A stretch of DNA of 64,000 nt, from positions 56,306 to 120,305 of the forward strand of contig JACPJO010000004.1 of assembly GCA_016187485.1 (NCBI GenBank). Reading direction: 5' to 3'. Below the pieces are notes generated by a model, which was not told the DNA's origin, made no database searches, and saw only the letters and a list, made by a program, of their open reading frames with translations. The DNA comes from Candidatus Uhrbacteria bacterium. GTDB lineage: Bacteria > Patescibacteriota > Patescibacteriia > UBA9934 > UBA10169. How positions within the stretch are numbered: the stretch's first letter is position 1; each line of letters starts with the position of its first letter. This document shows, one piece after another, positions 1 to 64,000 of the stretch. Both the position numbers and the translations under genes were made by a program.

Positions 1-424
1 GCGTGGTGACGTCAAGGGTCGAGGCCGGACGTTCGGCCGTCGGCTGTTCCGGCACGACGGCCTTGCGCGAACGCAGAACGAGCCCCGCCAAAAGGAAGGC
101 GGCAAGGATAAGAACAGCGATAACAACAACGATCGCGACGATCTTCGTTACAGACCTCCCCCTTCCCCGTGGGACAACCGTCGGAGCCGGGCGAGAAGAC
201 GCGGGAGCGCGTGAAAATTGCTCGTCGGGATCAAGCCCAGCCGGCATGGCTCCTCCCTTCCCCTCAAAAAGCGGCGGATTTGTAGGACGCGGCGGGGCAA
301 CAGGTTCCGGCACAGGAGGTCTTGCTGCGGGGGCACTCACCGGTGCTGGTGGTGCTTCTGCTGCATCCATGCCAGAGAAAATATCCTCGGGCGGCGTGCT
401 GGTGGGTTTTTGGTCATCGAACAT
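1..424 (-). CDS. Hypothetical membrane protein, partial (ATG at about 424, runs off the window start). Pro-rich N-terminus, single TM helix KIVAIVVVIAVLILAAFLLAGLVL
   Basis: My own minus-strand translation gives MFDDQKPTSTPPEDIFSGMDAAEAPPAPVSAP...RSVTKIVAIVVVIAVLILAAFLLAGLVLRSRK... with no stop to position 1. It is absent from the ORF track because it is truncated at the edge. The track's plus-strand ORF 3..644 here has an Arg/Gly-rich composition typical of antisense artefacts. Confidence 0.5.
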   Translation of the reverse strand, partial: MFDDQKPTSTPPEDIFSGMDAAEAPPAPVSAPAARPPVPEPVAPPRPTNPPLFEGKGGAMPAGLDPDEQFSRAPASSRPAPTVVPRGRGRSVTKIVAIVVVIAVLILAAFLLAGLVLRSRKAVVPEQPTAERPASTLDVTT

Positions 425-459
425 ACAAATGTATTATAGCAATTTGCTTTTTGTTTTGC

Positions 460-1350
460 TCACAAGCGCCCCGGGCCATTTGGATTGTACCCGCCCTTTA
501 CCTCTTCCCCGTCGCCATATCCATCCCCATCCGTATCGGGATTTGTGGGGTTCGTGTTGCGCTGACGCTCTTCCCCATCAGAGAGTCCGTCCCCGTCCGT
601 GTCGACCACATCCGGCCGCGTACCAAGAATCTGCTCGTTCTTAAGAGAGAGGCCGTCCCCATCAGCATCGCGCGCCAGGACGTCTTTACGGCACGTCTCG
701 GTTTGACCGGCAGACGAGAGACGATCGCAAAGCGCGACGTCTCCCATCTCGAGCGCCTGAGCAAGAAACGCGGCATCCATACATACCGCCTCGGCAACGC
801 CGTAAGAACGACAAGATCCCTGCTCAACCACGTAACGGAGGAGTTCGCTCTCGCAAGATGCGCGCAGGTTCTCCTCCTCCACTCGCCCGCACCGCGCATA
901 ATCCTTTGCTTCTTTCGCCTGTGTCAAAAAGACATAACTCTCACACACCATGCGCTCGCTCCCCTCAAGGCTTCGGCACACGTCCGGATCTTGTTTCTGG
1001 ATAGCAATATCACGCACACAGGGAAATTGTTCGCCCGCGGGAAGAACAAGGCAGGCTTCCAGCGTTCCACTGGCTACAATTGTGCCCGAAACAAGATTTT
1101 GACGGCAAGCCTCGGGATCGCTCGCGTTCTCACACAAGGCGAGTTCCCCGTTGACGCGCTCGGTGGTGGCCTGCTGTTGCCCTGCACGCTCAAGAGCGGT
1201 AAGCCGTTGATTCGCGCGCCAGCGTACACCAAAGACAGCACCGAGAATCACAAGAAGCACCACAAAAATCCCTACGCCAATCATGACCCAGTTATGCGCG
1301 TCCTCATACCACGGCGGCGTGTAGTTATTGTACGGCAGGGGTTCTTCCAT
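460..1350 (-). CDS. Membrane protein with C-terminal thrombospondin-type-3-like Ca-binding repeats (DTDGDGLSDGEE, DTDGDGYGDGEE). N-terminal TM helix, Cys-rich central region
   Basis: 296-aa ORF. TM helix WVMIGVGIFVVLLVILGAVFGV. DxDxDG acidic repeats at the C-terminus. Its start lies 1 nt downstream of the giant gene's stop, so the two are probably translationally coupled. Confidence 0.6.
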   Translation of the reverse strand: MEEPLPYNNYTPPWYEDAHNWVMIGVGIFVVLLVILGAVFGVRWRANQRLTALERAGQQQATTERVNGELALCENASDPEACRQNLVSGTIVASGTLEACLVLPAGEQFPCVRDIAIQKQDPDVCRSLEGSERMVCESYVFLTQAKEAKDYARCGRVEEENLRASCESELLRYVVEQGSCRSYGVAEAVCMDAAFLAQALEMGDVALCDRLSSAGQTETCRKDVLARDADGDGLSLKNEQILGTRPDVVDTDGDGLSDGEERQRNTNPTNPDTDGDGYGDGEEVKGGYNPNGPGRL

Positions 1351-1351
1351 A

Positions 1352-4300
1352 TTATTGCGGACAGTACTCCAAACGGAGGTCGGAAAGATTCACTGTACCC
1401 GACCCGTTGAAGTTGATGTGGAAAGGAATCTGGAAAGCGCCACTTGCGGGACATTCAAATCCGGGCGGGAACGGGAGAAGGACATCATCGCCTTCGCTTG
1501 CGACACCCCCCGCAAAGCCTGTCGTAGTTTCGTAGTTCAAACTGAGACCCAGAATATTTGCGGTGATGGTGTCTACCACTGCCTGGAAACCATCGGCGTC
1601 TGGAGCGTTATAGGCATATTCCACGCCATCGGCGGGAGGCGCACACTCCGGCGTGCCGTCGCTATTGTTAAGTTCATAGAAGTCCACGCCGCATACATCA
1701 CTCGAAAAATGATTATTGACGGCAATTTCGTCGTCGTTTGAAGTAAAGGCGACCGTATAGATAACCGTATTTTCCAGGGTGTCAAGCGTGTCAGACGCGG
1801 CAGCGGCAGCGAGAAGATCGTCCGATTCCCCATCGGAAACAAGAATCACAATACGCACGTCCGTATCTGGCCGATCGGTAGTGAGAAGTTCGTATGCGCG
1901 GCTAAGCCCGTACGCCGTATGCGTACCCAACCCCGTGCCCGGATTTGCTAGTTGGGAAAGGTTAAGTACAAGTTCACTCTTGCTTGCCGTGAACGAGGCA
2001 TTGGGTAGAGGATTCTCTGCAAGCACATCGGTAGCTGGATTTACTTCATTGAAGATGACAATGCCGCTTGCAAGATTGCCGTTGGGGAACGCGTCATAGA
2101 GTTCGTCTGCCGCATCTACGAGCGCTTCTTTCACAATATCAAGACGGGTTGATTCGTCTGCTTCTGGCGGTGTCCCATCAATCTCGTAGGACATGGAAGT
2201 CGAATAATCAATAAGAAAGATGAGATCTATGTTGGGTGGTTCGACATCATCAAAGCTCACCGAGGCGTACAGCGCCGAACCCACAGTACAGGCCGGGAAG
2301 TAGAGAGTGGCATTATCGGGAGCGCCGGCGGTGGCAGGGTCTTCTGACAAGTAGCTCCTCAAATCCACCGAGGTCGTTCGATTGACGGCCGTCTCGCTTT
2401 GCGCCAGCACAGCTCCTTGTTCGAGTGTGAACGGACATGCAAGCGAGCAGGAAGCATTGCAATCTTGAAGCACGCAGCTTCCAAACGTGTCAGGATTAAA
2501 GATTGGGTCTCCGCATGCCTTGTTATAGTCAAAAGTTTCCGGAGGGGGTTGGGCGCAAGGAAATCCGTTGTACACATATTCCCCATCAACGGCCGTCGCA
2601 GACCCGCCATTACAGGTACCCACAAGCGCCTCGCACGTGTAGTCGAAGGGGCAATCCGCATCCGTCCCACAGACTTCGCCGCGCACTCGTTCGGTGGGGT
2701 TGATTGCTCCCTTGAAGCAGTAAGACGGCACGCTTGCTCCATCGCATACCTCTCCGCCGTTGATAACGCCGTCGCCGCAGTAACCACCCGTGACCGTCTG
2801 GTACGTACATGTGGCAGAGCAATAGTTACAGGTGTCACTGTAGGCGGGATTGCAGGGCACCCCGTTTTGTCCGCCGAGGTCGCATGACTCAACGCCAACG
2901 TTGCGCACGCCGTCGCCGCAGACATTTTGCGTGCAGTTATTCCGACACGCATCCTGTTCGTCCGTATCTCCATCATCGCATTCCTCGATCCCCTCCGGAA
3001 TGCCGTTGCCGCATGATCCCACAGGTGCACAGGCCTGCCAGCCGCCCGGGATCCCCGTCGTTGTAGGCCACCGGCACGCATTGGTATAGGGCGGCAGTCC
3101 AAGTCCGTTACACACACGTGTGCGCGTTTGCGGAAGACCAAGCGTATCAGACGCCGTACTTGCAGGGCAGACTCCCGCCCAGGAAAGTGCGGGGTCGCCG
3201 CAGAGAGAGCCGTCGGCACACTCTGCATTTGTCGTACACGGATCCCCATTGACACAGAGTTTCCCGTTCCACTGCTCGTTTGTGCCATCACACTCTTCCG
3301 CGGCACCGTTTACGGTACCGTCCCCGCACGAAGGAGCAGTCCCGGAACAATCCGCTGCGCATCCATATGCAGGATCTGTCGAGTACAGACCGTTGAGATA
3401 ACTTGCCGACGCCGTGCGGCATTGCGGAGTGGGCGCCAGCAAGTTAAAGGACGCGGCGCTGCCGCAATCACAGGCTTCAGCTCCCCCGATAAGTCCATCC
3501 CCGCAAAAGACCGCACTCGTCCACGTGCAGTTGGTCGCACAGAACCCATATTGACCGTTGAGCGGCCCATCATCACACGTCTCCGAACCTTGAATCACGC
3601 CATCCCCGCAGTAGTTAGGAATACAGGCGGCAGAGGTAGAAGCAGTCTGGAAGGCTTGGCATCCCAGGCCCGACGCGTCCGACGGCCCCACGCACGGCAC
3701 GGCGCGCGTTCCCGATGTGGCCACACAGGAGCCGTTGCTTCCGCAATCACTGGCGGTAGTACAAGGCAGGCCATTAAACGAGAGGTTCACGGCGTTTGCA
3801 CACACATTCGTGGAGCAAGAAACAGATGTTGTCTCTCCTACTTCGCAGATTTCTCCCGATCCAATCAACCCGTCTCCGCAGACATTCGTTGCGGTGAAGG
3901 TCGCTCCATTACAGGTGCGCGCATTTTGGAATCCGCCAAGTACAGGCGTGCTCGCAAACGGAGAGGGAAGATTTGCGTTGCCGACATAATATGTCCCGAG
4001 ATTAGGGAGGGGGGAATCCACATCCACGGGCGAGGCCCACGCGAGCGTCGTCTCGGCAGGAGGAGCCACGCCAAATTCCAAATCGGTCGAAAGCCAGAAC
4101 TCTTCCCCGCCGATACTTCGATAGGTGTACACGTGCGAATCTGCCGGACATATCGCCTGCGCTGCCAGAGCGTTGTAACACGTCTCTGCGTCGTAGCCAT
4201 CCGGACAGCTCACAAATGTGTTGAGCGGATCTGTCGGGACCGCGCGGCCAAGCGCGTTGGCCAATTGCGCCTGCCAGCTTGGCCAGGCAGAAAGGGAGAA

Positions 4301-7300
4301 TGAGGGGATATACGTCCCCGATCCAAGCGTCGGCACCGACGCCACGCATTCCTCGGCGCCTGAACAATCGCTGTCTTCAAAACAGAGTTGATCTTTAGTG
4401 ACACTGCAGTGCCGGTGCGTCTCGCCGTATGATGTAAGGGCCTCGCCAATAGTGCGTACGTCCGTAAGACGCTTGAGATCGCGACGGAGCTTGTCCTTGT
4501 CGGCATCGCAAAGCGCCGGCGAACCTCCCGTTGCCACCGCCGCGCACTCTGCATCCGTTGAGCACGCAACAAGCTCCCCATTCACTTCGATCGGGTCCAT
4601 GTCCCCGCTTGGGAGAGGCGTTGCGCAAACCCGGCCGTTTGTGACGGTCAAAAGCCCTGTCGTCAAGTCACGTGCACCGGCAAATTCCCATGCCCCAAGC
4701 ATAGCTTGATAGATTTGCCTGGTTTCCGCTGACGCCCCTTCGTTGTACGCAATCGCATACATATTGGGATAGAGCGCCGCGCCGGTGTTAGGTGCGGAAA
4801 CGTAGACCGTTCGGCCGTCACGCACACCCTCGAACCCGTCCACCGATTCCGCAGCAGGAGAGCCGACAAATCCTTGACCGGCAAACCACTCGGCGGGAGA
4901 GAGATAGTTGCTGTTGGAGAGCACGCGCACACCGATCGCGTCGTGTATATCCGGATCGTCCACGGCAAAAAGGAACTCCTTAAAAATCCCCGGTGACGCA
5001 ATGTTCTGCGTTTTTTGGACAACCGAGAGAGCCGGTAAGTCGTCACTCGTGCCGCGCTCCCCTGCATCACGGCAATAAAATGCGGAGAAATTCGTGTAGG
5101 GCGCAGTAAGCGTAATGCCCGGCGCTGGGTCTCCCGCATACCAGGCAGAATCTACAAACGGGAAATGTCCCACAGCCGGCCACGGGTTTTCACAAAGGAA
5201 CACGCGCTCCTCTACCGTGCCGCCCACGATTCGCCCAACGGTAGTGGGTGAGAGAACCGTATCTTCCATGATACGCAGTTGCGCCATGACATTCTCAACC
5301 CCATTGATCGCGGGGTTTGCCGTGGAAGCAGTTGCTGTTGTGTTGGCGCTGGTTGAAGCACCGGGAGTCACAACGACAATATTGGGGTCGGCGACACTCG
5401 AATTCCACCCCCATGTGGTAGAGACGGAAGTTCCGCTCCATGCCCACGCATACACTCCCGGCACACTCACGATAGGTTGCGCCAACGGCCCTATAAGTGT
5501 CATCGCCTCCGCCGCAAGTGGATGAGCCGTGTTCGCCTGTGTAAACAGGCCGGGGCTCGCGGAGAGGTCTTCCACCTGCACAAAATCTACGTCGCAAATA
5601 GTATTCCCCGTAGCAAAAATACGGGACCACGATGCCTCAAAGTTGGCAAAGACCGAGGAGTTTCCCACGAGCCCAACGCCCCATCGACTCAATACCCCAT
5701 CAGGATTCGCATCCGTATAGTTCGCATCCGCTTCTACCAAAATGCGGTAGAGCGTCTGTGGTTCAAGGATTTGGTTGTAGAGCACCGACACGCGTGTGAT
5801 GAACTCATCAGGATTCGTCTCGACATCTTCGATGGAGAGATTGGAGGCGACAATGCAGCTCACACTTCCCGCCCACGCGCGTGGCGCCACCACGCGCAAA
5901 ATATTCTGCCACAGACGGGCATACCACGGACGGTCAGAAAAATCCTGCACGATGACGGGCGTCGTATTCGTGGGGCAATCAGAGGCCGTCGTGTAGCGTA
6001 CGTCGGCCGAGTCGTAAGCGCCATTGCCGTTCGTGTCCTCCCCAAAAGCCGTAAGCACAATATGCTTCGTCCCGTTATCTTCCAAAATGCTCTCTTCACC
6101 CATTTGTTGCGTAAAGGCCACACGCACAAGCGCGTTTCGACACACGCCGGCACTCGTGGTGGCAAGCGGAACCGTGGTGCTTTCCTGTACCGCCGGACGA
6201 TCAAAACAGCAGTCACTCACCCCACAGCCAAGCAGGGCCGGCTCGCCGCATGTCGCATCGGTTGTGCAGGAGCACGAAAGACCGATCTCGGCCGTGCCAA
6301 ACGCTGAAGTCTCTGTTGCATCGTCCGAACCCGTTGCGCGAAGCGTCGTACGGACTTCCCCGTCCACGACCGCTTGGGTGGCAACGGCCTCGATTTCAAG
6401 CGTCTGGAGGGGATCGTACGGCCCCACCCCATCATCCGCGCTTGAGGAAATTTCACATTCCTCTCCAAGTTCCGGCAGACCGCCGTTGCCACAGAAGGAT
6501 GGCACCGGATAGAAAACCGACGAGCCTTCGTTCTGGCATTGTGCGGAGCACCCGTCACCACTTGTCGTATTTCCATCATCGCACTCCTCGCCGGCTCCTG
6601 TCGTCACGTTGTACTCTCTCCCGTTGGAACCACAGACACCATTCAAAATTCCCGTGGGGGTTGTGCGCGACCAGACACCCGGACCGAGCGGTTCAGCTAA
6701 ACAATTCGCGCTACACCCGTCCCCACTCGTGATACCTCCGTCGTCACAATCTTCCCCTTCTTCGACGTCACCGTTTCCACAGTGCACGCCAATATCGGCG
6801 CTTGGAGTGGAACCTTCGCGCAAACACTGCGCCGAACACCCATCGCCGCTTATCGTATTGCTGTCTTCACACTCCTCCCCGCCGGAACGGCCGTCCGGTG
6901 TTACTGTGTCGAATTGTGAAATCGTTCCGTCATTACATGTAAGTCCCGCCGCCGTCGAACCTTCGTTAAGACATGTTGCGGAACATCCGTTGCCGTCCAG
7001 GTTGCCGTTGTCGTCACATTCTTCGCGCCCTTCCCGGATACCATTGCCACAACACAACAGATCGGTTGCGGGGTTTGCACATGCGGTCACCCCGACGGTT
7101 TGACACGTGGGAGAACACCCAATGGGGTCAAGCGCGACATCACAATCTTCGTAGAAAGGATTGACGATGCCATCTCCGCAGACCGCCGCATACGAAATCG
7201 TCCCCGTACGCAAACACTGTGCACTGCACGAGAGAGCACGATCGGTGTCAGTGTCAAGAGTGGCCGTGAGCGTGCCGTCGGGAAGGTATGTCGCTACCGA

Positions 7301-10300
7301 GATCTGCGTATTCGTGGCAGAGTTCGTCACTTGATTCACCAGCCAATCCCATGCGTAAGCAAGCGGATTCAATACTTGGCCGGCCACGGCACAGCTGTCC
7401 GGTCGCCCCGTCACTGACGCGGAGAAACTTGCGCGGTCCCCCACGGCTTCAAGAATCACCTCAAGGGGGGAGAGAGCAACGTTCCCAATCCCGCAGGGGG
7501 CCGCATTATCCCGCGTGCGGAAAACCCACGAATAATAATTCCCGTAGTTGAGCGGTATAACCGGTGTGCCGTCCGGATTCGTAACCCCCCAGAGGGGAAT
7601 TCCCGGCACGGTAGGACTTTGCGGCTCCGATGTAATCCCCCCCCAGATCATCACACGATAATACATCGAGGGAGAAAGATCCCCGGCAAGTGTAAGTGCA
7701 ACGCCGTCTTCGACGTCCAATGGATCGTTTACAAAAGAGAGCGCTGTGGGGACAGGAGAGGTCGGATTGAAGGTTGCACAGAACTCATCCTCACAGGCAA
7801 AAACGCGCACATTTGGTTCAAGCACGTTTACCGCATTAACGTGACTCCCCGTAAGCCCCGTCGTTCCTGTTGCTTGCATGGCCGTGTTAAAAACGGCACC
7901 CACTTCTGCGTTCACACAGGCTGTCGTGCACTGTGGGTACGCGAGAGATACGGCGGGGTCGGTGAAATTCACGATCAATTCTTCCGTGTCAGAGATGCTG
8001 TAGCCAATGGGCGTGGCCGTGACAAGTGCCGGCTGTCCCGCATTGGTTTCCTCTTCAGGCACCACAAAGATAGGCTGGAGATTTTCAAAGGCCTGCGCGG
8101 CATTCCCCAAAAACAGGAGCGCATCGTTGATGTCCCCTTCAAGAGGACCGTACTGCGGATCTGCCGTCACGGGATCTGCGGCCTCCTCTGCAGCATCAAG
8201 CGCCGAAGAGAGCGTATCACCGGCAAGCAGCACAGGATTGAGCAGCGAGAAGACCGTGACGGTCTCTGCTGCGAGAGCCGTGTTCGTGCTTGTGAGCGTC
8301 GCAGCTGTTGGCCCTACCAGAGCATGCGCTTCAGGGAGGATCGTTTGCAGCGCCAGGAGAGCATCGGCAAGATCTGCAAGGTTGGTCGGAACCTCATCAA
8401 GAAGAGTTGTTGCCGGCGTGGCCGATTCCGGATCCCCAAGTGTTACCGTGTAGGGCGGATCCACATCAAAGTGGATGTTCTTTCCCTGCCGGTCGAGTTC
8501 CCACGCAAAGGCGTAATCATCAGGGTTGATAAGCACACACGCCCCCGTTGCAGGCAGAGCAACATACGGAATCGTCTCGTCGCTCGTCGCCGTATAATCT
8601 GGCGGACTTACGAGCACCTCTTCTACTTCGCAGGGAGTGGTGCTGGAGCGCGTCTTGAATCGATATGCATACGCCTGTGCCAGAGGAACACCACGGTTGT
8701 TTTTAATACCTGTGGTCGCCGTCGCGCGATACCAGGTATCGGGAAGCAGAGCCGTCGCAGGCGAGAAGATCAGGGAGAGATTCGTCGAGAGCAGAAAGTC
8801 TCCGGCAAGATGTCCTGTGGCAACCGTCTCGCAAGGATCCACTCCCGTCCCCGTACACCGATCTACGTAGAATGAGCCGTTGGTAAACGTAGAGATGTCC
8901 ATGCCGCTCGCGGGAAGGCCGGGAGTGAAGGAAACAGAGACCACCGCATTTGTACAGACGGCATCCCCATCGCTCCACAGTGTTGAGGGCGTGGGGGAAA
9001 TAAATGAGGTATCACACTGCGTACGGATTGTCGGATAGTTCGGGATGGGGCCGGTCGAGAAATGATACACGTACTGGGCGTTCACACTTGGCTCCCCGCA
9101 GGCGGCGGGCGTTGCCGCGCAACTGCCGTTCGAGCAACAAATTTGCGATGCCGTACACAACGAGGGCGTCTCTTGGCAATTCCCTACCGCAAAGAGAAGC
9201 TCATTTGATGGTGCGCCAAGAACCGTCACAGAAACCGGACCTGAAATGGCGCCCGTCGGTACAGGAGCGCTGACGTTCTCCGAAGAAGTGAAGCCAACCG
9301 GGCTTGCGGCTACCCCATCGTGGAAGGTGACACTCACTTCCGACGCGCTTGCGCCAAGATTGCTTCCGTAAATATTCACCGCTGTCCCCACAGGCCCCGC
9401 CACAGGCGCAAGCGCGCAAACGCCGGGTGTTGCAGGCGCCGAGACAACCGTGAAATCCTCCGCGTTACTTTGCGGACTCGTAGGGTAATCCGCACGGCGC
9501 ACAAAAATAGATTTGGGATTGGATTCCTCCGACGTGGTCATACTGGCTGGCACTTGCGCCACAATCGCCGAGTCCGTCCACCATGCATTCTGGCACGCAG
9601 CGGGAAAGTCCGGTTCAAACACCACATCGCCAAGCAAAGGGTCCTGAAAGACAACCACCCCTTCGGTAGATCCAAATCGTTGGCCTAAAATAGTCACGTA
9701 TTGCCCCACGCCACCTTCGGTCGGATGCGCAACACATTGTCCGGTTCCACACTGCGTATCGGACACACAAAGCTGCCCCGCATGTACGATATCGTTTTCA
9801 CACAAGGACCGGCCGGATGTCACTTCGCTGATGAACGGCGCACTGGAGGCATCTTCCGGTGAGAGAACACTGAAGTCAATCGTGTTAGACCCCTCATCAT
9901 TCACGAACACTTGGAGATCGTAGTCGCCCGGAGTACTCGGCGGAACAAGCAAGCTGATAAGCGCATCAAGCCACGTATCCACAGCGGGAAAGAATGACGC
10001 GCGATATACCGACGGACCGCTCAAGTAAAACGCCCCGACCGTCGGATCCTCCCCAAAATTATTTCCCACCACCGAGATGCGCGTAGCGGGCAGGCCGTTG
10101 CCCGGCGTTACCGCACAGAGCCCAGGACGGCGCACGTCATTCACATCAAAGTCTTGGATAAGCGGGCCGAAATCGTCATCCGTTCGGTCGGTAATTCCTG
10201 GCGTCGTGGCCGTCTCTGCTTTTACCACGCCGATCGCCCCATCTGCTGCCTCGGCAGGTACCGCCACAACTACCTGCGTGTTGTTCCAGCTCGGCGCCGG

Positions 10301-11728
10301 ACACGCAATGGGATCCACTTTAATGTCATCCGCCTCGGTATCCGGAGAACCGTAGAAGTACACGATGTTCGCTTGTGCACCAAAACCTGTTCCGTGAATC
10401 GTGACGAAATTATCCGGCGCGCCATTGCCAAGCGAAACCGATTGAATCCGCGGACCCGTGACGCAAACGCCGTTTACACAAAGCCCCGACGTGCAATCGC
10501 TGTTTTGGACACACACCGACGCATCGCAAGAAAGACAGTCCTCCCCGCCGCAATCTATCGCCGCCTCATCTTCATTTTGAATGGTGTCGGTACAGTGCGG
10601 GGCAAGAGCCGTCACGGGCACGCTGGAGGATGTCGTTTGATTACCGGCACAATCTGCCGCCACCGCGCGAATGGCATGGGTACTCGCTGGGGTAAGGTTC
10701 CCGGGCGTCCACGAACCCGATGCAAGACAGCTCACGGGACCGTCCCCCGCACAGGATGCCGGACCCGCAGAATCCACGGCTGTATTATCTACCGTAAAGG
10801 TGGTCACGCCCACACCGGAATCATCTGTAAGACTTGCCTGCAGAGACAGGGGGTAGCCCTCGTAGACAGGCGCGCCAGACGACGGATCAGTAATAGTCAC
10901 GGTTGGCCCCGTTGTATCTATGGCATCTGTCGTGGTGAAACCAAAGGAGCACGGCGCGGCAAGCGAACAGGCAATCTCTACGCCGTCCGCGCTTCGTAGA
11001 CCCTCAGAAACACGTACTTCGTAAGAAGTCGCCGGCTCAAAGCAGCGCTCAGAAGAACTGGGACAAGAAGCATCCGGCAGAACAGTAAGCACACGGCCAG
11101 AAGCGGAGAGATCCGTGGAAATAGCGTCCCCTCCGACAGGCGTCACGGTTATGTAAGGGGCAAGGGCGCTCGCGGACGTGGGAAGGTTTCGATTGAAGAG
11201 AATCTGAATCTCCGCATTTCTCGGCACCGAGGGAACCGAGGCCAGACACCCCCACGACGTAACGACAAATTGTGTGCGGTAGTCGGCAGGACATGTGGCG
11301 CAGGTGCTCAAATTTGTATCCTCCGGCCCCCCAATGACGTTGTTCTGCGACGTGGCGCCCACGAGCGATGAAATGACGAATTGCGCAATAGCAAAGGACG
11401 CCAAAATGATGGCAAGCCCGATGACCGCATTAATAATCATGCCGCGCGCTTTGCGCACCTTTTCCTCTTCTCCCTTCGAGAGCATCCACAAAAACCCGGC
11501 GTACAAGATCATGCCAATCAAGACCACGCCAGAGAACGTAATCGCTGCGCGCACAAGCCGCGCAATGATAAGACGGATGTCCGATGTCCCTCCAAACCCC
11601 GCTTGTGTGGCAAAATCTCCGAGGCCCTCGGTAATCGGCGACGAGGCGGCAAAAACAATATCGGGAAGCCACACGAGTGCGCCGAGAGAGAGGAGGAAGA
11701 CCAGTTGGGAGATGATGCGGCGTTTCAT
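1352..11728 (-). CDS. Giant (3458 aa) secreted, membrane-anchored surface protein. N-terminal signal peptide plus two-helix pilin-like hairpin, IPT/TIG-like beta-sandwich repeats, two arrays of Cys-rich CGDG/CGNG-x-EECDDGN-x-DGCS repeats (Myxococcus cysteine-rich-repeat type), C-terminal von Willebrand factor A domain with a MIDAS motif
   Basis: Single uninterrupted ORF with balanced amino-acid composition. N-terminus MKRRIISQLVFLLSLGALVWLPDIVFAASS, then TM helices GVVLIGMILYAGFLWM and AVIGLAIILASFAIAQFVI. Motifs VTIHGTGFG, VTILGQRFG and VNIYGSNLG are IPT-like. Repeats such as CGNGIREGREECDDNGNLDGNGCSATC occur about 6 and about 10 times. The VWA motif is DLIFLIDYSTSMS...GLGTHTAYGL...VILVSDGES. 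Confidence 0.85.
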   Translation of the reverse strand: MKRRIISQLVFLLSLGALVWLPDIVFAASSPITEGLGDFATQAGFGGTSDIRLIIARLVRAAITFSGVVLIGMILYAGFLWMLSKGEEEKVRKARGMIINAVIGLAIILASFAIAQFVISSLVGATSQNNVIGGPEDTNLSTCATCPADYRTQFVVTSWGCLASVPSVPRNAEIQILFNRNLPTSASALAPYITVTPVGGDAISTDLSASGRVLTVLPDASCPSSSERCFEPATSYEVRVSEGLRSADGVEIACSLAAPCSFGFTTTDAIDTTGPTVTITDPSSGAPVYEGYPLSLQASLTDDSGVGVTTFTVDNTAVDSAGPASCAGDGPVSCLASGSWTPGNLTPASTHAIRAVAADCAGNQTTSSSVPVTALAPHCTDTIQNEDEAAIDCGGEDCLSCDASVCVQNSDCTSGLCVNGVCVTGPRIQSVSLGNGAPDNFVTIHGTGFGAQANIVYFYGSPDTEADDIKVDPIACPAPSWNNTQVVVAVPAEAADGAIGVVKAETATTPGITDRTDDDFGPLIQDFDVNDVRRPGLCAVTPGNGLPATRISVVGNNFGEDPTVGAFYLSGPSVYRASFFPAVDTWLDALISLLVPPSTPGDYDLQVFVNDEGSNTIDFSVLSPEDASSAPFISEVTSGRSLCENDIVHAGQLCVSDTQCGTGQCVAHPTEGGVGQYVTILGQRFGSTEGVVVFQDPLLGDVVFEPDFPAACQNAWWTDSAIVAQVPASMTTSEESNPKSIFVRRADYPTSPQSNAEDFTVVSAPATPGVCALAPVAGPVGTAVNIYGSNLGASASEVSVTFHDGVAASPVGFTSSENVSAPVPTGAISGPVSVTVLGAPSNELLFAVGNCQETPSLCTASQICCSNGSCAATPAACGEPSVNAQYVYHFSTGPIPNYPTIRTQCDTSFISPTPSTLWSDGDAVCTNAVVSVSFTPGLPASGMDISTFTNGSFYVDRCTGTGVDPCETVATGHLAGDFLLSTNLSLIFSPATALLPDTWYRATATTGIKNNRGVPLAQAYAYRFKTRSSTTPCEVEEVLVSPPDYTATSDETIPYVALPATGACVLINPDDYAFAWELDRQGKNIHFDVDPPYTVTLGDPESATPATTLLDEVPTNLADLADALLALQTILPEAHALVGPTAATLTSTNTALAAETVTVFSLLNPVLLAGDTLSSALDAAEEAADPVTADPQYGPLEGDINDALLFLGNAAQAFENLQPIFVVPEEETNAGQPALVTATPIGYSISDTEELIVNFTDPAVSLAYPQCTTACVNAEVGAVFNTAMQATGTTGLTGSHVNAVNVLEPNVRVFACEDEFCATFNPTSPVPTALSFVNDPLDVEDGVALTLAGDLSPSMYYRVMIWGGITSEPQSPTVPGIPLWGVTNPDGTPVIPLNYGNYYSWVFRTRDNAAPCGIGNVALSPLEVILEAVGDRASFSASVTGRPDSCAVAGQVLNPLAYAWDWLVNQVTNSATNTQISVATYLPDGTLTATLDTDTDRALSCSAQCLRTGTISYAAVCGDGIVNPFYEDCDVALDPIGCSPTCQTVGVTACANPATDLLCCGNGIREGREECDDNGNLDGNGCSATCLNEGSTAAGLTCNDGTISQFDTVTPDGRSGGEECEDSNTISGDGCSAQCLREGSTPSADIGVHCGNGDVEEGEDCDDGGITSGDGCSANCLAEPLGPGVWSRTTPTGILNGVCGSNGREYNVTTGAGEECDDGNTTSGDGCSAQCQNEGSSVFYPVPSFCGNGGLPELGEECEISSSADDGVGPYDPLQTLEIEAVATQAVVDGEVRTTLRATGSDDATETSAFGTAEIGLSCSCTTDATCGEPALLGCGVSDCCFDRPAVQESTTVPLATTSAGVCRNALVRVAFTQQMGEESILEDNGTKHIVLTAFGEDTNGNGAYDSADVRYTTASDCPTNTTPVIVQDFSDRPWYARLWQNILRVVAPRAWAGSVSCIVASNLSIEDVETNPDEFITRVSVLYNQILEPQTLYRILVEADANYTDANPDGVLSRWGVGLVGNSSVFANFEASWSRIFATGNTICDVDFVQVEDLSASPGLFTQANTAHPLAAEAMTLIGPLAQPIVSVPGVYAWAWSGTSVSTTWGWNSSVADPNIVVVTPGASTSANTTATASTANPAINGVENVMAQLRIMEDTVLSPTTVGRIVGGTVEERVFLCENPWPAVGHFPFVDSAWYAGDPAPGITLTAPYTNFSAFYCRDAGERGTSDDLPALSVVQKTQNIASPGIFKEFLFAVDDPDIHDAIGVRVLSNSNYLSPAEWFAGQGFVGSPAAESVDGFEGVRDGRTVYVSAPNTGAALYPNMYAIAYNEGASAETRQIYQAMLGAWEFAGARDLTTGLLTVTNGRVCATPLPSGDMDPIEVNGELVACSTDAECAAVATGGSPALCDADKDKLRRDLKRLTDVRTIGEALTSYGETHRHCSVTKDQLCFEDSDCSGAEECVASVPTLGSGTYIPSFSLSAWPSWQAQLANALGRAVPTDPLNTFVSCPDGYDAETCYNALAAQAICPADSHVYTYRSIGGEEFWLSTDLEFGVAPPAETTLAWASPVDVDSPLPNLGTYYVGNANLPSPFASTPVLGGFQNARTCNGATFTATNVCGDGLIGSGEICEVGETTSVSCSTNVCANAVNLSFNGLPCTTASDCGSNGSCVATSGTRAVPCVGPSDASGLGCQAFQTASTSAACIPNYCGDGVIQGSETCDDGPLNGQYGFCATNCTWTSAVFCGDGLIGGAEACDCGSAASFNLLAPTPQCRTASASYLNGLYSTDPAYGCAADCSGTAPSCGDGTVNGAAEECDGTNEQWNGKLCVNGDPCTTNAECADGSLCGDPALSWAGVCPASTASDTLGLPQTRTRVCNGLGLPPYTNACRWPTTTGIPGGWQACAPVGSCGNGIPEGIEECDDGDTDEQDACRNNCTQNVCGDGVRNVGVESCDLGGQNGVPCNPAYSDTCNYCSATCTYQTVTGGYCGDGVINGGEVCDGASVPSYCFKGAINPTERVRGEVCGTDADCPFDYTCEALVGTCNGGSATAVDGEYVYNGFPCAQPPPETFDYNKACGDPIFNPDTFGSCVLQDCNASCSLACPFTLEQGAVLAQSETAVNRTTSVDLRSYLSEDPATAGAPDNATLYFPACTVGSALYASVSFDDVEPPNIDLIFLIDYSTSMSYEIDGTPPEADESTRLDIVKEALVDAADELYDAFPNGNLASGIVIFNEVNPATDVLAENPLPNASFTASKSELVLNLSQLANPGTGLGTHTAYGLSRAYELLTTDRPDTDVRIVILVSDGESDDLLAAAAASDTLDTLENTVIYTVAFTSNDDEIAVNNHFSSDVCGVDFYELNNSDGTPECAPPADGVEYAYNAPDADGFQAVVDTITANILGLSLNYETTTGFAGGVASEGDDVLLPFPPGFECPASGAFQIPFHINFNGSGTVNLSDLRLEYCPQ

Positions 11729-11737
11729 GCAAGGTTT

Positions 11738-13648
11738 CTAGGGAGCGGGAGGAGAGAAAATGGGCGGTAGGGGACACGAGCCGGAGGCAAGCGCATTTCC
11801 GTCGCAACAACTTGGCTGTGAGGCATCCACGGCGCAATCCCCCGGCGGGCCATAGGCGGGGTAATAACAAATTTGATAGGCCGACTCCACTTCGTTATTG
11901 ATAAAAGGGTAGTACAGCTGTGTGATGGTATCCTCCAGGTAGTCCAGGAACGACCCGTGCTCCAAAACCGCAACGGTCCCCACGACTTCTGGCTCCGTCG
12001 CAGGCGGGACTGCGGGCACCGTCACTCCCTCCGCAAGAGGCCGATACCAAATTTCATGGAACGGGCGCGGAGCAATGCCCATATTCGTGTTCGTTAGTGA
12101 CCCTACACGCATCGGCACATCAAACGTCACGCGCACGGGGGCAGAAATATCCACGTCGGGCTGATTTAACGTGGGAAGCAAGGACGCGATGGCGGGGCGA
12201 TCGAGGTTTACATCATCCGTCGTTGAAAAAAATGACCAAAAGTTGTCTATGGCAAGATCGTCGTCCGGCTCTGGCGTCAGTGCCGCGTTGGCTGGCGGCC
12301 CATTGGCAATAAGATTTTGGTCGTCGCCGTTTTTCCCACCTCCATCCAGAGAATTCCCTGCCACGTCCACCACGCCATCGTAGCCCACAGCCGTAAAGAG
12401 CGCTTGAGGCGGTTCGGCGCCGAGCGTGGCGGCACGCACCAGAAGCGTAAAGTCATCATTCCCTGGAAGACAGAAGATTGCTCCTCCGCAAGCGTTCTCG
12501 CCGCATTGGTCAAAACTCGTAAATTCGGTCGTGCGGTACCCATTTGTGATGCGCCATGTGCCTTCTACCGGTACCGCGTCACTATCGTCGTCACGCACTT
12601 GGAGGTTTGAGAAAAATCTTGCCGGCGTGGCGGTGGGACGATGCACTCCCGCCGTGGCGGTAGGGTCTACCGCCTCATTGAAGTTCACTTGCACCACGAT
12701 ATTGCGGTCTACAGTCCGATCGGCAACAGGAATAACGCTTTGCACATAGGGCGGGGTAATATCCACCACCGTGGAGACCGTAAATGACCAGGCATAGCCC
12801 GTGGTATTGGGCGGAGGGAAGGCCGGAAACGTTGTCGTAAGGTCAGGGCCAAGTTTCAAAATATCGGCATCCAAAAGGACAGAGTAGTTTTGCTCTTCTT
12901 CTGCGCTTCCAATAAACTCCACCGGGTCAAAGACAAAGATTTTTTTGTCTGCTGTATACGTGACGTCTACGGCATCTTGCACAAGAGCGCCCGCAACCCC
13001 ATCAGCCGTACGGTAAATTTTCACATTGCCCGCATTCACTTTACCCCGCGGGACTTCGGCCACCGGATCAATCGTGCCCGGAGCAATGAGGGAGTCAACA
13101 AACATCGATTCTTTAAATGTCACGATAATTTTTGTGTTGCGCGGGATCTCTACCGCTCCGCGAGCGGGATAATGATCTTCGATAATCCCCTGCCCCAGCG
13201 CTCCCGAAAGCGGTTCAATAAAGCCGGCAATGTTGGTAGAGGTAGATGGCTGGCGAAGCCCGAGCGAGCGCAGAAGCGCACTTAAGATAAACGAAGCGAT
13301 TCCGTAAGACGCAAGCACGATAGCCAAACCGATGACGGCGGTGCGAATGATGCCGCGCGCGGTTTGGATTTTCTTGGGATCGCCACCTGCCAGCATGTAG
13401 CGAATACCGGCGTACACAATGAGACAGACAAAGACGATGCCCAAAAACCCAATGACCGCACGAACAATCTTTGCTGCAATCACGCGAACGTCTTGTGTGG
13501 GCAGACCCTGAGCGCCAATGTCAGAAAGATTTGCGCCAAGCCCTGCTTCTGCGCCGAATGCTATCGACGAGAGAAAAAACAAACCCGCCGTCACGCTAAG
13601 AGTGATGGCTAAAAAAAGAGCGCTGCGTTTTGCACCCACAAACCGCAT
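11738..13648 (-). CDS. 636-aa secreted, membrane-anchored protein. Its N-terminal signal peptide plus two-TM hairpin module is paralogous to that of the giant protein
   Basis: N-terminus MRFVGAKRSALFLAITLSVTAGLFFLSSIAFGA...VRVIAAKIVRAVIGFLGIVFVCLIVYAGIRYMLAGGDPKKIQTARGIIRTAVIGLAIVLASYGIASFI aligns residue-by-residue with the giant protein's N-terminus. Its stop lies 10 nt upstream of the giant gene's start. Confidence 0.75.
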   Translation of the reverse strand: MRFVGAKRSALFLAITLSVTAGLFFLSSIAFGAEAGLGANLSDIGAQGLPTQDVRVIAAKIVRAVIGFLGIVFVCLIVYAGIRYMLAGGDPKKIQTARGIIRTAVIGLAIVLASYGIASFILSALLRSLGLRQPSTSTNIAGFIEPLSGALGQGIIEDHYPARGAVEIPRNTKIIVTFKESMFVDSLIAPGTIDPVAEVPRGKVNAGNVKIYRTADGVAGALVQDAVDVTYTADKKIFVFDPVEFIGSAEEEQNYSVLLDADILKLGPDLTTTFPAFPPPNTTGYAWSFTVSTVVDITPPYVQSVIPVADRTVDRNIVVQVNFNEAVDPTATAGVHRPTATPARFFSNLQVRDDDSDAVPVEGTWRITNGYRTTEFTSFDQCGENACGGAIFCLPGNDDFTLLVRAATLGAEPPQALFTAVGYDGVVDVAGNSLDGGGKNGDDQNLIANGPPANAALTPEPDDDLAIDNFWSFFSTTDDVNLDRPAIASLLPTLNQPDVDISAPVRVTFDVPMRVGSLTNTNMGIAPRPFHEIWYRPLAEGVTVPAVPPATEPEVVGTVAVLEHGSFLDYLEDTITQLYYPFINNEVESAYQICYYPAYGPPGDCAVDASQPSCCDGNALASGSCPLPPIFSPPAP

Positions 13649-13689
13649 GCGTCTATTATACTCTACTTTCTCTTTATCTTGTGTGGATA

Positions 13690-14130
13690 CTACACGAGAA
13701 TCTTCTCGGCAGTCGCACGGACGCGCGCGCCATCCGCCCGGCCGACCAGACGCTTCACCGCCGCTCCGATAACCTTTCCAATATCCGCTTTCGTCTTGGC
13801 ACCCGTCTCCTCGATGACGGCGCGCACGACCGTTTCGATCTCGCTATCGCTCGCTTGCGCAGGGAGATAGGCTTCAAGCGTGGCAATTTCCGCACGCGCT
13901 TTCTGCGACAAATCCTCGCGCGCCGCCGATTCATAGGAGACGAGCCCGTCCTTGAGCGCCTTGAGTTCTTTTTGGATCACGGCCGTCGCCTCTTCATCGG
14001 TAAGCGCGTGCCCCACCTCGATCTGCCGATATTTCATGGCAGACTGCAAAAGGCGCAGCGTCGAAAGTTTACCCGCATCCTTCTGCTTGAGCGCAGAAGT
14101 AAGATCTTCGTGGATACGTTCGGAAAGCAT
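13690..14130 (-). CDS. yqeY: GatB/YqeY-domain protein
   Basis: MLSERIHEDLTSALKQKDAGKLSTLRLLQSAMKYRQIEV... is typical of YqeY. I took the internal ATG at 14130 as the start. The track's longer 225-aa ORF adds a basic, low-complexity N-terminal extension. Confidence 0.7.
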   Translation of the reverse strand: MLSERIHEDLTSALKQKDAGKLSTLRLLQSAMKYRQIEVGHALTDEEATAVIQKELKALKDGLVSYESAAREDLSQKARAEIATLEAYLPAQASDSEIETVVRAVIEETGAKTKADIGKVIGAAVKRLVGRADGARVRATAEKILV

Positions 14131-14194
14131 AGTGGAAACTAGTATAACAGAATTTTGTGGAAACCAAAGAACGGCGCGTGGCCGTTCTTTTGTG

Positions 14195-14443
14195 TTATGT
14201 TCGTGTCGTTTGCGTCGGCCGCGGTTCTTCCTTCCACTGTCCTGTACGCATAAGGTATTCGCGCATGACCGAGAGTTCCAGTCGGCGCAAAGCCGAGGCG
14301 CGGCGTGCCGTCTTGTTCGGTTCGGCGTTGAAAAAACGAATCTTGCGGACCTGAAGCGTCCGTCCACTCAACTGCATGCGGCGGCTGAAGCGGCGGAAGA
14401 GGCTCTCAAAGCTTTCATTTTTTTTGCGTGTGACTTTCAACAT
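14195..14443 (-). CDS. rpsU: 30S ribosomal protein S21
   Basis: MLKVTRKKNESFESLFRRFSRRMQLSGRTLQVRKIRFFNAEPNKTARR matches the S21 family pattern. Confidence 0.8.
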   Translation of the reverse strand: MLKVTRKKNESFESLFRRFSRRMQLSGRTLQVRKIRFFNAEPNKTARRASALRRLELSVMREYLMRTGQWKEEPRPTQTTRT

Positions 14444-14485
14444 AGTTTCACCTCCCAGAGGTGGGCATACGGTACCGATCGCACA

Positions 14486-15787
14486 TTATTCTGTCAACCC
14501 GAGGCGTTTCTTCACCATCGAGACAACTTTGTTTGCATCTACGATTTCCTGGGCTCCCGATTCCATATCGCGAATGATAATCGTCCCGTCCAGAACCTCT
14601 TTTTGGCCCAAGATCAGCGTGATGGCAGCTTCCTGTTTGTTGGCCATCTCAAGTTGCGCCTTGAGCGCTCCTTTGCCAAACGCTTCCGCCACCGGCACGC
14701 CAGCAAGCCGAAACTCTTCATAAAGTTTCAGTCCCTTGCGGCGCGCGGAATCGCCCAGCTGCGCAAAGAAAATCTTGGGTTGAAAACGAGCGGGAGGATG
14801 TAGATTGAGTTCGCGCATGGCATTCACGACACGCTCAATCCCCACAGCGAACCCGCACGCCGGTGTTCCCTCGCGTCCGCCCAGCAATTCCACCAAACCA
14901 TCATATCGCCCGCCAGCCGCAAGCGCCCCCTGCGTCGCCGTCGAGGAACTTTCACTCGATGTGTAGAGCTCAAAGACTGTCTTGTTGTAGTAATCAAGCC
15001 CGCGCACCAAAAACGGATTCAAGCGATACGGCACTTCCACCTCTTCCAAAAATTCCAAGACTTTCATGAAATGTGCCTTGCTCTCTTCATCCAGCCAATC
15101 CACAATCTGCGGCGCTTCAGCAAGCAGCTCTTTTACTGTAGGGTCTTTTGAATCAAGAAGTCGGAGCGGATTCTTTTGGAGACGCACTTTATCGTCCTCG
15201 CTCAACCGCGAGCGGAACTGGCGGAAGTACGCGACCAGCTCCATGATGTATTCCCGTCGCGTTTCGGCGGTGCCAATCGAGTTGACCTCCACAATCGCCG
15301 GAATGTCCAGGTCGCGGAAAAAACGAGAAGCGATGACTATAAGCTGGGCGTCCACGATAGGATCAGCTTCCCCGATGGATTCAAACCCGAATTGATGGAA
15401 CTGGCGATACCGTCCTGCCTGTGGTCGGTCGTGCCGGAACATGGGGCCGAGATAGAAAAACTTTACCGGTTGCGGGCGGTTCAACATGCCGTGATTCACA
15501 TAGGCCCGCGCGATCTGTGCAGTCGCTTCGGGACGGAGTGCCACGCGCGCGCCAGACTTATCCTCGAATGTATACATCTCCTTCTCGACGATGTCCGTGG
15601 CTTTCCCCACGCTCCGATTAAACAGTTCCTCGTACTCTAAGAGCGGGAGCTCGATCTTTGAGAAACTGTAATATTCCGCAAACGAGCGCGCACGGTCACG
15701 GATAATGTCCCAATACGCCTGTTCTTCGGGAAGCACGTCGCGGAACCCACGCAAGGTCTCAATAACCTTCACGCCTTTTTTTGGCAT
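14486..15787 (-). CDS. hisS: Histidyl-tRNA synthetase
   Basis: LRGFRDVLPEE, class II aaRS motifs and an HisRS anticodon-binding C-terminus. The track ORF extends to 15880 with a Lys/Pro-rich extension. The internal ATG at 15787 (MPKKGVKVIETLRGFRD) is the more likely start. Confidence 0.88.
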   Translation of the reverse strand: MPKKGVKVIETLRGFRDVLPEEQAYWDIIRDRARSFAEYYSFSKIELPLLEYEELFNRSVGKATDIVEKEMYTFEDKSGARVALRPEATAQIARAYVNHGMLNRPQPVKFFYLGPMFRHDRPQAGRYRQFHQFGFESIGEADPIVDAQLIVIASRFFRDLDIPAIVEVNSIGTAETRREYIMELVAYFRQFRSRLSEDDKVRLQKNPLRLLDSKDPTVKELLAEAPQIVDWLDEESKAHFMKVLEFLEEVEVPYRLNPFLVRGLDYYNKTVFELYTSSESSSTATQGALAAGGRYDGLVELLGGREGTPACGFAVGIERVVNAMRELNLHPPARFQPKIFFAQLGDSARRKGLKLYEEFRLAGVPVAEAFGKGALKAQLEMANKQEAAITLILGQKEVLDGTIIIRDMESGAQEIVDANKVVSMVKKRLGLTE

Positions 15788-15883
15788 GTTCTCGGCCTCC
15801 TCTGGGGACGGCTTGGGTTTCTCTTCCTTCAACGGTACCGGCTTAACAAATTTCTTCTTTAGCGGTTTTTTGGCAGGCATAGA

Positions 15884-16495
15884 TTAAAGGGTATCGTACA
15901 CGGGCGTTTGAAATCCTCCAAGACGCGAAAACGGGAAGCCGCGGAACCAGACGCGGCCGACCATTAAGTCTCGCCCGACGGGACCGAAACTGCGCGAGTC
16001 AAGACTGTAATCCCGGTTGTCGCCCAGAAGATAATACTCCTGGGCTCCGAGTTCTACGCGCTTCTTCCCCACGGTCTCGGCGCCATCAAGATACGGCTCC
16101 TTAAGCGGAAGTCCCTCGGGGTATGCGTCGTTATAAATCTTTACGCGTCCCTCATCTACCTCGACTGTTTCGCCAGGAAGCCCGATAACGCGCTTGATAA
16201 AATACTGGCTTGGGTCCCGGGGATATTGGAAAACAATAATCTCGCCACGCTCGGGCTCACGAAACCGGTAGGAGATTTCGTCTATCACCAGATACTCATT
16301 GTCGTAAAAATTCGGTTCCATGCTGGCGCCGCGCACAATGAACGGCTGGATCAGAAAAGCGCGGATGGGGATGATGATCGCTGCGGAGATCGCCAAAATC
16401 TGCACGAGTTCTACAATAAAAACAATCACGGAGCCAAAGACCCCGAATCGTTCCGACCAATGCGCCCTCTCCGGCACCGAAGGCATGTCTTCCAT
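15884..16495 (-). CDS. lepB: Signal peptidase I (S26 family)
   Basis: GASMEPNFYDNEYLVIDEISYRF...IKRVIGLPGETV...LGDNRDYSLDSRSFGPV. The track ORF begins at a TTG inside a palindrome at about 16534. The first ATG (MEDMPSVPE) is at about 16495. Confidence 0.85.
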   Translation of the reverse strand: MEDMPSVPERAHWSERFGVFGSVIVFIVELVQILAISAAIIIPIRAFLIQPFIVRGASMEPNFYDNEYLVIDEISYRFREPERGEIIVFQYPRDPSQYFIKRVIGLPGETVEVDEGRVKIYNDAYPEGLPLKEPYLDGAETVGKKRVELGAQEYYLLGDNRDYSLDSRSFGPVGRDLMVGRVWFRGFPFSRLGGFQTPVYDTL

Positions 16496-16534
16496 AGGTG
16501 CGAGCACTTTATCAAGGAAATTTCCAAAAATCAA

Positions 16535-16558
16535 CCCCTCCCTTCGCGAAGGGAGGGG
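16535..16558 (-). terminator. Perfect 24-bp palindrome CCCCTCCCTTCGCGAAGGGAGGGG followed on the minus strand by a T-run (TTGATTTTTGG). Rho-independent terminator or attenuator after the kinase gene
   Basis: Seen directly. It lies between the kinase stop (16559) and the lepB start. Confidence 0.5.
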
Positions 16559-18631
16559 TCAACTAGCAGCCTGTTTCTCTGCATGCGCCAGAGCATCTGC
16601 GTGGAGCTTGCGTTGAAGAATCTCGTTTTCGATTTTGAATTTGAGCTGGTACGCCTGCTGGAGCGCTTCGTGCGGTGTGGGGCGCGCCAAGAAACTTCGG
16701 GCCGTAAGTTGGCGAACGAAACGAAACGTGTCGGGGATCGCTCCGTAGGTCTTGAATTCTGTGATATGTCTGGCGAGTGATTCCTTCTGCGCCTCGGAAA
16801 ACGGCGGATCCGTTTCCACACGGCCCTCGTAGATGGCCTGCATCTGCGCGAGATTATAATTCAGGTCGCCGTACTGCAGACCTCCGTGTTTGTCGTACGC
16901 GCGGTCTTCAAGAAGTTCTTTTACGCCCGTTCGCTTCATCTTCCCGTGCCCTAAGATATTCATGAGAATCACGCCCACGGCAAACGTATCCACTTTCGTC
17001 TGCTCCTTCCAGTCCGGAACCTTCGCTCTCGCGGCAACTTGCTCCGGAGCGATATAGAGCGGCGTCCCCACGACGTTTCCTTCTTTTGTCTCAAGAGGCG
17101 ATTCTGACCGAAGCCGAGACGGCTGTGTTTGCTCAATCGCCTCACCGTCTGGAAGAGCGGCAAGATACTGTTGCATCCGCGCATTATCCCAATTGCGCGG
17201 TGACCACTTTTGCAATTCCGGAAGGTCGGCGAGTTCCTTGTACGCGTATCTCTCCACGAGCCTTTGCAAGCGTGGAACGAGCTCACGCATGCTCGCAATT
17301 TTTTCTTCTGAAGATAGTTCCTCTTGCGTCACAGCCGCTACATCTCTCAAAGCTTCCCAAATGGCCTCCTGCTCTTTCATGGGGAGAAGTTCCCCGAGGC
17401 GCTCCGCCTTACCCTGTTCCTCCGTCCGTGCAAGAAATCCGACACCCCGCACCGACACCAGGGTATACAGTGCATGCGCATCGTGAAGAATCTTCCCCCA
17501 CAGAGTGTGCGTGGCCTCAGAAAACGCAACAACGTCTCCCGACCTGGACCCTTTGGCAAGTCCGAAGTCAAGAAGGTCAAGGCGCCCGTCGGCTCCGCGC
17601 ATAAGGTTCGCCGGCTTCACGTCCCGATGCCGCAGACCGCGCGTATTCATGATCGCAAGCGCTTCAAGCACATCAATGATGTCGTTCATTGCCTTCGAGC
17701 AAACTTCAAGCTGTTCAAAACGATTTCCCTGTTGAAATACGCGCAGACTTTCCCGGCGGTGATCAATCAACTCTCGTTGAAATGACGAGCCTTCTACATA
17801 TTCCATAAACACCGCGATAGCCTCGCGTGTGCGCACCGTCTCTTGCCATGCGTCGGCCAACACCTGAACTTTTTCTTTCTGTCTCGTCTGGAGACGAATA
17901 GCATCAAAGAAAGCCGGAAAATGCGCGGCCTCAACGGGAGAGAACTCTTTACCCTCTGCCATAATCCCCTTTGCAAGCGAAGAAAGAACCACGCCGTTTT
18001 CGTTGCGTCCGGGATGCAGAGCTGCATGCGCGGCAATCTCACGGGCCACCATGGTTTCCTTGCGGATTGTATCTTCCACAAGCGCCGGCTCGCCACGAGA
18101 AACCGCCACGATCTTCATGACAATTTTCTTCCCCGTCTCGCGCGAAGTCCCTACATACGCACGCGCCATCCCGCCTGCCCCCAAAAATTCAAAATCAAAT
18201 GTCTGCCCATGAAGCTCAAGAGTTTTTGGTGCAGGAAACACGTGTCCATCTTTGTCCTCAAAACGGGAGGCCTCCATGGAATAGGTGTAGCGGCCCATCC
18301 AGCCGTGAACAAAAAGCGGGTTCAGATCTTTCAAGGTGGTAAAGATTCGTTCCGCTTGGTGTTCCTTCTGCTCTTCTGCGGACCACACGGGCCAGGCAAA
18401 ACCTTTTTGGTCGCGCACACGTACAGCGGGGGGCATTTTTACTTCCACGCGCATGGCAGGGGCCCGCTCTTTTTCGAAGTTCGCCGTATCTTCCCACAAC
18501 TCTTCTGGTAAATAGCCCGGGTCGTTCACCTGATCAATGTCTTCCACGCCATAAATCTCAATCGTAGGTTCCAGTGGAACCCGTGGCTCTTCGTTCTGCT
18601 CTTCCATGGACATGCGCTCAACACGTGGCAT
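16559..18631 (-). CDS. Eukaryotic-like Ser/Thr protein kinase, cytoplasmic, with a long insertion in the activation segment
   Basis: LRHRDVKPANLM (catalytic loop), LLDFGLAKG (DFG) and GTPLYIAPEQ (APE). DFG and APE are separated by about 150-170 aa. No TM or PASTA domain. The track start is a TTG at 18670. The first ATG (MPRVERMSMEEQ) is at about 18631. Confidence 0.8.
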   Translation of the reverse strand: MPRVERMSMEEQNEEPRVPLEPTIEIYGVEDIDQVNDPGYLPEELWEDTANFEKERAPAMRVEVKMPPAVRVRDQKGFAWPVWSAEEQKEHQAERIFTTLKDLNPLFVHGWMGRYTYSMEASRFEDKDGHVFPAPKTLELHGQTFDFEFLGAGGMARAYVGTSRETGKKIVMKIVAVSRGEPALVEDTIRKETMVAREIAAHAALHPGRNENGVVLSSLAKGIMAEGKEFSPVEAAHFPAFFDAIRLQTRQKEKVQVLADAWQETVRTREAIAVFMEYVEGSSFQRELIDHRRESLRVFQQGNRFEQLEVCSKAMNDIIDVLEALAIMNTRGLRHRDVKPANLMRGADGRLDLLDFGLAKGSRSGDVVAFSEATHTLWGKILHDAHALYTLVSVRGVGFLARTEEQGKAERLGELLPMKEQEAIWEALRDVAAVTQEELSSEEKIASMRELVPRLQRLVERYAYKELADLPELQKWSPRNWDNARMQQYLAALPDGEAIEQTQPSRLRSESPLETKEGNVVGTPLYIAPEQVAARAKVPDWKEQTKVDTFAVGVILMNILGHGKMKRTGVKELLEDRAYDKHGGLQYGDLNYNLAQMQAIYEGRVETDPPFSEAQKESLARHITEFKTYGAIPDTFRFVRQLTARSFLARPTPHEALQQAYQLKFKIENEILQRKLHADALAHAEKQAAS

Positions 18632-18671
18632 AACGAGGGCTATTGTAGCGGTTTTTTTGGCAGGAGACAAA

Positions 18672-18696
18672 AACTCTCCGTTCGAACGGAGAGTTT
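18672..18696 (-). terminator. Hairpin AACTCTCCG-TTCGAA-CGGAGAGTT with a downstream T-run on the minus strand. Terminator immediately 3' of tRNA-Val
   Basis: Seen directly. 9-bp perfect stem. On the minus strand it is followed by TTTTGTCTCC. Confidence 0.5.
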
Positions 18697-18697
18697 T

Positions 18698-18774
18698 TGG
18701 TGGACGTTGGAGGATTCGAACCTCCGACCTTTCGAATGTGAATCGAACGCTCTAACCAGCTGAGCTAAACGTCC
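18698..18774 (-). tRNA. tRNA-Val (anticodon CAC), CCA encoded
   Basis: Reverse complement GGACGTTTAGCTCAGCTGGTTAGAGCGTTCGATTCACATTCGAAAGGTCGGAGGTTCGAATCCTCCAACGTCCACCA folds into a canonical cloverleaf. Perfect 7-bp acceptor stem. Anticodon loop TTCACAT. Confidence 0.88.
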
Positions 18775-18858
18775 ATGCCGCTCGCACGGTACTCTAAAAA
18801 GAGGCATCTAGCAAGCCCGTTGGCTTCTCTTAAGCGACACGGTATACTGACCCAACTT

Positions 18859-20316
18859 ATGGAGGAACCCCGCGTGAATCTGCTTCACAAGAACACCGAA
18901 GAAATGTACGGCCGACGGCCGCGCCCCTTTTTTTTGCGTGCGCGCGTAGTAGGCACGGTGATCGCTCTTACCCTTGTGATTGGGATCGTCTTTTCCGCGA
19001 CATCCAAAGACGCCTCCGAGGAGGTCGGCGGCTCCGTATTCACAACCATCTCGCGCCTTGTTCGCTCGGCCGATAAAGAACTTTCTGGAGAAACAGACGA
19101 CCGTGTAAATATCCTCCTACTTGGCATCGGGGGGAGCGGGCACGATGGGCCAGAGCTCACAGACACTATTATTTTTGGGAGTTTCCAACCATCCACGAAA
19201 CAAATCGGCCTGCTCTCGATCCCCCGCGACCTCGTGATCCCCCTCGAGGGGTACGGCTGGCGCAAGATCAATCACGTGAACGCATATGGAGAGGAGCAAA
19301 AACGTGAGAGTGGGCCAGAGCTTGCTGCACAAACGATTGGAGAAATCCTGGGCCAGCCGGTTCACTACTGGATAAAGGTAGACTTCAAAGGTTTTGAGAC
19401 CTTCATAGACGCCATCGGCGGCATCGACGTGGACGTGGCGCGCGCCTTCACCGACCCCGCCTATCCGCTTGAAGACGAAGAGGGCACCATCACGACCCTC
19501 CATTTTGAAACAGGGCCCCAGCAGATGGATGGAAAGACCGCCCTGCAATTTGTGCGCTCGCGTCACGGCGACAACGGCGAAGGGTCGGACTTTGCGCGCG
19601 CCGCCCGCCAGCAGCTGGTACTCGTCGCGGTAAAGAAGAAATTACTTTCCGCCTCCGTGCTGTTGAACCCGGCGCGCCTCACGCGCTTAGTGGGAACGTT
19701 GCGCGAGAATATGCGCACGAACCTTTCTTCGTGGGAGATCCTGCGCTTGGCGCGCATGGAAGATCTCTTCACTGGACCGTCTATCAATCATATTGTGCTC
19801 GACACACGCCCCGGTAGTCCGCTGTACGAAACGACAGCGGGCGGCGCGTATGTTATCTTGCCGCGCCACCAAAACTGGGATCGCATCCAAGACATTGCAA
19901 AAAATCTTTTCGACGCGTCCGAAGCAGATCTTGTTTCGCGCGAAGCGGCGCCGCGCGGCATCACGCTTGACATTCAAAATGGCACAGACATCCCAAGCCT
20001 CGCCGCCACCGTGGGCAACCTTCTACGCGAGGAAGGGTACACCGTCGCCGATGTAGGAAACGCCGAAATCAACGGCGTGAAGGAAACGATCATCTATGAC
20101 CGGAGCTACGGTGCCTATCCCGCCGAGCTTCTTGCTCTTGCGGATTATCTTAACGCACGCATTTCCCAATCGGCAGGCGGCTGGCTGGTAAGCCAAGAGA
20201 TCGTCCCCGACGAACTCACGATCCGGCCTATTGACGTTGCCTCGGCTGGCCCGCCGGTTGACTTTCTGGTCATTCTTGGGGAAAGTACCGTGGATCGCCT
20301 CTCCTTGCGACCCTAG
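18859..20316 (+). CDS. LytR-CpsA-Psr (LCP) family cell-envelope phosphotransferase
   Basis: N-terminal TM helix, NILLLGIGGSGHDGPELTDTIIF, LLSIPRDL and HYWIKVDFKGFETFIDAIGGIDVDV are LCP signatures. The track start at 18775 abuts tRNA-Val, so I took the ATG at 18859. Confidence 0.85.
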   Translation: MEEPRVNLLHKNTEEMYGRRPRPFFLRARVVGTVIALTLVIGIVFSATSKDASEEVGGSVFTTISRLVRSADKELSGETDDRVNILLLGIGGSGHDGPELTDTIIFGSFQPSTKQIGLLSIPRDLVIPLEGYGWRKINHVNAYGEEQKRESGPELAAQTIGEILGQPVHYWIKVDFKGFETFIDAIGGIDVDVARAFTDPAYPLEDEEGTITTLHFETGPQQMDGKTALQFVRSRHGDNGEGSDFARAARQQLVLVAVKKKLLSASVLLNPARLTRLVGTLRENMRTNLSSWEILRLARMEDLFTGPSINHIVLDTRPGSPLYETTAGGAYVILPRHQNWDRIQDIAKNLFDASEADLVSREAAPRGITLDIQNGTDIPSLAATVGNLLREEGYTVADVGNAEINGVKETIIYDRSYGAYPAELLALADYLNARISQSAGGWLVSQEIVPDELTIRPIDVASAGPPVDFLVILGESTVDRLSLRP

Positions 20317-20318
20317 CT

Positions 20319-21665
20319 ATGCCTACTCTTCCAACCGTCGCTATTGTCGGCCGAGCAAACGTGGGAAAATCCACGTTGTTTAATTGTTTGGTGGAAGAGA
20401 AGAAAGCACTGGTCTCTCCGGTGGCCGGTACGACGCGCGATCGGCAAGAGGGGTACGTGCTCTGGCGCGGCCACGTCATACGTGTGCTCGATACGGGCGG
20501 ACTCGACATCAAACACCCGGACGACATTGAACGCGAGATCATCCGTCAGACCGATCTTGCCACAAAAGAGGCCGACGTGGTTCTTCTCCTTCTCGACGCG
20601 GGCGTAGGGCCTATGGAATTCGACCGTGAGCTCTATCGGCGCGTGCAGAAACTCCACAAGCCCGTGGTCATCGCGGCAAATAAATGCGACACGAAGCCCG
20701 CCAAACGACAGTCTTCTGCCGACTGGCGATTCCCGGGCGGGGAACCCACGCGCATTTCTTCCATCCGTGGAGAAGGAACAGGCGATCTCCTCGATCATTT
20801 GTTCGAGTTGTTTGAAAAATTAGGCAAGCCGCCCGCTCCGCAATCGGAGGTCATACCTGTGCGTGTCGCCATGATCGGTAAACCCAACGTAGGAAAGTCC
20901 TCTCTCTTAAATAGCCTACTGGGCGAGGAACGCTTCATCACCTCCCCCGTGGCGCACACAACCCGTTCGCCAAATGACGTACGTACAGAGCATGACGGTC
21001 ACTCCTATATATTTATTGATACGGCCGGTATTCGCCGGCGCGTCAGCCGCGAATATACGCCCATGCTGGAGAAAGCGGGGGTGGAACAAACGCGCGCCAC
21101 GCTTCGGCGCACCGACGTCGTACTGTTCGTGATAGACGCCACCGACGCCATCGGTGTCCAAGAAAAAGTTCTCGCGGGAGAAATTGCCGACTCCGGTGCC
21201 GGCGTAATCATTGTGGTGAATAAGTGGGATCTGGTGGAAGAAAAAAAGACCGGCACCATCAACACCTATCAAGAACGCATCCTCGACCATCTCCCCATGC
21301 TTGCCTTTGCACCGCTTATGTTCGTGAGCGCAAAGACGGGTCAGCGTGTCGCGCGTTTGTTCGCCGCCATTGGAGAGGTGCAGAAAACACGTTTCTCAGA
21401 GTTCGACGACGAAGCCGTGGAGGCGTTTCTGCGTCAAGCCATCGCGCGCCACCGTCCCACGAAGGGCATGGGCACCGCGCCGCCGAAGATTATGGGCATG
21501 CGCCAAATCGGCACGGCTCCCCCTACGTTTGTGATTGCGGTAAAATCCAGGCATACAAAAAAACTCCACACATCCTATGTGCGCTATCTTGAAAACCGGC
21601 TTCGGGAAACCTTCGAGCTTTCTGGCGTCCCTGTGCGCTTGGTGGTCAAAGCCGTCGCGTCGTAA
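20319..21665 (+). CDS. der: Ribosome-biogenesis GTPase Der (EngA), with tandem GTPase domains
   Basis: Two G-domains (GRANVGKSTLFN and GKPNVGKSSLLN) plus a KH-like C-terminus. Confidence 0.9.
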   Translation: MPTLPTVAIVGRANVGKSTLFNCLVEEKKALVSPVAGTTRDRQEGYVLWRGHVIRVLDTGGLDIKHPDDIEREIIRQTDLATKEADVVLLLLDAGVGPMEFDRELYRRVQKLHKPVVIAANKCDTKPAKRQSSADWRFPGGEPTRISSIRGEGTGDLLDHLFELFEKLGKPPAPQSEVIPVRVAMIGKPNVGKSSLLNSLLGEERFITSPVAHTTRSPNDVRTEHDGHSYIFIDTAGIRRRVSREYTPMLEKAGVEQTRATLRRTDVVLFVIDATDAIGVQEKVLAGEIADSGAGVIIVVNKWDLVEEKKTGTINTYQERILDHLPMLAFAPLMFVSAKTGQRVARLFAAIGEVQKTRFSEFDDEAVEAFLRQAIARHRPTKGMGTAPPKIMGMRQIGTAPPTFVIAVKSRHTKKLHTSYVRYLENRLRETFELSGVPVRLVVKAVAS

Positions 21666-21666
21666 T

Positions 21667-22179
21667 ATGCGCCCACTCATCGTGGGGCTTGGCAATGTCG
21701 GCAAGGAGTATGAGCAGACACGGCATAACGTGGGATTTGAAATCGTAGACGCACTTGCAAAAGGAAAAAATCTTTCATGGAAAAAGGAGGCGGCACGACA
21801 CGCGTTTGTGGCCACATCGCGAGAAGTGATTTTGGCAAAGCCCACCACCTACATGAACCGCTCGGGAGAGGCTGTACGAGAACTTGTGTCGTTTTACAAA
21901 CCCTCCCGCATCGTGGTGATCTACGATGACGCCGACTTGCCCATGGGAGAAATCCGTGTGCGCGGAGACGGTCGGAGTGCAGGCCACAACGGAATTGCGT
22001 CCGTCATTGAACATATTGGAGAGGAGGCGTTTACGCGTGTGCGTGTAGGCATCGGCCGGCCAGAAAACAAAGATATTCCTCTTGAAGATTGGGTGCTCGG
22101 AACGTGGAATGAGGAGGAATGGAAAAAGATAAAAAATATTGTGGAGGAGGCCACACAAAAAGTCGAAATCCAGCCGTAG
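21667..22179 (+). CDS. pth: Peptidyl-tRNA hydrolase
   Basis: MRPLIVGLGNVGKEYEQTRHNVGF... Starts 1 nt after the der stop. Confidence 0.9.
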   Translation: MRPLIVGLGNVGKEYEQTRHNVGFEIVDALAKGKNLSWKKEAARHAFVATSREVILAKPTTYMNRSGEAVRELVSFYKPSRIVVIYDDADLPMGEIRVRGDGRSAGHNGIASVIEHIGEEAFTRVRVGIGRPENKDIPLEDWVLGTWNEEEWKKIKNIVEEATQKVEIQP

Positions 22180-22202
22180 GGCTGGATTGAGGAGAAAGAA
22201 CA

Positions 22203-23825
22203 CTACTTGATGTCTTCGCCGTAGCAGCTCTGGGCTCTGCCTTCGGCGTTCTTGGTGCAGAGGGTGGGAATGCCCCCGCAGTAGTACCGGTCGTAGAGGG
22301 TGCGCTTCTCGCGACCCTTCACGTTGACGGCACCGGGCACGCACTCGCCCTTGAGGACATCGCCCGTCAGCATCGCCTCGAGCGCGCGCTGGGCGTACCC
22401 AGCTTTCTTCTCGGCGGCGAGAGCGCGCTCGTCAGCCTTGCCGAACTTGGTCTCGGCCAAGTGCGCCGAAGCGGCAGACTCCGCCGCAGCGGCTTCAGCA
22501 GCCGAGCGCAGTTCCTCCCGACGGGACGTTTCCTTCGAGAAGACGGTGATGAGACTGGCCACGTGGTCGTTCATCCACTCCGACGACTCGCCGATGCTCG
22601 CGATCTGCTCGCTCTGGGTTGCGTCCACGCGGCCCTGGTGCATCCAGAACGCAACGATTCCAGTAGCAAGGACGGTAAAGAGGCCGATCACGATCGTCCG
22701 CACACGCTTGAGCGCGTGGAGAGCCAGAGAGAGGCGTTGACCGAGATCTTCCACCTGCTTCACGGACGGGAGCGCGATGACCGGCATCGGCCGCTCCGTC
22801 CCGGGGGTCGTCTGCTGCCTGGACGGCGGCGGCTCGGGGTAGGCCAGCCTGCGCAGTGCCACCATCCCCTGCTCCATGGTCATGAGCCGATCCCACATAC
22901 CGTCGAAGACCGCACGGTTGTACGCCGGCTCTCCGCTTCCGTCGCAGATGACCGCGACGATCTGCGTCCACATGCCCGTGAGGTCCGGACGACTGATCGT
23001 GAAGGGGAACTTCGTCGCCAGGATGGCCCAGACATTCTGGGCGTTCATCGCCTTGGGAGCATCCCCCATCCCGAGGACCTCGGCCCACAGGTAGTCGCGG
23101 CGCAAGTTGGGCAGACGCCACAGATCTTCGGGACTGGGCGGCGCCTTCGCTGCCTGATCTTCACGCTTGAGCTGCTTCCAGATCGTGTCAAAGCTCGCCC
23201 GTCCGAGGGGAGGAAGATCACCCTGGCAGAGCATCAACTCCACCATCAGGTTGAAGTCAAGACGCATCTGCGGAAGAGCGACGATGTTGGGGAAGTGCCG
23301 CTGAAGCAGCCGCCAGGCGTTGTCCTCGTTGATGTCCCGAGGGTCCATCCCCTCGATCTCGAAGACCCGGCAGAGATACGCCCACCGGACGTCCAGGCCC
23401 CTCCAGTTGGCCTCAGGGTTCGGATCCGGCGCCACGGGCGGGCCGTTGCCCCCTCCGTTCGCTTCAAGTTCCGCCGCCACGCGGTGCATCTCGTCGGGGT
23501 CGAAGCCCTCCGTTTCCTCATCGTTCCCGATGCCATCGTGGATGGCTGCGGCCAGCACGTCCCGCCGACGGTCACCCTGGAACAATGGCCCCTCCGGAAT
23601 GCCGGGAATGGATCCCCCCTCTTCGTCTGCTGTCTGCACCGGCGGGGCACCACCAACCACCGGCACGATGCCGGGGCGCGGAAGATCCGTCGAGCCGGGG
23701 GCAGCCTCTCCCTCATCCCCAGGCGGTCGGGGAAGAAATCCCTCGTCTTCCACGATCTGTGCGGGACCCTTCTGGCCCTTGTTTCCATCGTTGCTTGAAA
23801 TGAGCATTCTGTTGTCTCCCTCCAT
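22203..23825 (-). CDS. Hypothetical 540-aa protein with compositionally foreign (very high GC3) codon usage. Disordered Pro/Gly/Glu N-terminus, two tandem aromatic-rich repeats of about 85 aa, one TM helix, a coiled-coil Ala/Glu segment and a Cys-rich C-terminus
   Basis: Balanced amino-acid composition on the minus frame. The overlapping plus-strand ORFs are Arg-rich artefacts. Repeats are ...WRLLQRHFPNIVALPQMRLDFNLMVELMLCQGDLPPLGRASFDTIWKQL and ...VWAILATKFPFTISRPDLTGMWTQIVAVICDGSGEPAYNRAVFDGMWDRL. TM helix IVIGLFTVLATGIVAFWMH. Confidence 0.6.
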   Translation of the reverse strand: MEGDNRMLISSNDGNKGQKGPAQIVEDEGFLPRPPGDEGEAAPGSTDLPRPGIVPVVGGAPPVQTADEEGGSIPGIPEGPLFQGDRRRDVLAAAIHDGIGNDEETEGFDPDEMHRVAAELEANGGGNGPPVAPDPNPEANWRGLDVRWAYLCRVFEIEGMDPRDINEDNAWRLLQRHFPNIVALPQMRLDFNLMVELMLCQGDLPPLGRASFDTIWKQLKREDQAAKAPPSPEDLWRLPNLRRDYLWAEVLGMGDAPKAMNAQNVWAILATKFPFTISRPDLTGMWTQIVAVICDGSGEPAYNRAVFDGMWDRLMTMEQGMVALRRLAYPEPPPSRQQTTPGTERPMPVIALPSVKQVEDLGQRLSLALHALKRVRTIVIGLFTVLATGIVAFWMHQGRVDATQSEQIASIGESSEWMNDHVASLITVFSKETSRREELRSAAEAAAAESAASAHLAETKFGKADERALAAEKKAGYAQRALEAMLTGDVLKGECVPGAVNVKGREKRTLYDRYYCGGIPTLCTKNAEGRAQSCYGEDIK

Positions 23826-23900
23826 AGGTCGCCAGACCCACAGGAGCCTCGGATGCTAACAAGAGAACTTCCTCTCGTCAAGCATCACAAGTACAATAGC

Positions 23901-25019
23901 ATGCACCCTATGTTGACGACGGAGTTGCAAAAAACTGACCTCCCCTTCGCCCTCGCCGCCGCCCGTTTTCCCAAATTCGGCGCCAAACGCCTGGCGCGCC
24001 TCAAGAAGGCTTTTGGGAATTTCGAGACCGTATGGGGTGCCGAGGCAAGAGACCTGGCGCGGGCGATCGAGCACATGGCGCTTGCCGAGGAGTTTGTCGC
24101 GGCACGACGAACCATCGAACCAGCAGAAGAAGTCGACAGGCTTGCGCAGACAGGCGTGTCAGTGGTGTGGATCGAAGAAGAGACGTACCCAGCTCTTCTG
24201 CGCGAAATCCATGACCCACCTCCCTTCCTTTTTCATCGCGGCGCCCTTCCAAAACCAGCCGACGTTCTTCTGTCCGTTGTGGGAAGCCGTCACATGAGTC
24301 GTTATGGCGCAGCTGTCCTTGAGATGTTTATGCCAGAACTCGCGCGCTCCGGTGTGCACATTGTAAGCGGTCTTGCACTTGGGTGCGACGGGTACGCACA
24401 CGAACTTACCGTGAAGCACCGCGGATGCACCTATGGAATTGTCGCGGGCGGATGTGACACCGAGAGTATCACGCCCGGACAAAATCGCGCGCTGGCGCAC
24501 GCCATGATCGCCGCAGGGGGTGGGGTGATCTCTGAACAACCTGTGGGTACCGCATCCTATCCGTCATCTTTTCCGCTGCGCAACCGATTGATTGCTGGCA
24601 TCAGCCGCGCCACATTAGTGATCGAGGCCGCTGAAGCGTCCGGCTCGCTTATCACTGCGCGTCTGGCGCTCGAAGAAAATCGCGACGTCCTTGCCGTTCC
24701 GGGTCCCATCAATGCTCCTATGAGTATCGGCACAAACCGGCTCGTGCGTTTTGGTGCGCATGTTGTTACCTCGGCCGAAGACATCCTCTCTCTTTTAGAG
24801 CTTGCCCCCACCACCCCTGTACCCGCGCGCATCGTCGAGCCACAAAACGCAACCGAAGCGGCTCTCCTCCCCCACCTCAACACGCACGGCATACATGTAG
24901 ACGAGCTTGTGCGGGCCAGTCGCCTCCCTACCACCCTCGTTCTCCAAACCCTTACCGCCATGGAACTGCGCGAGGTCGTTGTCCATATCGGAGGGAATCA
25001 TTATCGGTTGAACGGGTAG
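23901..25019 (+). CDS. dprA: DNA processing protein A (DprA/Smf)
   Basis: VVGSRHMSRYG...SGLALGCDGYAH...GGCDTESITPGQNRALAHAMIAAGGGVISEQ...FPLRNRLIAGIS. The track ORF starts at 23853. The ATG at 23901 is more plausible. Confidence 0.85.
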   Translation: MHPMLTTELQKTDLPFALAAARFPKFGAKRLARLKKAFGNFETVWGAEARDLARAIEHMALAEEFVAARRTIEPAEEVDRLAQTGVSVVWIEEETYPALLREIHDPPPFLFHRGALPKPADVLLSVVGSRHMSRYGAAVLEMFMPELARSGVHIVSGLALGCDGYAHELTVKHRGCTYGIVAGGCDTESITPGQNRALAHAMIAAGGGVISEQPVGTASYPSSFPLRNRLIAGISRATLVIEAAEASGSLITARLALEENRDVLAVPGPINAPMSIGTNRLVRFGAHVVTSAEDILSLLELAPTTPVPARIVEPQNATEAALLPHLNTHGIHVDELVRASRLPTTLVLQTLTAMELREVVVHIGGNHYRLNG

Positions 25020-25100
25020 CAAACCAGGATGTACAGATCGTGGTCCCCGCTTGACGAAGTCCGTCGCTCTTGTCATTGTGTGTCCCATTGACCGCCCTGC

Positions 25101-27593
25101 ATGAGTAAACTCCTCATCGTCGAGTCGCCGACGAAAGCAAAAACGATCTCGAAATTTTTGGGACATGACTATCATGTTCTTTCTTCGTACGGTCACGTGC
25201 GCGATCTCCCCAAGAGCGATCTTGGGGTGGACATCGAGCACGGATACGCTCCCACATATGAAGTATCGCCGGACTCGCGCAAACACGTGACAGCGCTCAA
25301 AAAGGCCGCAAAGGAAGCAGACGAAGTCCTCTTTGCGACGGATGAAGACCGTGAGGGAGAGGCTATCTCCTGGCACCTGGCAGAGATTCTTGGTATGGAA
25401 CCCCGCGAGGTAAAACGCGTCGTATTCCACGAAATCACCAAGCGCGCCATCGAGGAAGCGCTCGCCCATCCGCGGCCGCTCGAAATGCCGCTCGTAGACG
25501 CCCAGCAAGCCCGGCGTATTTTGGACCGCCTCTACGGTTACGAAATCTCCCCCCTCCTGTGGCGAAAGATCGCGCCAAAACTTTCCGCCGGCCGCGTGCA
25601 AAGTGTTGCCACGCGCATCATTGTGGAACGCGAACGCGAACGCATGCGATTCGTGCGCGCCGGTTTTTGGGACGCACACGGCGTGTTTTGCAAATCAGAT
25701 GCCTGCTTCCCCGCACGACTGGTGGAGGTGAAAGGCGCGCGCTTGGCAAATGGAAAACATTTTGACGCCGCAACCGGGCTCCTTACAAAGGAAGCAAAAG
25801 AAAAAGGATTTGTCGTCCTTGATGAAAAAACTGTGCGCGATCTTGTAGAGACATGGAAAACCACGTCGTGGAGTGTAAAGAGCGTGGAAGAGAAGCCGGC
25901 CGTCTCACACCCAAGTGCGCCGTTTACCACAAGCACTCTCCAACAAGAGGCCGCACGCAAACTCCGCTTATCGTCCAAAGAAACCATGCGCTCTGCCCAA
26001 TCGCTCTACGAGCGGGGGTTCATCACCTACATGCGCACGGATTCCACGACGCTTTCCGCACAAGCGATCTCTGCGGCGCGCTCCATCGTGACCACGCGTT
26101 TCGGCAAAGAAAACCTCCCAGCGGAGGCACGCCAATACCAGACAAAAGTAAAAAACGCGCAAGAAGCGCACGAGGCCATACGGCCCTCCGGAGAAGCATT
26201 TGCCGATCCGGAAGAAGTAGCCAAAGAGATGAATCCTGCCGAGGCAGCGCTTTATGATTTGATTTGGAAACGTACGATCGCCTCGCAAATGATCTCCGCC
26301 TCACTTCGGCACACCACCGTAGAAATTTCCAACAACGAAGCGCTTTTCTCCGCAACAGGGAAAATTGTTGATGTGCCGGGGTATCTGCACGTGTATATGG
26401 AGGGGAAGGACGAAACGGAAGAAGAGGCTGAAGCAACTCTGCCGGCGCTTGTCGCAGGCGACAAACTTACGGCACAAGAGCTCTCCCCAGAATCGCACGA
26501 AACAAAACCACCTGCGCGTTATACGGAAGCCTCTCTCATTAAAATGCTCGAAGCAAACGGCATTGGCCGCCCAAGCACATTTTCTTCCATCATCTCGACC
26601 ATCATGACACGCGACTATGTGCGTAAGGTAGGCCAAGCGCTTGTGCCGACATTCAAAGCGTTTGCGGTCGTGCAGCTTCTGGAGCAATGGTTTACACATC
26701 TGGTAGACATTGGCTTTACGGCAGAAATGGAGGAGGGGCTCGACGCCATTTCGCGCGACGAAAAAGAGGCGACGCCGTTTTTGGATGCCTTCTACCACGG
26801 GGGCACGTATCCGGGTCTTGCGGGCATGCTGAAGGCCGAGATTGATCCAAAAGAAGCGTGCACCATCGCGCTCTCCCAACATCAGGGTTCTCCGGTCAAT
26901 ATTCGCGTGGGACGCTTCGGTCCCTACTTGGAGTGGCGAGACCTTCGCGTATCCTTGCCCGAAGACATGTCTCCCGAGGATGTCACGCCCAAAGCGGCCG
27001 AAGAACTCCTCTCGAAAAAAGCCGAGGGACCACGAAAGCTTGGAGACGATCCGGAAGGCGGACTCCCTATCTATGCGATGAGCGGACGCTTTGGCCCTTA
27101 CGTCCAGCTTGGAGAAAAATCCGATGAGAGTAAGCCAAAGATGAAAAGTTTGCCGCGGGGCATGAGTGAGCAGGAAGTTTCTCTTGAACAAGCCGTGTAC
27201 TTATTGTCTCTCCCGCGCGAAATCGGCACACATCCAGAATCCTATGAGCCCGTCGTGCTTGATCTTGGACGGTTCGGCCCCTACATCAAATGCGCAAGTG
27301 AGAGCCGAAGTCTGAAAGCGGAAGATTCCATCTTCACATTGACGCTCCCGCGCGCGCTCGAGCTTCTGGCGCAAGAGAAAGTGGGTCGTGGCGGACGGCG
27401 CATAACGAAAAAGACTGTCTTGAAAGATCTTGGGGAAGGCCTGCAGATTCTCGATGGCCGCTACGGTCCCTATGTCACGGATGGAAAAAAGAATGCGTCG
27501 CTCCCCAAAGGAACAAGCGCGGAAGACATGACCGTAGAATCCGCCCAGACGCTTCTCTCCGAGAAAAAGACAAAGCGCAAGAAAAAGTCTTAG
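25101..27593 (+). CDS. topA: DNA topoisomerase I
   Basis: TOPRIM N-terminus MSKLLIVESPTKAKTISKFLG, an active-site Tyr region and repeated GRFGPY C-terminal motifs. Confidence 0.92.
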   Translation: MSKLLIVESPTKAKTISKFLGHDYHVLSSYGHVRDLPKSDLGVDIEHGYAPTYEVSPDSRKHVTALKKAAKEADEVLFATDEDREGEAISWHLAEILGMEPREVKRVVFHEITKRAIEEALAHPRPLEMPLVDAQQARRILDRLYGYEISPLLWRKIAPKLSAGRVQSVATRIIVERERERMRFVRAGFWDAHGVFCKSDACFPARLVEVKGARLANGKHFDAATGLLTKEAKEKGFVVLDEKTVRDLVETWKTTSWSVKSVEEKPAVSHPSAPFTTSTLQQEAARKLRLSSKETMRSAQSLYERGFITYMRTDSTTLSAQAISAARSIVTTRFGKENLPAEARQYQTKVKNAQEAHEAIRPSGEAFADPEEVAKEMNPAEAALYDLIWKRTIASQMISASLRHTTVEISNNEALFSATGKIVDVPGYLHVYMEGKDETEEEAEATLPALVAGDKLTAQELSPESHETKPPARYTEASLIKMLEANGIGRPSTFSSIISTIMTRDYVRKVGQALVPTFKAFAVVQLLEQWFTHLVDIGFTAEMEEGLDAISRDEKEATPFLDAFYHGGTYPGLAGMLKAEIDPKEACTIALSQHQGSPVNIRVGRFGPYLEWRDLRVSLPEDMSPEDVTPKAAEELLSKKAEGPRKLGDDPEGGLPIYAMSGRFGPYVQLGEKSDESKPKMKSLPRGMSEQEVSLEQAVYLLSLPREIGTHPESYEPVVLDLGRFGPYIKCASESRSLKAEDSIFTLTLPRALELLAQEKVGRGGRRITKKTVLKDLGEGLQILDGRYGPYVTDGKKNASLPKGTSAEDMTVESAQTLLSEKKTKRKKKS

Positions 27594-29020
27594 TGATGGT
27601 CTTTCTTTTCGTGTCCTCCGCCTCCATGACCCCCTGCGGGTTTTTTTGGTTTTCCAAAAAAGAGGTTGCCGACCACGGGAAAAAGGCGCTCGCCGCGCTC
27701 TTCCCACGGCTTCGGACGCTCGTGCGGAGGGTGCAGGTGATCCAAACCAAAGCCAAAGCCAAAATATTTTCTTGTCCAACTACCAAATCCGGCAAGTTGA
27801 TTTACTACGCCATCTGTCCACTGTTCCCCATAGTATAGGATGGGTTCGCCAAGCACGCGCCACGCGGAGCGCAGAAGATACCCGGCGGAAAGTCCCGTGA
27901 ATGCCGCCGTGCCCAGCAGCCCGCGACCGACGTGCCCCAAAAACGGATCGCCTTTCACCTCCCCCTTTCCCACCCTCTCAAGCACTCGTTCATCTTGTGT
28001 CATCTCCCACAGCAGCTGGTTCATCTCAAGACGTTTGACGGGGTGCCACCACGATGGCGGATGAACAACGTCGCCCGTCACGGTACTTTCTATGTGCCCG
28101 TGCGCATTTTCACGATACGGCGCCACAAGTTTTTTGGTTTCTTCCGAAAGCCAAGCGTCGCCGTAGTTCTTCCACCCCTTCTCGGGAAGTCCGAAAACAT
28201 CCTGCAGAGAAAATCCCTCTTTGTCTTCCACCGTCGTGCGTTCGTGCATCTTGTCCGACGTCATCTTCATGAACCGCTCAAAAGCGCCCTTCGCTTTTTC
28301 AAGCGTGCGCGCATAGGCAGCCTCGGATGCTTTGAGCCGCTGCTTCACGTCGGCAAAATCCAGCTCTTCATCGTTGCGAAGATTTTGGATCGTCGTGTGT
28401 AATTCTTCTCGCGCCTTATAAAACTTCAGAACAGCTTCTTGGTCACCATCAAGCTTTTCATCGCTCTGCCGGTCTCGAACCCGAATCTCTTTCACCTCTT
28501 TATCACGTTGGAGTGTCCGCAAGATGGCCAGTTCCTGCAAAATTTTGAAGTAGTCCGGCGGATCGCCCTCGTGGTGATCGATAGTGACGAAGTGAAGATC
28601 CGGGTCGGTGGCATAGGTATCTCCCACGCGAATGCCTATGTCTGACATCCCCACAGCATCCTGCAAACGAACAGCCGTACTCTCATCTGCTTTGTAGACT
28701 CCCACATTCAACTCTACGACCCCATCGGTACGACGCACATATTCTCGCGCTAAATGCGCGCCGGGATTACGCTCCCCGCGATTTTTTGAAATGGCGCGTT
28801 CCTGTGCGGTTTTAAGCGCATCGAGAATCGCACGGTTTGTAAGCACCTCCATCGCCGCCGTCCTTCGAAGGGACGCTCCCGCCTGTTTTTCGGCGTCCTC
28901 GAGCACCTGACGAGCATGGCGTTCCCGTTCGCGAAGTTCCGCCATCGTTGCCGCGTGCGCCATGTCCGGATTGCCGAGGGAAGCTCCAGGTCTTCCGTGA
29001 TCAGGCGAATGCGTCGTCAT
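27590..29020 (-). CDS. Hypothetical 476-aa protein with a Gly/His-rich C-terminal tail (FGFGFGLDHLHPPHE...GGHGGGGHEKKDHH)
   Basis: Long ORF with host-like codon usage. No family recognised. A possible TM helix near the C-terminus. Confidence 0.5.
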   Translation of the reverse strand: MTTHSPDHGRPGASLGNPDMAHAATMAELRERERHARQVLEDAEKQAGASLRRTAAMEVLTNRAILDALKTAQERAISKNRGERNPGAHLAREYVRRTDGVVELNVGVYKADESTAVRLQDAVGMSDIGIRVGDTYATDPDLHFVTIDHHEGDPPDYFKILQELAILRTLQRDKEVKEIRVRDRQSDEKLDGDQEAVLKFYKAREELHTTIQNLRNDEELDFADVKQRLKASEAAYARTLEKAKGAFERFMKMTSDKMHERTTVEDKEGFSLQDVFGLPEKGWKNYGDAWLSEETKKLVAPYRENAHGHIESTVTGDVVHPPSWWHPVKRLEMNQLLWEMTQDERVLERVGKGEVKGDPFLGHVGRGLLGTAAFTGLSAGYLLRSAWRVLGEPILYYGEQWTDGVVNQLAGFGSWTRKYFGFGFGLDHLHPPHERPKPWEERGERLFPVVGNLFFGKPKKPAGGHGGGGHEKKDHH

Positions 29021-29100
29021 ATGGCTCGCATTCTACCAAAACACCGCAAATCCGCACAGCCGCTTGTCGAGACGCAAGGGGTACGTTATCGTGGGTGGAT

Positions 29101-30603
29101 ATGTTGGGTACTTTGGAGGGCCTTCTGGGCGTCATTGCGGAGAACTATCCATCGGGGACAGACGCCTCGCTTGTTGAACGTGCTTATCAATTCGCGAGAG
29201 CGGCACACGAGGGCCAGATGCGCCTTACCGGGGAGCCGTACATCACCCATCCCACCATTACCGCCACGAAATTGGCCGCCATGAAACTTCCCCTTGCCGT
29301 CGTGGCCGCCGGACTCCTGCACGATGTCCCCGAAGACACCTCGCGCACAAGCGAGGAAATTCGCGCCGCGTTCGGGGATGATATAGCCAACATGGTGGAA
29401 GGCGTCACAAAACTTGGAAAAGTGAAGTTCCGGGGGATGGATCGGTATGTGGAAAACCTGCGAAAAATGTTCTATGCCATGGCGGAAGACATTCGCACCA
29501 TCTACATTAAATTCGCCGACCGTCTGCACAACTTGGAAACCTTGAGCGCCCAGCCCATCCCTAAACGTGAACGCATCGCCCGCGAGGTACTCGAGATCTA
29601 TGCCCCCATCGCAAATCGTCTCGGCATGGGAGAATTTAAAGGAGCCTTTGAGGATCTGGCGTTCCAATATTTAGAACCAAAAAAATATCAAACGGTCAAA
29701 GCGCTCCGCGACAAAATCTTGCGCGCGCGCGAAGGCGTGCTTTCGCGCATGATCGACGCTCTGAAGAAAGATTTGCTTGCCGAAGACCTTCAGTTTGTCT
29801 CTGCCCACGGCCGCATGAAGCACCTCTACAGCCTCCACCAAAAACTAGAACGGCACGACAATGACATTGCGCGTATCTATGACCTCATCGCCATCCGTGT
29901 GATCGTGAAAAAAATCCCGGATTGCTATACCGTGCTTGGTATCGTGCATAACCGGTGGAAGCCGCTAAAGGGCCGCATTAAAGACTACGTCGCCCAGCCA
30001 AAACCAAACGGCTATCAGTCCATTCACACAACGATCTTCGGCGACGACGGCATGATCGTAGAGGTACAAGTACGTACCGAGGAAATGCACGAGCTTGCTG
30101 AATACGGACCGGCGCGGCATTGGCAGTACAAAGAAGGAAGCGTTCCCATCACCAAGCTTGATACGCGCTGGATCAATGAACTGGTGAAAGTGCAGAAAGA
30201 GCTCACCGGCAAGGAGGAGTTTCTGGAACACCTGGAAGACCTGAAGCTTGATGCATTTCGCGACCGCATTTTTGTCTTCACCCCCAAAGGAGATGTCATT
30301 GACTTAGCCGAGGGTTCCACGCCGATTGATTTTGCTTACGCCATCCATTCGGAGATTGGGAATAAATGCGTTGCAGCGCGCGTGAATGATCAAATGGTGC
30401 AGTTAGATGCCCCTCTCAAGTCGGGCGACTTGTGCGAGATTGTCATTGATAAAAACCGCAAAGGGCCAAATCCCGACTGGATGGATTTCGTGAAAAGCCG
30501 GCATGCGCGTACGAAAATCAAAGACGGGTCGCGCAGCACGATCCGCCAATGGCTGAAATCCAAGTTTGATAAAAGCCGTGAGCGAAAGATCAAAGGTCTA
30601 TAA
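29101..30603 (+). CDS. rel: (p)ppGpp synthetase/hydrolase of the RelA/SpoT family, minimal form with HD hydrolase plus synthetase domains and no TGS/ACT
   Basis: HD motif LHDVPEDT and synthetase region YIKFADRLHNLETL...GYQSIHTTIF. ATG at 29101. The track ORF starts upstream at 28948. Confidence 0.85.
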   Translation: MLGTLEGLLGVIAENYPSGTDASLVERAYQFARAAHEGQMRLTGEPYITHPTITATKLAAMKLPLAVVAAGLLHDVPEDTSRTSEEIRAAFGDDIANMVEGVTKLGKVKFRGMDRYVENLRKMFYAMAEDIRTIYIKFADRLHNLETLSAQPIPKRERIAREVLEIYAPIANRLGMGEFKGAFEDLAFQYLEPKKYQTVKALRDKILRAREGVLSRMIDALKKDLLAEDLQFVSAHGRMKHLYSLHQKLERHDNDIARIYDLIAIRVIVKKIPDCYTVLGIVHNRWKPLKGRIKDYVAQPKPNGYQSIHTTIFGDDGMIVEVQVRTEEMHELAEYGPARHWQYKEGSVPITKLDTRWINELVKVQKELTGKEEFLEHLEDLKLDAFRDRIFVFTPKGDVIDLAEGSTPIDFAYAIHSEIGNKCVAARVNDQMVQLDAPLKSGDLCEIVIDKNRKGPNPDWMDFVKSRHARTKIKDGSRSTIRQWLKSKFDKSRERKIKGL

Positions 30604-31426
30604 GGCGGCTCAAGAGATCACGGAGCTCTTCTTTTGAGTAATAGAAGAAGGAAACTTTGTTGGTGTCAATTTCAACTTTCGTCCCAAAAACTTCTCGAAG
30701 TTTCGCGGCATGCGCGGCAAGATTCGGGTCAGCCCCCTTCTTTCCCAATCGTTTTGTTCCAATCCCGACGTGTCCCTCTGCTTGGCGCACCGTAAGGCCG
30801 CCCGCAAGCATGGCTTGAAAAAGAGTCTCGCGTTTCGCCGGGTCTGTTTCGGAAAGCAGCGTGCGCGCATGCGTGCGCGTAATTTTGCCGTCACGAAGCG
30901 CACTCTTCATGGCTTCGGGAAGATCGAGCAGTCGCATCGTATTTGCCACCTCTGAACGGCTCTTCCCCACGCGCTCCGCCGCGGCCGCTTGCGTCAAATT
31001 AAATTCCTCAATAAGCGCCTTATATGCCACGGCTTCCTCCAACGCGCCGAGTTGCTGGCGCTGAATATTCTCAATGAGGGCCAATTCCAATTTCTCCTGA
31101 TCAGATGCCGTGCGCACCACGGCCGGCACCTGCGCCATGCCAAGATCGCGTGCGGCACGCAGACGGCGCTCTCCGGCAATAAGTTCAAAACCGTCCCCCC
31201 GGCGCGTGACGATAAGCGGCTGGAGGATCCCGTGTTCCTTGATAGATACCATCAGGTCGTCCATCTCGCTTGCCGAAAAATGTTTGCGTGGCTGAAACGG
31301 ATTCTCCGAAATCTTCGCTACAGGAATTTCCTGCATGCCGTCTTTGGCAAGTTCAGGAAGCACCTGCGACGTAAGACTTTCTTTTTGTGGTAACAGGGCG
31401 CCAAGCCCTCGGGCAAGTCCGCTCAT
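30590..31426 (-). CDS. parB: Chromosome partitioning protein ParB/Spo0J
   Basis: GILQPLIVTRRGDGFELIAGERRLRAARDLGM. Confidence 0.88.
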   Translation of the reverse strand: MSGLARGLGALLPQKESLTSQVLPELAKDGMQEIPVAKISENPFQPRKHFSASEMDDLMVSIKEHGILQPLIVTRRGDGFELIAGERRLRAARDLGMAQVPAVVRTASDQEKLELALIENIQRQQLGALEEAVAYKALIEEFNLTQAAAAERVGKSRSEVANTMRLLDLPEAMKSALRDGKITRTHARTLLSETDPAKRETLFQAMLAGGLTVRQAEGHVGIGTKRLGKKGADPNLAAHAAKLREVFGTKVEIDTNKVSFFYYSKEELRDLLSRLIDL

Positions 31427-32235
31427 AGTGTGGCGGGGTCGGGTTCGATGGTGCCGCCCGATTCGCGCAGGAGAAATTCCCGTGCAAGCCGGTCGTACGC
31501 CTTCGCCCCCTTCCCGGAAGGATCATAATGTAAAATAGTTTTTCCGGCAGATGGCGCCTCGGCCAGCCGTACCGTGCGTGGAATGACCGAACGGAAAATG
31601 CGGTTGGGAAAATACCGATACAGTTCTTCAAGCACATCACGCGACAGCGTTGTTCGGCTGTCGTACATCGTGATGACCGCGCCCATGATCTCGAGCTCCG
31701 GCTTCAAACCAGATTTTACCAAATCAATCGTTTGCATGAGTTGGCTCAACCCTTCAAGGGCAAAGTATTCTGCCTGCACGGGAATAAGAACAGAGTCAGC
31801 TGCTACAAGGCCGTTCACCGTAAGGAGGCCAAGCGAGGGCGGGTTATCAATAATAATGTAATCGTAGTCGTTGCGCACCTCGAGCAGCGCTTGGTGGAGT
31901 TTCCACTCACGCTCGGAAGAGCCGACAAGCTCCACCGGCGCGCCTGCAAGATTCATGGTAGCGGGGATCACACGCAATCCCTCATGCGCGGTAGCTTGTA
32001 CAACTTCTTTGGGTCGGCGCACACCCATGAGGATCTCGTAGATGCCGTGCGGGATCACGCGATAATCCAAACCGAGGCCGGACGTGGCGTTTGCTTGCGG
32101 ATCCAAATCCACCAGCAAGACAAACTTACCGTAATACGCAAGATAGGCCGCGAGATTCATCGCGGTCGTCGTCTTCCCCACTCCTCCCTTCTGATTCACA
32201 ACGGAAACAATGTGGGCCATAGCAGGAGTGTGCAT
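31423..32235 (-). CDS. parA: Chromosome partitioning ATPase ParA/Soj
   Basis: Deviant Walker A NQKGGVGKTTTAMNLAAYLA. Starts are at 32235 (MHTPAMAHIV) or 32220 (MAHIVSV). The track ORF extends to 32388. Confidence 0.88.
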   Translation of the reverse strand: MHTPAMAHIVSVVNQKGGVGKTTTAMNLAAYLAYYGKFVLLVDLDPQANATSGLGLDYRVIPHGIYEILMGVRRPKEVVQATAHEGLRVIPATMNLAGAPVELVGSSEREWKLHQALLEVRNDYDYIIIDNPPSLGLLTVNGLVAADSVLIPVQAEYFALEGLSQLMQTIDLVKSGLKPELEIMGAVITMYDSRTTLSRDVLEELYRYFPNRIFRSVIPRTVRLAEAPSAGKTILHYDPSGKGAKAYDRLAREFLLRESGGTIEPDPATL

Positions 32236-32399
32236 AGTATAGCAGACGGAAACGATTGACAGAAAGGCATTTCTGTGTAACTCTTGGGCTACCCCCCAAG
32301 GGGTGCACGAGACTGGATGGGTCGCCCGCAATCCTGCGGGGATGCCAAAAGGTCTCATGGTGGGACGTCCGGCATCCGGAGTCGCCACAGGAGTCAGTC

Positions 32400-33101
32400 A
32401 TGCACAATCACAGCAAGCCCGTGAGCTCCGTCCTGTCGTGGATCGCCTGGGTCTTCATCAACCCGACGGTTCTGGCCGTCGTGGGCACGTTCTTCTTCAT
32501 CTGGCTCTTCGCTCTTCCGGGTGAGCCTTTCTTCGATGGGCCCATCGTGACGGCGAGCGACAAGATGACCTTCGCTGCCTTGTTCGCCTGCGGTTCCGTG
32601 GTCCTGGGAGGATCTATGTTCATGAGCATGAACATGATGAACTCCCATCTGAAGCGCCATCAGATGGAGGCGAGCCGCCACCGCCTGGAGGGAGCGCTCT
32701 CCATGTCGTACATCTGCAACACGCCCGGCGCAGAAGAGATGGGGTTCCAATACCGGACGCCCGAGGACACGCTTCGGCTCCTCGTGACGGCACTGCGTGA
32801 GTTGCCCCAACGAGATGCGTGGAACATCACCGAGGAACAGCTGCGCGTGCTCGTGCGTCACGGCCTGAACGCGCAAGTGGTGCACAGTCAGCTCCTCGTC
32901 CTCGAGGACTTTCTGCGCGAGCCGCGCAAGCTGGCGCAGAGCAAGGGACTCAACGACGTGCTGGCCGCGATCGTCCCCTACCTCGAGTTCGTCCGCGAGA
33001 CTGCGCTCATGAACTGCGATCCCGACACGGCTACGCGGCGGCACTACCTGATCCGTGAGGCACTCGAGAAGGTGGCGCCCGTCATCACGAGGACGAACTA
33101 G
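32400..33101 (+). CDS. Hypothetical two-TM membrane protein with compositionally foreign (high GC3) codon usage
   Basis: MHNHSKPVSSVLSWIAWVFINPTVLAVVGTFFFIWLFAL... A second TM helix AALFACGSVVLGGSMFMSM. The GGAG RBS sits 8 nt upstream of the ATG at 32400. The track start is 32256. Confidence 0.5.
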   Translation: MHNHSKPVSSVLSWIAWVFINPTVLAVVGTFFFIWLFALPGEPFFDGPIVTASDKMTFAALFACGSVVLGGSMFMSMNMMNSHLKRHQMEASRHRLEGALSMSYICNTPGAEEMGFQYRTPEDTLRLLVTALRELPQRDAWNITEEQLRVLVRHGLNAQVVHSQLLVLEDFLREPRKLAQSKGLNDVLAAIVPYLEFVRETALMNCDPDTATRRHYLIREALEKVAPVITRTN

Positions 33102-33194
33102 TTCCGTTCCTTCTTGTCTCCCGTAGCTCGTAAGAGCGAAGGAGAATCACACGACCCCCCTGGGTCGTTTTCGATTTATCCGTATCTGAAATTG

Positions 33195-33265
33195 AGTTTC
33201 GAAGTGCACTAATATCTACAGGTTTTATTCGATACTTAGTTTCGAAACTTCGTCTCGAAAACAGT
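33195..33265. repeat. AT-rich spacer with three direct copies of a GTTTCGAA-containing motif
   Basis: Seen directly in ...gagtttcgaagtg...tagtttcgaaactt...cgtctcgaaaac... Confidence 0.4.
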
Positions 33266-33293
33266 CTCAAAAATCGTACAAGACACAAGATCC

Positions 33294-33337
33294 ATAAACC
33301 TCACGCAAGGGCCGATCGGCCCTTGCGTGAGGTTTAT
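33294..33337. repeat. Perfect 44-bp palindrome ATAAACCTCACGCAAGGGCCGA|TCGGCCCTTGCGTGAGGTTTAT
   Basis: Checked base by base. 22-bp arms with no spacer. Confidence 0.8.
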
Positions 33338-33360
33338 ATGAGGTCTATATGCTATATGGA

Positions 33361-33388
33361 AGAAAAACAAAAAGACCTTTGTGGTCTT
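33361..33388 (-). terminator. Rho-independent terminator (AAAGACC-TTTGT-GGTCTTT plus T-run) 3' of tRNA-Leu
   Basis: On the minus strand the hairpin is followed by TTTTTGTTTTTC. Confidence 0.55.
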
Positions 33389-33474
33389 TGGTGCCGGGAG
33401 AGGGACTCGAACCCTCAAGGGCTTGCGCCCACGGGATTTTGAGTCCCGCGCGTATACCAATTCCGCCATCCCGG
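33388..33474 (-). tRNA. tRNA-Leu (anticodon CAA), type II long variable arm, CCA encoded
   Basis: Reverse complement GCCGGGATGGCGGAATTGGTATACGCGCGGGACTCAAAATCCCGTGGGCGCAAGCCCTTGAGGGTTCGAGTCCCTCTCCCGGCACCA. Anticodon loop CTCAAAA. Confidence 0.88.
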
Positions 33475-33550
33475 CATTGCAAGCAGGATACTAACAATTC
33501 TTGGATTACTTGACAATCAAGCAGTTGGACTATAGCATTCAGCCACACGA

Positions 33551-33627
<77 letters not shown>

Positions 33628-33636
33628 ATTGTTCGG

Positions 33637-33713
33637 GGCTGGGTAGCTCAGTTGGTTAGAGCGAGGGACTCATAAGCCCTAGGTCGCCGGTTCGATTCCG
33701 GCCCCAGCTACCA
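33637..33713 (+). tRNA. tRNA with CAU anticodon: elongator Met or Ile2 (lysidine)
   Basis: GGCTGGGTAGCTCAGTTGGTTAGAGCGAGGGACTCATAAGCCCTAGGTCGCCGGTTCGATTCCGGCCCCAGCTACCA. Elongator-type acceptor stem. Its identity cannot be fixed from sequence alone. Confidence 0.8.
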
Positions 33714-33745
33714 TATAAAGACCATCTCTTGGTTCTTTTTATTTT

Positions 33746-34192
33746 CTACAGAACTCCCATCACCGTATCAGTGAGAATACCGACAATGATGCCGGCAATG
33801 GCCACACCAACCACGATCGCGGGAATGGCAAAACGCGCAGGGATGCCAAAGAGCACCGCCGCCACAGCACCACTCCATGCGCCGGTAAGCGGGAGTGGGA
33901 TAGCCACAAAAATACACAGTGCCACCGCACCATACCGTTCATACGACGGCCCAAACTTTTTCCGCGTCCGCTCAAACCACCACAGAAGCCACCGATGGAG
34001 AAAGGGAATGTACCGCTCGATAATTTTTACCGACCACGCCAAAAAGAAAAACAGAGGGATCGCCGGAACAAGATTGCCAATCACGGAAAGAAGGTACGCC
34101 TGCCAAAACGGCATACCGCCGGCGAGAGCAATGGGAAGCGCCCCGCGCAGTTCCACAATCGGCAAGGCCGCAATTAATAAAATCTTCCACAT
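33746..34192 (-). CDS. Small polytopic membrane protein, resembling the COG2426 putative small multidrug-export family
   Basis: 148 aa with four predicted TM helices and an N-terminal ELRGALPIALAGG motif. Confidence 0.5.
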   Translation of the reverse strand: MWKILLIAALPIVELRGALPIALAGGMPFWQAYLLSVIGNLVPAIPLFFFLAWSVKIIERYIPFLHRWLLWWFERTRKKFGPSYERYGAVALCIFVAIPLPLTGAWSGAVAAVLFGIPARFAIPAIVVGVAIAGIIVGILTDTVMGVL

Positions 34193-34194
34193 AG

Positions 34195-35166
34195 TTACAG
34201 AGTCTCATCCGGCCAGCGATACACATCAAACGCCCACTGCGAGAGCGCCTTCGCTTCTTGGAACCGACTCTGCGCTGTCTCGGACCCAAGCACCACTGTG
34301 TAGAGTGCATGCCCCACGCCATCCTCCACGCGCACACCAACTCCGTACCCCGCAAGCGGAAGGTATCCCGTCTTCCCTACGGCGATCGCATAGGGCGGCG
34401 CATTCAAGTAGGAGGCAAGAAGATTGTTTGTGGTAGGAATACTGTATGTGCGGCCAGAGGTACTGGAAAATTCAGCAAGAGGAATACGAGATATCTCCGT
34501 GATGGTCGGGTTGTCGAGCGCTGCTTTGAGTAAGACCACGATGTCCCGTGCCGTGGCCACATTATGCGGATCAAGTCCCGTAGGTTCGACAAAGGCCGCG
34601 CGGCGCATCCCTATCTCTCCTGCCTTTTCGTTCATACGCGCCGCAAACTGCTCGGGGGAAAGGCCGGACAGACGCGCGAGCGCTATTGTCGCCGGATTGT
34701 CTGACCCCACCAGGCTTGCCTCAAGAAGATGGCGGACGCTCACTTCATCCTCCACATACAGATGGTCACGTCCGCCCTGGCGTAAGTCCACCGGGAGAAC
34801 ACTTGCCGGAGCGGAGACATCTGGGTTGGTCTCCAAAAAGACAAGCGCCGCTAATAGTTTCGTAAGACTTCCAATGGAGCGCACCTCTTCAGGATGTTTT
34901 GCAAAAAGCTCTGCTCCGCTTCCCGCATCCGCCACCAGCACGCTTGATGCTGTGGTAATAACCCCAAGCCGTGTCGCATCTACTTTCTCGGGAGGACGCA
35001 AACCACTCGTCGGAAGAGGAGCGGGAATCCACGCGCTTATCCCCTCCACCAGGGCAGGCGCCTCTTTCGCTTCCGGAAGCGTGGCGTATTCCAACGCAGA
35101 CGGTGAAGTAGGAACAAATTCCACCATCGCTGCGGCAAGAACAAGTTGCGTAAATAAGCGGATCAT
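34195..35166 (-). CDS. D-alanyl-D-alanine carboxypeptidase (S11, PBP5/6-like)
   Basis: SxxK (SLTK), SxN (SDN) and KTG (KTGY) motifs, and a signal peptide. Confidence 0.8.
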   Translation of the reverse strand: MIRLFTQLVLAAAMVEFVPTSPSALEYATLPEAKEAPALVEGISAWIPAPLPTSGLRPPEKVDATRLGVITTASSVLVADAGSGAELFAKHPEEVRSIGSLTKLLAALVFLETNPDVSAPASVLPVDLRQGGRDHLYVEDEVSVRHLLEASLVGSDNPATIALARLSGLSPEQFAARMNEKAGEIGMRRAAFVEPTGLDPHNVATARDIVVLLKAALDNPTITEISRIPLAEFSSTSGRTYSIPTTNNLLASYLNAPPYAIAVGKTGYLPLAGYGVGVRVEDGVGHALYTVVLGSETAQSRFQEAKALSQWAFDVYRWPDETL

Positions 35167-35723
35167 ACCGAGTCCTCCGGCATGGCGGAGAGCTGTGCTT
35201 GAAGCCGCGCCACATCTTCATTCTTTGCAAACGCGGTGTAGTTTGGAAGCTGCACAACCGACGTGCATCCCAGATGCCGAAGAAGTGTTGGACTCACACG
35301 GTAGGTAGGTTGCATCTTTTGTTCGTTGGGTTCTTCTACAACCATGTCGCGCATCAGCAAATGGCGAAGGATCAGCGTGCAATTCACTCCGCGTACTTGC
35401 TCAATCTCAGGCTTCGTCATCGGCCCGCGGTACGCAATCACCGTAAGCGTTTCAAGCGCTGGGCGTGTGAGTTCGCTCGCGGCATCCTGTTTGACGAACT
35501 GTTCCAGGTCGCTCGCATAGGCAGGATTGCTTACCAGTTGAACGTCCTCGCCTGTTTCCAGCACGCATACGCCCGCATCTGTCGCATGGCAGCGCGACAC
35601 AAGTTCTGTAAGTGCTCCCCCCACCTCTTCTTTCGTGCACCCAAGCGCGCGTGCGAGTTGGGCACGCGAGAGAGGTTTGGCAACCGCGAAGAGTACGGCT
35701 TCAAGACGAGAGGAAAGAGACAT
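35163..35723 (-). CDS. scpB: Segregation and condensation protein B
   Basis: LEAVLFAVAKPLSRAQLA...TLTVIAYRGPMTKPEIEQVRGV. Confidence 0.85.
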   Translation of the reverse strand: MSLSSRLEAVLFAVAKPLSRAQLARALGCTKEEVGGALTELVSRCHATDAGVCVLETGEDVQLVSNPAYASDLEQFVKQDAASELTRPALETLTVIAYRGPMTKPEIEQVRGVNCTLILRHLLMRDMVVEEPNEQKMQPTYRVSPTLLRHLGCTSVVQLPNYTAFAKNEDVARLQAQLSAMPEDSV

Positions 35724-35726
35724 AGC

Positions 35727-36449
35727 CTAGATGCGTTCAATGGTAATGTCGCGAAAGGTCGCAGACTGACGTGTGCGCACAAGCCGCTGTTTCATAAGCT
35801 CAAGAAGCGCCAAAAAGCTTACCACCACATCTATTCTTCGAGACGCACCCGACGTGAGGTCACGAAACGCGAGCGTCGCACGCGACATAATGGCAGCGCG
35901 TAATTCCTGCATGCGCTCCGCTACCGACGCCACGCGCTCCATCGTAGTACGCTTAAGAGCAAAGAATGGTTCAAGTATACGCAGCACGCGTGCAAAAGCT
36001 TCTTCCAGAACCTTCCCTGTAAGCGTCGAGGGAAATGCACGTGTCTTGAGTGTCGGCAGTTGCGGCCTCGGCCGTTCTGCCATTTTTGGCAGGAGAGAAA
36101 ACGCTTCCTCGATGTGCGGCGCCAATTCCATAAAGAGCTTGTAGAGTTGAACTTGCAGGGCAAGTTGCTCTCCTGTCCGTTCCTCCTCTGCTTTCTTCTC
36201 TGGGAGCAATTCTTGGGACTTCAGATAAAGAAGACGCGAGGCGACAAGGAGAAAATCTGCAAGTTCGTCCGCCGGTACTTCATGCGTATCGAGATACCGC
36301 AGATATTGTTCGGTAACGGCCGAAAGGGAAACTTCCGTGATCGGCATCTCTTCGTGCTCGATCAATTCCAGCAATAAATGAAGCGGTCCAGAAAACCGTT
36401 CGGTCTCGATAGTGTACGCAGGTCGTTTGCGATCCTCCATGTTATACAA
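35727..36449 (-). CDS. scpA: Segregation and condensation protein A
   Basis: FSGPLHLLLELIEHEEMPITEVSLSAVTEQYLRYL. Confidence 0.85.
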   Translation of the reverse strand: MYNMEDRKRPAYTIETERFSGPLHLLLELIEHEEMPITEVSLSAVTEQYLRYLDTHEVPADELADFLLVASRLLYLKSQELLPEKKAEEERTGEQLALQVQLYKLFMELAPHIEEAFSLLPKMAERPRPQLPTLKTRAFPSTLTGKVLEEAFARVLRILEPFFALKRTTMERVASVAERMQELRAAIMSRATLAFRDLTSGASRRIDVVVSFLALLELMKQRLVRTRQSATFRDITIERI

Positions 36450-37839
36450 TCTTTATATGCGCCTCGCGGAGCGCTTTGGCGGACACATCGCTTGGCGCAC
36501 CCATCATGGGGTCGCGCGCGTCACCCGTCTTTGGGAAAGCAATCACTTCACGGATGTTGGGCTCCCCCGCCAGCAACATAACGATGCGATCAATACCCGG
36601 CGCGAACCCTCCGTGGGGTGGCGCGCCAAACGTGAACGCTTCAAGCATATGACCGAATCGTGTCTGTTGTTCCTCCTCGCTTACCTTCAAGAGATCGAAA
36701 ATGCGCTTTTGCAGATCACGTTCGTGAATACGGATACTGCCCGACGACAACTCATAGCCATTTAAGACAAGGTCATACGCATTCGCACGAATCGTTAGAA
36801 GATCTTCTCCGGCCATAAATTTTTCGCGGTCCTCTTCATGGATGGAGCAGAACGGATGGTGCTTCGCGGCAAGCTCGCCTTCTTCGTCCATTTCGAACAT
36901 GGGGAAATCAAGCACCCAACCAAACGCGAGTTCGTTTGGATCACTTTTATCTTGGCGAAGATCGGGCTTGTCCGTGCCGTACTTTTCTATCGCCTCGTTG
37001 TACGAAAGACGTGCGAATGGACGCGTGGAGATCCGCTTGTCCGGAAACAATTTTTCCACAAGGGCGATAAACATAGCCTCTGTGTATTGCAGAACATCTT
37101 CTTGCGTCACAAAGGACATCTCAAAGTCGAGCTGTGTAAACTCAGGCTGGCGATCACCGCGCTGGTCCTCATCGCGAAAGCACCGCGCCACTTGGAAGTA
37201 GCGCTCGAACCCTGCCACCATGCAGAGCTGTTTGAACTGCTGCGGCGATTGCGGCAAGACGTAGAACTTCCCTTCGTGGATGCGCGACGGCACAATAAAC
37301 TCGCGCGCCCCCTCGGGGGTGCCTTTCATAAGGATCGGCGTTTCAATCTCCACGAAATCATGTGCATGCATGTATTCGCGGAAAAAAGTGATCACGCGGT
37401 CACGTAGCCGGATATTTCGCTGCATGCGCTCCGCACGAAGATCCAGGTATCGATATTTCAACCGAAGCTCCTCGTTGATACCAGACGTTTCTTTGTTGAC
37501 CTCAAACGGCGGCGTCGCCGCTTTGTTCAACAACCGCACGTCTTTTGCCGCTACCTCAATCATGCCCGTGGGGAGGTCCACATTCACTTGCTTCGCACCG
37601 CGTTTTTGCACAACACCAGAAACTTCCACAACATATTCATGGCCAAGCCCGCTCACCACTTCGATCGTATCAGCCGAAAGATCCGGCTTGTAACACACAA
37701 TCTGCACCAAACCACTCCGGTCGCGCAAGTCAAAAAACACCAATTTATCCCCCATGATACGCACAGAATGCACCCAGCCCTTCAGAAGGACAGCGTTCCC
37801 TTCTGCATTCACCGTCTCCCCAGCAAGTAAGCGCTCCAT
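36442..37839 (-). CDS. aspS: Aspartyl-tRNA synthetase, bacterial-type core but short (465 aa), without the GAD insertion domain
   Basis: QSPQQFKQLCMVAGFERYFQVARCFRDEDQRGDRQPEFTQLDFEMSF and C-terminal GGFAPGIDRIVMLL. Confidence 0.88.
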   Translation of the reverse strand: MERLLAGETVNAEGNAVLLKGWVHSVRIMGDKLVFFDLRDRSGLVQIVCYKPDLSADTIEVVSGLGHEYVVEVSGVVQKRGAKQVNVDLPTGMIEVAAKDVRLLNKAATPPFEVNKETSGINEELRLKYRYLDLRAERMQRNIRLRDRVITFFREYMHAHDFVEIETPILMKGTPEGAREFIVPSRIHEGKFYVLPQSPQQFKQLCMVAGFERYFQVARCFRDEDQRGDRQPEFTQLDFEMSFVTQEDVLQYTEAMFIALVEKLFPDKRISTRPFARLSYNEAIEKYGTDKPDLRQDKSDPNELAFGWVLDFPMFEMDEEGELAAKHHPFCSIHEEDREKFMAGEDLLTIRANAYDLVLNGYELSSGSIRIHERDLQKRIFDLLKVSEEEQQTRFGHMLEAFTFGAPPHGGFAPGIDRIVMLLAGEPNIREVIAFPKTGDARDPMMGAPSDVSAKALREAHIKIV

Positions 37840-37840
37840 A

Positions 37841-39187
37841 TTATGGTGTCAAACGATTAATAGTTCTTGGGAAAGGGATCGTCTCGCGCACGTGGTTGAC
37901 GCCGGTAATCCAGCGTACCCAACGCTCTAATCCGACACCGCCGCCCGCATGAGGAATTCCTCCGTACTTCCGCACATCCAGATACCATTGGTAATCTTCC
38001 ACGCGGTAGTTGCGCTCTTTCAGGTTCGCCAAGAGCTTCTGGTAATCGTTTTCACGCACGGCTGCTGTCGCAATCTCTCCGGCACCCTCAGGCGCAATCA
38101 AATCGGCACAGTATCCGCGTTCAATACCATCTGCGTCTGTATAGCGATGCATATAGAACGCCTTAACCGCGTAGGGATAGTCTTCAATAAACACAGGGAG
38201 TTGATAGATCTCGCCGATTTTCTCTTCAGCCTCGGTGTTCAGATCATCCTCTGCCGTCAAATGAAAACCGTGTTGTTCATTAAGCGTTCGGATCATGTCA
38301 CGTAGTTTGAATCTTGGGAACGGTTCCTTTGCGGCGCGGGCCAAGAGCGTCGTGTCGCGTTCCAATATCTTCAATTCTTGTGCGCGTTCCTTCAATACAT
38401 GCGTGAGCACGTACTTCAACAGGCGCTCCGTGAAATCCATGCTCGCCGCTTGATCGAACAACGGCGCTTCCCAATCCATCATCCAAAACTCATTCAGGTG
38501 CTTGCGCGTCTTGGATTTCTCGGCGCGAAACACCGGCCCAAAGTCGTACACTCGGCCAAGTCCATGCTCCATTGCCTCCAAATAAAGTTGCCCCGATTGC
38601 GTGAGGTATGCCGGTGTACCGAAGTGATCCACCGCATAAAGTTCCGTAGTGTCTTCGCAAGATGTTGGTTGAAAGATCGGCGTATCTGTGCGCGTGAATC
38701 CTTCATGGCGCAAAAACTCCACAATGCGCCAGGTTATCTCATCACGAATGCGCAGCACCGCCCACGGCGTGGCAGAACGTACGTAGAGGTGACGATTGTC
38801 GAAAAGAAATTCAGGGCCGTGCTCTTTCTTCGCGATCGGATAGTCTTCTTCGGCAAGCGAGAGGATTTCAAATCCCGTTCCTTCTACTTCGTATCCGGAC
38901 GGAGCCCGCGGTTCAGCCTTCACGACTCCGCGCACAACCACAGAAGACTCCATCCGCACCCTCGTAAGTTCCTGCCAAAGAGACTCCTCCACTCCCCCTT
39001 TGCTGTAGACTATTTGAACAAAGCCCGTCCCGTCACGAAATTGCAAAAAGAAAATCTTTCCGCTCGAGCGAAAGTTGTAGGCCCACCCTTTCAGTTCCAC
39101 CTCCTCCCCAACCTCCCCCGGCAGATCTGCCACAAAACACGTATGCATAGCAGGGAAAAGTGTACCCAATCTGGGGTTGCGGCGCAA
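37841..39187 (-). CDS. asnS: Asparaginyl-tRNA synthetase
   Basis: FRAEKSKTRKHLNEFWMMDWE and C-terminal GGIPHAGGGVGLERWVRWI match AsnRS class IIb. Confidence 0.82.
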   Translation of the reverse strand: MRRNPRLGTLFPAMHTCFVADLPGEVGEEVELKGWAYNFRSSGKIFFLQFRDGTGFVQIVYSKGGVEESLWQELTRVRMESSVVVRGVVKAEPRAPSGYEVEGTGFEILSLAEEDYPIAKKEHGPEFLFDNRHLYVRSATPWAVLRIRDEITWRIVEFLRHEGFTRTDTPIFQPTSCEDTTELYAVDHFGTPAYLTQSGQLYLEAMEHGLGRVYDFGPVFRAEKSKTRKHLNEFWMMDWEAPLFDQAASMDFTERLLKYVLTHVLKERAQELKILERDTTLLARAAKEPFPRFKLRDMIRTLNEQHGFHLTAEDDLNTEAEEKIGEIYQLPVFIEDYPYAVKAFYMHRYTDADGIERGYCADLIAPEGAGEIATAAVRENDYQKLLANLKERNYRVEDYQWYLDVRKYGGIPHAGGGVGLERWVRWITGVNHVRETIPFPRTINRLTP

Positions 39188-39198
39188 TGCGGGGCCGT

Positions 39199-39957
39199 TT
39201 AAGTAAAAATCATCTGTGAAAGGGAGACGGCGGGGAGGGCCGGGGCATGAGCAAGAAGGAGAGATTCGACCACCTCCCCCATTTCGACAAGCACCTCCGG
39301 AGAGCGCGCCAACCGGTTGACCTCATCCAGAGCCTCACGTCGGGCAAAACGCAAAACACGAATCGTATCAGGACTCAAAGACTTTCCGGTTATCCCTTCT
39401 TGTGCGGCAGCGCACGCTTCGCAAAGAAGCCCTCCCTTAAGCGAGGACCACGTGGCCTTCTCGCGAATAGATTGACGACATTCTACGCACAGAGAGAGCT
39501 CCGGCCCGTAGCCGGCGGCCGAAAGAAAGTGGAGAGCCACGGTGTACCAGGAAAGCGCGTCGAGACGTTCGTCAGGCGTGCGTAGAAGAAATCGCATCCA
39601 TTCCTCAAGCGCGGTATAGGTATGCGGTTCGGCGTGATGAAGACGCGTCGTAAGGTCGGCAAGCGCGCGCGCCGCGTGCGCATATACGCTCGCTTTCGGA
39701 CGTCGGGCCAATAAAGGAAAAGATTCTACCGATTCTACGCCGGCCACCGTAAGGCCGCGCCTCCCTTCAACGACAAGAACCTGCACAACGCCAGGCGATT
39801 CGAGTTGCGGAGTAAGCTTTGCTAATATTTTCGCCCCGCCCTTTGCTAAAAGTTCCACCTTGCCATGCGTGCGGCTTAAAAAAACATACACGCGGTCCGC
39901 CTCCCGGTGCGCGCGGCGGTGGAGCACCATGCCGGTTGTTGAAAAAATATTACCCAC
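39199..39957 (-). CDS. recO: DNA repair protein RecO
   Basis: OB-fold N-terminus MVLHRRAHREADRVYVFL and C-terminal zinc ribbon CVECRQ...CEAC. Confidence 0.85.
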   Translation of the reverse strand: MGNIFSTTGMVLHRRAHREADRVYVFLSRTHGKVELLAKGGAKILAKLTPQLESPGVVQVLVVEGRRGLTVAGVESVESFPLLARRPKASVYAHAARALADLTTRLHHAEPHTYTALEEWMRFLLRTPDERLDALSWYTVALHFLSAAGYGPELSLCVECRQSIREKATWSSLKGGLLCEACAAAQEGITGKSLSPDTIRVLRFARREALDEVNRLARSPEVLVEMGEVVESLLLAHAPALPAVSLSQMIFT

Positions 39958-40351
39958 GCGTTTTTTCTAGATAGTCTTGGAGCAATAACATAGCGGCAAG
40001 GGCGTCTTCCTTCACGCGCGAGCCGTGCTCTCTCTGCAAGCGACGGCTTTCCGTGGTCGTAAAGCTTTCCTCTATCTCCTCCACCAGCACCGCCGTGGAG
40101 CTTGAGAGCTTACGCAGAAAATCAAGCGCGATGTCGGTCTGCGCGCTGGCGCTTCCATCCGCTTTGCGCGGCACTCCCACTACAATGCGGTCGAATTGTT
40201 CGGCGCGCACAAATCCGGCGATGCGCTCCGCCATCTTCCCCGGTTCGTTGTCGTGATACCAAACATCAAGCGGGACAGCGGTCTTCGCCTGTGTGTCCGC
40301 AAGCGCCAGCCCCACCTTGCGTGTTCCATAGTCAACGCCAAGCACGCGCAT
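39950..40351 (-). CDS. ruvX: Putative pre-16S rRNA nuclease / Holliday-junction resolvase-like RuvX (YqgF)
   Basis: MRVLGVDYGTRKVGLALAD...DRIVVGVPRKADGSAS. Confidence 0.85.
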   Translation of the reverse strand: MRVLGVDYGTRKVGLALADTQAKTAVPLDVWYHDNEPGKMAERIAGFVRAEQFDRIVVGVPRKADGSASAQTDIALDFLRKLSSSTAVLVEEIEESFTTTESRRLQREHGSRVKEDALAAMLLLQDYLEKTRG

Positions 40352-40353
40352 AG

Positions 40354-41130
40354 CTACACCGGGAGAGGCGTAAGAATTTCTGGGATGCCATTCACCAAAG
40401 CAAGAGAAACTTCAAAGTGCGCCCCGAGGCTCCCATCCACCGTAACGATGCTCCATCCGTCCGATTCCGTTTTCACGTGGTAGTCTCCAAGCGTCACCAT
40501 CGGTTCTACCGCCAGACACTGCCCTTCTTCCAATTTGGTACGCTCGTACTGCGCGTCATAATAATTCGGCACGTGCGGCGCTTCGTGTACTTCGTGCCCC
40601 ACGCCATGTCCCACAAGGGCGCGCACAATCCCAAACTTATACGGTTTAACAATCCGTTCAACGACTCTCCCAACGTCCGCCACCGTGCCGCCAACACGCA
40701 GGCCTGCCACCGCTGTTTCCATAGCTTCGCGCGTGACACGAAGGAGAATACTCGCTTCTTCAGAAATCTTTCCCACCGGAACCGTCACGGCCATATCTGT
40801 GCACAAGCCCTTGTACCAGCAACCAATGTCGAGGCCAACAATATCGCCCTCCCGAAGCTCCCGATCGCGTGCGCCAGATCCGTGCACAACTTCTTCATTC
40901 ACCGAAATGCATACGGTGGAGGGAAATGGTGGATCGTGAGGTTTTCCTTTGTATCCCAAAAATGATGGCGTGGCGCCCGCTGCGCGCATAGACGCCTCGG
41001 CTGCCGCATCAAGATCACGAAGCCGCACGCCGGGAGCGACAGCATCTACAGCAACTTTCAATGCAGCGGAGAGGATTGCTCCGCCTTCGCGCATGAGGTG
41101 AATTTCTTCCGGGGTTTTTGTCCAACTCAT
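40354..41130 (-). CDS. map: Methionine aminopeptidase type I
   Basis: Metal ligands in DIVGLDIGCWYKGLCTDMAVT and HGVGHEVHEAPHVPNY. Confidence 0.9.
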   Translation of the reverse strand: MSWTKTPEEIHLMREGGAILSAALKVAVDAVAPGVRLRDLDAAAEASMRAAGATPSFLGYKGKPHDPPFPSTVCISVNEEVVHGSGARDRELREGDIVGLDIGCWYKGLCTDMAVTVPVGKISEEASILLRVTREAMETAVAGLRVGGTVADVGRVVERIVKPYKFGIVRALVGHGVGHEVHEAPHVPNYYDAQYERTKLEEGQCLAVEPMVTLGDYHVKTESDGWSIVTVDGSLGAHFEVSLALVNGIPEILTPLPV

Positions 41131-41753
41131 AAAGAGGCAATAATGCGCGCCTGCACTTCCGCAACCGACCCCATGCCGTCCACATGGTGGAGAAGTCCTT
41201 TCGCCTCGTACTGCGCTATAACGGGAGTCGTGTCCTGCTCATAAATTTCCAGGCGCCGCATGATTGCTTCGGGTTTATCGTCGTCGCGTTGCACAAGAGT
41301 TCCCTCGCCGCAAAGACAGGACTCGCCCGCGGCATGCCCCTCGGCGGCACGATACACACGTCCGCAGACAAGGCACGTCAAGCGTCCAGAGAGGCGCCGC
41401 AAAGTTTCCTCTTTTGGAATTTCGATCACAAGCACATGCGTCGGCTCGTCTACCTGTTCCATAATCTCGTACTGACTCTGATTGCGCGGGAAACCATCCA
41501 GAATATATCCGTTTGTTGTATCGGGCTCTGCAAGGCGGTTTTTAAGAACCTCCGCCGCGACCGGATCGGATACAAGGTTCCCTTTGTCGGTAATGCGTTT
41601 GATCTCTTGGCCAAGAGAGGAGCCCGAGGAAACAACGTCGCGTAAAAGCTGGCCCATGCCAAATGCTGGAATATTGAGGTGCTTTGAAAGGAGTTCCGCC
41701 TGCGTCCCCTTCCCGCTCCCCTGGGGGCCCATCATGAGGATTTTGTAGGTCAT
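41127..41753 (-). CDS. adk: Adenylate kinase with a zinc-binding lid
   Basis: P-loop GPQGSGKGTQ and lid CLVCGRVY...CLCGEG. ATG at 41753. The track ORF extends to 41831. Confidence 0.9.
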   Translation of the reverse strand: MTYKILMMGPQGSGKGTQAELLSKHLNIPAFGMGQLLRDVVSSGSSLGQEIKRITDKGNLVSDPVAAEVLKNRLAEPDTTNGYILDGFPRNQSQYEIMEQVDEPTHVLVIEIPKEETLRRLSGRLTCLVCGRVYRAAEGHAAGESCLCGEGTLVQRDDDKPEAIMRRLEIYEQDTTPVIAQYEAKGLLHHVDGMGSVAEVQARIIASL

Positions 41754-41940
41754 AGCGGGAACAGTGTAGCAGAGGTTGGCAGGGTGAGGTAGGGGCCCAC
41801 AAGGGTTCCCTCGGAGCTTAATTCCGGGCAACAGCCATCGTTAAAATGACAAAGCCCCAGTGCGAGATGGTTCGAACCGAAGGTTCGAACCATCTCGCCT
41901 GGGGCGAGACACGTCGTGCGCAGACGACGTGAGTGGAGGT

Positions 41941-42411
41941 TCAGGGGACCGGCAGGAAGCCGACGAAGGAGACGTCGTAGTGCCAGGAGTCGGCGGGCCA
42001 ATGCCGGGCAAGATCACGACCGAACTGGTCGGACATGAAGCCCGGCACGGACAGCGACCTGCTGTCGTGGTACCAGCACGCGTCGATGTCGGGGACGGAG
42101 ATGTGGTAGCCCCGAGGATCAAAGACGCGACACCACCACGTGAAGGCGCCAACGTGGCCCAGGGCACCCTTCTTGCGGAAGTGGTCCCGGACGACGTCCG
42201 CCGGGATGACCTCGCCCGGCCGGAGGTCGGGCGTCCAGACCATCGGCTTGAACTTGCAGCCGCGACCCGGGATCAGCTTGCCGCTCGAGCCCACATAGTA
42301 GTCCCAGATGGTGTAGCCCTGATCCAAGTGGGTGAGATCGAGTTCGCGGGCCACGAGGGCGGTCAGCTTGGTAGCGTGGAGGTCGGGGACCGTGATGATG
42401 TCGTAATTCAT
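41941..42411 (-). CDS. Hypothetical 156-aa protein with compositionally foreign (GC3 near-saturated) codon usage, inserted between secY and adk. Trp/Tyr/His-rich, with a possible Cys...His (GRGCKF...GALGHVGAF) papain-fold-like motif (speculative)
   Basis: Codons are almost exclusively G/C-ending (AAG, GAC, GAG, TTC), unlike the flanking rp genes. Coherent amino-acid composition. The antisense ORF 41860..42543 is an Arg/Asp/Val artefact. Confidence 0.55.
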   Translation of the reverse strand: MNYDIITVPDLHATKLTALVARELDLTHLDQGYTIWDYYVGSSGKLIPGRGCKFKPMVWTPDLRPGEVIPADVVRDHFRKKGALGHVGAFTWWCRVFDPRGYHISVPDIDACWYHDSRSLSVPGFMSDQFGRDLARHWPADSWHYDVSFVGFLPVP

Positions 42412-42490
42412 GTTCCAGTTCCTTCCTTCTTGTCCGACACCAAAGTGTCAGACATGGGGGGTTGTCAAACTTATCACTCCAAACCTGCTA

Positions 42491-42507
42491 ACAACACGGG
42501 GTGTTGT
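42491..42507. promoter_or_regulatory. Operator-like perfect inverted repeat ACAACAC-GGG-GTGTTGT. A related half-site GGGGGGTTGTCAAAC and the palindrome GACACCAAAGTGTC lie upstream. All are in the 5' region of the inserted gene
   Basis: Seen directly at 42440-42510. Confidence 0.4.
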
Positions 42508-42605
42508 CACAAAAAACAGGTCTGGAATGACAAGCTCTTTTAAAGGACGAAGGTGTGAATTTACCAGAAAATCAGACTTTTGTCAATGAATATGGCCTAA
42601 TCTAG

Positions 42606-42640
42606 CATAAAAGCAAGGCCTTTGCCTTGCTTTTTTATGC
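42606..42640. terminator. Bidirectional rho-independent terminator ATAAAAGCAAGGC-cttt-GCCTTGCTTTTTTAT immediately 3' of secY
   Basis: 7-bp GC-rich stem flanked by an A-run and a T-run. Confidence 0.6.
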
Positions 42641-42659
42641 TGCCTCAAGACAACTCTTT

Positions 42660-43925
42660 TTAAACGTCGTATGCGTGAAGAGTCAGCTGCGAATCAACCT
42701 GTTTGATGACATCAATTACCACGGCAACCACGATCAGGATGGATGTGCCTCCAATAACGAGGTTTGCACTTCCCGTAAACTGCTGAATAATGAGCGGGAG
42801 CACGGCCAAGAGCGCCAGGAAGAGAGCGCCAGCAAACAACACGCGATTTACCACCCATCCCAAATACATAGCCGTAGATTGCCCCGGGCGAATGCCAGGA
42901 ATGAAAGCGCCACTCTTTTGAAGGTTCTCCGCTACACGATCAGGATGGAAAATCACCGAGGTATAGAAGTAGGTGAAAGCAAACACGAGCACAAAGTACA
43001 GCGCGCCGTAGACGGTTTGATTATTCACGACTTGTAACAGCCATGTTGCCGTGTCCTTCACCCACTCGGTGCGCGCATTCACCAGAAACTGTCCCACCGT
43101 TGTAGGGAGAAGCAGAATAGAGATTGCAAAAATAATTGGGATCACGCCCGCCATATTGAGCCGCAGCGGCAAATGGCTCGTGGCGGCACCAAGCAAGCGC
43201 GACCCACGGATCTGTCGCGCATGCTGGATAGGAATATTGCGTTGAGCCTCCTGCATCACCACGACGGCGTAGATCGTGACAAGCACCATGAGCACAAACA
43301 GGATCAGTGTGATCAAGCTGTCTTTGGTGTACACACTGAATGTCTGTTGAAGAAACGAGGGAAGCCCGGCGATAATTCCGGCAAAGATGATAATAGACGT
43401 GCCATTGCCTATCCGATATTCAGAAATAAGCTCCCCAAGCCACATCAGGAACACAGTCCCGGCAACCATAGAAAGGAGTGCTAATGCCATCGTCCAGCCC
43501 GACAGACTTGCGACAAGCGCTGGAGCCTGTTGCGACAGGAGTGCTGTGAGTCCGTACGCCTGGATAAAGGCAAGCGGCACGGTGGCCAGACGCGTCCACT
43601 GCATAATGCGCTGGCGTCCACGCTCTTCCTTTTGCATTTCTTCAAGAGACGGCACGACCATTCCGAGAAGCTGGAAGATGATAGACGAGGTGATGTAGGG
43701 AGCGACGCCGAGCGCGACAAGGGAAAAGTTGTCAAGGGTGCCGCCCGAAAAGATGTTCAAAAGCCCGAAGAATTGATTCCCTTCGAGTACTTGTGAAATA
43801 TCGCTCGCGTTCATGCCGGGCACCGGCACGTGCGCGACAAACCGAAACAATACCAACATGCCTCCCACTGCAAGCAGACTCCGGCGGAGAGCAGGGATCC
43901 GAATGACCTGGGTGAGCTTTGACAT
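42660..43925 (-). CDS. secY: Preprotein translocase SecY
   Basis: 10-TM SecY signature ...GGTSILIVVAVVIDVIKQ... Confidence 0.92.
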   Translation of the reverse strand: MSKLTQVIRIPALRRSLLAVGGMLVLFRFVAHVPVPGMNASDISQVLEGNQFFGLLNIFSGGTLDNFSLVALGVAPYITSSIIFQLLGMVVPSLEEMQKEERGRQRIMQWTRLATVPLAFIQAYGLTALLSQQAPALVASLSGWTMALALLSMVAGTVFLMWLGELISEYRIGNGTSIIIFAGIIAGLPSFLQQTFSVYTKDSLITLILFVLMVLVTIYAVVVMQEAQRNIPIQHARQIRGSRLLGAATSHLPLRLNMAGVIPIIFAISILLLPTTVGQFLVNARTEWVKDTATWLLQVVNNQTVYGALYFVLVFAFTYFYTSVIFHPDRVAENLQKSGAFIPGIRPGQSTAMYLGWVVNRVLFAGALFLALLAVLPLIIQQFTGSANLVIGGTSILIVVAVVIDVIKQVDSQLTLHAYDV

Positions 43926-43931
43926 AAGACG

Positions 43932-44366
43932 TTAAACGACTTGGCCGCCCGCGGCTTGTATTTTTTCGCGCGCGCTCGCGGAAACCGAACACCCTTTGAC
44001 CGTGAGGGCTTTCCCAAGTGCTCCCGTGGCAAGAATTTTGACATTCACAGCATTCGCGGGCACAAGTCCTTTTTCCTTGAGCACTTTTGGCGTCACCATC
44101 GCCCCTTCTTGAAATACTTGGGCAAGCTTCGTGAAGTTGACGACAGACGGTTTGGGAGTGAGGCTTCGGAATCCGCGCACTTTCGGCGTCGCCAAAATAA
44201 TGTGGCGCATACCGAGACGCTTAGTACCGCTTACGCCTGAGCGCGCCGTTTGTCCCTTCCCTCCGCGGCCAGAGTACGTCCCCTTAGAGCCAAGACCACG
44301 TCCAACGCGCTTTTTTCCTTTCCGCGCTCCTTTGGCGGGACGAAGGGTATGTAGTTGCAGAGCCAT
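43932..44366 (-). CDS. rplO: 50S ribosomal protein L15
   Basis: LRPAKGARKGKKRVGRGLGSKGTYSGRG. Confidence 0.9.
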   Translation of the reverse strand: MALQLHTLRPAKGARKGKKRVGRGLGSKGTYSGRGGKGQTARSGVSGTKRLGMRHIILATPKVRGFRSLTPKPSVVNFTKLAQVFQEGAMVTPKVLKEKGLVPANAVNVKILATGALGKALTVKGCSVSASAREKIQAAGGQVV

Positions 44367-44367
44367 A

Positions 44368-44982
44368 TTATTTGGTCTGTGTTTTCAATTGTCGCAGTCC
44401 GACAAGCGTCGCACGCGCAATATTCAATTTGTTGCCAGACCCCATGATTTTACTCACCGCATTTGGGACACCGGCCATTTCCAACACGACCCGGACCGCA
44501 CCGCCGGCTTTCAGTCCTGTTCCGGCTGGCGCGGGTTTCAAGAGCACAACCGCTGCGCGATATTTCGCCGACACCGCATGAGGGAACGTTCCTTCCTTAA
44601 GCGGGATCGTAAACACGTTGCGCTTCGCTTGACGATAGGCCTTTTCTACCGACATGGCCACATCCGCTCCTTTTGCTACCCCGACACCGACACGGCCCTT
44701 TTTATCGCCAATCACCAGCGTGGCGCGGAAACGCATGCGCTTTCCGCCAGCGGTCACGCGCGTCACGCGCGAGAGATCTAAAATCTTTTGATCAAATTCA
44801 CGCTGTTCGCGTTCACGTCGGGCACCGCCTGGACCACGACGGCCTCCTCGCCCGCCCCCGGCCCCGCCGCGTCCCGGCATACCTCGGCCGCGACGTTCTC
44901 CGTGCGGCTTTGTGTCTGTTCCTTTTTGTTCTTGTGTCGTCGGTTCCATATTAGAATTTGATTCCTCCGGCGCGCACGGCAT
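44368..44982 (-). CDS. rpsE: 30S ribosomal protein S5, with an Arg/Gly-rich N-terminal extension
   Basis: RVTRVTAGGKRMRFRATLVIGDKKGRVGVGVAKG... Confidence 0.9.
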   Translation of the reverse strand: MPCAPEESNSNMEPTTQEQKGTDTKPHGERRGRGMPGRGGAGGGRGGRRGPGGARREREQREFDQKILDLSRVTRVTAGGKRMRFRATLVIGDKKGRVGVGVAKGADVAMSVEKAYRQAKRNVFTIPLKEGTFPHAVSAKYRAAVVLLKPAPAGTGLKAGGAVRVVLEMAGVPNAVSKIMGSGNKLNIARATLVGLRQLKTQTK

Positions 44983-45313
44983 CCGCCAGAGCCTTCACGC
45001 GTCCATGATAACGATATGCGCCGCGGTCAAACACCGCCGTCGTAATCCCCTTTGCAAGGGCGAGCTTCCCTAGTTCTTCTCCAACCCATACCGCACGTTG
45101 GGTTTTTGTCTTTTTGTCCGTGTGCTTTCGGTCAGAAGCCGCACACAGGGTCTTTCCCGTGTCGTCATTAATCAGCTGCGCTTCAATATATTTAAGCGAA
45201 CGGAACACGCACAGACGCGGGTGTACCGCTGTACCATGCATGGCGGACCGTGTGCGACGCTGCCTAAGCGTGTGGTGCTTTTGCTTCAAAAGTGTAAGAC
45301 GGCGTGTAGTCAT
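44951..45313 (-). CDS. rplR: 50S ribosomal protein L18
   Basis: RLCVFRSLKYIEAQLINDDTGKTLCAAS...GAYRYHGRVKALADAVRAGG. Confidence 0.9.
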   Translation of the reverse strand: MTTRRLTLLKQKHHTLRQRRTRSAMHGTAVHPRLCVFRSLKYIEAQLINDDTGKTLCAASDRKHTDKKTKTQRAVWVGEELGKLALAKGITTAVFDRGAYRYHGRVKALADAVRAGGIKF

Positions 45314-45314
45314 A

Positions 45315-45869
45315 TTATTCGGCTGATTTGGCGGCCTTGCCCGCTTTACGACGGATCACTTCGTCCGTATATTTCATCCCCTTTCCTTTGTACGGTTCCG
45401 GTTTTTTGAGCGAGCGGAGATATGCCGTAAATTGGCCCACTTGTTCCTTGTCGGCTCCCGTTACCGTAATGATACCCTTTTCAACCGTCACGGTTAGACC
45501 TTCCGGGATCGGCACATCCACATCGTGTGAAAAACCAAGCGACAGCTGGATCTTTTTTCCCATCAGGGCCGCTTTGAATCCCACGCCAATCAACTCAAGT
45601 GACTTCGTGTATCCCGTACTGACGCCTGTCACCATGTTGCCGAGAAGCGCGCGGGTCGTCCCCCACAGCGGTGAAAGCTCGTGCGTGTCACCGTTCACCT
45701 CGACCACCAGTGCCTTCCCATTCCCCTCCTCTCCGATTTTCGGCAACATGGAAGCATGAACGTTTCGTGTAAGCGTTCCTTTGGGCCCCTTCACCGTCAC
45801 GTGTGTGCCATCAATCATGACCTCAACACCGGCAGGAAGGAGAATCGGTTTTTTTCCAACACGTGACAT
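45315..45869 (-). CDS. rplF: 50S ribosomal protein L6
   Basis: MSRVGKKPILLPAGVEV... Confidence 0.9.
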   Translation of the reverse strand: MSRVGKKPILLPAGVEVMIDGTHVTVKGPKGTLTRNVHASMLPKIGEEGNGKALVVEVNGDTHELSPLWGTTRALLGNMVTGVSTGYTKSLELIGVGFKAALMGKKIQLSLGFSHDVDVPIPEGLTVTVEKGIITVTGADKEQVGQFTAYLRSLKKPEPYKGKGMKYTDEVIRRKAGKAAKSAE

Positions 45870-45870
45870 A

Positions 45871-46263
45871 TTAGAAGATTTCACAAATCACTTCACCGCC
45901 CAAACGACGGGAGCGCGCTTCTTTATTCGTCATGATACCGCTTGAGGTAGAAACAATCGCAAAGCCAAACCCGGAAAGGACTCGTGGAAGTTCCGTTGCC
46001 TTGCGATACACGCGTGATCCAGGCGTGCTCACGCGGCGCAGAGACCGCAATCGCGGTTCCCCATCTTCGTATGCAAGCGTAAGAACAATCGAGCGTCCGA
46101 TGCCTTCTCCCACGACGTCCGCTTTCTTCACAAACCCTTCGGCGGCAAGAATTTTGGCAATTGCCCACTTCACATTGGAGTAGGGAACCGCCACCTCGGT
46201 TTTGTGAACCGCCGAGGCGTTGCGCAAGCGCGTCAACATGTCTGAAATTGGGTCGGTGATCAT
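45871..46263 (-). CDS. rpsH: 30S ribosomal protein S8
   Basis: MITDPISDMLTRLRNA... Confidence 0.9.
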   Translation of the reverse strand: MITDPISDMLTRLRNASAVHKTEVAVPYSNVKWAIAKILAAEGFVKKADVVGEGIGRSIVLTLAYEDGEPRLRSLRRVSTPGSRVYRKATELPRVLSGFGFAIVSTSSGIMTNKEARSRRLGGEVICEIF

Positions 46264-46265
46264 AT

Positions 46266-46451
46266 TTACCAGCTCGATTTTTTGAGGCCCGGGATCATTC
46301 CCGTGTTCGCTAATTCACGGAAGCAAATACGGCACAGGCGGAAGTCGCGCATGAATCCGCGAATACGTCCGCACCGCCAGCAACGGTGAATCTTGCGTGT
46401 GGAGAACTTGGGTTTTTTGTTCGCTTTCGCGACACGTGCTTTCGTAGCCAT
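46266..46451 (-). CDS. rpsZ: 30S ribosomal protein S14 type Z (zinc-binding)
   Basis: 61 aa with CxxC...CxxC: [27 protein letters not shown]. Confidence 0.9.
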
Positions 46452-46454
46452 AGA

Positions 46455-47012
46455 TTAGGTGCGTTGGAAGGGGAATCCGAGAGCGCGCAAGAGTTTGACG
46501 CCCGCGTCATGCGTCTGCGCATCCGTCGTAATCGTGACTTGCAGGCCGTGCAGACTTTCAATCTCGTCAGACTTAATTTCCGGAAAAGCCGTGTGCTCGC
46601 GGAATCCGTACGAGAAGTTGCCGTGCGCATCCACACAGGAAAGCGGGATACCGCGGAAATCACGCACGCGGGGGAACGTCACCTCAACCAACTTATCCAG
46701 AAAATCCCACATCCGGCCGCCGCGAAGCGTTACCACCATCCCTACCACCATCCCCTCGCGGATTTTGAATCCAGCAATGGATTGGCGCGCAAGTGTTTTC
46801 ACCGGCTTCTGTCCCGTCACGCGAAGAAGGGTCTGCTCCACCACCTCCGCGATTTTCGAATCCTTACCGCTCTTTGCGTTGAGCCCCACATTCACCGTCA
46901 CCTTTGAAACAGACGGCACTTGGTGTGTATTCGAAAGCGCGAGCTCTTTTTGGAGCGCAGACTTCACCGTCTTCGTATAGAGTTCTTTCAGGCGTGTCAT
47001 ATTACGCAACAT
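46455..47012 (-). CDS. rplE: 50S ribosomal protein L5
   Basis: MTRLKELYTKTVKSALQKEL... Confidence 0.9.
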   Translation of the reverse strand: MLRNMTRLKELYTKTVKSALQKELALSNTHQVPSVSKVTVNVGLNAKSGKDSKIAEVVEQTLLRVTGQKPVKTLARQSIAGFKIREGMVVGMVVTLRGGRMWDFLDKLVEVTFPRVRDFRGIPLSCVDAHGNFSYGFREHTAFPEIKSDEIESLHGLQVTITTDAQTHDAGVKLLRALGFPFQRT

Positions 47013-47313
47013 CTTGTGTTTTTCCGGCTTTCCGCAGAACGCGCACCTTCACCGGTTTTCCGTCTTTTTGGATAAAACGGTAGCCCACACGGACCCCCTC
47101 GCCCTTAAGTTGGAGAGCGGAGAGCGCGAGCGGGGCGGGGAATTCGACAATTTGGCCGCGTACGCCTTTGCGATTGCGCAGGTGACGCTTGCGGATGTTA
47201 ATGCCTTCCACCACCGCACGACCAAGCTTGGGAAAGACTTGCAAAATCTTTCCTTCCTTCCCCTTATCTTTGCCGCTTCGTACGCGGACCATGTCGCCCG
47301 TTTTCAGTTTCAT
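47002..47313 (-). CDS. rplX: 50S ribosomal protein L24
   Basis: MKLKTGDMVRVRSGKDKGKEGKIL. ATG at 47313. The track ORF extends further upstream. Confidence 0.88.
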   Translation of the reverse strand: MKLKTGDMVRVRSGKDKGKEGKILQVFPKLGRAVVEGINIRKRHLRNRKGVRGQIVEFPAPLALSALQLKGEGVRVGYRFIQKDGKPVKVRVLRKAGKTQDVA

Positions 47314-47314
47314 A

Positions 47315-47686
47315 TTAGAGAACTTCGGGAGCAAGAGAAAGAATTTTCGTAAACCCGCCAGCGCGGAGTTCGCGGGCCACGGGGCCGAAAATGCGCGTAC
47401 CCTTTGGCTCCTTTGTCTTTTTATCGACAACCACCGCCGCATTTTCATCAAAGCGAATATAGGTCCCGTCCGGACGGCGCACTTCTTTGCGTGAACGCAC
47501 CAGCACGGCGTGCACGACATCGCTTTTCTTTACGAGTCCACGCGGAGCGGCATCTTTTACCACACACGTCATGATCTCCCCCAAACGGCTGTAATGTTTT
47601 TTGTACCCGCCAAGAACACGAATCACTTGCAATCTCTTGGCTCCGGAATTGTCTGCCACGGCAAGCATGGCGCGATGTTGAACCAT
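47315..47686 (-). CDS. rplN: 50S ribosomal protein L14
   Basis: [27 protein letters not shown]. Confidence 0.9.
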
Positions 47687-47687
47687 A

Positions 47688-47945
47688 TTAGGATTTCGTC
47701 ACTTTTTCCACAACGCGCCAGCGCTTCGTACGCGACATGGGCCGACACGTTTCAAAGAGCACCACATCCCCCACGGCAAAGACACCCGCTTCGTTGTGAA
47801 CAGCGTAGCGTTTCTGACGCTTCATGCGCTTGCCATACTTGGGATGCACAAGTGTGCGTTCCACCACAACAATAAGCGTCTTGGCAGGAGCTACCGAAGC
47901 TACTGTACCGGTCATGCGGCGTGTGATTGGGGAAGAGTTGGTCAT
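47688..47945 (-). CDS. rpsQ: 30S ribosomal protein S17
   Basis: [31 protein letters not shown]. Confidence 0.9.
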
Positions 47946-48127
47946 ACGTTATGGGTGCGAAGAGCTGTTTCCAGTTGCGCAATCTCCTTTTTAAGCGCGC
48001 GCATTTCGCGCACGTCTTTGCGCTGTCCGACCGCGCATTCATAGCGCATCGCGGCATGCGCGTTGCGCGCACGGGCGATATGCTCCATGATCTCGGTTTT
48101 GGATTGTGGGATAGTGAGCTTTTTCAT
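47942..48127 (-). CDS. rpmC: 50S ribosomal protein L29
   Basis: 61 aa. Conserved position between rplP and rpsQ. Confidence 0.85.
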   Translation of the reverse strand: MKKLTIPQSKTEIMEHIARARNAHAAMRYECAVGQRKDVREMRALKKEIAQLETALRTHNV

Positions 48128-48130
48128 ACG

Positions 48131-48553
48131 TTACGCGCGAAGCGTTTTCGTCACCACCCGAGCGGTGAGAGGCAGTTTATACGCGGCAAGCGACAGCGCT
48201 TGGCGCGCCACCTCTTCCGTGATGCCGTCCATCTCAAACAGAATAGTGCCTGGGCGCACAATCACCACAAAGTGGTCCACAGCTCCCTTCCCTTTTCCCA
48301 TCGGCATTTCCGAACCTTTTGTGGTAATAGGATGATCGGGAAACACGCGGATCCACACCTTACCTCCGCGTTTGATAGAGCGTGTCATGGCGCGGCGGGC
48401 TGCTTCAATCTGGCGCGAGGTCACAAAGGATTCGCTGGTTGCCTTAAGACCGAAGGAACCAAAAGCCAGACGCGTCTTTTGTGAAGCCATGCGCTTCCCA
48501 AGACCGCGTCCTTTCTGCCACTTTCGATGTTTGACTTTCTTTGGCATCAACAT
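48131..48553 (-). CDS. rplP: 50S ribosomal protein L16
   Basis: [16 protein letters not shown]. Confidence 0.9.
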
Positions 48554-48555
48554 AC

Positions 48556-49218
48556 TTAGGTGGTTTTCTCTTCGGGTTTCCGATCAAAGACTTCCCCACG
48601 ATAAATCCACACACGCACCCCGATCGTTCCAAAAATGGTAAAGGCGGGCACGTGGGCAAAATCAATATCGGCGCGGAGATTCTGCAGAGGCACTTTTCCG
48701 CTTGTAAGTTTTTCGCGGCGCGCAATTTCCGCACCATTCAACCGGCCCGACACAATAATCTTGACTCCTTCGGCGCCGGCTTTCATGACACGATCAATGG
48801 CTCCCTTCATGCACGTGCGAAACGGCATGCGGCGTTCAAGTTCGGTGGCAATCTGCTGCCCCACGATACGCGCAGAAAGCATGGGACGAGTAACTTCCTT
48901 CACGTTCAGCGCAAGGTGTATGCGTTTGCCGGGAAAGAGGGCGCGCATAAGCTTCTTGCGCAGATCCTCGATACCTGCTCCCGCACGACCAATAATAAAC
49001 CCGGGTTTCGCGGCCACAATCGTGACATGGATCTGTTGAAGAGAGCGTTCAATCCGAATGTGATCTACCCCAGCCTCTTTCAAGTTCTTTTCCAAGAACG
49101 CGCGAATGTTATGATCTTCCTGCAAAAGGCGCGGGAATTCTTTTTTCGAAAACCACAAGGAGTCCCATGTGCGAATCGTGGAGAGGCGGAAAGCTTTTGG
49201 ATGAACTTTTGTTCCCAT
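48556..49218 (-). CDS. rpsC: 30S ribosomal protein S3
   Basis: [23 protein letters not shown]. Confidence 0.9.
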
Positions 49219-49223
49219 AGGAT

Positions 49224-49568
49224 TTAGTGTTTTGCAGGGCGTTCGCCAAGCACAAGAGTAATGTGACTTGTACGCTTGCGGATTGGTGCCGCCCGACCTT
49301 GCGCCCGTGGGCGGTAGCGGTATAACACCGGGCCGCCGTCTACACGCAAAGAGATAATCGAAAGCCCCTCGCCAGAATGCTGAAAGTTGTTCTTTGCATT
49401 GGCCACTGCCGAACGCAAGAGCTTCAGCACAACGGAAGCTGCCGCTTTGTTGAGAAGCTGGAGCTGACGATCCGCGCGCGCAGTGTTCATGCCCCGCACA
49501 AGCCCCGTCACAAGACGGACCTTTCGCGGAGACATGCGTACGCTGTTGGCTTTTGCAAAAAATTCCAT
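49224..49568 (-). CDS. rplV: 50S ribosomal protein L22
   Basis: MEFFAKANSVRMSPRKVRLVTGLVRG. The track ORF extends to 49775. Confidence 0.88.
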   Translation of the reverse strand: MEFFAKANSVRMSPRKVRLVTGLVRGMNTARADRQLQLLNKAAASVVLKLLRSAVANAKNNFQHSGEGLSIISLRVDGGPVLYRYRPRAQGRAAPIRKRTSHITLVLGERPAKH

Positions 49569-49569
49569 A

Positions 49570-49905
49570 TTATTTCTTTGGAGAAGCGGCAGGGGCCGGC
49601 GCGGCGGCAGCTGCAGCGCCCTCTGCTCCCTCTTCGATCGCCTTCTGCATCTTTCCTCCGTGGCGCACGAACTTACGTGTCGGAGAAAACTCCCCCAACC
49701 GGTGTCCCACCATATTCTCCACGACCCGCACAGGAATATGGTCTTTGCCGTTGTGCACACCAATCGTGAAACCAACCATTTCAGGCGTTACCATACTTGC
49801 TCGCGACCATGTCTTTATCACCGTTTTATCGCCGGGTTTCAATGCCTGAACACGCGCAAGCAGTTTTGCGTCTACAAAGGGTCCTTTTTTAAGCGATCGT
49901 GACAT
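49570..49905 (-). CDS. rpsS: 30S ribosomal protein S19, with an Ala/Pro-rich C-terminal tail
   Basis: [16 protein letters not shown]... Confidence 0.9.
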
Positions 49906-49907
49906 AG

Positions 49908-50747
49908 TTAGCGCTTTGCCGTTTTACGGCGAGACAAGATAAAGATATCTGAGGACTTTTTCCGACGCGTCTTCACACCCAATGCCGGTTTGCCCGTTGG
50001 GGTCTTTGGATGTTTCAGACCAATGGAGTTGCGGCCTTCTCCTCCTCCGTGTGGGTGATCAACCGGGTTCATGGCTTTTCCACGCACCGTCGGACGGATG
50101 CCGCGGTGGCGCATGCGCCCTGCCTTTCCCCAGCGAATCAAACGATAGTCCGGATTGGACACTGCGCCCACTGTGGCCATGCACCCCTTCGAGAGCAGGC
50201 GTACCTCACCGGACTGAAGACGTACGGTTGCCATCTCTCCTTCCACTGCCACCACTTGCGCCGATGTGCCTGCAGAACGCACCATGCGCCCTCCCTGTCC
50301 GGGAGAGAGTTCTATATCATGAATGGGCATACCCACCGGAATGACGGAGAGGGGGAAACGATTCCCCTCGACAATTTCGCCGCGCTCTTTGGAAGCGACG
50401 ATCATCGCGCCAACCCGTGCGTGCTCGGGAGCAATGCTGTAGCGTTTCTCACCATCACGATAGATAAGCAACATCAAACGCGCACCACGGTTCGGATCAT
50501 ATTCAATCGCGGCAATACGCGCGGGCACGTTAAACTTCTCGCGCTTGTAGTCTACGTCGCGCAAGAATCGCGCTTCCCCACCTCCGCGATGGCGTACCGT
50601 AATGCGCCCGTGGTTTGCACGCCCCGCATGCTGTTTACGCACGCGCAGAAGCGACTTCTCTGGTTCGAATTTCGTCAGGTCGGCAAAAGCATCTACCGAA
50701 GAGATGCGGCGGCCGGCACTGGTTGGTTTGTAGCGTTTGACGGGCAT
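49908..50747 (-). CDS. rplB: 50S ribosomal protein L2
   Basis: [14 protein letters not shown]...[16 protein letters not shown]. Confidence 0.92.
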
Positions 50748-50755
50748 AGGAAAAA

Positions 50756-51133
50756 TTACACGCCTTCGTAGACATCAATACGTGATCCGTGAGGAAGCGT
50801 CACGAGCGCCTTTTTACGCGCGCGCGTCGTGCCAAAGGAGCGGCCAAAACGGACTTGCCGGGGAACAACACGCGCGATGTGCACCGAAACGGGGCGGATG
50901 CCGTAGAGGGCAAAGATTGCTTTTCCAATTTCCACGCGTGTAGCACTCTTTGCGACCTCGAACACATACGTTCCCGTGGACGCAAGCCGTGAAGCCTTTT
51001 CGCTCACCCAGGGACGCCGAATAATCACGGTAGCCGCTGCCTTCAAGACATCAGAAGCCGGCGCGCGCTTTTCTGCACGTGGTGGCGTTTCCTTTTTTTC
51101 TTTTCGGCGATTAAGAAGCCCCATAGGATGCAA
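50756..51133 (-). CDS. rplW: 50S ribosomal protein L23, with an N-terminal basic extension
   Basis: VIIRRPWVSEKASRLASTGTYVFEVAKSATRVEIGKAIFALYGIRPVSV. Confidence 0.85.
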   Translation of the reverse strand: MHPMGLLNRRKEKKETPPRAEKRAPASDVLKAAATVIIRRPWVSEKASRLASTGTYVFEVAKSATRVEIGKAIFALYGIRPVSVHIARVVPRQVRFGRSFGTTRARKKALVTLPHGSRIDVYEGV

Positions 51134-51755
51134 AAAGTGTCTTCATGGTTTCGAGTGCAGAAGAAGACGTGACGAGGCGGCCGGCCTTCAAGACTTCCTC
51201 CACGTTAAGCGCGTTCGCCGGAATCACTTCCACGCCAGAGAGGTTACGCGCCGCGCGTGACACAAGACGATTCTTGGGCTCCACGACCAGAAGCGTGCGG
51301 CGACCTGCCTGTGGAAGCACGGCAAGCATATTGGACACCTGGCGGGTTTTTCCTTCGGGAAATTCCAGAGAATCTACCGCCACGAGCCGTTCAGTCGAGA
51401 GCAGATCCGAAAGAGCCATCGCGAGTGCCTTCTGACGCAACTTGCGGTTTACCTTCACATCAAAAACACGGGTTTTGCGCGGGCCAAAAACTACGCCACC
51501 GCCCTTCCACTGCGGGGAACGGATGGAGCCCTGGCGTGCGCGACCGGTTCCTTTTTGCTTCCACGGCTTTCTCCCACCCCCGCGCACTTCGCCGCGTGTT
51601 TTCGTGTGTGCAAGCACCGCACGGCGGTTTGTCTGTTGCGCTGTCACGACTTCATAGAGCACGTTGGGATCAGCAGGCACGCTAAAAAGTTTTGCGGGAA
51701 GCTCTAGCGTTCCAACGGTCTCACCTTTTTGATTGTAGAGAGAAGTCGTTGCCAT
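51111..51755 (-). CDS. rplD: 50S ribosomal protein L4
   Basis: Conserved L4 fold and position. Overlaps the rplW start by about 20 nt. Confidence 0.9.
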   Translation of the reverse strand: MATTSLYNQKGETVGTLELPAKLFSVPADPNVLYEVVTAQQTNRRAVLAHTKTRGEVRGGGRKPWKQKGTGRARQGSIRSPQWKGGGVVFGPRKTRVFDVKVNRKLRQKALAMALSDLLSTERLVAVDSLEFPEGKTRQVSNMLAVLPQAGRRTLLVVEPKNRLVSRAARNLSGVEVIPANALNVEEVLKAGRLVTSSSALETMKTLFASYGAS

Positions 51756-51756
51756 A

Positions 51757-52383
51757 TTAGTTCCACACAGACCCTGTCACGTTGGCTCGAATAAACAAAA
51801 CGCCGCCTCGTGCTCCGGGAATCGCGCCGCGAATAGCCAGCGTGTTACGCTCGGGGTCAATAGAGACGACTTTCAAGTTTTTCACGGTGACACGCTCATC
51901 CCCCATGTGCCCCGCCATACGCATATCTTTGAACACGCGTTGCGGCCCTTGCGCACCCACGGATCCAGATTTGCGAACTTGGTCTTTGGTACCGTGCGTG
52001 GTGTTGTGCCCGTGAAACCCATGTCGCTTCACTACTCCAGCAAAGCCACGGCCTTTGGATGTTCCCGTAACATCAACGACATCCCCCACGGTAAACTCCC
52101 CGACAGTCCAGATATCACCCGTCTTCACGCCGTCCACAGAAACCACGCGAGCCTCACGCGTGAGACGCACCGGCCCCAATTGTTTCGCGCGAGCTTCTTG
52201 CGGTTTGTTAATCGTGCGCGTCGTTCCAAATCCAATCTGGACCGCATTGTAGCCATCCTTATCTTCCGTGCGAACATCGGTCACGACGCACGGCCCCGCC
52301 TCGATATAGGTGACAGGCACCACAACACCATCGTCTGTGAAGATCTGCGACATGCCCAATTTTTTGCCAATGAGGAATTTCAT
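51757..52383 (-). CDS. rplC: 50S ribosomal protein L3
   Basis: MKFLIGKKLGMSQIFTDDG. Confidence 0.9.
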   Translation of the reverse strand: MKFLIGKKLGMSQIFTDDGVVVPVTYIEAGPCVVTDVRTEDKDGYNAVQIGFGTTRTINKPQEARAKQLGPVRLTREARVVSVDGVKTGDIWTVGEFTVGDVVDVTGTSKGRGFAGVVKRHGFHGHNTTHGTKDQVRKSGSVGAQGPQRVFKDMRMAGHMGDERVTVKNLKVVSIDPERNTLAIRGAIPGARGGVLFIRANVTGSVWN

Positions 52384-52629
52384 ACGGTATAGAAAAACCA
52401 GAAGTTTGGATACGTCCTATGCCGTAGACAAACTTCTAGTTTCCAATACGCGACACACTTACACGTCTGGAGAATGTTGTTTGAATGAAACGTTGAACGT
52501 ATGTACTCTTGGGGGAAGCGCATGAAGGTTATCGCAGGGGATTATCTGACATCGCGCGAACTTTCTTCACGGTTCTCAAGAGTATCTGACTCTCGACCAA
52601 GCCCGTACAAAATTTTTTGTAGGGCGACA
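52384..52629 (-). promoter_or_regulatory. AT-rich 245-nt structured non-coding spacer between rpsJ and rplC. Candidate cis-regulatory RNA (ribosomal-protein leader/attenuator) or small RNA
   Basis: Much lower GC than the flanks. Near-palindrome CCGTACAAAATTTTTTGTAGGG directly 3' of the rpsJ stop. Inverted repeat CAGAAGTTTG...CAAACTTCTAG. Long-range complement TACTCTTG...CAAGAGTA. Confidence 0.4.
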
Positions 52630-52971
52630 CTACATTTTGATCTCTACATCCACCCCGGCAGGAAGATTGAGACTCATAAGCGCGTCCATCGTGCGCTCGG
52701 TGGGACTCAATATATCTACCAGTCGCTTGTGAATACGGATCTCGTACTGCTCACGACTGTCCTTGTGCACAAATGTTGACCGGTTTGTCGTGTATTTCCG
52801 CTTCTCGGTAGGAAGCGGAATAGGACCTACCACCAAAGCATCCGAGCGTTCGGCCGCTTTTATTATGGTTCCCGTCGCCTGATCTATGATCTTATGATCA
52901 TAGGCACGGATCTTGATGCGGATCCGCTGTTTTCCGGCTTCGGCAGACTTTTGATCAACGTCTTTGGACAC
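52630..52971 (-). CDS. rpsJ: 30S ribosomal protein S10
   Basis: [41 protein letters not shown]. Confidence 0.9.
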
Positions 52972-53043
52972 AGAAGAACGATTCCCGTCATCGGCGGGCG
53001 GAGAGAGCGGTTCCCGCTCCCCGTCGCCCGCTGATCACGCAGG

Positions 53044-54237
53044 TTATTTACTTATTTTTACAATGACCCCCGCTCCCACTGTGTGTCCTCCTTCACGAAT
53101 GGCGAAGCGCTGCTTCTCTTCAAGAGCAACCGGGATGATGAGTTTCACTTGGCAGTTCACCGTGTCTCCGGGCATCACCATCTCCGTTCCGGCAGGAAGT
53201 TCAATCTCTCCCGTCACATCGGTCGTACGAATGTAGAACTGCGGCTTATACCCCTTGAAGAATGGCTTGTGGCGTCCCCCTTCCTCTTTCGTGAGGGCGT
53301 AGATCTCGGCCTCAAATTCCGTGTGGGGCGTCACCGAACCAGGCTTCGCAAGCACCATACCACGTTCCACCTCTTCCTTTTTAACACCGCGAAGGAGCAC
53401 GCCGGCGTTATCCCCTGCGCGACCCTCGTCGAGCGTCTTGTTAAACATTTCAATTCCTGTCACGACAGTCTTCATGGTTTCTTCGCGTAGCCCAACCAAT
53501 TCACCTTCCTCACCCACCTTCACGATACCGCGCTCGATGCGGCCCGTCACCACGGTGCCACGACCTTCAATCGAGAAAACATCTTCCACCGGCATGAGGA
53601 ACGGACGATCCGTCTCACGTACAGGCTCGGGGATGTATTCGTCGAGCGTCTTTAAGAGATCAAGAACCGGTTTGGCGGCCGCTTCGTCCGTGGGGTTCTG
53701 AAGCGCCTTCAAAGCGGAGCCGCGGATGATGGGCGTTTCGTCGCCGGGGAATTCGTATTTCTTCAAAAGGTCGCGAATTTCTTCCTCGACCAAATCGATG
53801 AGTTCCGGATCATCCACGGTGTCTACCTTGTTCAAGAACACGACAATGCGCGGCACGCCCACCTGGCGCGCTAGAAGAATGTGCTCACGCGTTTGCGGCA
53901 TGGGACCGTCGGCGGCAGAGACTACCAAAACAGCGCCGTCCATCTGGGCTGCTCCTGTGATCATGTTCTTTACGTAGTCAGCATGTCCGGGACAATCCAC
54001 GTGGGCGTAGTGGCGTGCCGTCGTTTCATACTCCGTATGCGCGGTGGCAATGGTAATTCCACGAGACTTGGACTCTGGAGCTTTGTCCAGATCGTCCACG
54101 CCCTTCTTCTGAGCTATAAGACCATGCGAACTGGCCACGGCAAGGATGGCCGCCGTAAGCGTCGTTTTTCCATGGTCCACGTGTCCAATGGTACCCACGT
54201 TTACGTGCGGTTTTGTTCGTTCAAACGTTCCGGCCAT
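53044..54237 (-). CDS. tuf: Elongation factor Tu
   Basis: [14 protein letters not shown]... Confidence 0.95.
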
Positions 54238-54349
54238 AATTTGGCTTTATTGAGCGACCCCAGAGGAGCGCCAATGATTAAAATTAAGTGAGTTTACAAT
54301 AATGTGGCGCCAGTATAACACAGGTCAGATTCCTTGCAAGAGGCCACCC

Positions 54350-54619
54350 CTATTCTACCGGCTCAAGATAAAACTGGGTTTCGGACTCGAGGTCTGGCGG
54401 GGGAGGCGGGAGAGGAGGTTCCGGCTCCTTCCTTATCTCTGGCTTCGGCGGCTTCTCGGCAGGACGCGGTTGCTCTTTGGGCAGCTCACCTTTTCCATCC
54501 ACGAGCGTCTCGTAGCGTTCGGGACTCAACAGAACAAACGACTCCTCCTCCCCCATGACGATAAGCGGATGGCCTGTTTTTCTTGCAAGAGAGAGCAGGC
54601 GTTTGAGAGAGGCGTCCAT
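54350..54619 (-). CDS. Small hypothetical protein with a Phd/YefM-antitoxin-like N-terminal domain plus a Pro-rich low-complexity tail, between fusA and tuf
   Basis: GHPLIVMGEEESFVLLSPERYETL resembles the Phd/YefM core ([23 protein letters not shown]). Tail PKPEIRKEPEPPLPPPPPDLE. The antisense ORF 54302..54652 is rejected. Confidence 0.45.
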   Translation of the reverse strand: MDASLKRLLSLARKTGHPLIVMGEEESFVLLSPERYETLVDGKGELPKEQPRPAEKPPKPEIRKEPEPPLPPPPPDLESETQFYLEPVE

Positions 54620-54622
54620 AGA

Positions 54623-56713
54623 TTAAGCGCGACGCGCAGTTCCTTGTCGTGATTCGACAATCGTTTGGGCGATATTCGGCGGCACTTCGTCGTAGTGATC
54701 GAACTCCATCGTGTAGGACGCACGGCCTTGTGTGAGCGAGCGCACCGTTGTGGCATAGCCGAACATTTCGGCAAGCGGCACAAATGCGCGAATGACTTTC
54801 GCTTCCATCCGGTCCGACATCTCCTGGATTTGTCCCCGTTTGGAGTTCAAATCTCCCACCACCGTTCCCATAAATTCTTCCGGGGTGATGACTTCCACTT
54901 TCATGACAGGCTCAAGGAGCACGGGCTTGGCACGTTTGGCTGCATCTTGAAAGGCAAGCGAGCCGGCAATCTTAAAGGCTGCTTCAGATGAGTCCACTTC
55001 ATGGTAAGACCCGTCATACAAGTGAATACGAAAGTCCAGCACGGGATACCCAGCTACTACGCCGCGCTCGGCCGCTTCGATAATGCCCTTTTCAATAGGG
55101 TTGATGAACTCTTTGGGAATGACACCGCCCTTGATTTCGTTCAAGAACTCAAATCCTTTTCCCTGGTTGGGCTCCACACGCACGCGCGCATGGCCATACT
55201 GCCCCTTTCCCCCTGTTTGGCGGATAAATTTTCCTTCTCCTTCCGCCTCGAGGCGAATCGTCTCGCGGTACGCCACTTGCGGGCGCCCGACGTCAGCCTC
55301 TACTTTGTACTCGCGCTTCATGCGATCAATAATGATCTCCAAGTGAAGCTCGCCCATTCCTTTAATGATAGTCTGTCCAGATTCTTCATCGGACGCGACG
55401 TGGAATGTCGGGTCTTCTTCCGCAAGTTTTGCAAGCGCCATACCCATTTTTTCCTGATCGGCTTTTGTTTTTGGTTCGATGGCGACAGAAATAACAGGAT
55501 CGGGAAACGTGATGGACTCAAGTACGATGGGGTGATCCGGGTCGCACAGCGTGTTCCCCGTCGTCGTGCCGCGCAATCCCACGGCCGCCGCAATTTCTCC
55601 GGCATACACATCTTGCACTTCCTCACGGTGATTTGCGTGAAGACGCACAATGCGCCCAATCCGTTCTTTGTCCCCAGTGGAGGTATTGTACACGTATGAC
55701 CCCGCCTTCAGGTTGCCGGAATACACGCGGAAGAACACAAGCTTTCCGATGAAAGGGTCCGCGGCAACTTTAAAGGCAAGGGCAGCAAAAGGCTCGCTGT
55801 CACTTGCCTGACGCACTTCTTCTTTTTCGGGATCGTCCGGATGAAATCCTTTGACCGGAGGAATATCAAGCGGTGAGGGCAGATAATAGTTGACGGCATC
55901 AAGCAGCTGTTGAACCCCCTTATTCTTGAGCGCAGAGCCGCAGAGAATCGGAAAGACATCGCGCGCGATGGTTGCCTTACGAAGCGCCAAACGAATCTCG
56001 TCTACCGAAAGCTCCTCGCCCGCGAGGTAGCGCGTCATGAGAGCCTCGTCCGTCTCCACGATCGTCTCCAGAAGTTCGCTCCGATACTTCTGCGCCTGTT
56101 CCTTCAAGTCACTGGGAATATCCTGTTCCTCAATATCTTTTCCCAGATCATCGGTAAACGTGAAAGCACGCATGAGGATAAGATCCACCACACCCTGGAA
56201 ATTGTCCTCAGTGCCGATAGGAAGTTGAATCGGTCGAGCCTTTTTGGTAAGGCGCGCGTGAATGGACGCAACGTCTTTGTAAAAATCCGCACCGGTACGA
56301 TCAAGCTTGTTGATGAAACACACGCGCGGTACAGAGTACTTATCTGCTTGGCGCCACACCGTTTCCGACTGCGATTCCACACCTGCCACTCCGTCAAACA
56401 CGGTAACGCCGCCGTCAAGCACGCGCAGCGACCGCTCCACTTCTACGGTAAAGTCTACGTGACCGGGAGTATCAATAATGTTGTAGCGACACCCTTTCCA
56501 AAAACAGGTTGTTGCGGCAGCCGTGATGGTGATGCCGCGCTCACGTTCCTGTTCCATCCAGTCCATCGTCGCTTCCCCTTCATGCACTTCCCCAATCTTA
56601 TGCTTCTTCCCCGTGTAGAAAAGCACGCGCTCGGTTGTCGTGGTTTTCCCGGCATCAATGTGCGCAATAATGCCGAAGTTACGAGTTTGCTCAAGAGAAT
56701 ATTCGCGTGACAT
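54623..56713 (-). CDS. fusA: Elongation factor G
   Basis: [19 protein letters not shown]... Confidence 0.95.
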
Positions 56714-56721
56714 AGAGGAAG

Positions 56722-57189
56722 TTAGCGAGCAAAGTGCGCGAAGGCGCGGTTGGACTCGGCCATACGTTGAACGTCTTCCTTTTTCTTGAAGGCTTCCCCT
56801 TCGCTGTTCGCGGCTGCAAGCAACTCATCCGCCAACTTTTGATACATGGGACGGCCTTTTTTCGAACGCGCGGCAAGCAAAATCCAGCGCGCCGCAAGCG
56901 TAAAACGGCGTTCGCCGCGCACAGGAATTGGCACTTGGTAATTCGCCCCGCCCACGCGGCGCGACTTCACTTCAAGTGAGGGAGAGACTTGCTTCATGGC
57001 CTGCTCGAAAACTTCGACGGGATTCTTCTTGGATTTTTGCTCAATAAGATCGAGCGCCTTGTACATGACGTCCTGTGCAATGGTTTTCTTGCCATCGTTC
57101 ATGACGTAATTAATAAACTTCGCCACCGACACGTTTTGGAACTTCGGGTCAGGGGCGATGAGACGTTTGGGGGCTTGTTTGCCACGCAT
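56722..57189 (-). CDS. rpsG: 30S ribosomal protein S7
   Basis: [17 protein letters not shown]... ATG at 57189. The track ORF extends to 57249. Confidence 0.9.
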
Positions 57190-57262
57190 AAAGGGTTCGG
57201 AGCTCGTTTCTTCCCCGCGTGATGAGGGTACTGCGAGTCTCCGGATCAATAAAAGTTAAATA

Positions 57263-57688
57263 TTACTTTTTGGTTTTGGCTTTGGGCTTCTTCGATCCGT
57301 AGCGCGAGCGCCCGCGGTTGCGTCCCTCCACTCCTTGCGCATCGTACACACCGCGCACCAAGTGATAACGCACACCCGGCAAGTCTTTCACGCGTCCGCC
57401 GCGCACCAGCACGATGGAGTGTTCTTGCAAATTGTGTCCTTCACCCGGAATGTAAGCCGTCACCTCCGTGCCGTTCGAAAGACGAACGCGCGCGATTTTG
57501 CGAATAGCGGAGTTTGGTTTCTTTGGCGTCATGGTCGTCACCTTCACACACACCCCGCGCTTAAAGGGGCTGGGAAGATTTGTACGCTTGCGGTGCAGCG
57601 AGTCGTAACGGTATTGCGTCGCCGGCGACTTGGATTTGCTCTTTGGGCTCTTGCGGCCTTTTCGGATGAGTTGTTGGACAGTTGGCAT
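57263..57688 (-). CDS. rpsL: 30S ribosomal protein S12
   Basis: [26 protein letters not shown] at 57688. The track ORF is extended. Confidence 0.9.
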
Positions 57689-57738
57689 AAAAAGTGCCGG
57701 AACTGTAGCAAAGGATGAAAAAGGCGTCAATGCGTCCT

Positions 57739-58389
57739 CTAGCCAAAGAAACAGGCATCGCCCACAAGAACGCCACAGAGAGAAAAGACCCAACGAGAAA
57801 GAAACTGGAAGGGATTGAGCGGAGTGAGAAGCGAAAGGAATATGAGAAGGAAAAGAATTTGTGGGCCGCGTGTGAGAAGCCATGTGTGGAGATGCGCATG
57901 GCGTGGGTGGCTGGTAAGCGCAAGAAGAATCTTACTCCCATCCAGTGGGTGAATGGGGATGAGATTAAAGAGCGCCAGAGACAAATTCAAGATGAGGAGA
58001 AAAAGAAGAAAGGGAGTCAGGAGCGTCTCTGTTGCGGCAGGGGCAAGACTGCGTAGAGTAAGCGCGCTTACAAAGGCTAAAAGAATATTGGCGAAAGGCC
58101 CCGCCAAACCAATGACGACTCCGTCGCGAACGGGAGCGCGAAGATTGTAGGGGTTGTACGGGACAGGCTTGGCCCATCCAAAACCAAGAAACATCATGGC
58201 GAAAAACCCGACAAGGTCGAGATGCGCGAGGGGGTTGAGTGTCAGTCGCCCGTCACGCTCGGCCGTTTGATCCCCAAGCCACTTAGCAGAGAGCGCGTGA
58301 GAAAACTCATGCACGGTAAGAGAAAGCACAATCGCCACAAGCCAAAGGATGGCAAGAAGCGGCTCACGAAGAAGCCAAGAAAATATCAT
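57739..58389 (-). CDS. M50-family (site-2-protease-like) membrane zinc metalloprotease
   Basis: HExxH in TVHEFSHAL, a second motif [11 protein letters not shown], and multiple TM helices. Confidence 0.75.
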
Positions 58390-58392
58390 ATC

Positions 58393-59739
58393 TTACGACA
58401 CCGATTCGCGTGTCAGACGCACGCCAATATCCAGCAACTTTTCTTCCAGTCGTTCATAGCCGCGGTCCAGATGCTCCACGCCGCGGAGGATCGACGTCCC
58501 TTCCGCCACCAGTGCCGCCACAACAAATGCAAGTCCGGCACGAATATCAGGAATCTGGATCTCGTCCGCCCGCAGAGCGGTGGGACCATTAATTACGGCC
58601 GAGTGCTTACTGTTCCCTCCACGAAAGCGGCAAGAAATTTCCCCAAGACAATTCGAGAATAAGGTCACATCCGCTCCCATGCGGTTCAGTGTTTCTGTAT
58701 ACCCAAAGCGCGATTCGTAGACGGTTTCGTGCACAATGGATGTCCCCGTCGCCTGCGTGAGCACCACGGCAAACGGCGCTTGCCAATCGGTGCGAAATCC
58801 CGGATACGTATCCGTCTCAAGTTTAATGCTCGAAAGAGGCCGCTCCGTCCAAAAACGAATACCGTCCTCGCGAATATCGAACAATCCGCCGATACGACGC
58901 ACGGTGTTTAAAAAAGTCATAAGGTGTTCGTGCACCGCACCCTTCACAAACACATCCCCTTTCGTCGCAAGCGCAATGCAAGCAAAACTCGCTGCTTCGA
59001 GCGGGTCGGGCATAACCTTCATGACACATCCGCCGAGCCGCTCCACGCCGACGATCTCCACGACACGCCCGGCGCCCACTTCGATAATCGCCCCCATCTT
59101 CTGCAACATTTTGATGAGTTCTAGAATCTCCGGCTCCACCGCCGCGTTGCGAATAACCGTGCGGCCTTTCGCCAAAACACCGGCAAGAATACCGGTCTCC
59201 GTTGCCCCCACCGAAGGATAAGGTAGGTCGATGAGCGCACCTTGAAGCGGGCGCGGGGCACGCGCCCTATACCCGTCGGGACGCTCTTCCACTTCCGCAC
59301 CCATCGCGCGCAACGCTTCGATATGCCACTGCACCGGCCGCTTCCCAATACGATCGCCATCAACAACGGGAACAAACGCTTCCCCTACCCTGTGCAGGAG
59401 CGGCGCGATAGCTAAAATGCTTATCCGGTTCTTCGCGGAAAGTCCGCGCACTTCCCCGCTTGGCACGGAACGCGTCTCAAGAGAGAGCGTGTGGTCCTGC
59501 CACAGGGCACGCGCACCGACCGATTCCACAATTTCCTGCGTGATCGTCGTCTCTCGATGCCGCGGAACATTCTCGAGCACAACAGACTCTTCAGTGAGGA
59601 GAGAAGCGATCATCATCTTTGATGCGGCATTTTTTGCCCCGGAGACCTCCACGCTCCCTTTGACCGGCTGGCCTCCCTCGACACGAAATAATTCCATAGA
59701 TTGGTCACCAGCATACCAGAAACGGACGGTTTCGGACAC
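58393..59739 (-). CDS. murA: UDP-N-acetylglucosamine 1-carboxyvinyltransferase
   Basis: VEVSGAKNAASKMMIASLL... Confidence 0.88.
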   Translation of the reverse strand: MSETVRFWYAGDQSMELFRVEGGQPVKGSVEVSGAKNAASKMMIASLLTEESVVLENVPRHRETTITQEIVESVGARALWQDHTLSLETRSVPSGEVRGLSAKNRISILAIAPLLHRVGEAFVPVVDGDRIGKRPVQWHIEALRAMGAEVEERPDGYRARAPRPLQGALIDLPYPSVGATETGILAGVLAKGRTVIRNAAVEPEILELIKMLQKMGAIIEVGAGRVVEIVGVERLGGCVMKVMPDPLEAASFACIALATKGDVFVKGAVHEHLMTFLNTVRRIGGLFDIREDGIRFWTERPLSSIKLETDTYPGFRTDWQAPFAVVLTQATGTSIVHETVYESRFGYTETLNRMGADVTLFSNCLGEISCRFRGGNSKHSAVINGPTALRADEIQIPDIRAGLAFVVAALVAEGTSILRGVEHLDRGYERLEEKLLDIGVRLTRESVS

Positions 59740-59745
59740 GTAATT

Positions 59746-60477
59746 CTACACGTTCATCGGTTGCTGTTTCTTTACCACCTCAGAGAGAAAAAGCGGCAGG
59801 ACACGAGACGCCTCAGGCGAGGGCCGGAGGCGAAGCATAACGTACTCAAGCTCACCGGGCGCACCGGCATACGTCTCATGGTACCCAATCAAACGCGCGG
59901 CGAGATCATCTTTATCAGACTCCGCCTGAAACTCCAACGCGTAAATCCCCTCGCCCGGAAAACTCCAGGCCATCGTGGAACACCCGTCAGAAGAAAGCAA
60001 AACGGCGGCTTCCTCCGGCGGACGTTCCATGCGATCCACATGCGCCAATTGGACAACAAAAGTGTCAGGAAGGTGTCGGAAGATCGGGTCCTGTGCCGCG
60101 GCCACGCATTTTCGGACGGTGTAGGAGCCGACCTCCCGGTGCTCTTCATCATGCGAGACGGATCCTCCAAAGGCAATCGTCAAAATGTGCGCGCCAAAAT
60201 TGATACCAAGCATGGGGATACGGCGGCGGCGCGCTTCATGCGCGAAACACGAAAAAGACTCAACGCGTTCTCGTGATTCGCGCAGAATGCACGTTTTTCC
60301 CGTCGCTCCGAGGATGATCGCATCTACTCCAGAGAGACGAATATCTTCCAAAGTTGTTTTGTGACTATCTATACCGTGAATATCCGAAGGAGGGAGACCG
60401 AGGCACTCTGTGATGCACGCGCGTTCGTGAGCGCGCATCTCCGGCTCAACACGGGATTGAATCAAAAGAATCTTCAT
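59746..60477 (-). CDS. Class I glutamine amidotransferase-like protein
   Basis: MKILLIQSRVEPEMRAHE...MLGINFGAHILTIAFGGSV. ATG at 60477. The track ORF extends to 60672. Confidence 0.6.
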   Translation of the reverse strand: MKILLIQSRVEPEMRAHERACITECLGLPPSDIHGIDSHKTTLEDIRLSGVDAIILGATGKTCILRESRERVESFSCFAHEARRRRIPMLGINFGAHILTIAFGGSVSHDEEHREVGSYTVRKCVAAAQDPIFRHLPDTFVVQLAHVDRMERPPEEAAVLLSSDGCSTMAWSFPGEGIYALEFQAESDKDDLAARLIGYHETYAGAPGELEYVMLRLRPSPEASRVLPLFLSEVVKKQQPMNV

Positions 60478-60861
60478 ACAACAGTCAACTCTAGCGCGAC
60501 CAAGCAATCTGTCAATAAAAACACGGAAAACAAACAACGTCGCGTTTGACTTCCCTTGTCGTAAAGTCAAAGCGACGTTGCATGGCGACCCCAGAGATTG
60601 CACGGGCATTGAATCCACCTTTCGGAGGACGGTATGTGAACGGACGTCTCTGACAGCCGAAGCCGTCTTCACGTTGTTTACATGGCCCTTACCCGCGTGA
60701 CCAGCCCTCTCTCCTCGAAGAGAGGGTATCGGACAAAATGGTTTGAAAGTGTGCCCGCGGTTCCTCTGAAGTCACTTAAGAGTGTATCACTCAAATATGG
60801 ATTTGTCGTGAGACGCAAGGAAAAATACTCCGTGGTTATCCCACCTGTATCCACAGATTAT

Positions 60862-60891
60862 GCACAAACGAAAGACCAGCCGAGGCTGGTC
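60862..60891 (-). terminator. Rho-independent terminator (GACCAGCC-GAG-GGCTGGTC plus T-rich tail on the minus strand) after the 130-aa foreign gene
   Basis: Perfect 8-bp stem. On the minus strand it is followed by TTTCGTTTGTG. Confidence 0.5.
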
Positions 60892-60946
60892 GAGCAGAAA
60901 GAAGGTACGAATAGGCCAGAATGCTACGGGTCGAGCTCCCCGATAG

Positions 60947-61339
60947 CTAGACGGAGCAGGCGCCCCAGTGGCGACCGCTGTTGGCCGCACGGCGGGTGCC
61001 GCGGCGAATGACGGCGTACGTGCCGGTGTTGGCGCGCACGCGCTCGAGACCGAGGACGCGGCGCAAGTTCTGGTAGAGGCCCTTGGGCTCCTCGAAGCGC
61101 CACGCGTTCACGGCGATGCGGCGCTTGGCCCCGCGCGCCCACTCGGGCGCATCTTCCGGGCTCTCCTCCACCACCCAGCCCCGTCCGAGCGGCTTGCTGT
61201 AGATGGCCGTCACCTCCACTCCGGCGAACGCCTCACTGTCGAGCAGGAAGTGCACCTGAACCTTCAGGCGCTTTTCGAGCATCTTCGTGAGGGCGTCGAA
61301 GTGCGGGTCGTCGGCCACCACCACCGTGCTATCAGGCAT
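60947..61339 (-). CDS. Hypothetical 130-aa protein with compositionally foreign (high GC3) codon usage
   Basis: MPDSTVVVADDPHFDALTKMLEKRLKVQVHFLLDSEAFAGVEVTAIYSKPLGRGWVVEE... ATG at 61339. The track ORF extends to 61447. Confidence 0.5.
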   Translation of the reverse strand: MPDSTVVVADDPHFDALTKMLEKRLKVQVHFLLDSEAFAGVEVTAIYSKPLGRGWVVEESPEDAPEWARGAKRRIAVNAWRFEEPKGLYQNLRRVLGLERVRANTGTYAVIRRGTRRAANSGRHWGACSV

Positions 61340-61440
61340 GAAACTCTCTCCCTTATGATTCAAGCCGGGCCTTGAATCACGACACGAGGGAAAACGTGCT
61401 CCGGAGACGATGCACCGCATGCACCGTCTTCGGAACATTT

Positions 61441-61472
61441 TCATCAAAAACCGCGCTCTACTCCGAGCGCGG
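61441..61472 (-). terminator. Orphan hairpin CCGCGCTC-TACTCC-GAGCGCGG with a T-run (TTTTTGATGA) on the minus strand, in the divergent ndk intergenic region
   Basis: Seen directly. Perfect 8-bp GC stem. Confidence 0.4.
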
Positions 61473-61678
61473 CTTCATGGTCTCTTTTAAAGATAGCTTA
61501 CCCATGAGCCCGCTCGTCTGCATAATCAAAGGCAACAAACGCAATGTTCGTGTAGAGCTTAAATGCCTTTGTGCCCATGCAAGCTGTCATATCTGTATTT
61601 AGGTTATCAGAACACGAGAATGCGTCAAGGCTTGCTTTTCCACAGAGATTTGTATATTATTTTGGCCAAATTCTTCTT

Positions 61679-62278
61679 ATGTCTAGCCAACATCCAAAAC
61701 AAGAGCGTACATTCCTCATGGTAAAGCCCGATGGTGTGAAGCGCGGCCTCACGGGCGAGATCATTCGCCGGCTTGAACAGCGCGGCCTCAAAATCGTCGC
61801 CCTCGAAATGTTCCAGGCGACCCTGGAGCAAGTAGATAACCACTATCCCAAAGAAGAAGCGTGGATTCGCCGCTTGGGACAAAAGACGCTGGCGACGTAC
61901 GAAAAGTACGGGTTTGATGTGATGACAGACATGGGAACGAAAGATGATTTGGAACTTGGAAAGATGGTGCGCGGGTGGCTCATCCAGTTTATGGTGAGCG
62001 CGCCTATGGTGCGCATGGTCATAGAGGGCGTTCACGCCGTGGACATGGTACGGAAAATTTCAGGTCCCACAATGCCCTATGCCGCCGAGATGGGAACTAT
62101 TCGCGGAGACTACTCGGTAGACTCTGCCGCTGCGGCAAACAAAGAAAAGCGTCCGGTGCATAACATCGTGCACGCCAGTGAAACGGCCGAAGAGGCGGCG
62201 CACGAAATCGCCCATTGGTTCGGAAGTGGAGACCACATCTATACATACTCTCGAGGAGAAGAAGAGATGATGTTTTAG
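61679..62278 (+). CDS. ndk: Nucleoside diphosphate kinase with a roughly 35-aa insertion after the HYPKEE segment
   Basis: ERTFLMVKPDGVKRGLTGEIIRRLEQRGLKIVALEM...GTIRGDYSVDS...NIVHASETAEEAAHEIAHWF. ATG at 61679. The track ORF starts at 61571. Confidence 0.88.
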   Translation: MSSQHPKQERTFLMVKPDGVKRGLTGEIIRRLEQRGLKIVALEMFQATLEQVDNHYPKEEAWIRRLGQKTLATYEKYGFDVMTDMGTKDDLELGKMVRGWLIQFMVSAPMVRMVIEGVHAVDMVRKISGPTMPYAAEMGTIRGDYSVDSAAAANKEKRPVHNIVHASETAEEAAHEIAHWFGSGDHIYTYSRGEEEMMF

Positions 62279-62298
62279 GCGGATCCTGTCAGCAAACC

Positions 62299-64000
62299 TC
62301 AAAAAGATAACGCATGGGTGGTGAGGATCGGTTCCTCACCTTTTGATTTTACAAAAATGTCTCCGTCGGTGTCGGTACGAAAAACCTGCACCCGAAATCT
62401 TTTAAGCCGCTCAAGCACCGACGCATGCGGGTGTCCATACCGATTATTCTCGCCAGCAGAAATAATCGCCGCCGTCGGCGTCGTCGCCCCAAGAAGTCCG
62501 GCAGAAGTAGAGGTCTTACTTCCATGATGTGCGGTCTTTAGCACGTCTATATGTCCCAGGCGATCCACAAGCGATACCTCAACAGGGGAAGAAATATCTC
62601 CCGTGAGGAGGAGCGTCGTCTCTCCATAGGTCAGGCGAAGCACGAGCGACGCGTCATTGCGATCCTTTGCGGCACGGAGACGGTCCGGTGAGGGAGAGAG
62701 GAGATCGAGCACAACGGATGATTCGGTAAATGTTTCTGGCGCCGTGACGACATGCAGACGCTCCGGGACATCCTGCTTAAGAGCCCGTATCGTGGGAGAG
62801 GTACGATCGATCTCTGGGAGAAGGATGCGCTCAATGTCGTAGCGACGCACAAGCTCCTCGGCACCCGTTACGTGATCCGCATCGGCATGCGTGAGCACAA
62901 GCGTATCAATGTGGCGATCAAACCACGGCAGGATCTGTCCTACTTTCCAGAGCACCGTATTGTCAGGTCCGGCATCCACAAGCCAACGCGCACCGTTCGG
63001 AAACTCAAGAAGCGTGGCGTCTCCTTGCCCAATGGAGAGGGAGAAGACCCGCAGATCATGATGCGGGATAGCCCGCCAGAGACTTGGCAGAGAAAGAACC
63101 AGGAACAGGCCCGCAAGCGCGAAGACTGGGTACGTTGTGCGAGACGTTGTCCCAGAAAAAATGCGGCGCAAGAGAAAACGGATGGAGAAGGCGCTCCCAA
63201 GAAGGATCGCCAGCAAGGCAAGCGGGTGCTCACGAGGAGTGAATGAGGCAAACGGCAAACGCGCAAAATGGCCTGAAAGTTCGAGGATATAGGAAAGGCC
63301 ACCCACCAGGGGCAACGCCAAGGCTCGCGCAAGAAAGACAGAAACAAACGAGAGTCCAAGCACTCCAAGTCCGAGTCCCATGACAAACGGGAGGACAGGC
63401 AAGACAAACAGGTTGGCCAGCGGTGCCACAAGCGAAAACGTTGTAGAGGAGAACGCCAAAATGGGGGCCGTGGCAAGAATGGCGGCCAGTGAGCTTGCAA
63501 GTGCGCTTCGCAGCCCACCCGTCGCTGGGACCCAAGAAAGAAGCCCGTTGAGCTTCTCTTCAAACAACAGGAGGCCAGTCACCGAAGCAAAGGAGAGTTG
63601 GAAACCGAGGTCGTCACGCAAAAGCCTCGGTTCAAGAAGAAGCATGAGCGTGAGAGCAAATAAGAGAACATTACGCGTCGAAGCACTTCGTCCGCCGGCA
63701 CAGCCAAACAGAACAATCGCTCCCATCACCGTGGCGCGAATAATCGGCGCCTCCGCACCGGCAAGAAATACATACCCGAGAAGAACAAGCACCGTAAGAG
63801 CCGTCGCCTTTTTTCGTGAGAGGAAAAACGATATAAAAAGAGAGAACGCGAATGAGGAAAGGAGCGCAACGTTCTGCCCGCTTGCCACCACAAGATGGGC
63901 CAATCCAGCACGACGAAACGCCTCCTCGATGGGAGCTGGGAGCAAATCCTCCCCTGTGAGAAATCCAAGAAGAAGGGAGGCGTAAGGCTCGTGTAGAATA
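62299..64000 (-). CDS. comEC: DNA internalisation competence protein ComEC/Rec2. The C-terminal metallo-beta-lactamase domain is present. The 5' part lies beyond the window
   Basis: ...LSIGQGDATLLEFPNGARWLVDAGP...LVLTHADADHVTGAEEL... The reading frame stays open from the track start (a TTG at 63945) to position 64000. Confidence 0.8.
   Translation of the reverse strand, partial: ILHEPYASLLLGFLTGEDLLPAPIEEAFRRAGLAHLVVASGQNVALLSSFAFSLFISFFLSRKKATALTVLVLLGYVFLAGAEAPIIRATVMGAIVLFGCAGGRSASTRNVLLFALTLMLLLEPRLLRDDLGFQLSFASVTGLLLFEEKLNGLLSWVPATGGLRSALASSLAAILATAPILAFSSTTFSLVAPLANLFVLPVLPFVMGLGLGVLGLSFVSVFLARALALPLVGGLSYILELSGHFARLPFASFTPREHPLALLAILLGSAFSIRFLLRRIFSGTTSRTTYPVFALAGLFLVLSLPSLWRAIPHHDLRVFSLSIGQGDATLLEFPNGARWLVDAGPDNTVLWKVGQILPWFDRHIDTLVLTHADADHVTGAEELVRRYDIERILLPEIDRTSPTIRALKQDVPERLHVVTAPETFTESSVVLDLLSPSPDRLRAAKDRNDASLVLRLTYGETTLLLTGDISSPVEVSLVDRLGHIDVLKTAHHGSKTSTSAGLLGATTPTAAIISAGENNRYGHPHASVLERLKRFRVQVFRTDTDGDIFVKSKGEEPILTTHALSF

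Follow-up and report, generated by a model that had tools for sequence, protein, structure and literature searches.

Bacterial Hanks-type kinases are usually regulated by parts outside the catalytic domain, such as PASTA repeats, TPR domains, FHA partners and juxtamembrane regions. Domain-sized insertions in the activation segment itself are already documented in eukaryotic kinases, namely Greatwall, NDR/LATS and STK16. In Greatwall/MASTL the inserted stretch is a long, non-conserved region. It measures 548 aa and lies in the activation loop (PMC6930252). The long activation segment of NDR1 prevents substrates from binding and stabilises αC in an inactive state (PMC6087429), and MPSK1 has a helical insertion in its activation segment (PMC2194165). 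For bacteria, full-text searches yielded no described example of a domain inserted into the activation segment.

Here we analyze a kinase gene of Candidatus Uhrbacteria that carries a conserved insertion at this position. The gene is located in a 64-kb stretch of DNA, which is the whole stretch analyzed and is referred to as the window. The kinase and its surroundings comprise the following features:

16559..18631, minus strand: kinase coding sequence, 690 aa plus stop, identical to the NCBI entry 'hypothetical protein HYW18_01720' of Candidatus Uhrbacteria
18632..18670, minus strand: probably untranslated part of the open reading frame that begins with TTG, containing a -10-like TACAAT
18698..18774, minus strand: tRNA-Val(CAC), directly upstream of the kinase and likewise placed in four syntenic relatives
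18668..18699, minus strand: terminator of tRNA-Val, a perfect palindrome of 16+16 nt with flanking A and T runs, overlapping TTG 18670
16534..16559, minus strand: likely intrinsic terminator between the kinase and lepB, a perfect palindrome of 13+13 nt followed by TTGATTTTT
15884..16495, minus strand: lepB, signal peptidase I, starting at ATG 16495 and encoding 203 aa, the length of its orthologues

The initial annotation had the kinase start at TTG 18670, which gives a frame of 703 codons (16559-18670, minus strand). This codon falls within the hairpin of the upstream tRNA-Val terminator. The start is at ATG 18631, leaving 690 aa. The latter also matches the NCBI model and the starts of the orthologues. 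The TACAAT element (18642-18647) lies 10 nt upstream of this ATG, and terminator and -10 block are conserved upstream of four orthologues. Judged from the position of the element, the kinase mRNA may be leaderless or nearly leaderless. At the other end of the gene, the palindrome reported ahead of lepB exists and is perfect, but with 13+13 nt it is slightly longer than the 24 bp given. The predicted RNA fold of this hairpin has an energy of -28.7 kcal/mol (z = -2.98); its position is not conserved in the orthologous loci. The reported adjacency to lepB is correct for this locus but does not extend to the family as a whole, as the synteny is present in only part of it. The kinase has a promoter of its own directly behind the tRNA-Val terminator and is separated from lepB by a terminator of its own; the adjacency therefore reflects synteny and not an operon.

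The catalytic motifs are found at these positions:

17606..17629, minus strand: catalytic loop HRDVKPAN, of the RD and Ser/Thr type, with R336, D337, K339, P340 and N342 invariant
17561..17569, minus strand: DFG motif, with K360 at DFG+5, a position that is basic in five out of six subfamily-A members
17042..17068, minus strand: P+1 loop and APE motif GTPLYIAPE, placed by phmmer against the PDB and by a canonical-kinase profile

The protein matches Pfam Pkinase (PF00069) in three separate stretches with 72.1 bits (cut-off 31.7, E 6.4e-20). All Hanks-type features are present: the G-loop LGAGGMA, K173, E198, HRDVKPAN, DFG, GTPLYIAPE, the αF Asp and R650. With a Pfam match above the gathering threshold and a complete set of motifs, the identification as a eukaryotic-like Ser/Thr kinase is confirmed, and HRDVKPAN, DFG and APE are intact in the places named for them (HRD 348, DFG 368, GTP 535 and APE 541 in the 703-aa numbering; all other residues are given in 690-aa numbering). 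The APE motif, the αF Asp and the αH-αI Arg, which belong to the GHI subdomain and distinguish ePKs from small-molecule kinases, are all found. Membership of the UbiB/ABC1 group was rejected: the Pfam ABC1 model reaches 14.2 bits (cut-off 22.9) on the catalytic loop alone, and APE and αF are present. In COQ8A/UbiB a bundle replaces the activation loop, whereas the Uhrbacteria kinase keeps APE, αF and αH-αI.

For the catalytic core, PknB-type Hanks kinases (M. tuberculosis PknB, S. aureus PknB/Stk1) rank among the closest matches in both sequence and structure, and they too have the RD-type catalytic loop. In contrast to these, the Uhrbacteria kinase lacks a TM segment (the highest Kyte-Doolittle 19-mer is 1.18) and PASTA repeats, as had been proposed; neither PASTA nor any other Pfam domain beyond the kinase was found. 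Membership of the PASTA kinases (Stk1/PknB, NF033483) was rejected on the same grounds, with 50.7 bits against a cut-off of 450. The PknB type lacks the helical insertion of 145 aa within the activation segment, the additional one between αC and β5, and the family-specific N-terminal extension. Overall, the sequence points to a real, probably active, soluble Ser/Thr protein kinase.

The activation segment contains three features of interest:

17102..17536, minus strand: activation-segment insertion, 145 aa (residues 366-510), delimited by the canonical-kinase profile, with the same gap against single kinases
17243..17545, minus strand: core of the insertion, three long helices (residues ~363-395, 418-436 and 441-463), from structure prediction and alignment
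17087..17089, minus strand: T515, candidate activation-loop phospho-acceptor, seven residues before the G of GTPLY

The insertion was delimited with a profile built from 120 canonical kinases. The adjacent profile positions 165 and 166 correspond to residues 365 and 511, which means that 145 residues are inserted and that the APE motif is correctly assigned. Against single kinases the query shows a gap from 361 to 494 while the target is contiguous, and in a phmmer search of the PDB, GTPLYIAPEQ is matched to the P+1/APE region in both PknB and PERK. The initial annotation had estimated an insertion of ~150-170 aa between DFG and APE; the profile alignment confirms it at 145 aa, and both alignments clear the APE motif of the suspicion of being misplaced. 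The spacing between the D of DFG and the A of APE is 173 residues, compared to a median of 34 and a 95th percentile of 59 in 316 other kinases. Six spacing outliers among these were examined, including all above 150, and each has several kinase domains; a comparable activation-segment insertion is absent from the 316 kinases sampled.

A search among 1.84 billion representative proteins yielded nine relatives, and those with a named source all come from Uhrbacteria/Parcubacteria. The same insertion is present in all nine, each of which aligns through it in a single stretch. It can thus not be an artefact of one assembly. More generally, an insertion might be simulated by a wrongly placed APE motif, by a frameshift, or by two genes fused into a chimera during assembly. 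We found nothing in favour of this, while the open reading frame is single and uninterrupted, the architecture recurs in nine independent relatives from different samples, profile and structural alignments place APE, αF and αH-αI after the insert, and composition is uniform along the gene. This explanation was rejected, its probability being close to nil. The insert does not differ from the remaining gene in GC or GC3, so that a recent foreign insertion does not apply either.

Identities within the family are only 22-29%, and the family alignment consists of 10 sequences. After trimming it is too divergent to yield patterns for a genome scan; a scan with the single kinase protein gave no matches. 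A word-indexed search with the whole protein returned only the protein itself, other matches being confined to the catalytic loop, and with the family alignment ordinary kinases dominated the matches. One further locus (L005, '86%') encodes a protein identical to the relative P0061, so no suitable close pair is available for dN/dS. The kinase belongs to a tiny, very fast-diverging family without a described bacterial counterpart.

Such low identity might suggest a pseudokinase or scaffold, in which the kinase fold is kept for binding only and the helical bundle is a protein-interaction domain. In line with this, the Phe of DFG is not conserved in subfamily B (where I, L or Y takes its place), and one database version of the relative P0063 lacks the APE region. 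That deletion, however, is missing from the 763-aa version of the same protein. Moreover, the phosphotransfer residues K173, E198, D337, N342 and D355 are invariant across the family, as are R336, K339, G357, G522, E530, D548 and R650 in its 10 members. We consider a pseudokinase very improbable.

The full-length structure model has moderate confidence (pLDDT 63.9). Predicted in isolation, the insert reaches a pLDDT of 72, with its three long helices at 82-92, and the core of the insert is predicted to be an independently folding three-helix bundle. The helices are conserved to a degree similar to the kinase lobes (BLOSUM62 of 0.8-1.35 against 0.67-1.2 per column), and Y389, GxGF (396-399), L416 and W425 are conserved within the core. 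The linker of the insertion scores only 0.02 per column; residues 496-521 form a variable, low-confidence linker. No significant match to the insert was found in Pfam or among PDB sequences, and no specific structural or sequence relative of it was identified in our searches. T515 is conserved as Thr in subfamily A (6/6 members), and in the profile alignment it falls on the consensus Thr of canonical bacterial kinases. It is in register with T171 of PknB (counted on the PknB sequence).

Outside the activation segment the protein has four additional parts:

18359..18631, minus strand: N-terminal acidic tail (residues 1-91), predicted to be disordered and poorly conserved
18191..18358, minus strand: family-specific N-terminal extension (residues 92-147) with the motif IFxxLKxLNPFxxRxWMGExxY
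17828..18031, minus strand: second insertion, between αC and β5, ~55-68 aa (residues 201-268), where profile positions 70 to 84 cover residues 200 to 269
16565..16675, minus strand: αI and C-terminal helix (residues 653-689), predicted with high confidence, the tail ending in small residues

Long extensions had been proposed on both sides of the kinase core. At the N-terminus this is correct: residues 1-101 have a pLDDT below 50, the tail scores 0.46 per column (BLOSUM62), and the extension of residues 92-147 is predicted to form a helix and extra β-strands ahead of β1, with no match in Pfam. The C-terminal extension amounts to only ~30-40 residues in a single predicted helix, and the added length of the C-lobe arises from internal expansion.

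The position of the insertion, between β9 and T515, invites a comparison with the eukaryotic kinases. NDR1/LATS likewise have an extra segment between subdomains VII and VIII, before the activation-loop phosphosite; as in NDR/LATS and Greatwall, the insertion here lies between DFG and that site, which is an analogy of position only. The NDR insert spans tens of residues whereas ours is a 145-aa bundle, and the inserts share no sequence similarity. In addition, NDR kinases belong to the AGC group and have both a hydrophobic motif and an N-terminal region that binds MOB. The AGC hydrophobic motif (FxxF[ST][FY]) is absent from the C-terminal 41 residues of the Uhrbacteria kinase, and its structural matches show no preference for AGC kinases. 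Greatwall/MASTL is also a eukaryotic AGC kinase, with an insert that is not homologous to the conserved, helical one described here. MPSK1/STK16 and NAK-family kinases do share a structured helical insertion in the activation segment, although there it is a short helical element instead of a three-helix bundle; STK16 and GAK are among the structural matches.

These analyses directly support the kinase fold and its catalytic residues and, for the insertion, where it begins and ends, that it is conserved and that it is helical. On this basis we consider it probable that the protein is a cytoplasmic, catalytically competent RD Hanks-type (ePK) Ser/Thr kinase, in which the helical insert gates the activation segment or docks a partner. 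The module of ~145 residues is inserted just after β9 (DFG+10) and just before T515 and the P+1/APE region. The bundle could hold the activation segment in a non-productive position, for which the auto-inhibition of NDR1 would serve as a model by analogy, or it could provide a docking surface. Phosphorylation of T515 or binding of a partner would then release the activation segment. Subfamily A has a full RD pocket, with the HRD Arg, a basic DFG+5 residue (5/6) and the loop Thr. As the module lies between the Mg-binding DFG and the phospho-acceptor and P+1 loop, this pocket makes gating the most likely mechanism. Catalytic activity, phosphorylation of T515 and an autoinhibitory or docking role are what we infer from these features, and the term regulatory for the architecture is likewise an interpretation. 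Subfamily B has no basic DFG+5 residue and its member P0070 has no Ser/Thr in the activation loop; control by loop phosphorylation can therefore not hold for the whole family.

The kinase gene sits in a hypervariable slot between tRNA-Val and lepB. Between two of the loci (L001 and L002) the flanking proteins are 87-100% identical, whereas the kinases in the same slot share 23% identity and no DNA similarity. Within the slot, only a promoter block of 62 bp and the 3'-terminal 60-90 nt of the gene have remained homologous, and in its sequence the slot resembles an idiomorph-like cassette. A similar picture is obtained when comparing the window with three relatives (50-74% for the flanks, 24-27% for the kinase). 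These patterns may point to a kinase related to conflict, which would either act against phage as a sensor for abortive infection (Stk2/PD-T4-6 type) or be an effector against the host of the episymbiont. Recognition of a trigger or target would then fall to the variable N-terminal tail and the helical insert, with diversifying selection driving the turnover. Fast divergence and cassette-like replacement fit such a role at least as well as housekeeping signalling. The family is also very rare, and the slot adjoins a tRNA gene where a type II methyltransferase island is integrated in L002 and L003. This island, however, is a separate tRNA-targeted insertion outside the kinase cassette.

The PADLOC models PD-T4-6 and mad6 match the kinase, but the PADLOC and NCBIfam defence matches are confined to the generic catalytic core: PD-T4-6 gives 80 bits (PADLOC gives no cut-off) over residues 311-365, aligned to 108-162 of 292, and the NCBIfam model MADS6 reaches 31.2 bits where the cut-off is 460. 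The 64-kb window contains neither mad partner genes nor a PP2C, an FHA protein or a second kinase. Within the window the kinase is surrounded by housekeeping genes (hisS, lepB, LCP and der), and it has no signal peptide or secretion domain. Other family members adjoin queA/rpsB or have a PP2C phosphatase nearby, pointing to ordinary reversible signalling. Taking both sides together, a conflict-related role is possible though doubtful. We regard as unlikely its more specific form, in which the slot holds rapidly exchanged, idiomorph-like kinase alleles and the bundle is the trigger-sensing switch of an abortive-infection sensor or host-directed effector, activated when a foreign or host protein engages it.

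The gated or docking kinase that we favour is one of few signalling proteins specific to Uhrbacteria. A conserved, independently folding bundle at the activation segment would make it a compact natural case of activation-loop gating in a CPR lineage. With its extreme divergence within near-identical flanks, the gene is a candidate for a marker of conflict, or of interaction with the host, in episymbionts that have not been cultivated. If the bundle did act as a conflict switch, a bacterial Hanks kinase would have its activation loop coupled directly to recognition, which would be new.

The Hanks-type Ser/Thr kinase encoded on the minus strand (16559-18631, 690 aa) carries an insertion of 145 aa between its DFG and APE motifs. 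When the protein is aligned to a profile built from 120 ordinary kinases, the consecutive profile positions 165 and 166 fall on residues 365 and 511, so that residues 366-510 (window 17102-17536) are inserted; the insertion starts ten residues after the DFG motif, beyond β9, and ends five residues ahead of T515. The initial annotation had already recognized its existence but estimated a size of approximately 150-170 aa. The APE motif was correctly assigned: mis-assignment is ruled out by the profile jump and by a phmmer alignment against the PDB, in which GTPLYIAPEQ...VDTFAVGVIL matches the P+1/APE/αF region of PknB and PERK. In the insertion-bearing family D(FG) and A(PE) are 171-213 residues apart, against a median of 34 and a 95th percentile of 59 in 316 other kinases (the long-distance outliers inspected, among them every one above 150, each contain more than one kinase domain).

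All catalytic landmarks are found: LGAGGMA, K173, E198, HRDVKPAN (335-342), DFG (355-357), GTPLYIAPE (522-530), D548 and R650. The HRDVKPAN, DFG and APE motifs are thus intact, as first described. The Pfam Pkinase match (72.1 bits, cut-off 31.7 bits) is split into three pieces, and the same profile reveals a second insertion of approximately 55 aa between αC and β5. Every testable hallmark of the Hanks/ePK superfamily is present, whereas those defining PASTA kinases, UbiB/ABC1 and AGC kinases (of which the hydrophobic motif is absent) are not. The protein shows no transmembrane segment (maximum hydropathy 1.18) and no known domain besides Pkinase, which agrees with the reported lack of membrane and PASTA regions. 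The proposed long C-terminal extension, however, shrinks to one predicted helix (residues 653-689). Since the kinase is of the RD type and has a basic DFG+5 residue (K360; basic in 5/6 members of subfamily A, to which it belongs), the usual phospho-Thr-binding pocket is intact.

Homologs with the same insertion are rare. When 1.84 billion representative proteins were searched exhaustively with phmmer, 38,882 kinases matched, only nine of which (P0061-P0068 and P0070; 659-796 aa, 22-31% identity) align through the insertion in a single stretch. Patterns specific to subfamily A hit one locus in a scan of 185,579 species-representative genomes, and a JGI metagenome scan yielded four. Named sources are Uhrbacteria or the Parcubacteria group; labelled samples are groundwater metagenomes. 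The insertion is present in all family members, with conserved R365, Y389, GxGF (396-399), L416, W425 and an 'LSxEEQxEIWxWL' helix. Judged by BLOSUM62 scores per column, its helices (0.8-1.35) are constrained like the kinase lobes (0.67-1.2), in contrast to the linker (0.02 at 496-513) and the N-terminal tail (0.46). T515 is Thr in 6/6 subfamily-A members; it falls on the consensus Thr when aligned to the canonical bacterial kinase profile and is in register with PknB T171 (counted on the PknB sequence).

Two further observations concern the family's proteins. Small residues end every family member (...QAAS, ...TAS, ...DVA, ...RAAG, ...RVAG; window 16562-16600), and the Glu/Ala/Gln-rich tail is almost the same in P0063 and P0066, which are otherwise 23% identical; these C-termini may act as a conserved signal or as an anchor for recombination. 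P0063 (KKW34212.1, 720 aa; locus L001 8001-10163) is without a 43-aa segment containing the GSPKYSPPE (APE) motif. This segment is kept in an otherwise identical 763-aa version (P0330, locus L004), and its loss is an assembly or strain deletion rather than a family trait.

In the full AlphaFold model (pLDDT 63.9, pTM 0.64) the insertion forms three long helices (362-395, 418-436 and 441-467), and three long helices are again predicted when it is folded alone (pLDDT 82-92). This suggests an autonomous three-helix bundle. The simplest model, drawn from a shallow alignment, would be an active kinase with an activation segment gated by the built-in bundle and released by T515 phosphorylation and/or partner binding. 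By analogy, such gating would mirror NDR1, whose long activation segment keeps substrates from binding and locks αC in a non-productive state (PMC6087429). Set against the model is subfamily B, which has D[ILY]G and no basic DFG+5 residue, one member also being without Ser/Thr in the loop. Insertions at the activation-segment site are known from MASTL (548 aa; PMC6930252) and MPSK1/STK16 (helical; PMC2194165).

The minus-strand ORF 16559-18670 exists as annotated, but its proposed start, TTG 18670, sits within a terminator:

18698-18774: tRNA-Val(CAC) gene, ending at the palindrome terminator 18668-18699
18668-18699: terminator of tRNA-Val(CAC), 16+16-nt perfect palindrome, containing TTG 18670

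An upstream block conserved in four aligned syntenic orthologues (tRNA 3' end, hairpin, T-run, -10-like box, approximately 10 nt, ATG) places the start at ATG 18631. The box reads TACAAT in the window, and the mRNA is probably leaderless or near-leaderless, from its own promoter. The resulting 690-aa protein is identical to NCBI 'hypothetical protein HYW18_01720 [Candidatus Uhrbacteria bacterium]', which assigns the window to a CPR/Patescibacteria genome. Towards lepB, the palindrome initially given as 24 bp is a perfect 13+13-nt one (16534-16559); it overlaps the kinase stop codon and is followed by TTGATTTTT. Its RNA fold of -28.7 kcal/mol is equalled by 1/200 shuffles. For lepB the start is most likely ATG 16495, yielding 203 aa, the length of all lepB orthologues. 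From these starts and terminators, kinase and lepB appear to be transcribed separately.

The kinase is surrounded by housekeeping genes, the order in the window being yqeY, rpsU, hisS, lepB, kinase, tRNA-Val, LCP-family protein, der, pth, dprA. Four family members keep this order and two others do not; the adjacency to lepB is therefore real but reflects synteny in part of the family, not a functional link. One non-syntenic member, P0064, has a PP2C_2-type phosphatase gene 2 kb downstream (locus L011 5750-6610), the sole kinase-phosphatase proximity seen in the family. Elsewhere in the window, a giant 3458-aa protein (1352-11728, minus) and an adjacent 636-aa protein (11738-13648, minus) both open with a T4SS_pilin domain, after which come Big_5, TIG, Big_7 and VWA domains; both are syntenic in relatives (giant protein 3259-3477 aa) and are likely adhesins of the episymbiont, located at the surface or associated with pili. 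Two tRNA-Met(CAT) genes lie in tandem at 33551-33713 (plus), and two adjacent class II (D/K/N-type) aminoacyl-tRNA synthetase genes at 36442-39187 (minus).

Among the genes of the block with detectable similarity the kinase is by far the most divergent (24-27% identical between the window and three relatives, against 50-74% for flanking proteins). It occupies a hypervariable slot between tRNA-Val and lepB:

Window: 16559-18700
L001 (GW2011_GWA2_53_21): 7858-10458
L002 (GCA_040960375.1): 7937-11160

Between L001 and L002 the flanking proteins are 87-100% identical (lepB 96%, hisS 93%, rpsU 100%) and the flanking DNA 83-94%, whereas the kinases are 23% identical and their genes share no blastn similarity. 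DNA homology ends within the 62-bp promoter block and does not resume until the final 60-90 nt of coding sequence, and then once more just before lepB. This resembles cassette replacement between conserved ends, and the slot looks to hold idiomorph-like alleles from subfamilies A and B. Such hypervariability raises the alternative that the kinase is conflict-related, in phage defence or host interaction. Replacement or divergence within near-identical flanks would fit that role, but matches to defence models extend over the generic kinase core only and the genomic contexts are otherwise housekeeping; we consider it unlikely.

Other changes are seen nearby. L002 (5381-7994) and locus L003 (1021-3600) carry an island of approximately 2.5 kb, bounded by tRNA-Val and by a second copy of the tRNA 3' end, the signature of tRNA-targeted integration. 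The island encodes a type II N6/N4 DNA methyltransferase and, as a possible restriction partner of that enzyme, a 305-aa ORF lacking annotation. At the corresponding position L001 has tRNA-Val(CAC) twice in tandem. In these subfamily-B loci an extra 312-328-aa ORF without database match lies between kinase and lepB (L002 10131-11117, L003 5791-6729), a possible partner of subfamily-B kinases. The conserved slot between pth and dprA holds a 540-aa ORF (22203-23825, minus) without Pfam or PADLOC match; the ORFs that relatives have there (580-592 aa) show no detectable similarity to it and are themselves 47% identical between L001 and L002 (flanks approximately 90%). It is a second fast-evolving gene of the region.

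Full-text searches of a limited library, where absence is not proof, turned up neither a bacterial Hanks kinase whose activation segment holds a structured insertion of domain size nor any account of Uhrbacteria kinases. Fold and chemistry are those of an ordinary kinase and the insertion site has eukaryotic precedents; the novelty lies in the conserved insertion of a three-helix bundle, in the restriction to one lineage and in the hypervariability of the locus. The function is predicted only and no question of long standing is settled, but the architecture and allele turnover would be notable to kinase specialists.

Follow-up and report, generated by a model that had tools for sequence, protein, structure and literature searches.

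Does the gene wedged between pth and dprA in this Candidatus Uhrbacteria contig owe its atypical base composition to a recent import, or is G/C richness a lasting property of the locus itself? Recent horizontal transfer is the routine reading of an atypical GC3, and the original prediction, which described the gene as compositionally foreign, implied such an origin. We address the question by considering the gene and its protein, its base composition, and its counterparts at the same position (hereafter the slot) in related genomes. The window denotes the whole analyzed stretch of DNA, 64,000 nucleotides in length.

The minus-strand open reading frame at positions 22203-23825 was confirmed and encodes 540 amino acids, which is the form annotated by NCBI as a hypothetical protein (MBI2484853.1 / HYW18_01745, exact look-up). 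The likelier start is the ATG at 23807, yielding an orphan membrane protein of 534 aa (22203..23807, minus strand), with the ATG at 23825 as the upstream alternative. The likelier start codon is preceded, at a distance of 7 nt, by a Shine-Dalgarno-like GGAGGGAG read off the sequence (23815..23822, minus strand), and the Logan gene call P0001 is identical to the 534-aa form. The divergent spacer common with dprA contains a TG-extended promoter-like site, TTGACG-17-TAGCAT (23853..23881, minus strand), which is a consensus match only, the scan having found one vs 0.3 expected. Directly downstream of the stop codon, a scan detected a terminator-like hairpin of 9 bp with a CUAC loop and a T-rich tail (22157..22188, minus strand; fold z = -3.2), which overlaps the pth stop codon on the other strand. 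The ratio dN/dS relative to the sister-species ortholog equals 0.30 overall and 0.06 in the second of two internal repeats, indicating purifying selection. Because of this constraint, the Shine-Dalgarno motif, the promoter-like site, the hairpin, and the NCBI and Logan gene calls, the reading frame is a genuine protein-coding gene with its own promoter-like and terminator-like sites. As originally described, it lies opposite to its neighbors, convergent with pth (peptidyl-tRNA hydrolase, 21667..22179, plus strand; gene calls and Pfam PF01195, E 5e-60) and divergent from dprA (23910..25019, plus strand, in the 369-aa form given by NCBI; Pfam PF02481 and PF17782; P0003 100% identical). The spacers, anticipated at about 25 nt on each side, measure 23 nt to the pth stop codon and 27 nt to the longest dprA ORF; the probable true start codons, at 23807 and 23910, are 102 nt apart.

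All parts of the predicted protein layout were recovered, namely the N-terminus, the tandem repeats, the single transmembrane helix, the Ala/Glu helix and the C-terminal cysteines; their coordinates below refer to the minus strand and to the 540-aa numbering. The acidic cytoplasmic N-terminus, extending to approximately residue 135 (23421..23807), has a high content of Pro, Gly, Asp and Glu and is probably disordered (pLDDT 23-31, below ~30). It is followed by two tandem helical domains of ~90 aa at residues 137-229 (23139..23417) and 232-326 (22848..23132), which align with 27% identity over 88 ungapped residues (internal repeat E 2e-10), the second being predicted by modelling to pack four main helices into a compact bundle. 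The transmembrane helix at residues 377-395 (TIVIGLFTVLATGIVAFWM; 22641..22697), assigned from hydropathy and flank charges, has a KRVR-type flank of charge +4 on its N-terminal side, which implies an N-in/C-out topology. The extracytoplasmic helical 'stalk' at residues 396-494 (22344..22640) is Ala/Glu-rich, with long helices predicted at low confidence; the C-terminal part of the protein contains 17% Ala and 11% Glu, and an Ala-rich segment is common to all positional orthologs. The last 46 residues hold four cysteines (C495, C516, C523 and C534) that constitute a C-terminal module (22206..22343), delimited by hhalign and alignments. The full-length AF2 model is unreliable (pLDDT 39.7). With the inferred topology, a small disulfide-bonded knob would be exposed at the cell surface on a helical stalk, with a transmembrane coupling to the helical domains in the cytoplasm. 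Such a protein could serve in recognition or attachment, with a partner cell, a phage or an envelope ligand as the target, and undergo rapid sequence turnover.

The GC3 outlier status was borne out by a per-gene comparison. The slot gene has a GC3 of 0.80 vs a mean of 0.594 (sd 0.034, maximum 0.67) among the 51 other window ORFs of at least 120 aa each (z = 6.1). Given its amino acids and the codon usage of the flanks, the expected GC3 equals 0.604 and the observed value is 0.789 (z = 8.8). Codon shares reach 100% for CAC, 95% for each of AAG, CAG and AAC, 89% for TAC, 83% for ATC and 79% for TTC, while GAC (63%), GAG (70%) and CTC (44% of Leu codons) are lower; the earlier wording of 'nearly exclusive' codons is thus apt for AAG and TTC but overstated for GAC, GAG and CTC. 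The Arg codons AGG, AGA and CGG, rare in the host, are also used. Within the gene, GC3 is lowest in the N-terminal region (0.63 in the first 60 codons) and highest in the four-cysteine module (0.88), and the compositional boundaries coincide with those of the coding sequence. The window contains a second outlier ORF at 60947-61339. Translational selection was rejected as the source of this bias, since highly expressed genes (tuf, fusA and ribosomal-protein genes) use codons as other genes do, e.g. AAG at 0.51 vs 0.42. An effect of opposite-strand location or read-through was likewise rejected because the control gene at 27590-28963, a variable opposite-strand gene of the same cluster without a Pfam domain, has a normal GC3 (0.57), and its counterparts in lineages L010 and L013 are not GC-rich. 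In the GC-rich stretches, neither an Rfam family nor a tRNA was found.

The claim that the protein has no recognisable family held up in homology searches, as no match was obtained in Pfam, PHROGs, NCBIfam, PADLOC or PDB sequences, nor any fold or family match. Among 5.8 billion clusters and 1.84 billion representative proteins, the sole proteins retrieved were P0001/P0126, which are the same gene, and P0002 from the sister species; phmmer against the 1.84 billion representatives, profile searches, GTDB genomes and two metagenome scans yielded nothing beyond P0001, P0002, P0123 and P0124. No match to the protein was present in phages, plasmids, IMG/VR, GTDB genomes or JGI metagenomes, and a phage, plasmid or viral origin was rejected on this basis. 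Flanking repeats are absent from positions 21900-24100, neither mobile-element scars nor an integrase were found, and the nearest tRNA is located at 18698. No second copy, paralog or silent cassette was detected by blastn and tblastn of the gene vs the 64-kb window. Several assignments found no support: a diversity-generating retroelement target (no template repeat in the 64-kb window, no repeats in 21900-24100), membership in a defence system (no PADLOC match), and a RodZ-like anchor with HTH_25/XRE and RodZ_C domains (no Pfam match). The sole trace is a hit of the slot protein of lineage L019 to the NCBIfam RodZ model, with an E of 0.2 and 11 bits vs a cutoff of 208.

The phylogenetic distribution of the slot gene determines the age of its arrival. 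In the more distant Uhrbacteria and Parcubacteria L015, L016 and L018, pth and dprA are directly adjacent, and the slot gene is therefore an insertion rather than the ancestral arrangement. The slot is occupied at the same position, on the same strand and with the same architecture in L001 (the sister species), L010/L011, L012, L013 and L019, the family being defined here by a transmembrane helix, an Ala-rich stalk and a C-terminal four-cysteine module encoded on the opposite strand between pth and dprA. Wherever the contig of a sampled subclade lineage extends into the slot, the gene was found there; the L001 contig stops within the cytoplasmic part, L020 provides only a 38-aa N-terminal fragment, and the L017 contig falls short of the slot. 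Absence was confined to lineages outside the subclade, and no patchy presence was seen among close relatives. Even where DprA is only 49-57% identical, the slot carries an opposite-strand gene without a Pfam domain. Similarity of the slot proteins reaches 82% for P0002, 54% between L012 and P0124, 36% between L012 and L019 (E 2e-29) and 27% between L012 and L013 (E 5e-9), and, wherever detectable, it drops in step with DprA divergence in the DprA identity matrix, which argues for vertical descent.

For the window protein, homology to the L012/L013/L019 family is suggested by position, strand, architecture and one modest profile match. Profile comparison with the distant positional orthologs detects similarity in the four-cysteine module alone (hhalign over 49 columns with all four cysteines aligned, E 5.8e-5, probability 66%). 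BLASTP against the distant members gives E 0.28-0.9, and the comparison of the cytoplasmic repeat with the helical domain of L012/L013 is not significant (E 0.23). Overall, the analysis shows a very narrow orphan family, in which the slot arose by an old opposite-strand insertion into the ancestral pth-dprA junction within one Uhrbacteria subclade. Since then, the gene appears to have been inherited vertically and to have diverged much faster than its neighbors under one retained architecture. In this architecture, a variable acidic disordered cytoplasmic N-terminus and zero, one or (here) two ~90-aa four-helix domains precede one transmembrane helix, after which come a helical stalk, Ala-rich and ~100-150 aa long, and a C-terminal module of ~45 aa with four cysteines.

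The G/C excess accompanies the gene throughout this distribution. After correction for amino acid composition, observed vs expected GC3 equals 0.72 vs 0.36 in L010 (z 12.6), 0.63 vs 0.54 in L012 (z 4.0), 0.74 vs 0.53 in L013 (z 10.1) and 0.62 vs 0.36 in L019 (z 11.0), and the L001 gene has a GC3 of 0.80 vs 0.59, with the flank composition of L019 and L001 based on one gene or partial genes. In each lineage, slot-gene GC3 thus lies above flank GC3, which spans 0.37-0.60, and does so even at 0.37. The enrichment is strongest at third positions and extends to first and second positions in most orthologs, most clearly at the second; GC2 is raised in the slot orthologs, and GC1 in L012 and L019. 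In all lineages GC3 climbs from 5' to 3' along the gene, from its lowest values in the fast-evolving N-terminus to 0.74-0.88 in the last 50 codons. Because GC3 lies above the flanks in each lineage, the anomaly is old and maintained rather than an un-ameliorated recent import. Of the original description of the gene as foreign, the compositional outlier, the lack of a family and the insertion therefore stand, whereas recent import does not, the same slot gene with raised GC3 being present in each lineage and no donor having been found.

Comparison with the sister species (82% nucleotide identity), where the slot gene likewise adjoins dprA, suggests how the composition may be maintained. The N-terminal region is the most divergent part (dN 0.26, dS 0.77), and the dS of the 5' third is close to that of the flanks (0.77 vs 0.8-1.0) at a GC3 of ~0.8 in both species. 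Past codon ~245, identity leaps from ~84% to 97-100%, third positions included, and ~125 codons carry zero synonymous differences; synonymous divergence is minimal where GC3 is maximal. Such mosaic identity hints at recombination, although it is observed at one contig end (L001) and a strain-chimeric assembly could give the same pattern.

The G/C enrichment would then be a long-lived property of the locus in every lineage. Its most likely cause would be locus-specific GC-biased fixation tied to recurrent, gene-conversion-like recombination of the 3' two-thirds of the gene between related lineages. Recombining bacterial genes tend toward higher GC3, but the relation is weak, with an R2 of 0.03-0.09 in S. 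pyogenes (PMC4450053). The excess of +0.1 to +0.36 in the slot genes is far above this published effect. As a whole, the combination of an old insertion, vertical descent, a surface protein and GC-biased fixation with recombination is the best explanation we can offer, and we hold it tentatively, at somewhat below an even chance.

A different account of the same pattern is an integration hot-spot with repeated cassette replacement. The junction would time and again take up versions of the gene, or membrane-protein genes unrelated to it, and their source would be a GC-rich pool outside the sampled genomes, for instance Uhrbacteria of higher GC content or the elements they carry, so that each copy is relatively young and un-ameliorated. 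The shift toward GC affects all three codon positions and resembles that of a gene taken from a genome of 60-65% GC; the host-rare Arg codons fit such a source, as does the existence of GC-richer members of the clade (dprA GC3 of 0.71 in L020). Replacement is also conceivable because the L010 protein is without detectable similarity to any other and has a different layout without the cytoplasmic part, even though the DprA of L010 is closer to those of L012 and L019 than that of L013 is. The near-identical 3' segment in the sister species either shows or mimics recent exchange. Nevertheless, searches of the 1.84 billion representative proteins and of collections of phages, plasmids and viruses yielded no donor, the site is without flanking repeats, an integrase or a tRNA, and the compositional boundaries match the coding sequence. 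Detectable slot-protein similarity follows the DprA tree, and the 5' third has diverged synonymously like the flanks at high GC3 in both species. We consider repeated replacement rather unlikely.

Selection on synonymous sites of the slot mRNA, whether for stability or structure, for decoding accuracy or for avoidance of A/U-rich nuclease or regulatory motifs, agrees with the concentration of high GC3 in the most conserved module and its minimum in the N-terminus in all lineages, with the lowest synonymous divergence where GC3 is highest, and with a bias upheld over long divergence. It is improbable nonetheless, as this preference is not shared by the genome's highly expressed genes, the raised GC1 and GC2 are not predicted by codon choice, and the lack of any synonymous difference over ~125 codons is too extreme. 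The reading implied at the outset, a single recent acquisition from a high-GC donor that is still un-ameliorated, would account for the strong codon-usage outlier, the lack of a family and the tight fit between two housekeeping genes; it has very little probability left given the same site in a sister species with flank dS of ~0.8-1.0, a gene of the same architecture where DprA is only ~50% identical, and searches that found neither a donor nor a mobility signature.

An artefact is close to negligible as an explanation, whether it took the form of an assembly chimera, of GC-rich DNA without coding function or of a true gene lying on the plus strand (the 445-aa ORF 22461-23798, which is long and in the same codon register). 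Five independent Logan assemblies from different sequencing runs match both junctions, flagged earlier as possibly chimeric, with 100% identity, and the dprA junction is syntenic in the NCBI assembly of another species (GCA_016177675.1). The minus-strand frame has a dN/dS clearly below 1 and conserves the transmembrane helix, repeats and cysteine motif; the antisense ORF is interrupted in L010, L012 and L019 and no longer than in synonymous codon-shuffled controls (P = 0.09), and the stretch holds no Rfam family or tRNA. The antisense ORF exists because the slot gene avoids TTA, CTA and TCA codons.

At present, the slot gene encodes an orphan hypothetical protein with a reproducible compositional signature. 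The GC-richness is kept over a span in which DprA falls to ~50% identity and host GC3 drifts from ~0.6 to ~0.37. This would be consistent with a locus-specific regime in CPR bacteria in which a fast-evolving surface protein is subject to a stable, strongly GC-biased hot-spot of recombination or gene conversion, or else to a mechanism dedicated to its exchange; we regard this broader proposal as unlikely. If true, it would imply that a gene can retain an unusual composition as a stable trait, and that such composition need not date a foreign arrival. Should complete genomes confirm the GC-richness across lineages, the locus would offer a clean natural setting in which to test GC-biased fixation against synonymous-site selection in bacteria and would supply a fast-evolving, probably surface-exposed candidate for partner or phage interaction in the uncultivated Uhrbacteria.

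Several known systems share individual features with this locus. Horizontally acquired genes of atypical composition, including genomic islets, are judged by the amelioration model (Lawrence and Ochman). Like such islets, the slot gene is a lineage-restricted GC3 and codon-usage outlier between conserved housekeeping genes; in contrast to them, it is old, remains GC-rich across flank GC3 of 0.37-0.60, and lacks mobility genes, a tRNA, repeats and a donor. Its G/C richness in six lineages of widely differing composition is not predicted by a simple model of acquisition and amelioration.

Among membrane proteins, bitopic ECF anti-sigma factors are N-in/C-out single-pass signalling proteins, and the slot protein resembles these and related signalling proteins in its ~90-aa four-helix cytoplasmic domain, one transmembrane helix and extracytoplasmic C-terminus. 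Assignment to this group was not supported, given that it has neither a recognisable anti-sigma domain nor the HxxxCxxC zinc motif and that no cognate sigma gene is adjacent; in all loci the neighbors are a LytR-family gene, der, pth, dprA and topA. TolA-like proteins consist of an anchor, a long Ala/Glu/Lys-rich helix and a small C-terminal domain; the slot protein shares the membrane anchor, the long Ala-rich helix and a small Cys-containing C-terminal domain, a resemblance only, but has a large cytoplasmic N-terminal part and no sequence or profile similarity to them. CPR bacteria are not known to possess a Tol-Pal system or an outer membrane. The PE_PGRS-type genes of mycobacteria are GC-rich polymorphic surface-protein genes and offer an analogy of phenomenon only, in that a gene is GC-richer than its genome and encodes a fast-evolving, probably surface-exposed protein, whereas the slot gene is single-copy, without paralogs or silent cassettes in the window, Gly-Ala arrays or any sequence relationship.

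The closest parallel to the preferred reading of GC-biased fixation is recombination-associated GC enrichment under the hypothesis of GC-biased gene conversion (Lassalle et al. 2015, PMC4450053). The effect in the slot gene is far larger than the genome-wide trends of that study, and recombination here is suggested by one contig, but the two phenomena agree in that third positions are affected most and other positions too, that optimal-codon selection is not responsible, and that sequence identity is mosaic.

The gene between pth and dprA is an ancient, clade-restricted insertion whose product is an orphan membrane protein that evolves fast; the GC-rich composition of the gene is retained in lineage after lineage. 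The 540-aa minus-strand ORF at 22203-23825 (MBI2484853.1 / HYW18_01745, a hypothetical protein of a Candidatus Uhrbacteria MAG at NCBI) is real and is present in the ORF list. The likelier true start is the ATG at 23807, which sits 7 nt past GGAGGGAG and gives the 534-aa product of the Logan gene caller. The gene looks like its own transcription unit, since it has a promoter-like site upstream (minus strand, 23881-23853) and, past its stop codon, a T-tailed, terminator-like hairpin that overlaps the pth stop. A 445-aa antisense ORF was rejected as a real gene, being no longer than in the synonymous-shuffle control and interrupted in all but one of the four distant orthologs examined; it is a by-product of TTA/CTA/TCA codon avoidance. 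No Rfam families or tRNAs were found in the region of the gene. Elsewhere, a tandem tRNA-Met (CAT) pair with 10 nt spacing at 33551-33713 (+) adjoins an opposite-strand tRNA-Leu (CAA).

All protein features named in the original prediction were recovered. These are an N-terminus rich in Pro, Gly, Asp and Glu that was modelled with very low confidence, a tandem pair of ~90-aa repeats (aa 137-229 and 232-326; E 2e-10, 27% identical over 88 residues without gaps), a single TM helix (aa 377-395) with an N-side flank charge of +4, an Ala/Glu-rich segment C-terminal to it that is predicted to be helical, and four Cys within the last 46 residues. Searches of Pfam, PHROGs, NCBIfam, PADLOC and PDB sequences were all empty, as expected from the proposed absence of a recognisable family. 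CPR genomes commonly encode orphan hypothetical proteins.

The gene is a clear GC3 outlier, at 0.80 compared with a mean of 0.594 (sd 0.034, maximum 0.67; z = 6.1) for the window's remaining 51 ORFs of 120 aa or more. With codon usage as in the flanking genes and the amino-acid composition of this protein, a GC3 of 0.604 is expected, against 0.789 observed (z = 8.8), and therefore the shift is one of codon choice and not of composition. AAG, CAG and AAC account for 95% each of their codon sets, CAC for 100%, TAC for 89%, ATC for 83% and TTC for 79%; the predicted near-exclusive codon use holds for AAG and TTC but was overstated for GAC (63%), GAG (70%) and CTC (44% of Leu). A second outlier (GC3 0.83, z = 7) is the 130-aa ORF at 60947-61339 (-) (MBI2484901.1 / HYW18_02000, a singleton cluster), which also prefers G/C-ending codons and had no match in Pfam, PHROGs, NCBIfam, PADLOC or viral sets. 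It lies in an interval of ~900 nt flanked by the gene at 59746-60672 and by the plus-strand gene at 61571-62278, which we provisionally take to be ndk from its own sequence. Among the larger ORFs of the window, a giant 3458-aa ORF (1352-11728, minus strand) has a signal-like N-terminal sequence and is followed by a 636-aa ORF (11738-13648) with a similar beginning.

An assembly artefact was rejected. Independently assembled contigs from five sequencing runs (SRR12113401, -25, -28, -29 and -32), all 100% identical to the window, cover the junction with pth, and those of four runs also cover the junction with dprA. The order topA-dprA-slot gene is repeated at ~82% nucleotide identity in another Uhrbacteria assembly, GCA_016177675.1; measured against that ortholog in the minus-strand frame, dN/dS comes to 0.30 overall and to 0.06 within repeat 2. 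The dprA of this sister species (388-1513 of its contig L001) is split by a frameshift into two ORFs (187 and 202 aa), owing to pseudogenisation or to an indel in the assembly.

Contigs of further relatives were fetched with DprA homologs as anchors. In lineages with 49-57% identical DprA, an opposite-strand gene without Pfam domains separates pth from dprA, or immediately precedes dprA where the contig stops, in an otherwise conserved order LytR-der-pth-[slot]-dprA-topA. Its products comprise 278 aa in L010/L011, 513 aa in L012, 473 aa in L013 and 378 aa in L019. In L020, whose DprA (57% identity) is the nearest after the sister species, a 38-aa divergent, acidic Pro-rich N-terminal piece (2-115, minus strand) precedes dprA (243-1340, plus strand); the latter has a GC3 of 0.71, so GC-richer clade members exist. 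The pth gene directly adjoins dprA in L015, L016 and L018 (DprA ~46% identical). A single insertion, long ago, in the subclade's ancestor would explain this most simply. The label 'foreign' is right in part: it fits a compositional outlier and clade-restricted insertion, but not a recent arrival, as the same slot is filled in lineages of the subclade with raised GC3 in each.

Identity of the slot proteins falls with DprA distance, from 82% in the sister species to 54% between L012 and its homolog P0124, 36% between L012 and L019 (E 2e-29) and 27% between L012 and L013 (E 5e-9). A single TM helix, an Ala-rich C-terminal part of 145-193 aa (16-24% Ala) and four similarly spaced Cys in the last ~45 residues are common to the proteins of L012, L013, L019 and P0124. 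That of L010 has the TM helix and the Ala-rich part, with nine Cys in all, of which four fall within the last ~42 residues. The window protein matches the profile of distant members in the C-terminal module only (hhalign E 5.8e-5, probability 66%, all four Cys aligned), and similarity between their cytoplasmic helical domains was not significant. The cytoplasmic part is absent in L010, shorter in L019, a single helical domain in L012 and L013, and a pair of such domains in the window protein.

The compositional anomaly is a trait of the slot family. Slot GC3 compared with flank GC3 is 0.79 vs 0.60 in the window, 0.80 vs 0.59 in L001, 0.72 vs 0.37 in L010, 0.63 vs 0.52 in L012, 0.74 vs 0.53 in L013 and 0.62 vs 0.37 in L019, with composition-corrected z-scores of 4.0 to 12.6. 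GC2 is raised too, and GC1 in some orthologs. Along the gene, GC3 is in every lineage minimal in the first 60 codons (near host level) and maximal in the last 50 (0.74-0.88).

A recombination-linked GC-biased process is the favoured cause that would sustain this excess, and we put forward the overall picture of ancient insertion, maintained GC and such a process tentatively. Recombining bacterial genes tend weakly towards higher GC3 (R2 0.03-0.09 in S. pyogenes; PMC4450053). Against the sister species, dS is 0.77 in the first 150 codons, matching the flanks (0.8-1.0). Past codon ~245, mismatches drop from ~10 to 0-4 per 60 nt, third positions included, up to the end of L001; over its final ~340 nt (2379-2716, window 23045-22708), inside the gene, identity rises from ~64-88% to 96-100%. 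This near-identical 3' part reflects recent exchange between co-occurring lineages, or else the contig end is a chimera of strains.

Two rivals are still in play: repeated cassette import into the slot, which we regard as unlikely, and selection on synonymous sites of the slot gene, which is more doubtful still. Synonymous divergence between slot-gene lineages is saturated and host GC3 very different, and therefore a single old import should have ameliorated. Translational selection was rejected, with the highly expressed tuf, fusA and ribosomal-protein genes lacking the G/C-ending preference. An orientation effect was examined with an internal control, the opposite-strand gene without Pfam domains in a second variable slot of the cluster, between topA and relA/spoT (145 to 538 aa across lineages), where GC3 is ordinary or low, at 0.57 for the window gene (27590-28963, minus strand) and 0.30 in L010 (9678-11294). 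Counterparts lie in L013 (7260-8561), L014 (3744-4700), L015 (9863-10300) and L016 (8540-9133). Neither translational selection nor orientation therefore explains the anomaly. Recent import is contradicted by synteny, and a recent genomic islet by the lack of patchiness within the subclade, of mobility signatures and of a donor.

The positive-inside flank, even C-terminal Cys count and Ala-rich helix suggest an N-in/C-out topology. The protein would carry, on a stalk anchored to cytoplasmic helical domains, a small disulfide-bonded knob; its rapid divergence would suit a role in recognition or attachment. An ECF anti-sigma factor was dismissed, with no such domain, motif or sigma-factor neighbour, as were RodZ, whose membership tests the protein fails, and a DGR target, with no template repeat. 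A GC excess that persists at one locus is out of the ordinary and open to testing. Among known systems, the protein resembles TolA-type anchor-helix-knob proteins and the gene resembles PE_PGRS-type GC-rich surface genes, in both cases by analogy only.

Follow-up and report, generated by a model that had tools for sequence, protein, structure and literature searches.

Four orphan reading frames and their composition

The window, meaning the whole 64-kb stretch of DNA that was analyzed, belongs to a metagenome-assembled genome (MAG) of Candidatus Uhrbacteria, a groundwater member of the candidate phyla radiation (CPR), and has a GC content of 55.6%. Four reading frames within it, g1 to g4, stand apart in codon usage. 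GC at the first, second, and third codon positions (GC1/GC2/GC3) is 0.675/0.470/0.800 in g1 (22203-23825, minus strand), 0.607/0.402/0.850 in g2 (32400-33101, plus strand), 0.611/0.452/0.879 in g3 (41941-42411, minus strand), and 0.687/0.481/0.901 in g4 (60947-61339, minus strand), compared with a GC3 of 0.54-0.66 for native genes of the window identified by greedy ORF calls. The native set takes in ribosomal proteins, EF-Tu, EF-G, a giant ORF of 3458 aa, and a 476-aa ORF with no Pfam match. The excess corresponds to approximately +6 to +9 SD, as a rough estimate from native-gene values rather than a computed SD. Across the window, a 300-nt sliding scan of phase-specific GC flagged essentially only these four regions, and the boundaries of high GC3 are the boundaries of the ORFs. 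Two marginal blips (0.76-0.77) were seen elsewhere in the scan. In the pooled genes, codons ending in A fall from 16.6% in the background to 5.2% and those ending in T from 24% to 11%, and the tetranucleotide profile lies 12 SD from length-matched native segments; the amino-acid composition is near background.

A sequence-only reading of the same DNA had described extreme G/C-ending codon usage in four unannotatable genes, each a single-gene unit amid conserved housekeeping genes with no integrase or transposase nearby. These observations are all borne out, as is the compositional contrast in the GC3 and tetranucleotide comparisons that it had proposed as a check. The strands and frames it gave are the coding ones. 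Long ORFs also run antisense to the four genes (e.g. 41860-42543, plus strand); these have a GC1 of 0.77-0.88 and are shadow ORFs.

All four genes are orphans. They have no matches in Pfam, PHROGs, PADLOC, NCBIfam, or PDB sequences, nor in 50,697 phage genomes, IMG/VR, or 72,556 plasmids, and no homologues outside Patescibacteria were found among ~15 billion proteins (E<=0.01, with E<=0.001 for g1), a set that takes in assemblies of the same groundwater runs. Within this set g4 matched only itself, as did g2 in a search of 5.8 billion clusters. The relatives of g1 are its own start-codon variant and an 82%-identical ortholog in the sister MAG GCA_016177675.1, and g3 has a single homologue in another CPR-like contig. 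Phylogenetic placement of best hits, once put forward as a check, is thus confined to self-matches, one sister ortholog, and one CPR-like paralocus, with no donor lineage. No kinship was found among the four proteins, and their flanks have no shared sequence, target-site duplications, or att-like repeats. Integrase, transposase, recombinase, and other element genes are absent from the gene calls of the contigs spanning the four, and no direct repeats of at least 35 nt involve any of them. With proteins that are unrelated and flanks that have nothing in common, nothing points to one shared event.

Almost no weight can be given to the concern that the assembly is chimeric or contaminated at these places, or that the ORFs are spurious. 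Logan assemblies made run by run from many samples recover g1, g2, and g4 joined to their flanks on either side, and likewise the g3-adk junction, at 99.9-100% identity (contig L085 spans both g2 junctions), and because 7/8 junctions are reproduced in independent per-sample assemblies, chimerism is rejected. The point in favor of an artefact is the remaining junction, between secY and g3. No Logan contig crosses 42502-42530, a 29-nt assembly-graph fork in the g3 leader, just upstream of the gene, where every secY-bearing contig ends and every g3- or adk-bearing one begins; but the contigs flanking the fork share these 29 nt, in exact agreement with the MAG, and the 29-mer is unique within the window. 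A chimera would also require the assembly to have switched precisely twice for each gene, both times in intergenic sequence, and strong 3-base periodicity, selection on g1, and the homologue of g3 point to real genes.

Setting and features of each gene

On the minus strand at 22203-23825, g1 is an ORF of 540 aa, although the second ATG (23807), which has the Shine-Dalgarno sequence GGAGGGAG, is the more likely start and would give 534 aa. Its layout, read off the sequence together with low-confidence AF2 secondary structure, appears to comprise a disordered N-terminus rich in Pro, Gly, and acidic residues, two helical repeats of ~85 aa, one predicted transmembrane helix, a coiled coil, and a C-terminal tail rich in Cys. 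A promoter-like site (23853-23881, minus strand; TTGACG-17-TAGCAT with TG, a consensus match only) lies in the divergent spacer between g1 and dprA, and a terminator-like hairpin (22167-22188, minus strand; -14.2 kcal/mol, z -4.1) follows 15 nt past the stop codon.

The ortholog in the sister MAG (82% DNA identity) keeps the synteny topA-dprA-g1, so g1 predates the split of the lineages and any gain must be older. Differences between the two fall 46/40/90 by codon position, with dN/dS of 0.30 in the sense frame, as expected of a real gene, and 1.43 in the shadow frame. The protein evolves comparatively fast (dN = 0.12 vs 0.02-0.05 for topA and for dprA in its better-conserved half), while dS is neighbor-like and reaches 0.67 in the diverged part of the gene. 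Despite that divergence GC3 is ~0.75-0.80 in both lineages. Patches 95-100% identical to the sister lineage occur inside otherwise ~80%-identical sequence; the recently exchanged part of g1 has its highest GC3 (0.87), and a recombined patch within dprA has a normal one (0.60 vs 0.61). Third-position S/W divergence in g1 is 0.263, against ~0.27 expected by a hand calculation for neutral drift at the neighbor rate from a starting GC3 near 0.85.

Divergent from parA, g2 (32400-33101, plus strand) encodes 233 aa, with GGAG 7 nt ahead of its ATG. Hydrophobic N-terminal segments probably form a membrane anchor, and the C-terminal domain is probably helical. A terminator-like hairpin (33151-33168, plus strand), found by pattern scan and folding, lies 50 nt past the stop codon. 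A cluster of tRNA-Leu(CAA), tRNA-Met, and tRNA-Met (33389-33713) starts 290 bp downstream. Such clusters are classical neighborhoods for integration, and among the four genes only g2 adjoins tRNA genes. The corresponding site in the related locus L015 has only partial synteny and is not strictly comparable.

Within the ribosomal-protein operon, g3 (41941-42411, minus strand), a Trp-rich ORF of 156 aa that looks soluble, sits in the secY-adk gap. Gene order around it is conserved across >10 genes in relatives, and the gap measures 29-86 bp in three of them (L001, L008, L015) and 436 bp in L002, where it holds a GIY-YIG ORF with native, low GC3, compared with 829 bp here. By this comparison of sequences g3 is an insertion relative to the four relatives. 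A search for the same inserts in related genomes, as had been advised, therefore gives a divided answer, with g1 syntenic in the sister MAG and g3 absent from its site in four relatives. Clean empty sites in relatives were seen for g3 only. The sole homologue, P0007 (225 aa, 43% identity), sits at a different locus, adjoining rplJ, and has a GC3 of 0.63 against a background of ~0.47. A promoter-like site (42558-42586, minus strand; TTGACA-17-TAAATT, 10/12 matches, with TG) lies between the secY terminator hairpin and g3, and between g3 and adk there is a very stable hairpin with a T-rich tail after it (41855-41904, minus strand); the 106-nt stretch folds at -60.2 kcal/mol (z -10.7), although the strict terminator scan did not call it. 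Because g3 and P0007 both finish with FVGF(R/L) after a stretch rich in Trp, g3 was considered as the variable target (C-type-lectin fold) of a diversity-generating retroelement, and the idea was rejected, there being no direct repeat of at least 35 nt that could be a VR/TR pair, no RT domain, and no FGE/CLec Pfam match.

An Arg-rich ORF of 130 aa, g4 (60947-61339, minus strand) occupies a divergent spacer with a GATase-domain gene on one side and ndk on the other, and all Logan contigs that carry ndk and extend to this site contain it. One terminator-like hairpin (60874-60891, minus strand; pattern scan) lies 56 nt past the g4 stop codon, and another with a U-run (61452-61479, minus strand; fold z -3.6) is seen in the upstream leader. 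In L110, a locus like Uhrbacteria GWC2_53_7, the same spacer holds a different, Pfam-less ORF of 600 aa with a GC3 of 0.91, and by such comparison the spacer is a variable hot spot.

Across the set, promoter-like consensus sites occur at g1 and g3 and terminator-like hairpins at all four genes, as pattern matches only. The evidence described above establishes g1 and g3 as coding at the level of sequence, and g2 and g4 are taken to be coding from codon-position periodicity alone. Both g1 and g2 look membrane-anchored, from which we would guess at functions in the envelope or in contact with a host; g3 and g4 are small and, by the look of their sequences, soluble.

Codon dialect and origin of the genes

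The third-position dialect was compared within 8 codon families (~1,060 codons), as C vs G and as pyrimidine vs purine (Y/R). The four genes resemble the resident genome most closely for Y/R (r = 0.83, the highest of 91 genomes compared), with r = 0.75 for C/(C+G). High-GC Patescibacteria loci come next (r ~0.45-0.6). The Rhodococcus replicon pRHL1 is anticorrelated (r = -0.25 for C/(C+G) and -0.54 for Y/R), as is a Thermus replicon. For the Streptomyces phage phiC31 the correlations are 0.65 and 0.48, respectively, so codon usage like that of a Streptomyces phage would be compatible with this comparison. In the pool, CTG is no more frequent than CTC, and ACG is used more than ACC. Patescibacteria with 61-68% GC exist (L011, L021, L024, L048), and Pfam-less singletons with high GC3 occur in other Patescibacteria loci (L001, L047, L119, L124, L134, L171, L178). 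In a survey of groundwater Patescibacteria, 83% of individual gene transfers were intra-phylum, and 1 of ~130 came from Actinomycetota (PMC12455944).

On balance, we favor as the probable explanation that the four genes are separate single-gene horizontal acquisitions from an unsampled, GC-richer, and probably Patescibacterial pool. Each would have entered the Uhrbacteria chromosome on its own as a one-gene unit, most likely from a high-GC Patescibacterium or a mobile element circulating among Patescibacteria, with Actinobacteria an unlikely source; the direction and source of transfer are what we infer here. The landing sites would be operon boundaries and divergent promoter spacers where insertion is tolerated (pth/dprA for g1, parA/tRNA cluster for g2, secY/adk for g3, and GATase/ndk for g4), and each gene may have brought or gained a promoter-like site, a Shine-Dalgarno sequence, and a terminator hairpin. 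All would be drifting slowly toward the host GC3 of ~0.59, with g1, the lowest in GC3, the oldest and present before the sister species split. The route of integration may have been natural transformation and then recombination, either illegitimate or homology-facilitated; the window contains comEC and dprA, and a mosaic left by recombination with the sister lineage can be seen.

Several observations tell against acquisition. No donor was found even among proteins from the same groundwater runs; a GC3 of 0.85-0.90 implies little amelioration, and donor orthologues should then remain highly similar. Mobility genes, target-site duplications, and common flank sequences are all absent, and a native origin would account just as well for the agreement with the resident dialect.

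An unlikely alternative is that these are native or long-resident lineage-specific genes whose GC3 is kept high by something particular to them rather than being the trace of a donor. Selection acting on mRNA or at synonymous positions would be one such force, and GC-biased gene conversion at accessory loci prone to recombination another. The resident-like dialect, the near-background amino-acid composition, and the missing donor are all consistent with this view, as are the GC3 of ~0.75-0.80 in both lineages of g1 and the peak in its recently exchanged part. Against this, GC3 is not shifted in the highly expressed ribosomal proteins, EF-Tu, and EF-G, which gives no sign of translational selection, and the normal GC3 of the recombined dprA patch indicates that recombination alone does not raise it. 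The effects of GC-biased gene conversion reported in bacteria are of a few percent rather than 25-30 points. Furthermore, S/W turnover in g1 equals the neutral expectation, and g3 is clearly an insertion whose homologue is non-syntenic.

Two further sources within the acquisition framework can be weighed in the same way. It is quite improbable that the genes are moron-like cargo or remnants of Uhrbacteria phages, plasmids, or integrative elements, stranded after loss of the element. A promoter-like site or terminator hairpin at each gene, the tRNA cluster beside g2, and the free-standing GIY-YIG gene at the secY/adk site of L002 would suit such an origin, and integrative elements are documented as a major source of ORFans (PMC2718499); but the phage, virus, and plasmid collections contain no match, integrase, att-like repeats, and other element genes are absent, and the four are GC-richer than their host, unlike phage-derived orphans, which are typically AT-richer (PMC11293555). 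We regard as highly improbable a recent acquisition of the four genes from one shared high-GC donor, for instance Actinobacteria and perhaps the host of the epibiont, the kind of donor that the sequence-only reading suggested. The codon-position GC profile is that expected of a genome with ~65-70% GC, and CPR bacteria are epibionts with DNA-uptake genes, of which comEC and dprA are in the window; but no homologue exists in Actinobacteria or any non-CPR lineage among the proteins searched, the sole relative of g3 is CPR-like, and the dialect, including the CTC and ACG preferences, fits the resident genome best and anticorrelates with the Rhodococcus replicon, leaving this donor unsupported. The four proteins are also unrelated and lack common flanks, g1 is not recent, and Actinomycetota seldom donate genes to groundwater Patescibacteria (PMC12455944). 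Of the earlier proposal, the atypical single-gene units stand, the Actinobacteria-like or host donor is unsupported, and the chimera alternative is rejected.

Comparison with known systems

As separate acquisitions, the four genes resemble the islets of the Lawrence and Ochman amelioration model and ORFans, in their deviant GC3 and tetranucleotides, patchy phyletic distribution, and position between conserved syntenic genes; the faster evolution of the g1 protein is similar, and its divergence is compatible with slow drift to host composition. They differ in deviating to higher GC, with no nameable donor or mobility machinery; bacterial ORFans are usually AT-richer than, or matched to, their genome (PMC3514957). 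Like phage morons, each is a one-gene unit of deviant composition, with putative signals of its own in the terminator-like hairpins at all four and the promoter-like sites at g1 and g3, and g3 lies between the functionally linked secY and adk, but unlike morons they sit among chromosomal housekeeping genes with no prophage or phage homology. In its site, single-gene footprint, and tight junction, g3 also recalls free-standing homing-endonuclease genes, such as the GIY-YIG ORF between secY and adk in L002; it lacks a GIY-YIG, HNH, or LAGLIDADG signature, and that ORF has a native, low GC3. The exchange of individual genes within the phylum described for groundwater CPR bacteria (PMC12455944) offers a further parallel, the most likely donor being another Patescibacterium, and the g3 family, in two CPR-like genomes only and at different loci, fits this pattern. 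The transfers in that survey involve conserved, annotatable genes with a recovered donor, whereas g1 to g4 are donor-less orphans with an extreme GC3 contrast.

Four GC3-rich orphan genes among resident genes

The window has a GC content of 55.6% and contains a ribosomal-protein cluster (S12 and S7, EF-G, L14, L24, L5, S8, L6, L18, S5, L15) followed by secY-adk-map, together with der, pth, dprA, topA, relA/spoT, parAB, ndk, comEC, and a giant ORF of 3458 aa. GC3 is 0.54-0.66 in these native genes, compared with 0.80, 0.85, 0.88, and 0.90 in four dispersed ORFs, g1 (22203-23825, minus strand), g2 (32400-33101, plus), g3 (41941-42411, minus), and g4 (60947-61339, minus), whose GC1 and GC2 are about 0.61-0.69 and 0.40-0.48. 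Exact sequence matches identify the four proteins and SecY as NCBI records MBI2484853, MBI2484860, MBI2484871, MBI2484901, and MBI2484872, all from a Candidatus Uhrbacteria MAG in which the contig measures 255,752 bp. The sequence-only reading had described atypical G/C-ending codon usage in these ORFs, and this is borne out as stated. A phase-specific sliding scan of GC flags the g1-g4 regions and essentially no others, and the pooled tetranucleotide profile is 12 SD from length-matched native segments (3-7 SD for each gene singly). Furthermore, A-ending codons fall from 16.6% in the background to 5.2%, and AAG, TAC, AAC, TTC, and ATC each account for 87-97% of their own family. High GC3 is not shared by all unannotated genes of the window, since values are ordinary in a Pfam-less ORF of 476 aa (27590-29020) and in the giant, presumed surface proteins. 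The 3458-aa ORF (1352-11728, minus) and an adjoining 636-aa ORF (11738-13648, minus) have similar N-terminal signal/TM regions and native GC3, and a 53-nt repeat of 72% identity joins them (11397-11449 to 13308-13360); our guess is that both are CPR surface proteins.

Evidence for coding differs among the four. An ortholog of g1 is found in a sister MAG, GCA_016177675.1 (contig JACOUU010000029), with the same topA-dprA-g1 order and a GC3 that is also 0.80. The 2.7 kb around g1 has 82% DNA identity with this MAG, and the two genes differ at 46, 40, and 90 sites in codon positions 1, 2, and 3, giving dN/dS of 0.30 in the annotated frame compared with 1.43 in the shadow frame. For g3, the single homologue P0007 has 43% identity with 67 invariant positions, while for g2 and g4 the coding evidence consists solely of strong codon periodicity that stops at the ORF ends and Shine-Dalgarno-like sequences. 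Long antisense ORFs were rejected as true genes on the basis of GC1 exceeding GC3, low-complexity translations, and the elevated dN/dS; they are shadows of the high-GC3 frame.

Judged by sequence similarity, the four ORFs are true orphans, with no actinobacterial or other non-CPR relative in the collections searched. When 1.84 billion cluster representatives were scanned in full with HMMER, the sister ortholog was the sole relative of g1, and word-seeded HMMER against 5.8 billion clusters returned self-matches alone for g2 and g4, and self and P0007 alone for g3. No match to any of the proteins was found in Pfam, PHROGs, PADLOC, NCBIfam, or PDB sequences, in 50,697 phage genomes and 72,556 plasmids (tblastn), or in IMG/VR, and the g3 family, for which alone the JGI metagenome scan was run, was absent from it. 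AlphaFold2 models had mean pLDDT of 41 (g3 with its homologue) and 40 (g1 with its ortholog), too low for a fold search, so no fold-based function is offered for either. A common mobile element behind g1-g4 was considered and dropped, because all-against-all comparison showed no mutual similarity among the proteins and no common sequence in their flanks.

Gene anatomy and insertion sites

Three of the four genes lie in divergent spacers and g3 lies within an operon. A promoter-like pattern match (23881-23853, minus) and a predicted terminator hairpin (22188-22167, minus) bracket g1, which looks like a single-pass membrane protein that is disordered at its N-terminus, contains two helical repeats and a coiled coil, and ends in a Cys-rich tail. 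GGAG is found 7 nt 5′ of the g2 ATG on the plus strand, with a predicted hairpin downstream (33151-33168, plus), and the protein reads as hydrophobic N-terminal segments plus a helical domain. The neighbours of g2 are parA on one side and a tRNA-Leu/Met/Met cluster on the other. Between g2 and tRNA-Leu(CAA) is a perfect 44-nt palindrome with a 20-bp stem (33294-33337), within which the Logan per-run contig L085 ends; this may be a bidirectional terminator. The tandem tRNA-Met(CAT) pair (33551-33713; 10 nt between, about 84% identical) may comprise an initiator and an elongator, or may include a tRNA-Ile2 precursor.

The promoter-like site of g3 (42586-42558, minus; 10/12 matches) is downstream of the secY terminator hairpin, and a very stable minus-strand hairpin (z −10.7) separates g3 from adk. 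A terminator is predicted after g4 (60891-60874, minus), and a terminator-like hairpin with a U-run (61452-61479, minus) occurs within the leader of g4 itself. The spacer is divergent and no upstream unit calls for a terminator there; the hairpin may be an attenuator, or may have come in with the cassette as a remnant. Both g3 and g4 probably encode small soluble proteins. The longest-ORF starts of ndk (61571-62278; 235 aa) and parA (32235-32388 region; 321 aa) lie beyond those called in independent assemblies, which give proteins of 186 aa and 270 aa, so the g4-ndk and parA-g2 spacers are bigger than ORF lists suggest.

In the closest relatives, the SecY-centred loci L001, L002, L008, and L015 of GTDB species representatives, gene order is conserved as rpsE-rplO-secY-adk-map-ruvX-recO-(asnS)-aspS-scpA-scpB and onwards. 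The secY-adk gap is 86 bp in L001, 36 bp in L008, and 29 bp in L015, compared with 436 bp including a GIY-YIG ORF in L002 and 829 bp holding g3 in the window. Insertion seems to recur at this junction in Patescibacteria. The ORF in L002 (11375-11677) is a free-standing GIY-YIG nuclease, and in another Patescibacterium, L020, three small ORFs (11270-12730) occupy the gap. P0007 adjoins rplJ on another CPR-like contig, with GC3 of 0.63 where the background is about 0.47.

The spacer occupied by g4 provides another example. L109 and L110, ndk-centred metagenome loci of 56-57% GC (ndk 77%, murA 68% identical), carry a Pfam-less ORF of 600 aa in the same GATase-ndk spacer (2231-4033 in L110), which has GC3 of 0.91 and is unrelated to g4. 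An exact match of this ORF to the protein KKW36872.1 links L110 to Uhrbacteria GW2011_GWC2_53_7. The L110 spacer is 4.7 kb long, and the 600-aa ORF in it adjoins an S58 peptidase gene whose GC3 is ordinary. A slight rise in GC3 is seen in the L110 ndk beside the ORF (0.76; locus median 0.61).

Similar outliers are scattered more widely. Across loci centred on SecY or ndk, about 1.6 Mb in total and mostly from Patescibacteria, about ten ORFs exceeded the locus median GC3 by 0.2 or more and had GC3 of 0.73 or higher, most of them without a Pfam domain. Examples, with locus medians, are found in L001 (0.82 vs 0.51), L047 (0.82 vs 0.48), L119 (0.85 vs 0.31), L124 (an Uhrbacteria hypothetical protein; 0.73 vs 0.45), L134 (0.79 vs 0.30), L171 (0.84 vs 0.44), and L178 (0.82 vs 0.40). 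The records that match them exactly belong to tiny clusters, and every one is a ‘hypothetical protein’ of an Uhrbacteria, Parcubacteria, or Patescibacteria MAG; family and PDB-sequence searches with them were likewise empty. By our estimate, four outliers per 64 kb makes the window roughly ten times denser than these loci. Directly downstream of the L047 orphan, an 83-aa ORF (13589-13840) resembles by eye a C-terminal RT fragment; this, and the Trp-rich ...FVGF(R/L) C-termini of g3 and P0007, raised the idea of a DGR target. A search for VR/TR repeats and an RT in the window found neither, so the idea was dropped; VR/TR repeats sought at L047 were also not found.

Probable origin and age of the four genes

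The explanation that we favour, at somewhat better than even confidence, is that the four were acquired horizontally as single genes, independently of each other, at permissive operon boundaries. Their source would be an unsampled, GC-richer, probably Patescibacterial gene pool, with acquisitions at different times followed by slow amelioration. The sequence-only reading had proposed a high-GC, Actinobacteria-like donor or host, or contaminating or chimeric segments; the analysis does not support the former, and chimerism and contamination were rejected. An artefact is very improbable: Logan contigs (SRR121133xx-SRR121134xx) with 99.9-100% identity to the window cover pth-g1-dprA, parA-g2, GATase-g4-ndk, and g3-adk-map-ruvX in many samples. 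The secY-g3 link is the exception, where 11/11 secY contigs stop at 42502 and 10/10 g3/adk contigs begin at 42530. The two sets overlap by 29 nt (42502-42530), a sequence unique in the window. In at least nine samples the assembly graph consistently forks at this point of the g3 leader, with g3 staying linked to adk. In look-ups with secY, adk, and ndk for empty-site alleles, g4 was present in every contig reaching its site, and the g3 site yielded nothing beyond this fork.

Choices within codon boxes bear on the donor. The C share of C+G and the pyrimidine-ending share of each four-fold box, which are largely independent of GC3, were compared over eight families and about 1,060 codons. The pooled genes correlate with the window background at r 0.83 for pyrimidine share, the highest of 91 genomes, and 0.75 for C/(C+G). 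Corresponding values are about 0.3-0.6 and 0.45-0.6 for high-GC Patescibacteria (L011, L021, L024, L048; 61-68% GC), and r is 0.1-0.4 for Gammaproteobacteria. For C/(C+G) and pyrimidine share, a Rhodococcus replicon gives −0.25 and −0.54, a Thermus plasmid −0.35 and −0.24, and the Streptomyces phage phiC31 0.65 and 0.48. The telling families are Leu, in which CTC equals or exceeds CTG, and Thr, in which ACG is above ACC; these preferences are common to most high-GC3 outliers of other Patescibacteria. The pattern is suggestive, speaking against a Rhodococcus-like actinobacterial source and favouring a Patescibacterial one, through either a GC-richer relative or long residence. High GC3 itself first pointed to an actinobacterial or host donor, which the anticorrelation with Rhodococcus and the lack of an actinobacterial homologue in the collections searched make improbable. 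Within groundwater Patescibacteria, 83% of single-gene transfers were intra-phylum and one came from Actinomycetota (PMC12455944). Phage or plasmid moron origin is unlikely but less so; the phage and plasmid collections contained no relative.

A more serious rival, which we still consider unlikely, is that these are lineage-specific genes with actively maintained GC3, and here the history of g1 is informative. Its presence predates the split from the sister lineage. Identity with the sister contig is a mosaic, about 75-85% over most of the stretch, with near-identical patches against its locus L098 in g1 (95-99% at 23100-22708) and dprA (92-100% at 24373-24581), which indicates recent homologous exchange between two Uhrbacteria lineages. 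The sister dprA is split into two overlapping ORFs (L098 388-1513; 388-996 and 950-1513), either because of a misassembly or because the gene is frameshifted or a pseudogene. Over codons 7-241 of g1, its diverged part, dS is 0.67, like that of dprA and topA (0.6-1.2), and dN/dS is 0.29, and dS is 0.09 in the exchanged part; the overall dS of 0.41 averages the two and was rejected as a sign of codon selection. Within the diverged part, 26.3% of synonymous codons differ in G/C versus A/T state. A hand calculation of drift at neighbour rates from ancestral GC3 near 0.85 towards 0.59 predicts about 27%, and an equilibrium near 0.76 at a slightly higher turnover explains the figure just as well; the data thus agree with slow amelioration, and are compatible with maintained high GC3 too. 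Two mechanisms that could maintain it were rejected: translational selection, given the ordinary GC3 of ribosomal-protein and elongation-factor genes, and GC-biased gene conversion, since the recombined dprA patch has normal GC3 and recombination by itself therefore does not raise it. Acquisition at different times fits the order of GC3 (g1 < g2 < g3 < g4), with g1 alone common to the sister MAG, which is fragmentary.

Implications for orphan genes in Patescibacteria

CPR/Patescibacteria genomes are small, syntenic, and rich in proteins of unknown function. The four genes bear on where lineage-specific genes in these genomes originate, suggesting that some orphans did not arise by slow divergence of native genes but were inserted one at a time, with foreign composition, at hot spots that can be reused, and that their source is absent from about 15 billion known proteins. 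Should this extend genome-wide, GC3 contrast would be a cheap flag for accessory, possibly partner-interaction, genes, and could help to trace the gene-exchange partners of these uncultured bacteria. More speculatively, one unsampled high-GC reservoir might repeatedly seed Uhrbacteria, or Patescibacteria more widely, at a few operon-boundary hot spots, the orphans, some of them apparently anchored in the membrane, being quickly replaced tools of partner interaction or defence. Unrelated orphans with GC3 near 0.9 in the GATase-ndk spacer of two Uhrbacteria, and occupation of secY-adk in several genomes, led to this idea, which we hold only tentatively and think doubtful; the reservoir could be an unrecognised mobile element, a virus, or a tightly associated partner lineage.

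Orphan genes surveyed elsewhere have the GC of their genome, or a lower one where they derive from phages (PMC11293555, PMC3514957). The GC-rich direction of g1-g4 is therefore unusual. On present evidence, this is otherwise a well-documented example of ordinary horizontal acquisition, in the GC-rich direction and without an identifiable donor, set apart by two aspects: GC-rich orphans for which those 15 billion proteins contain no donor, and a spacer that unrelated GC-rich orphans occupy in two Uhrbacteria.
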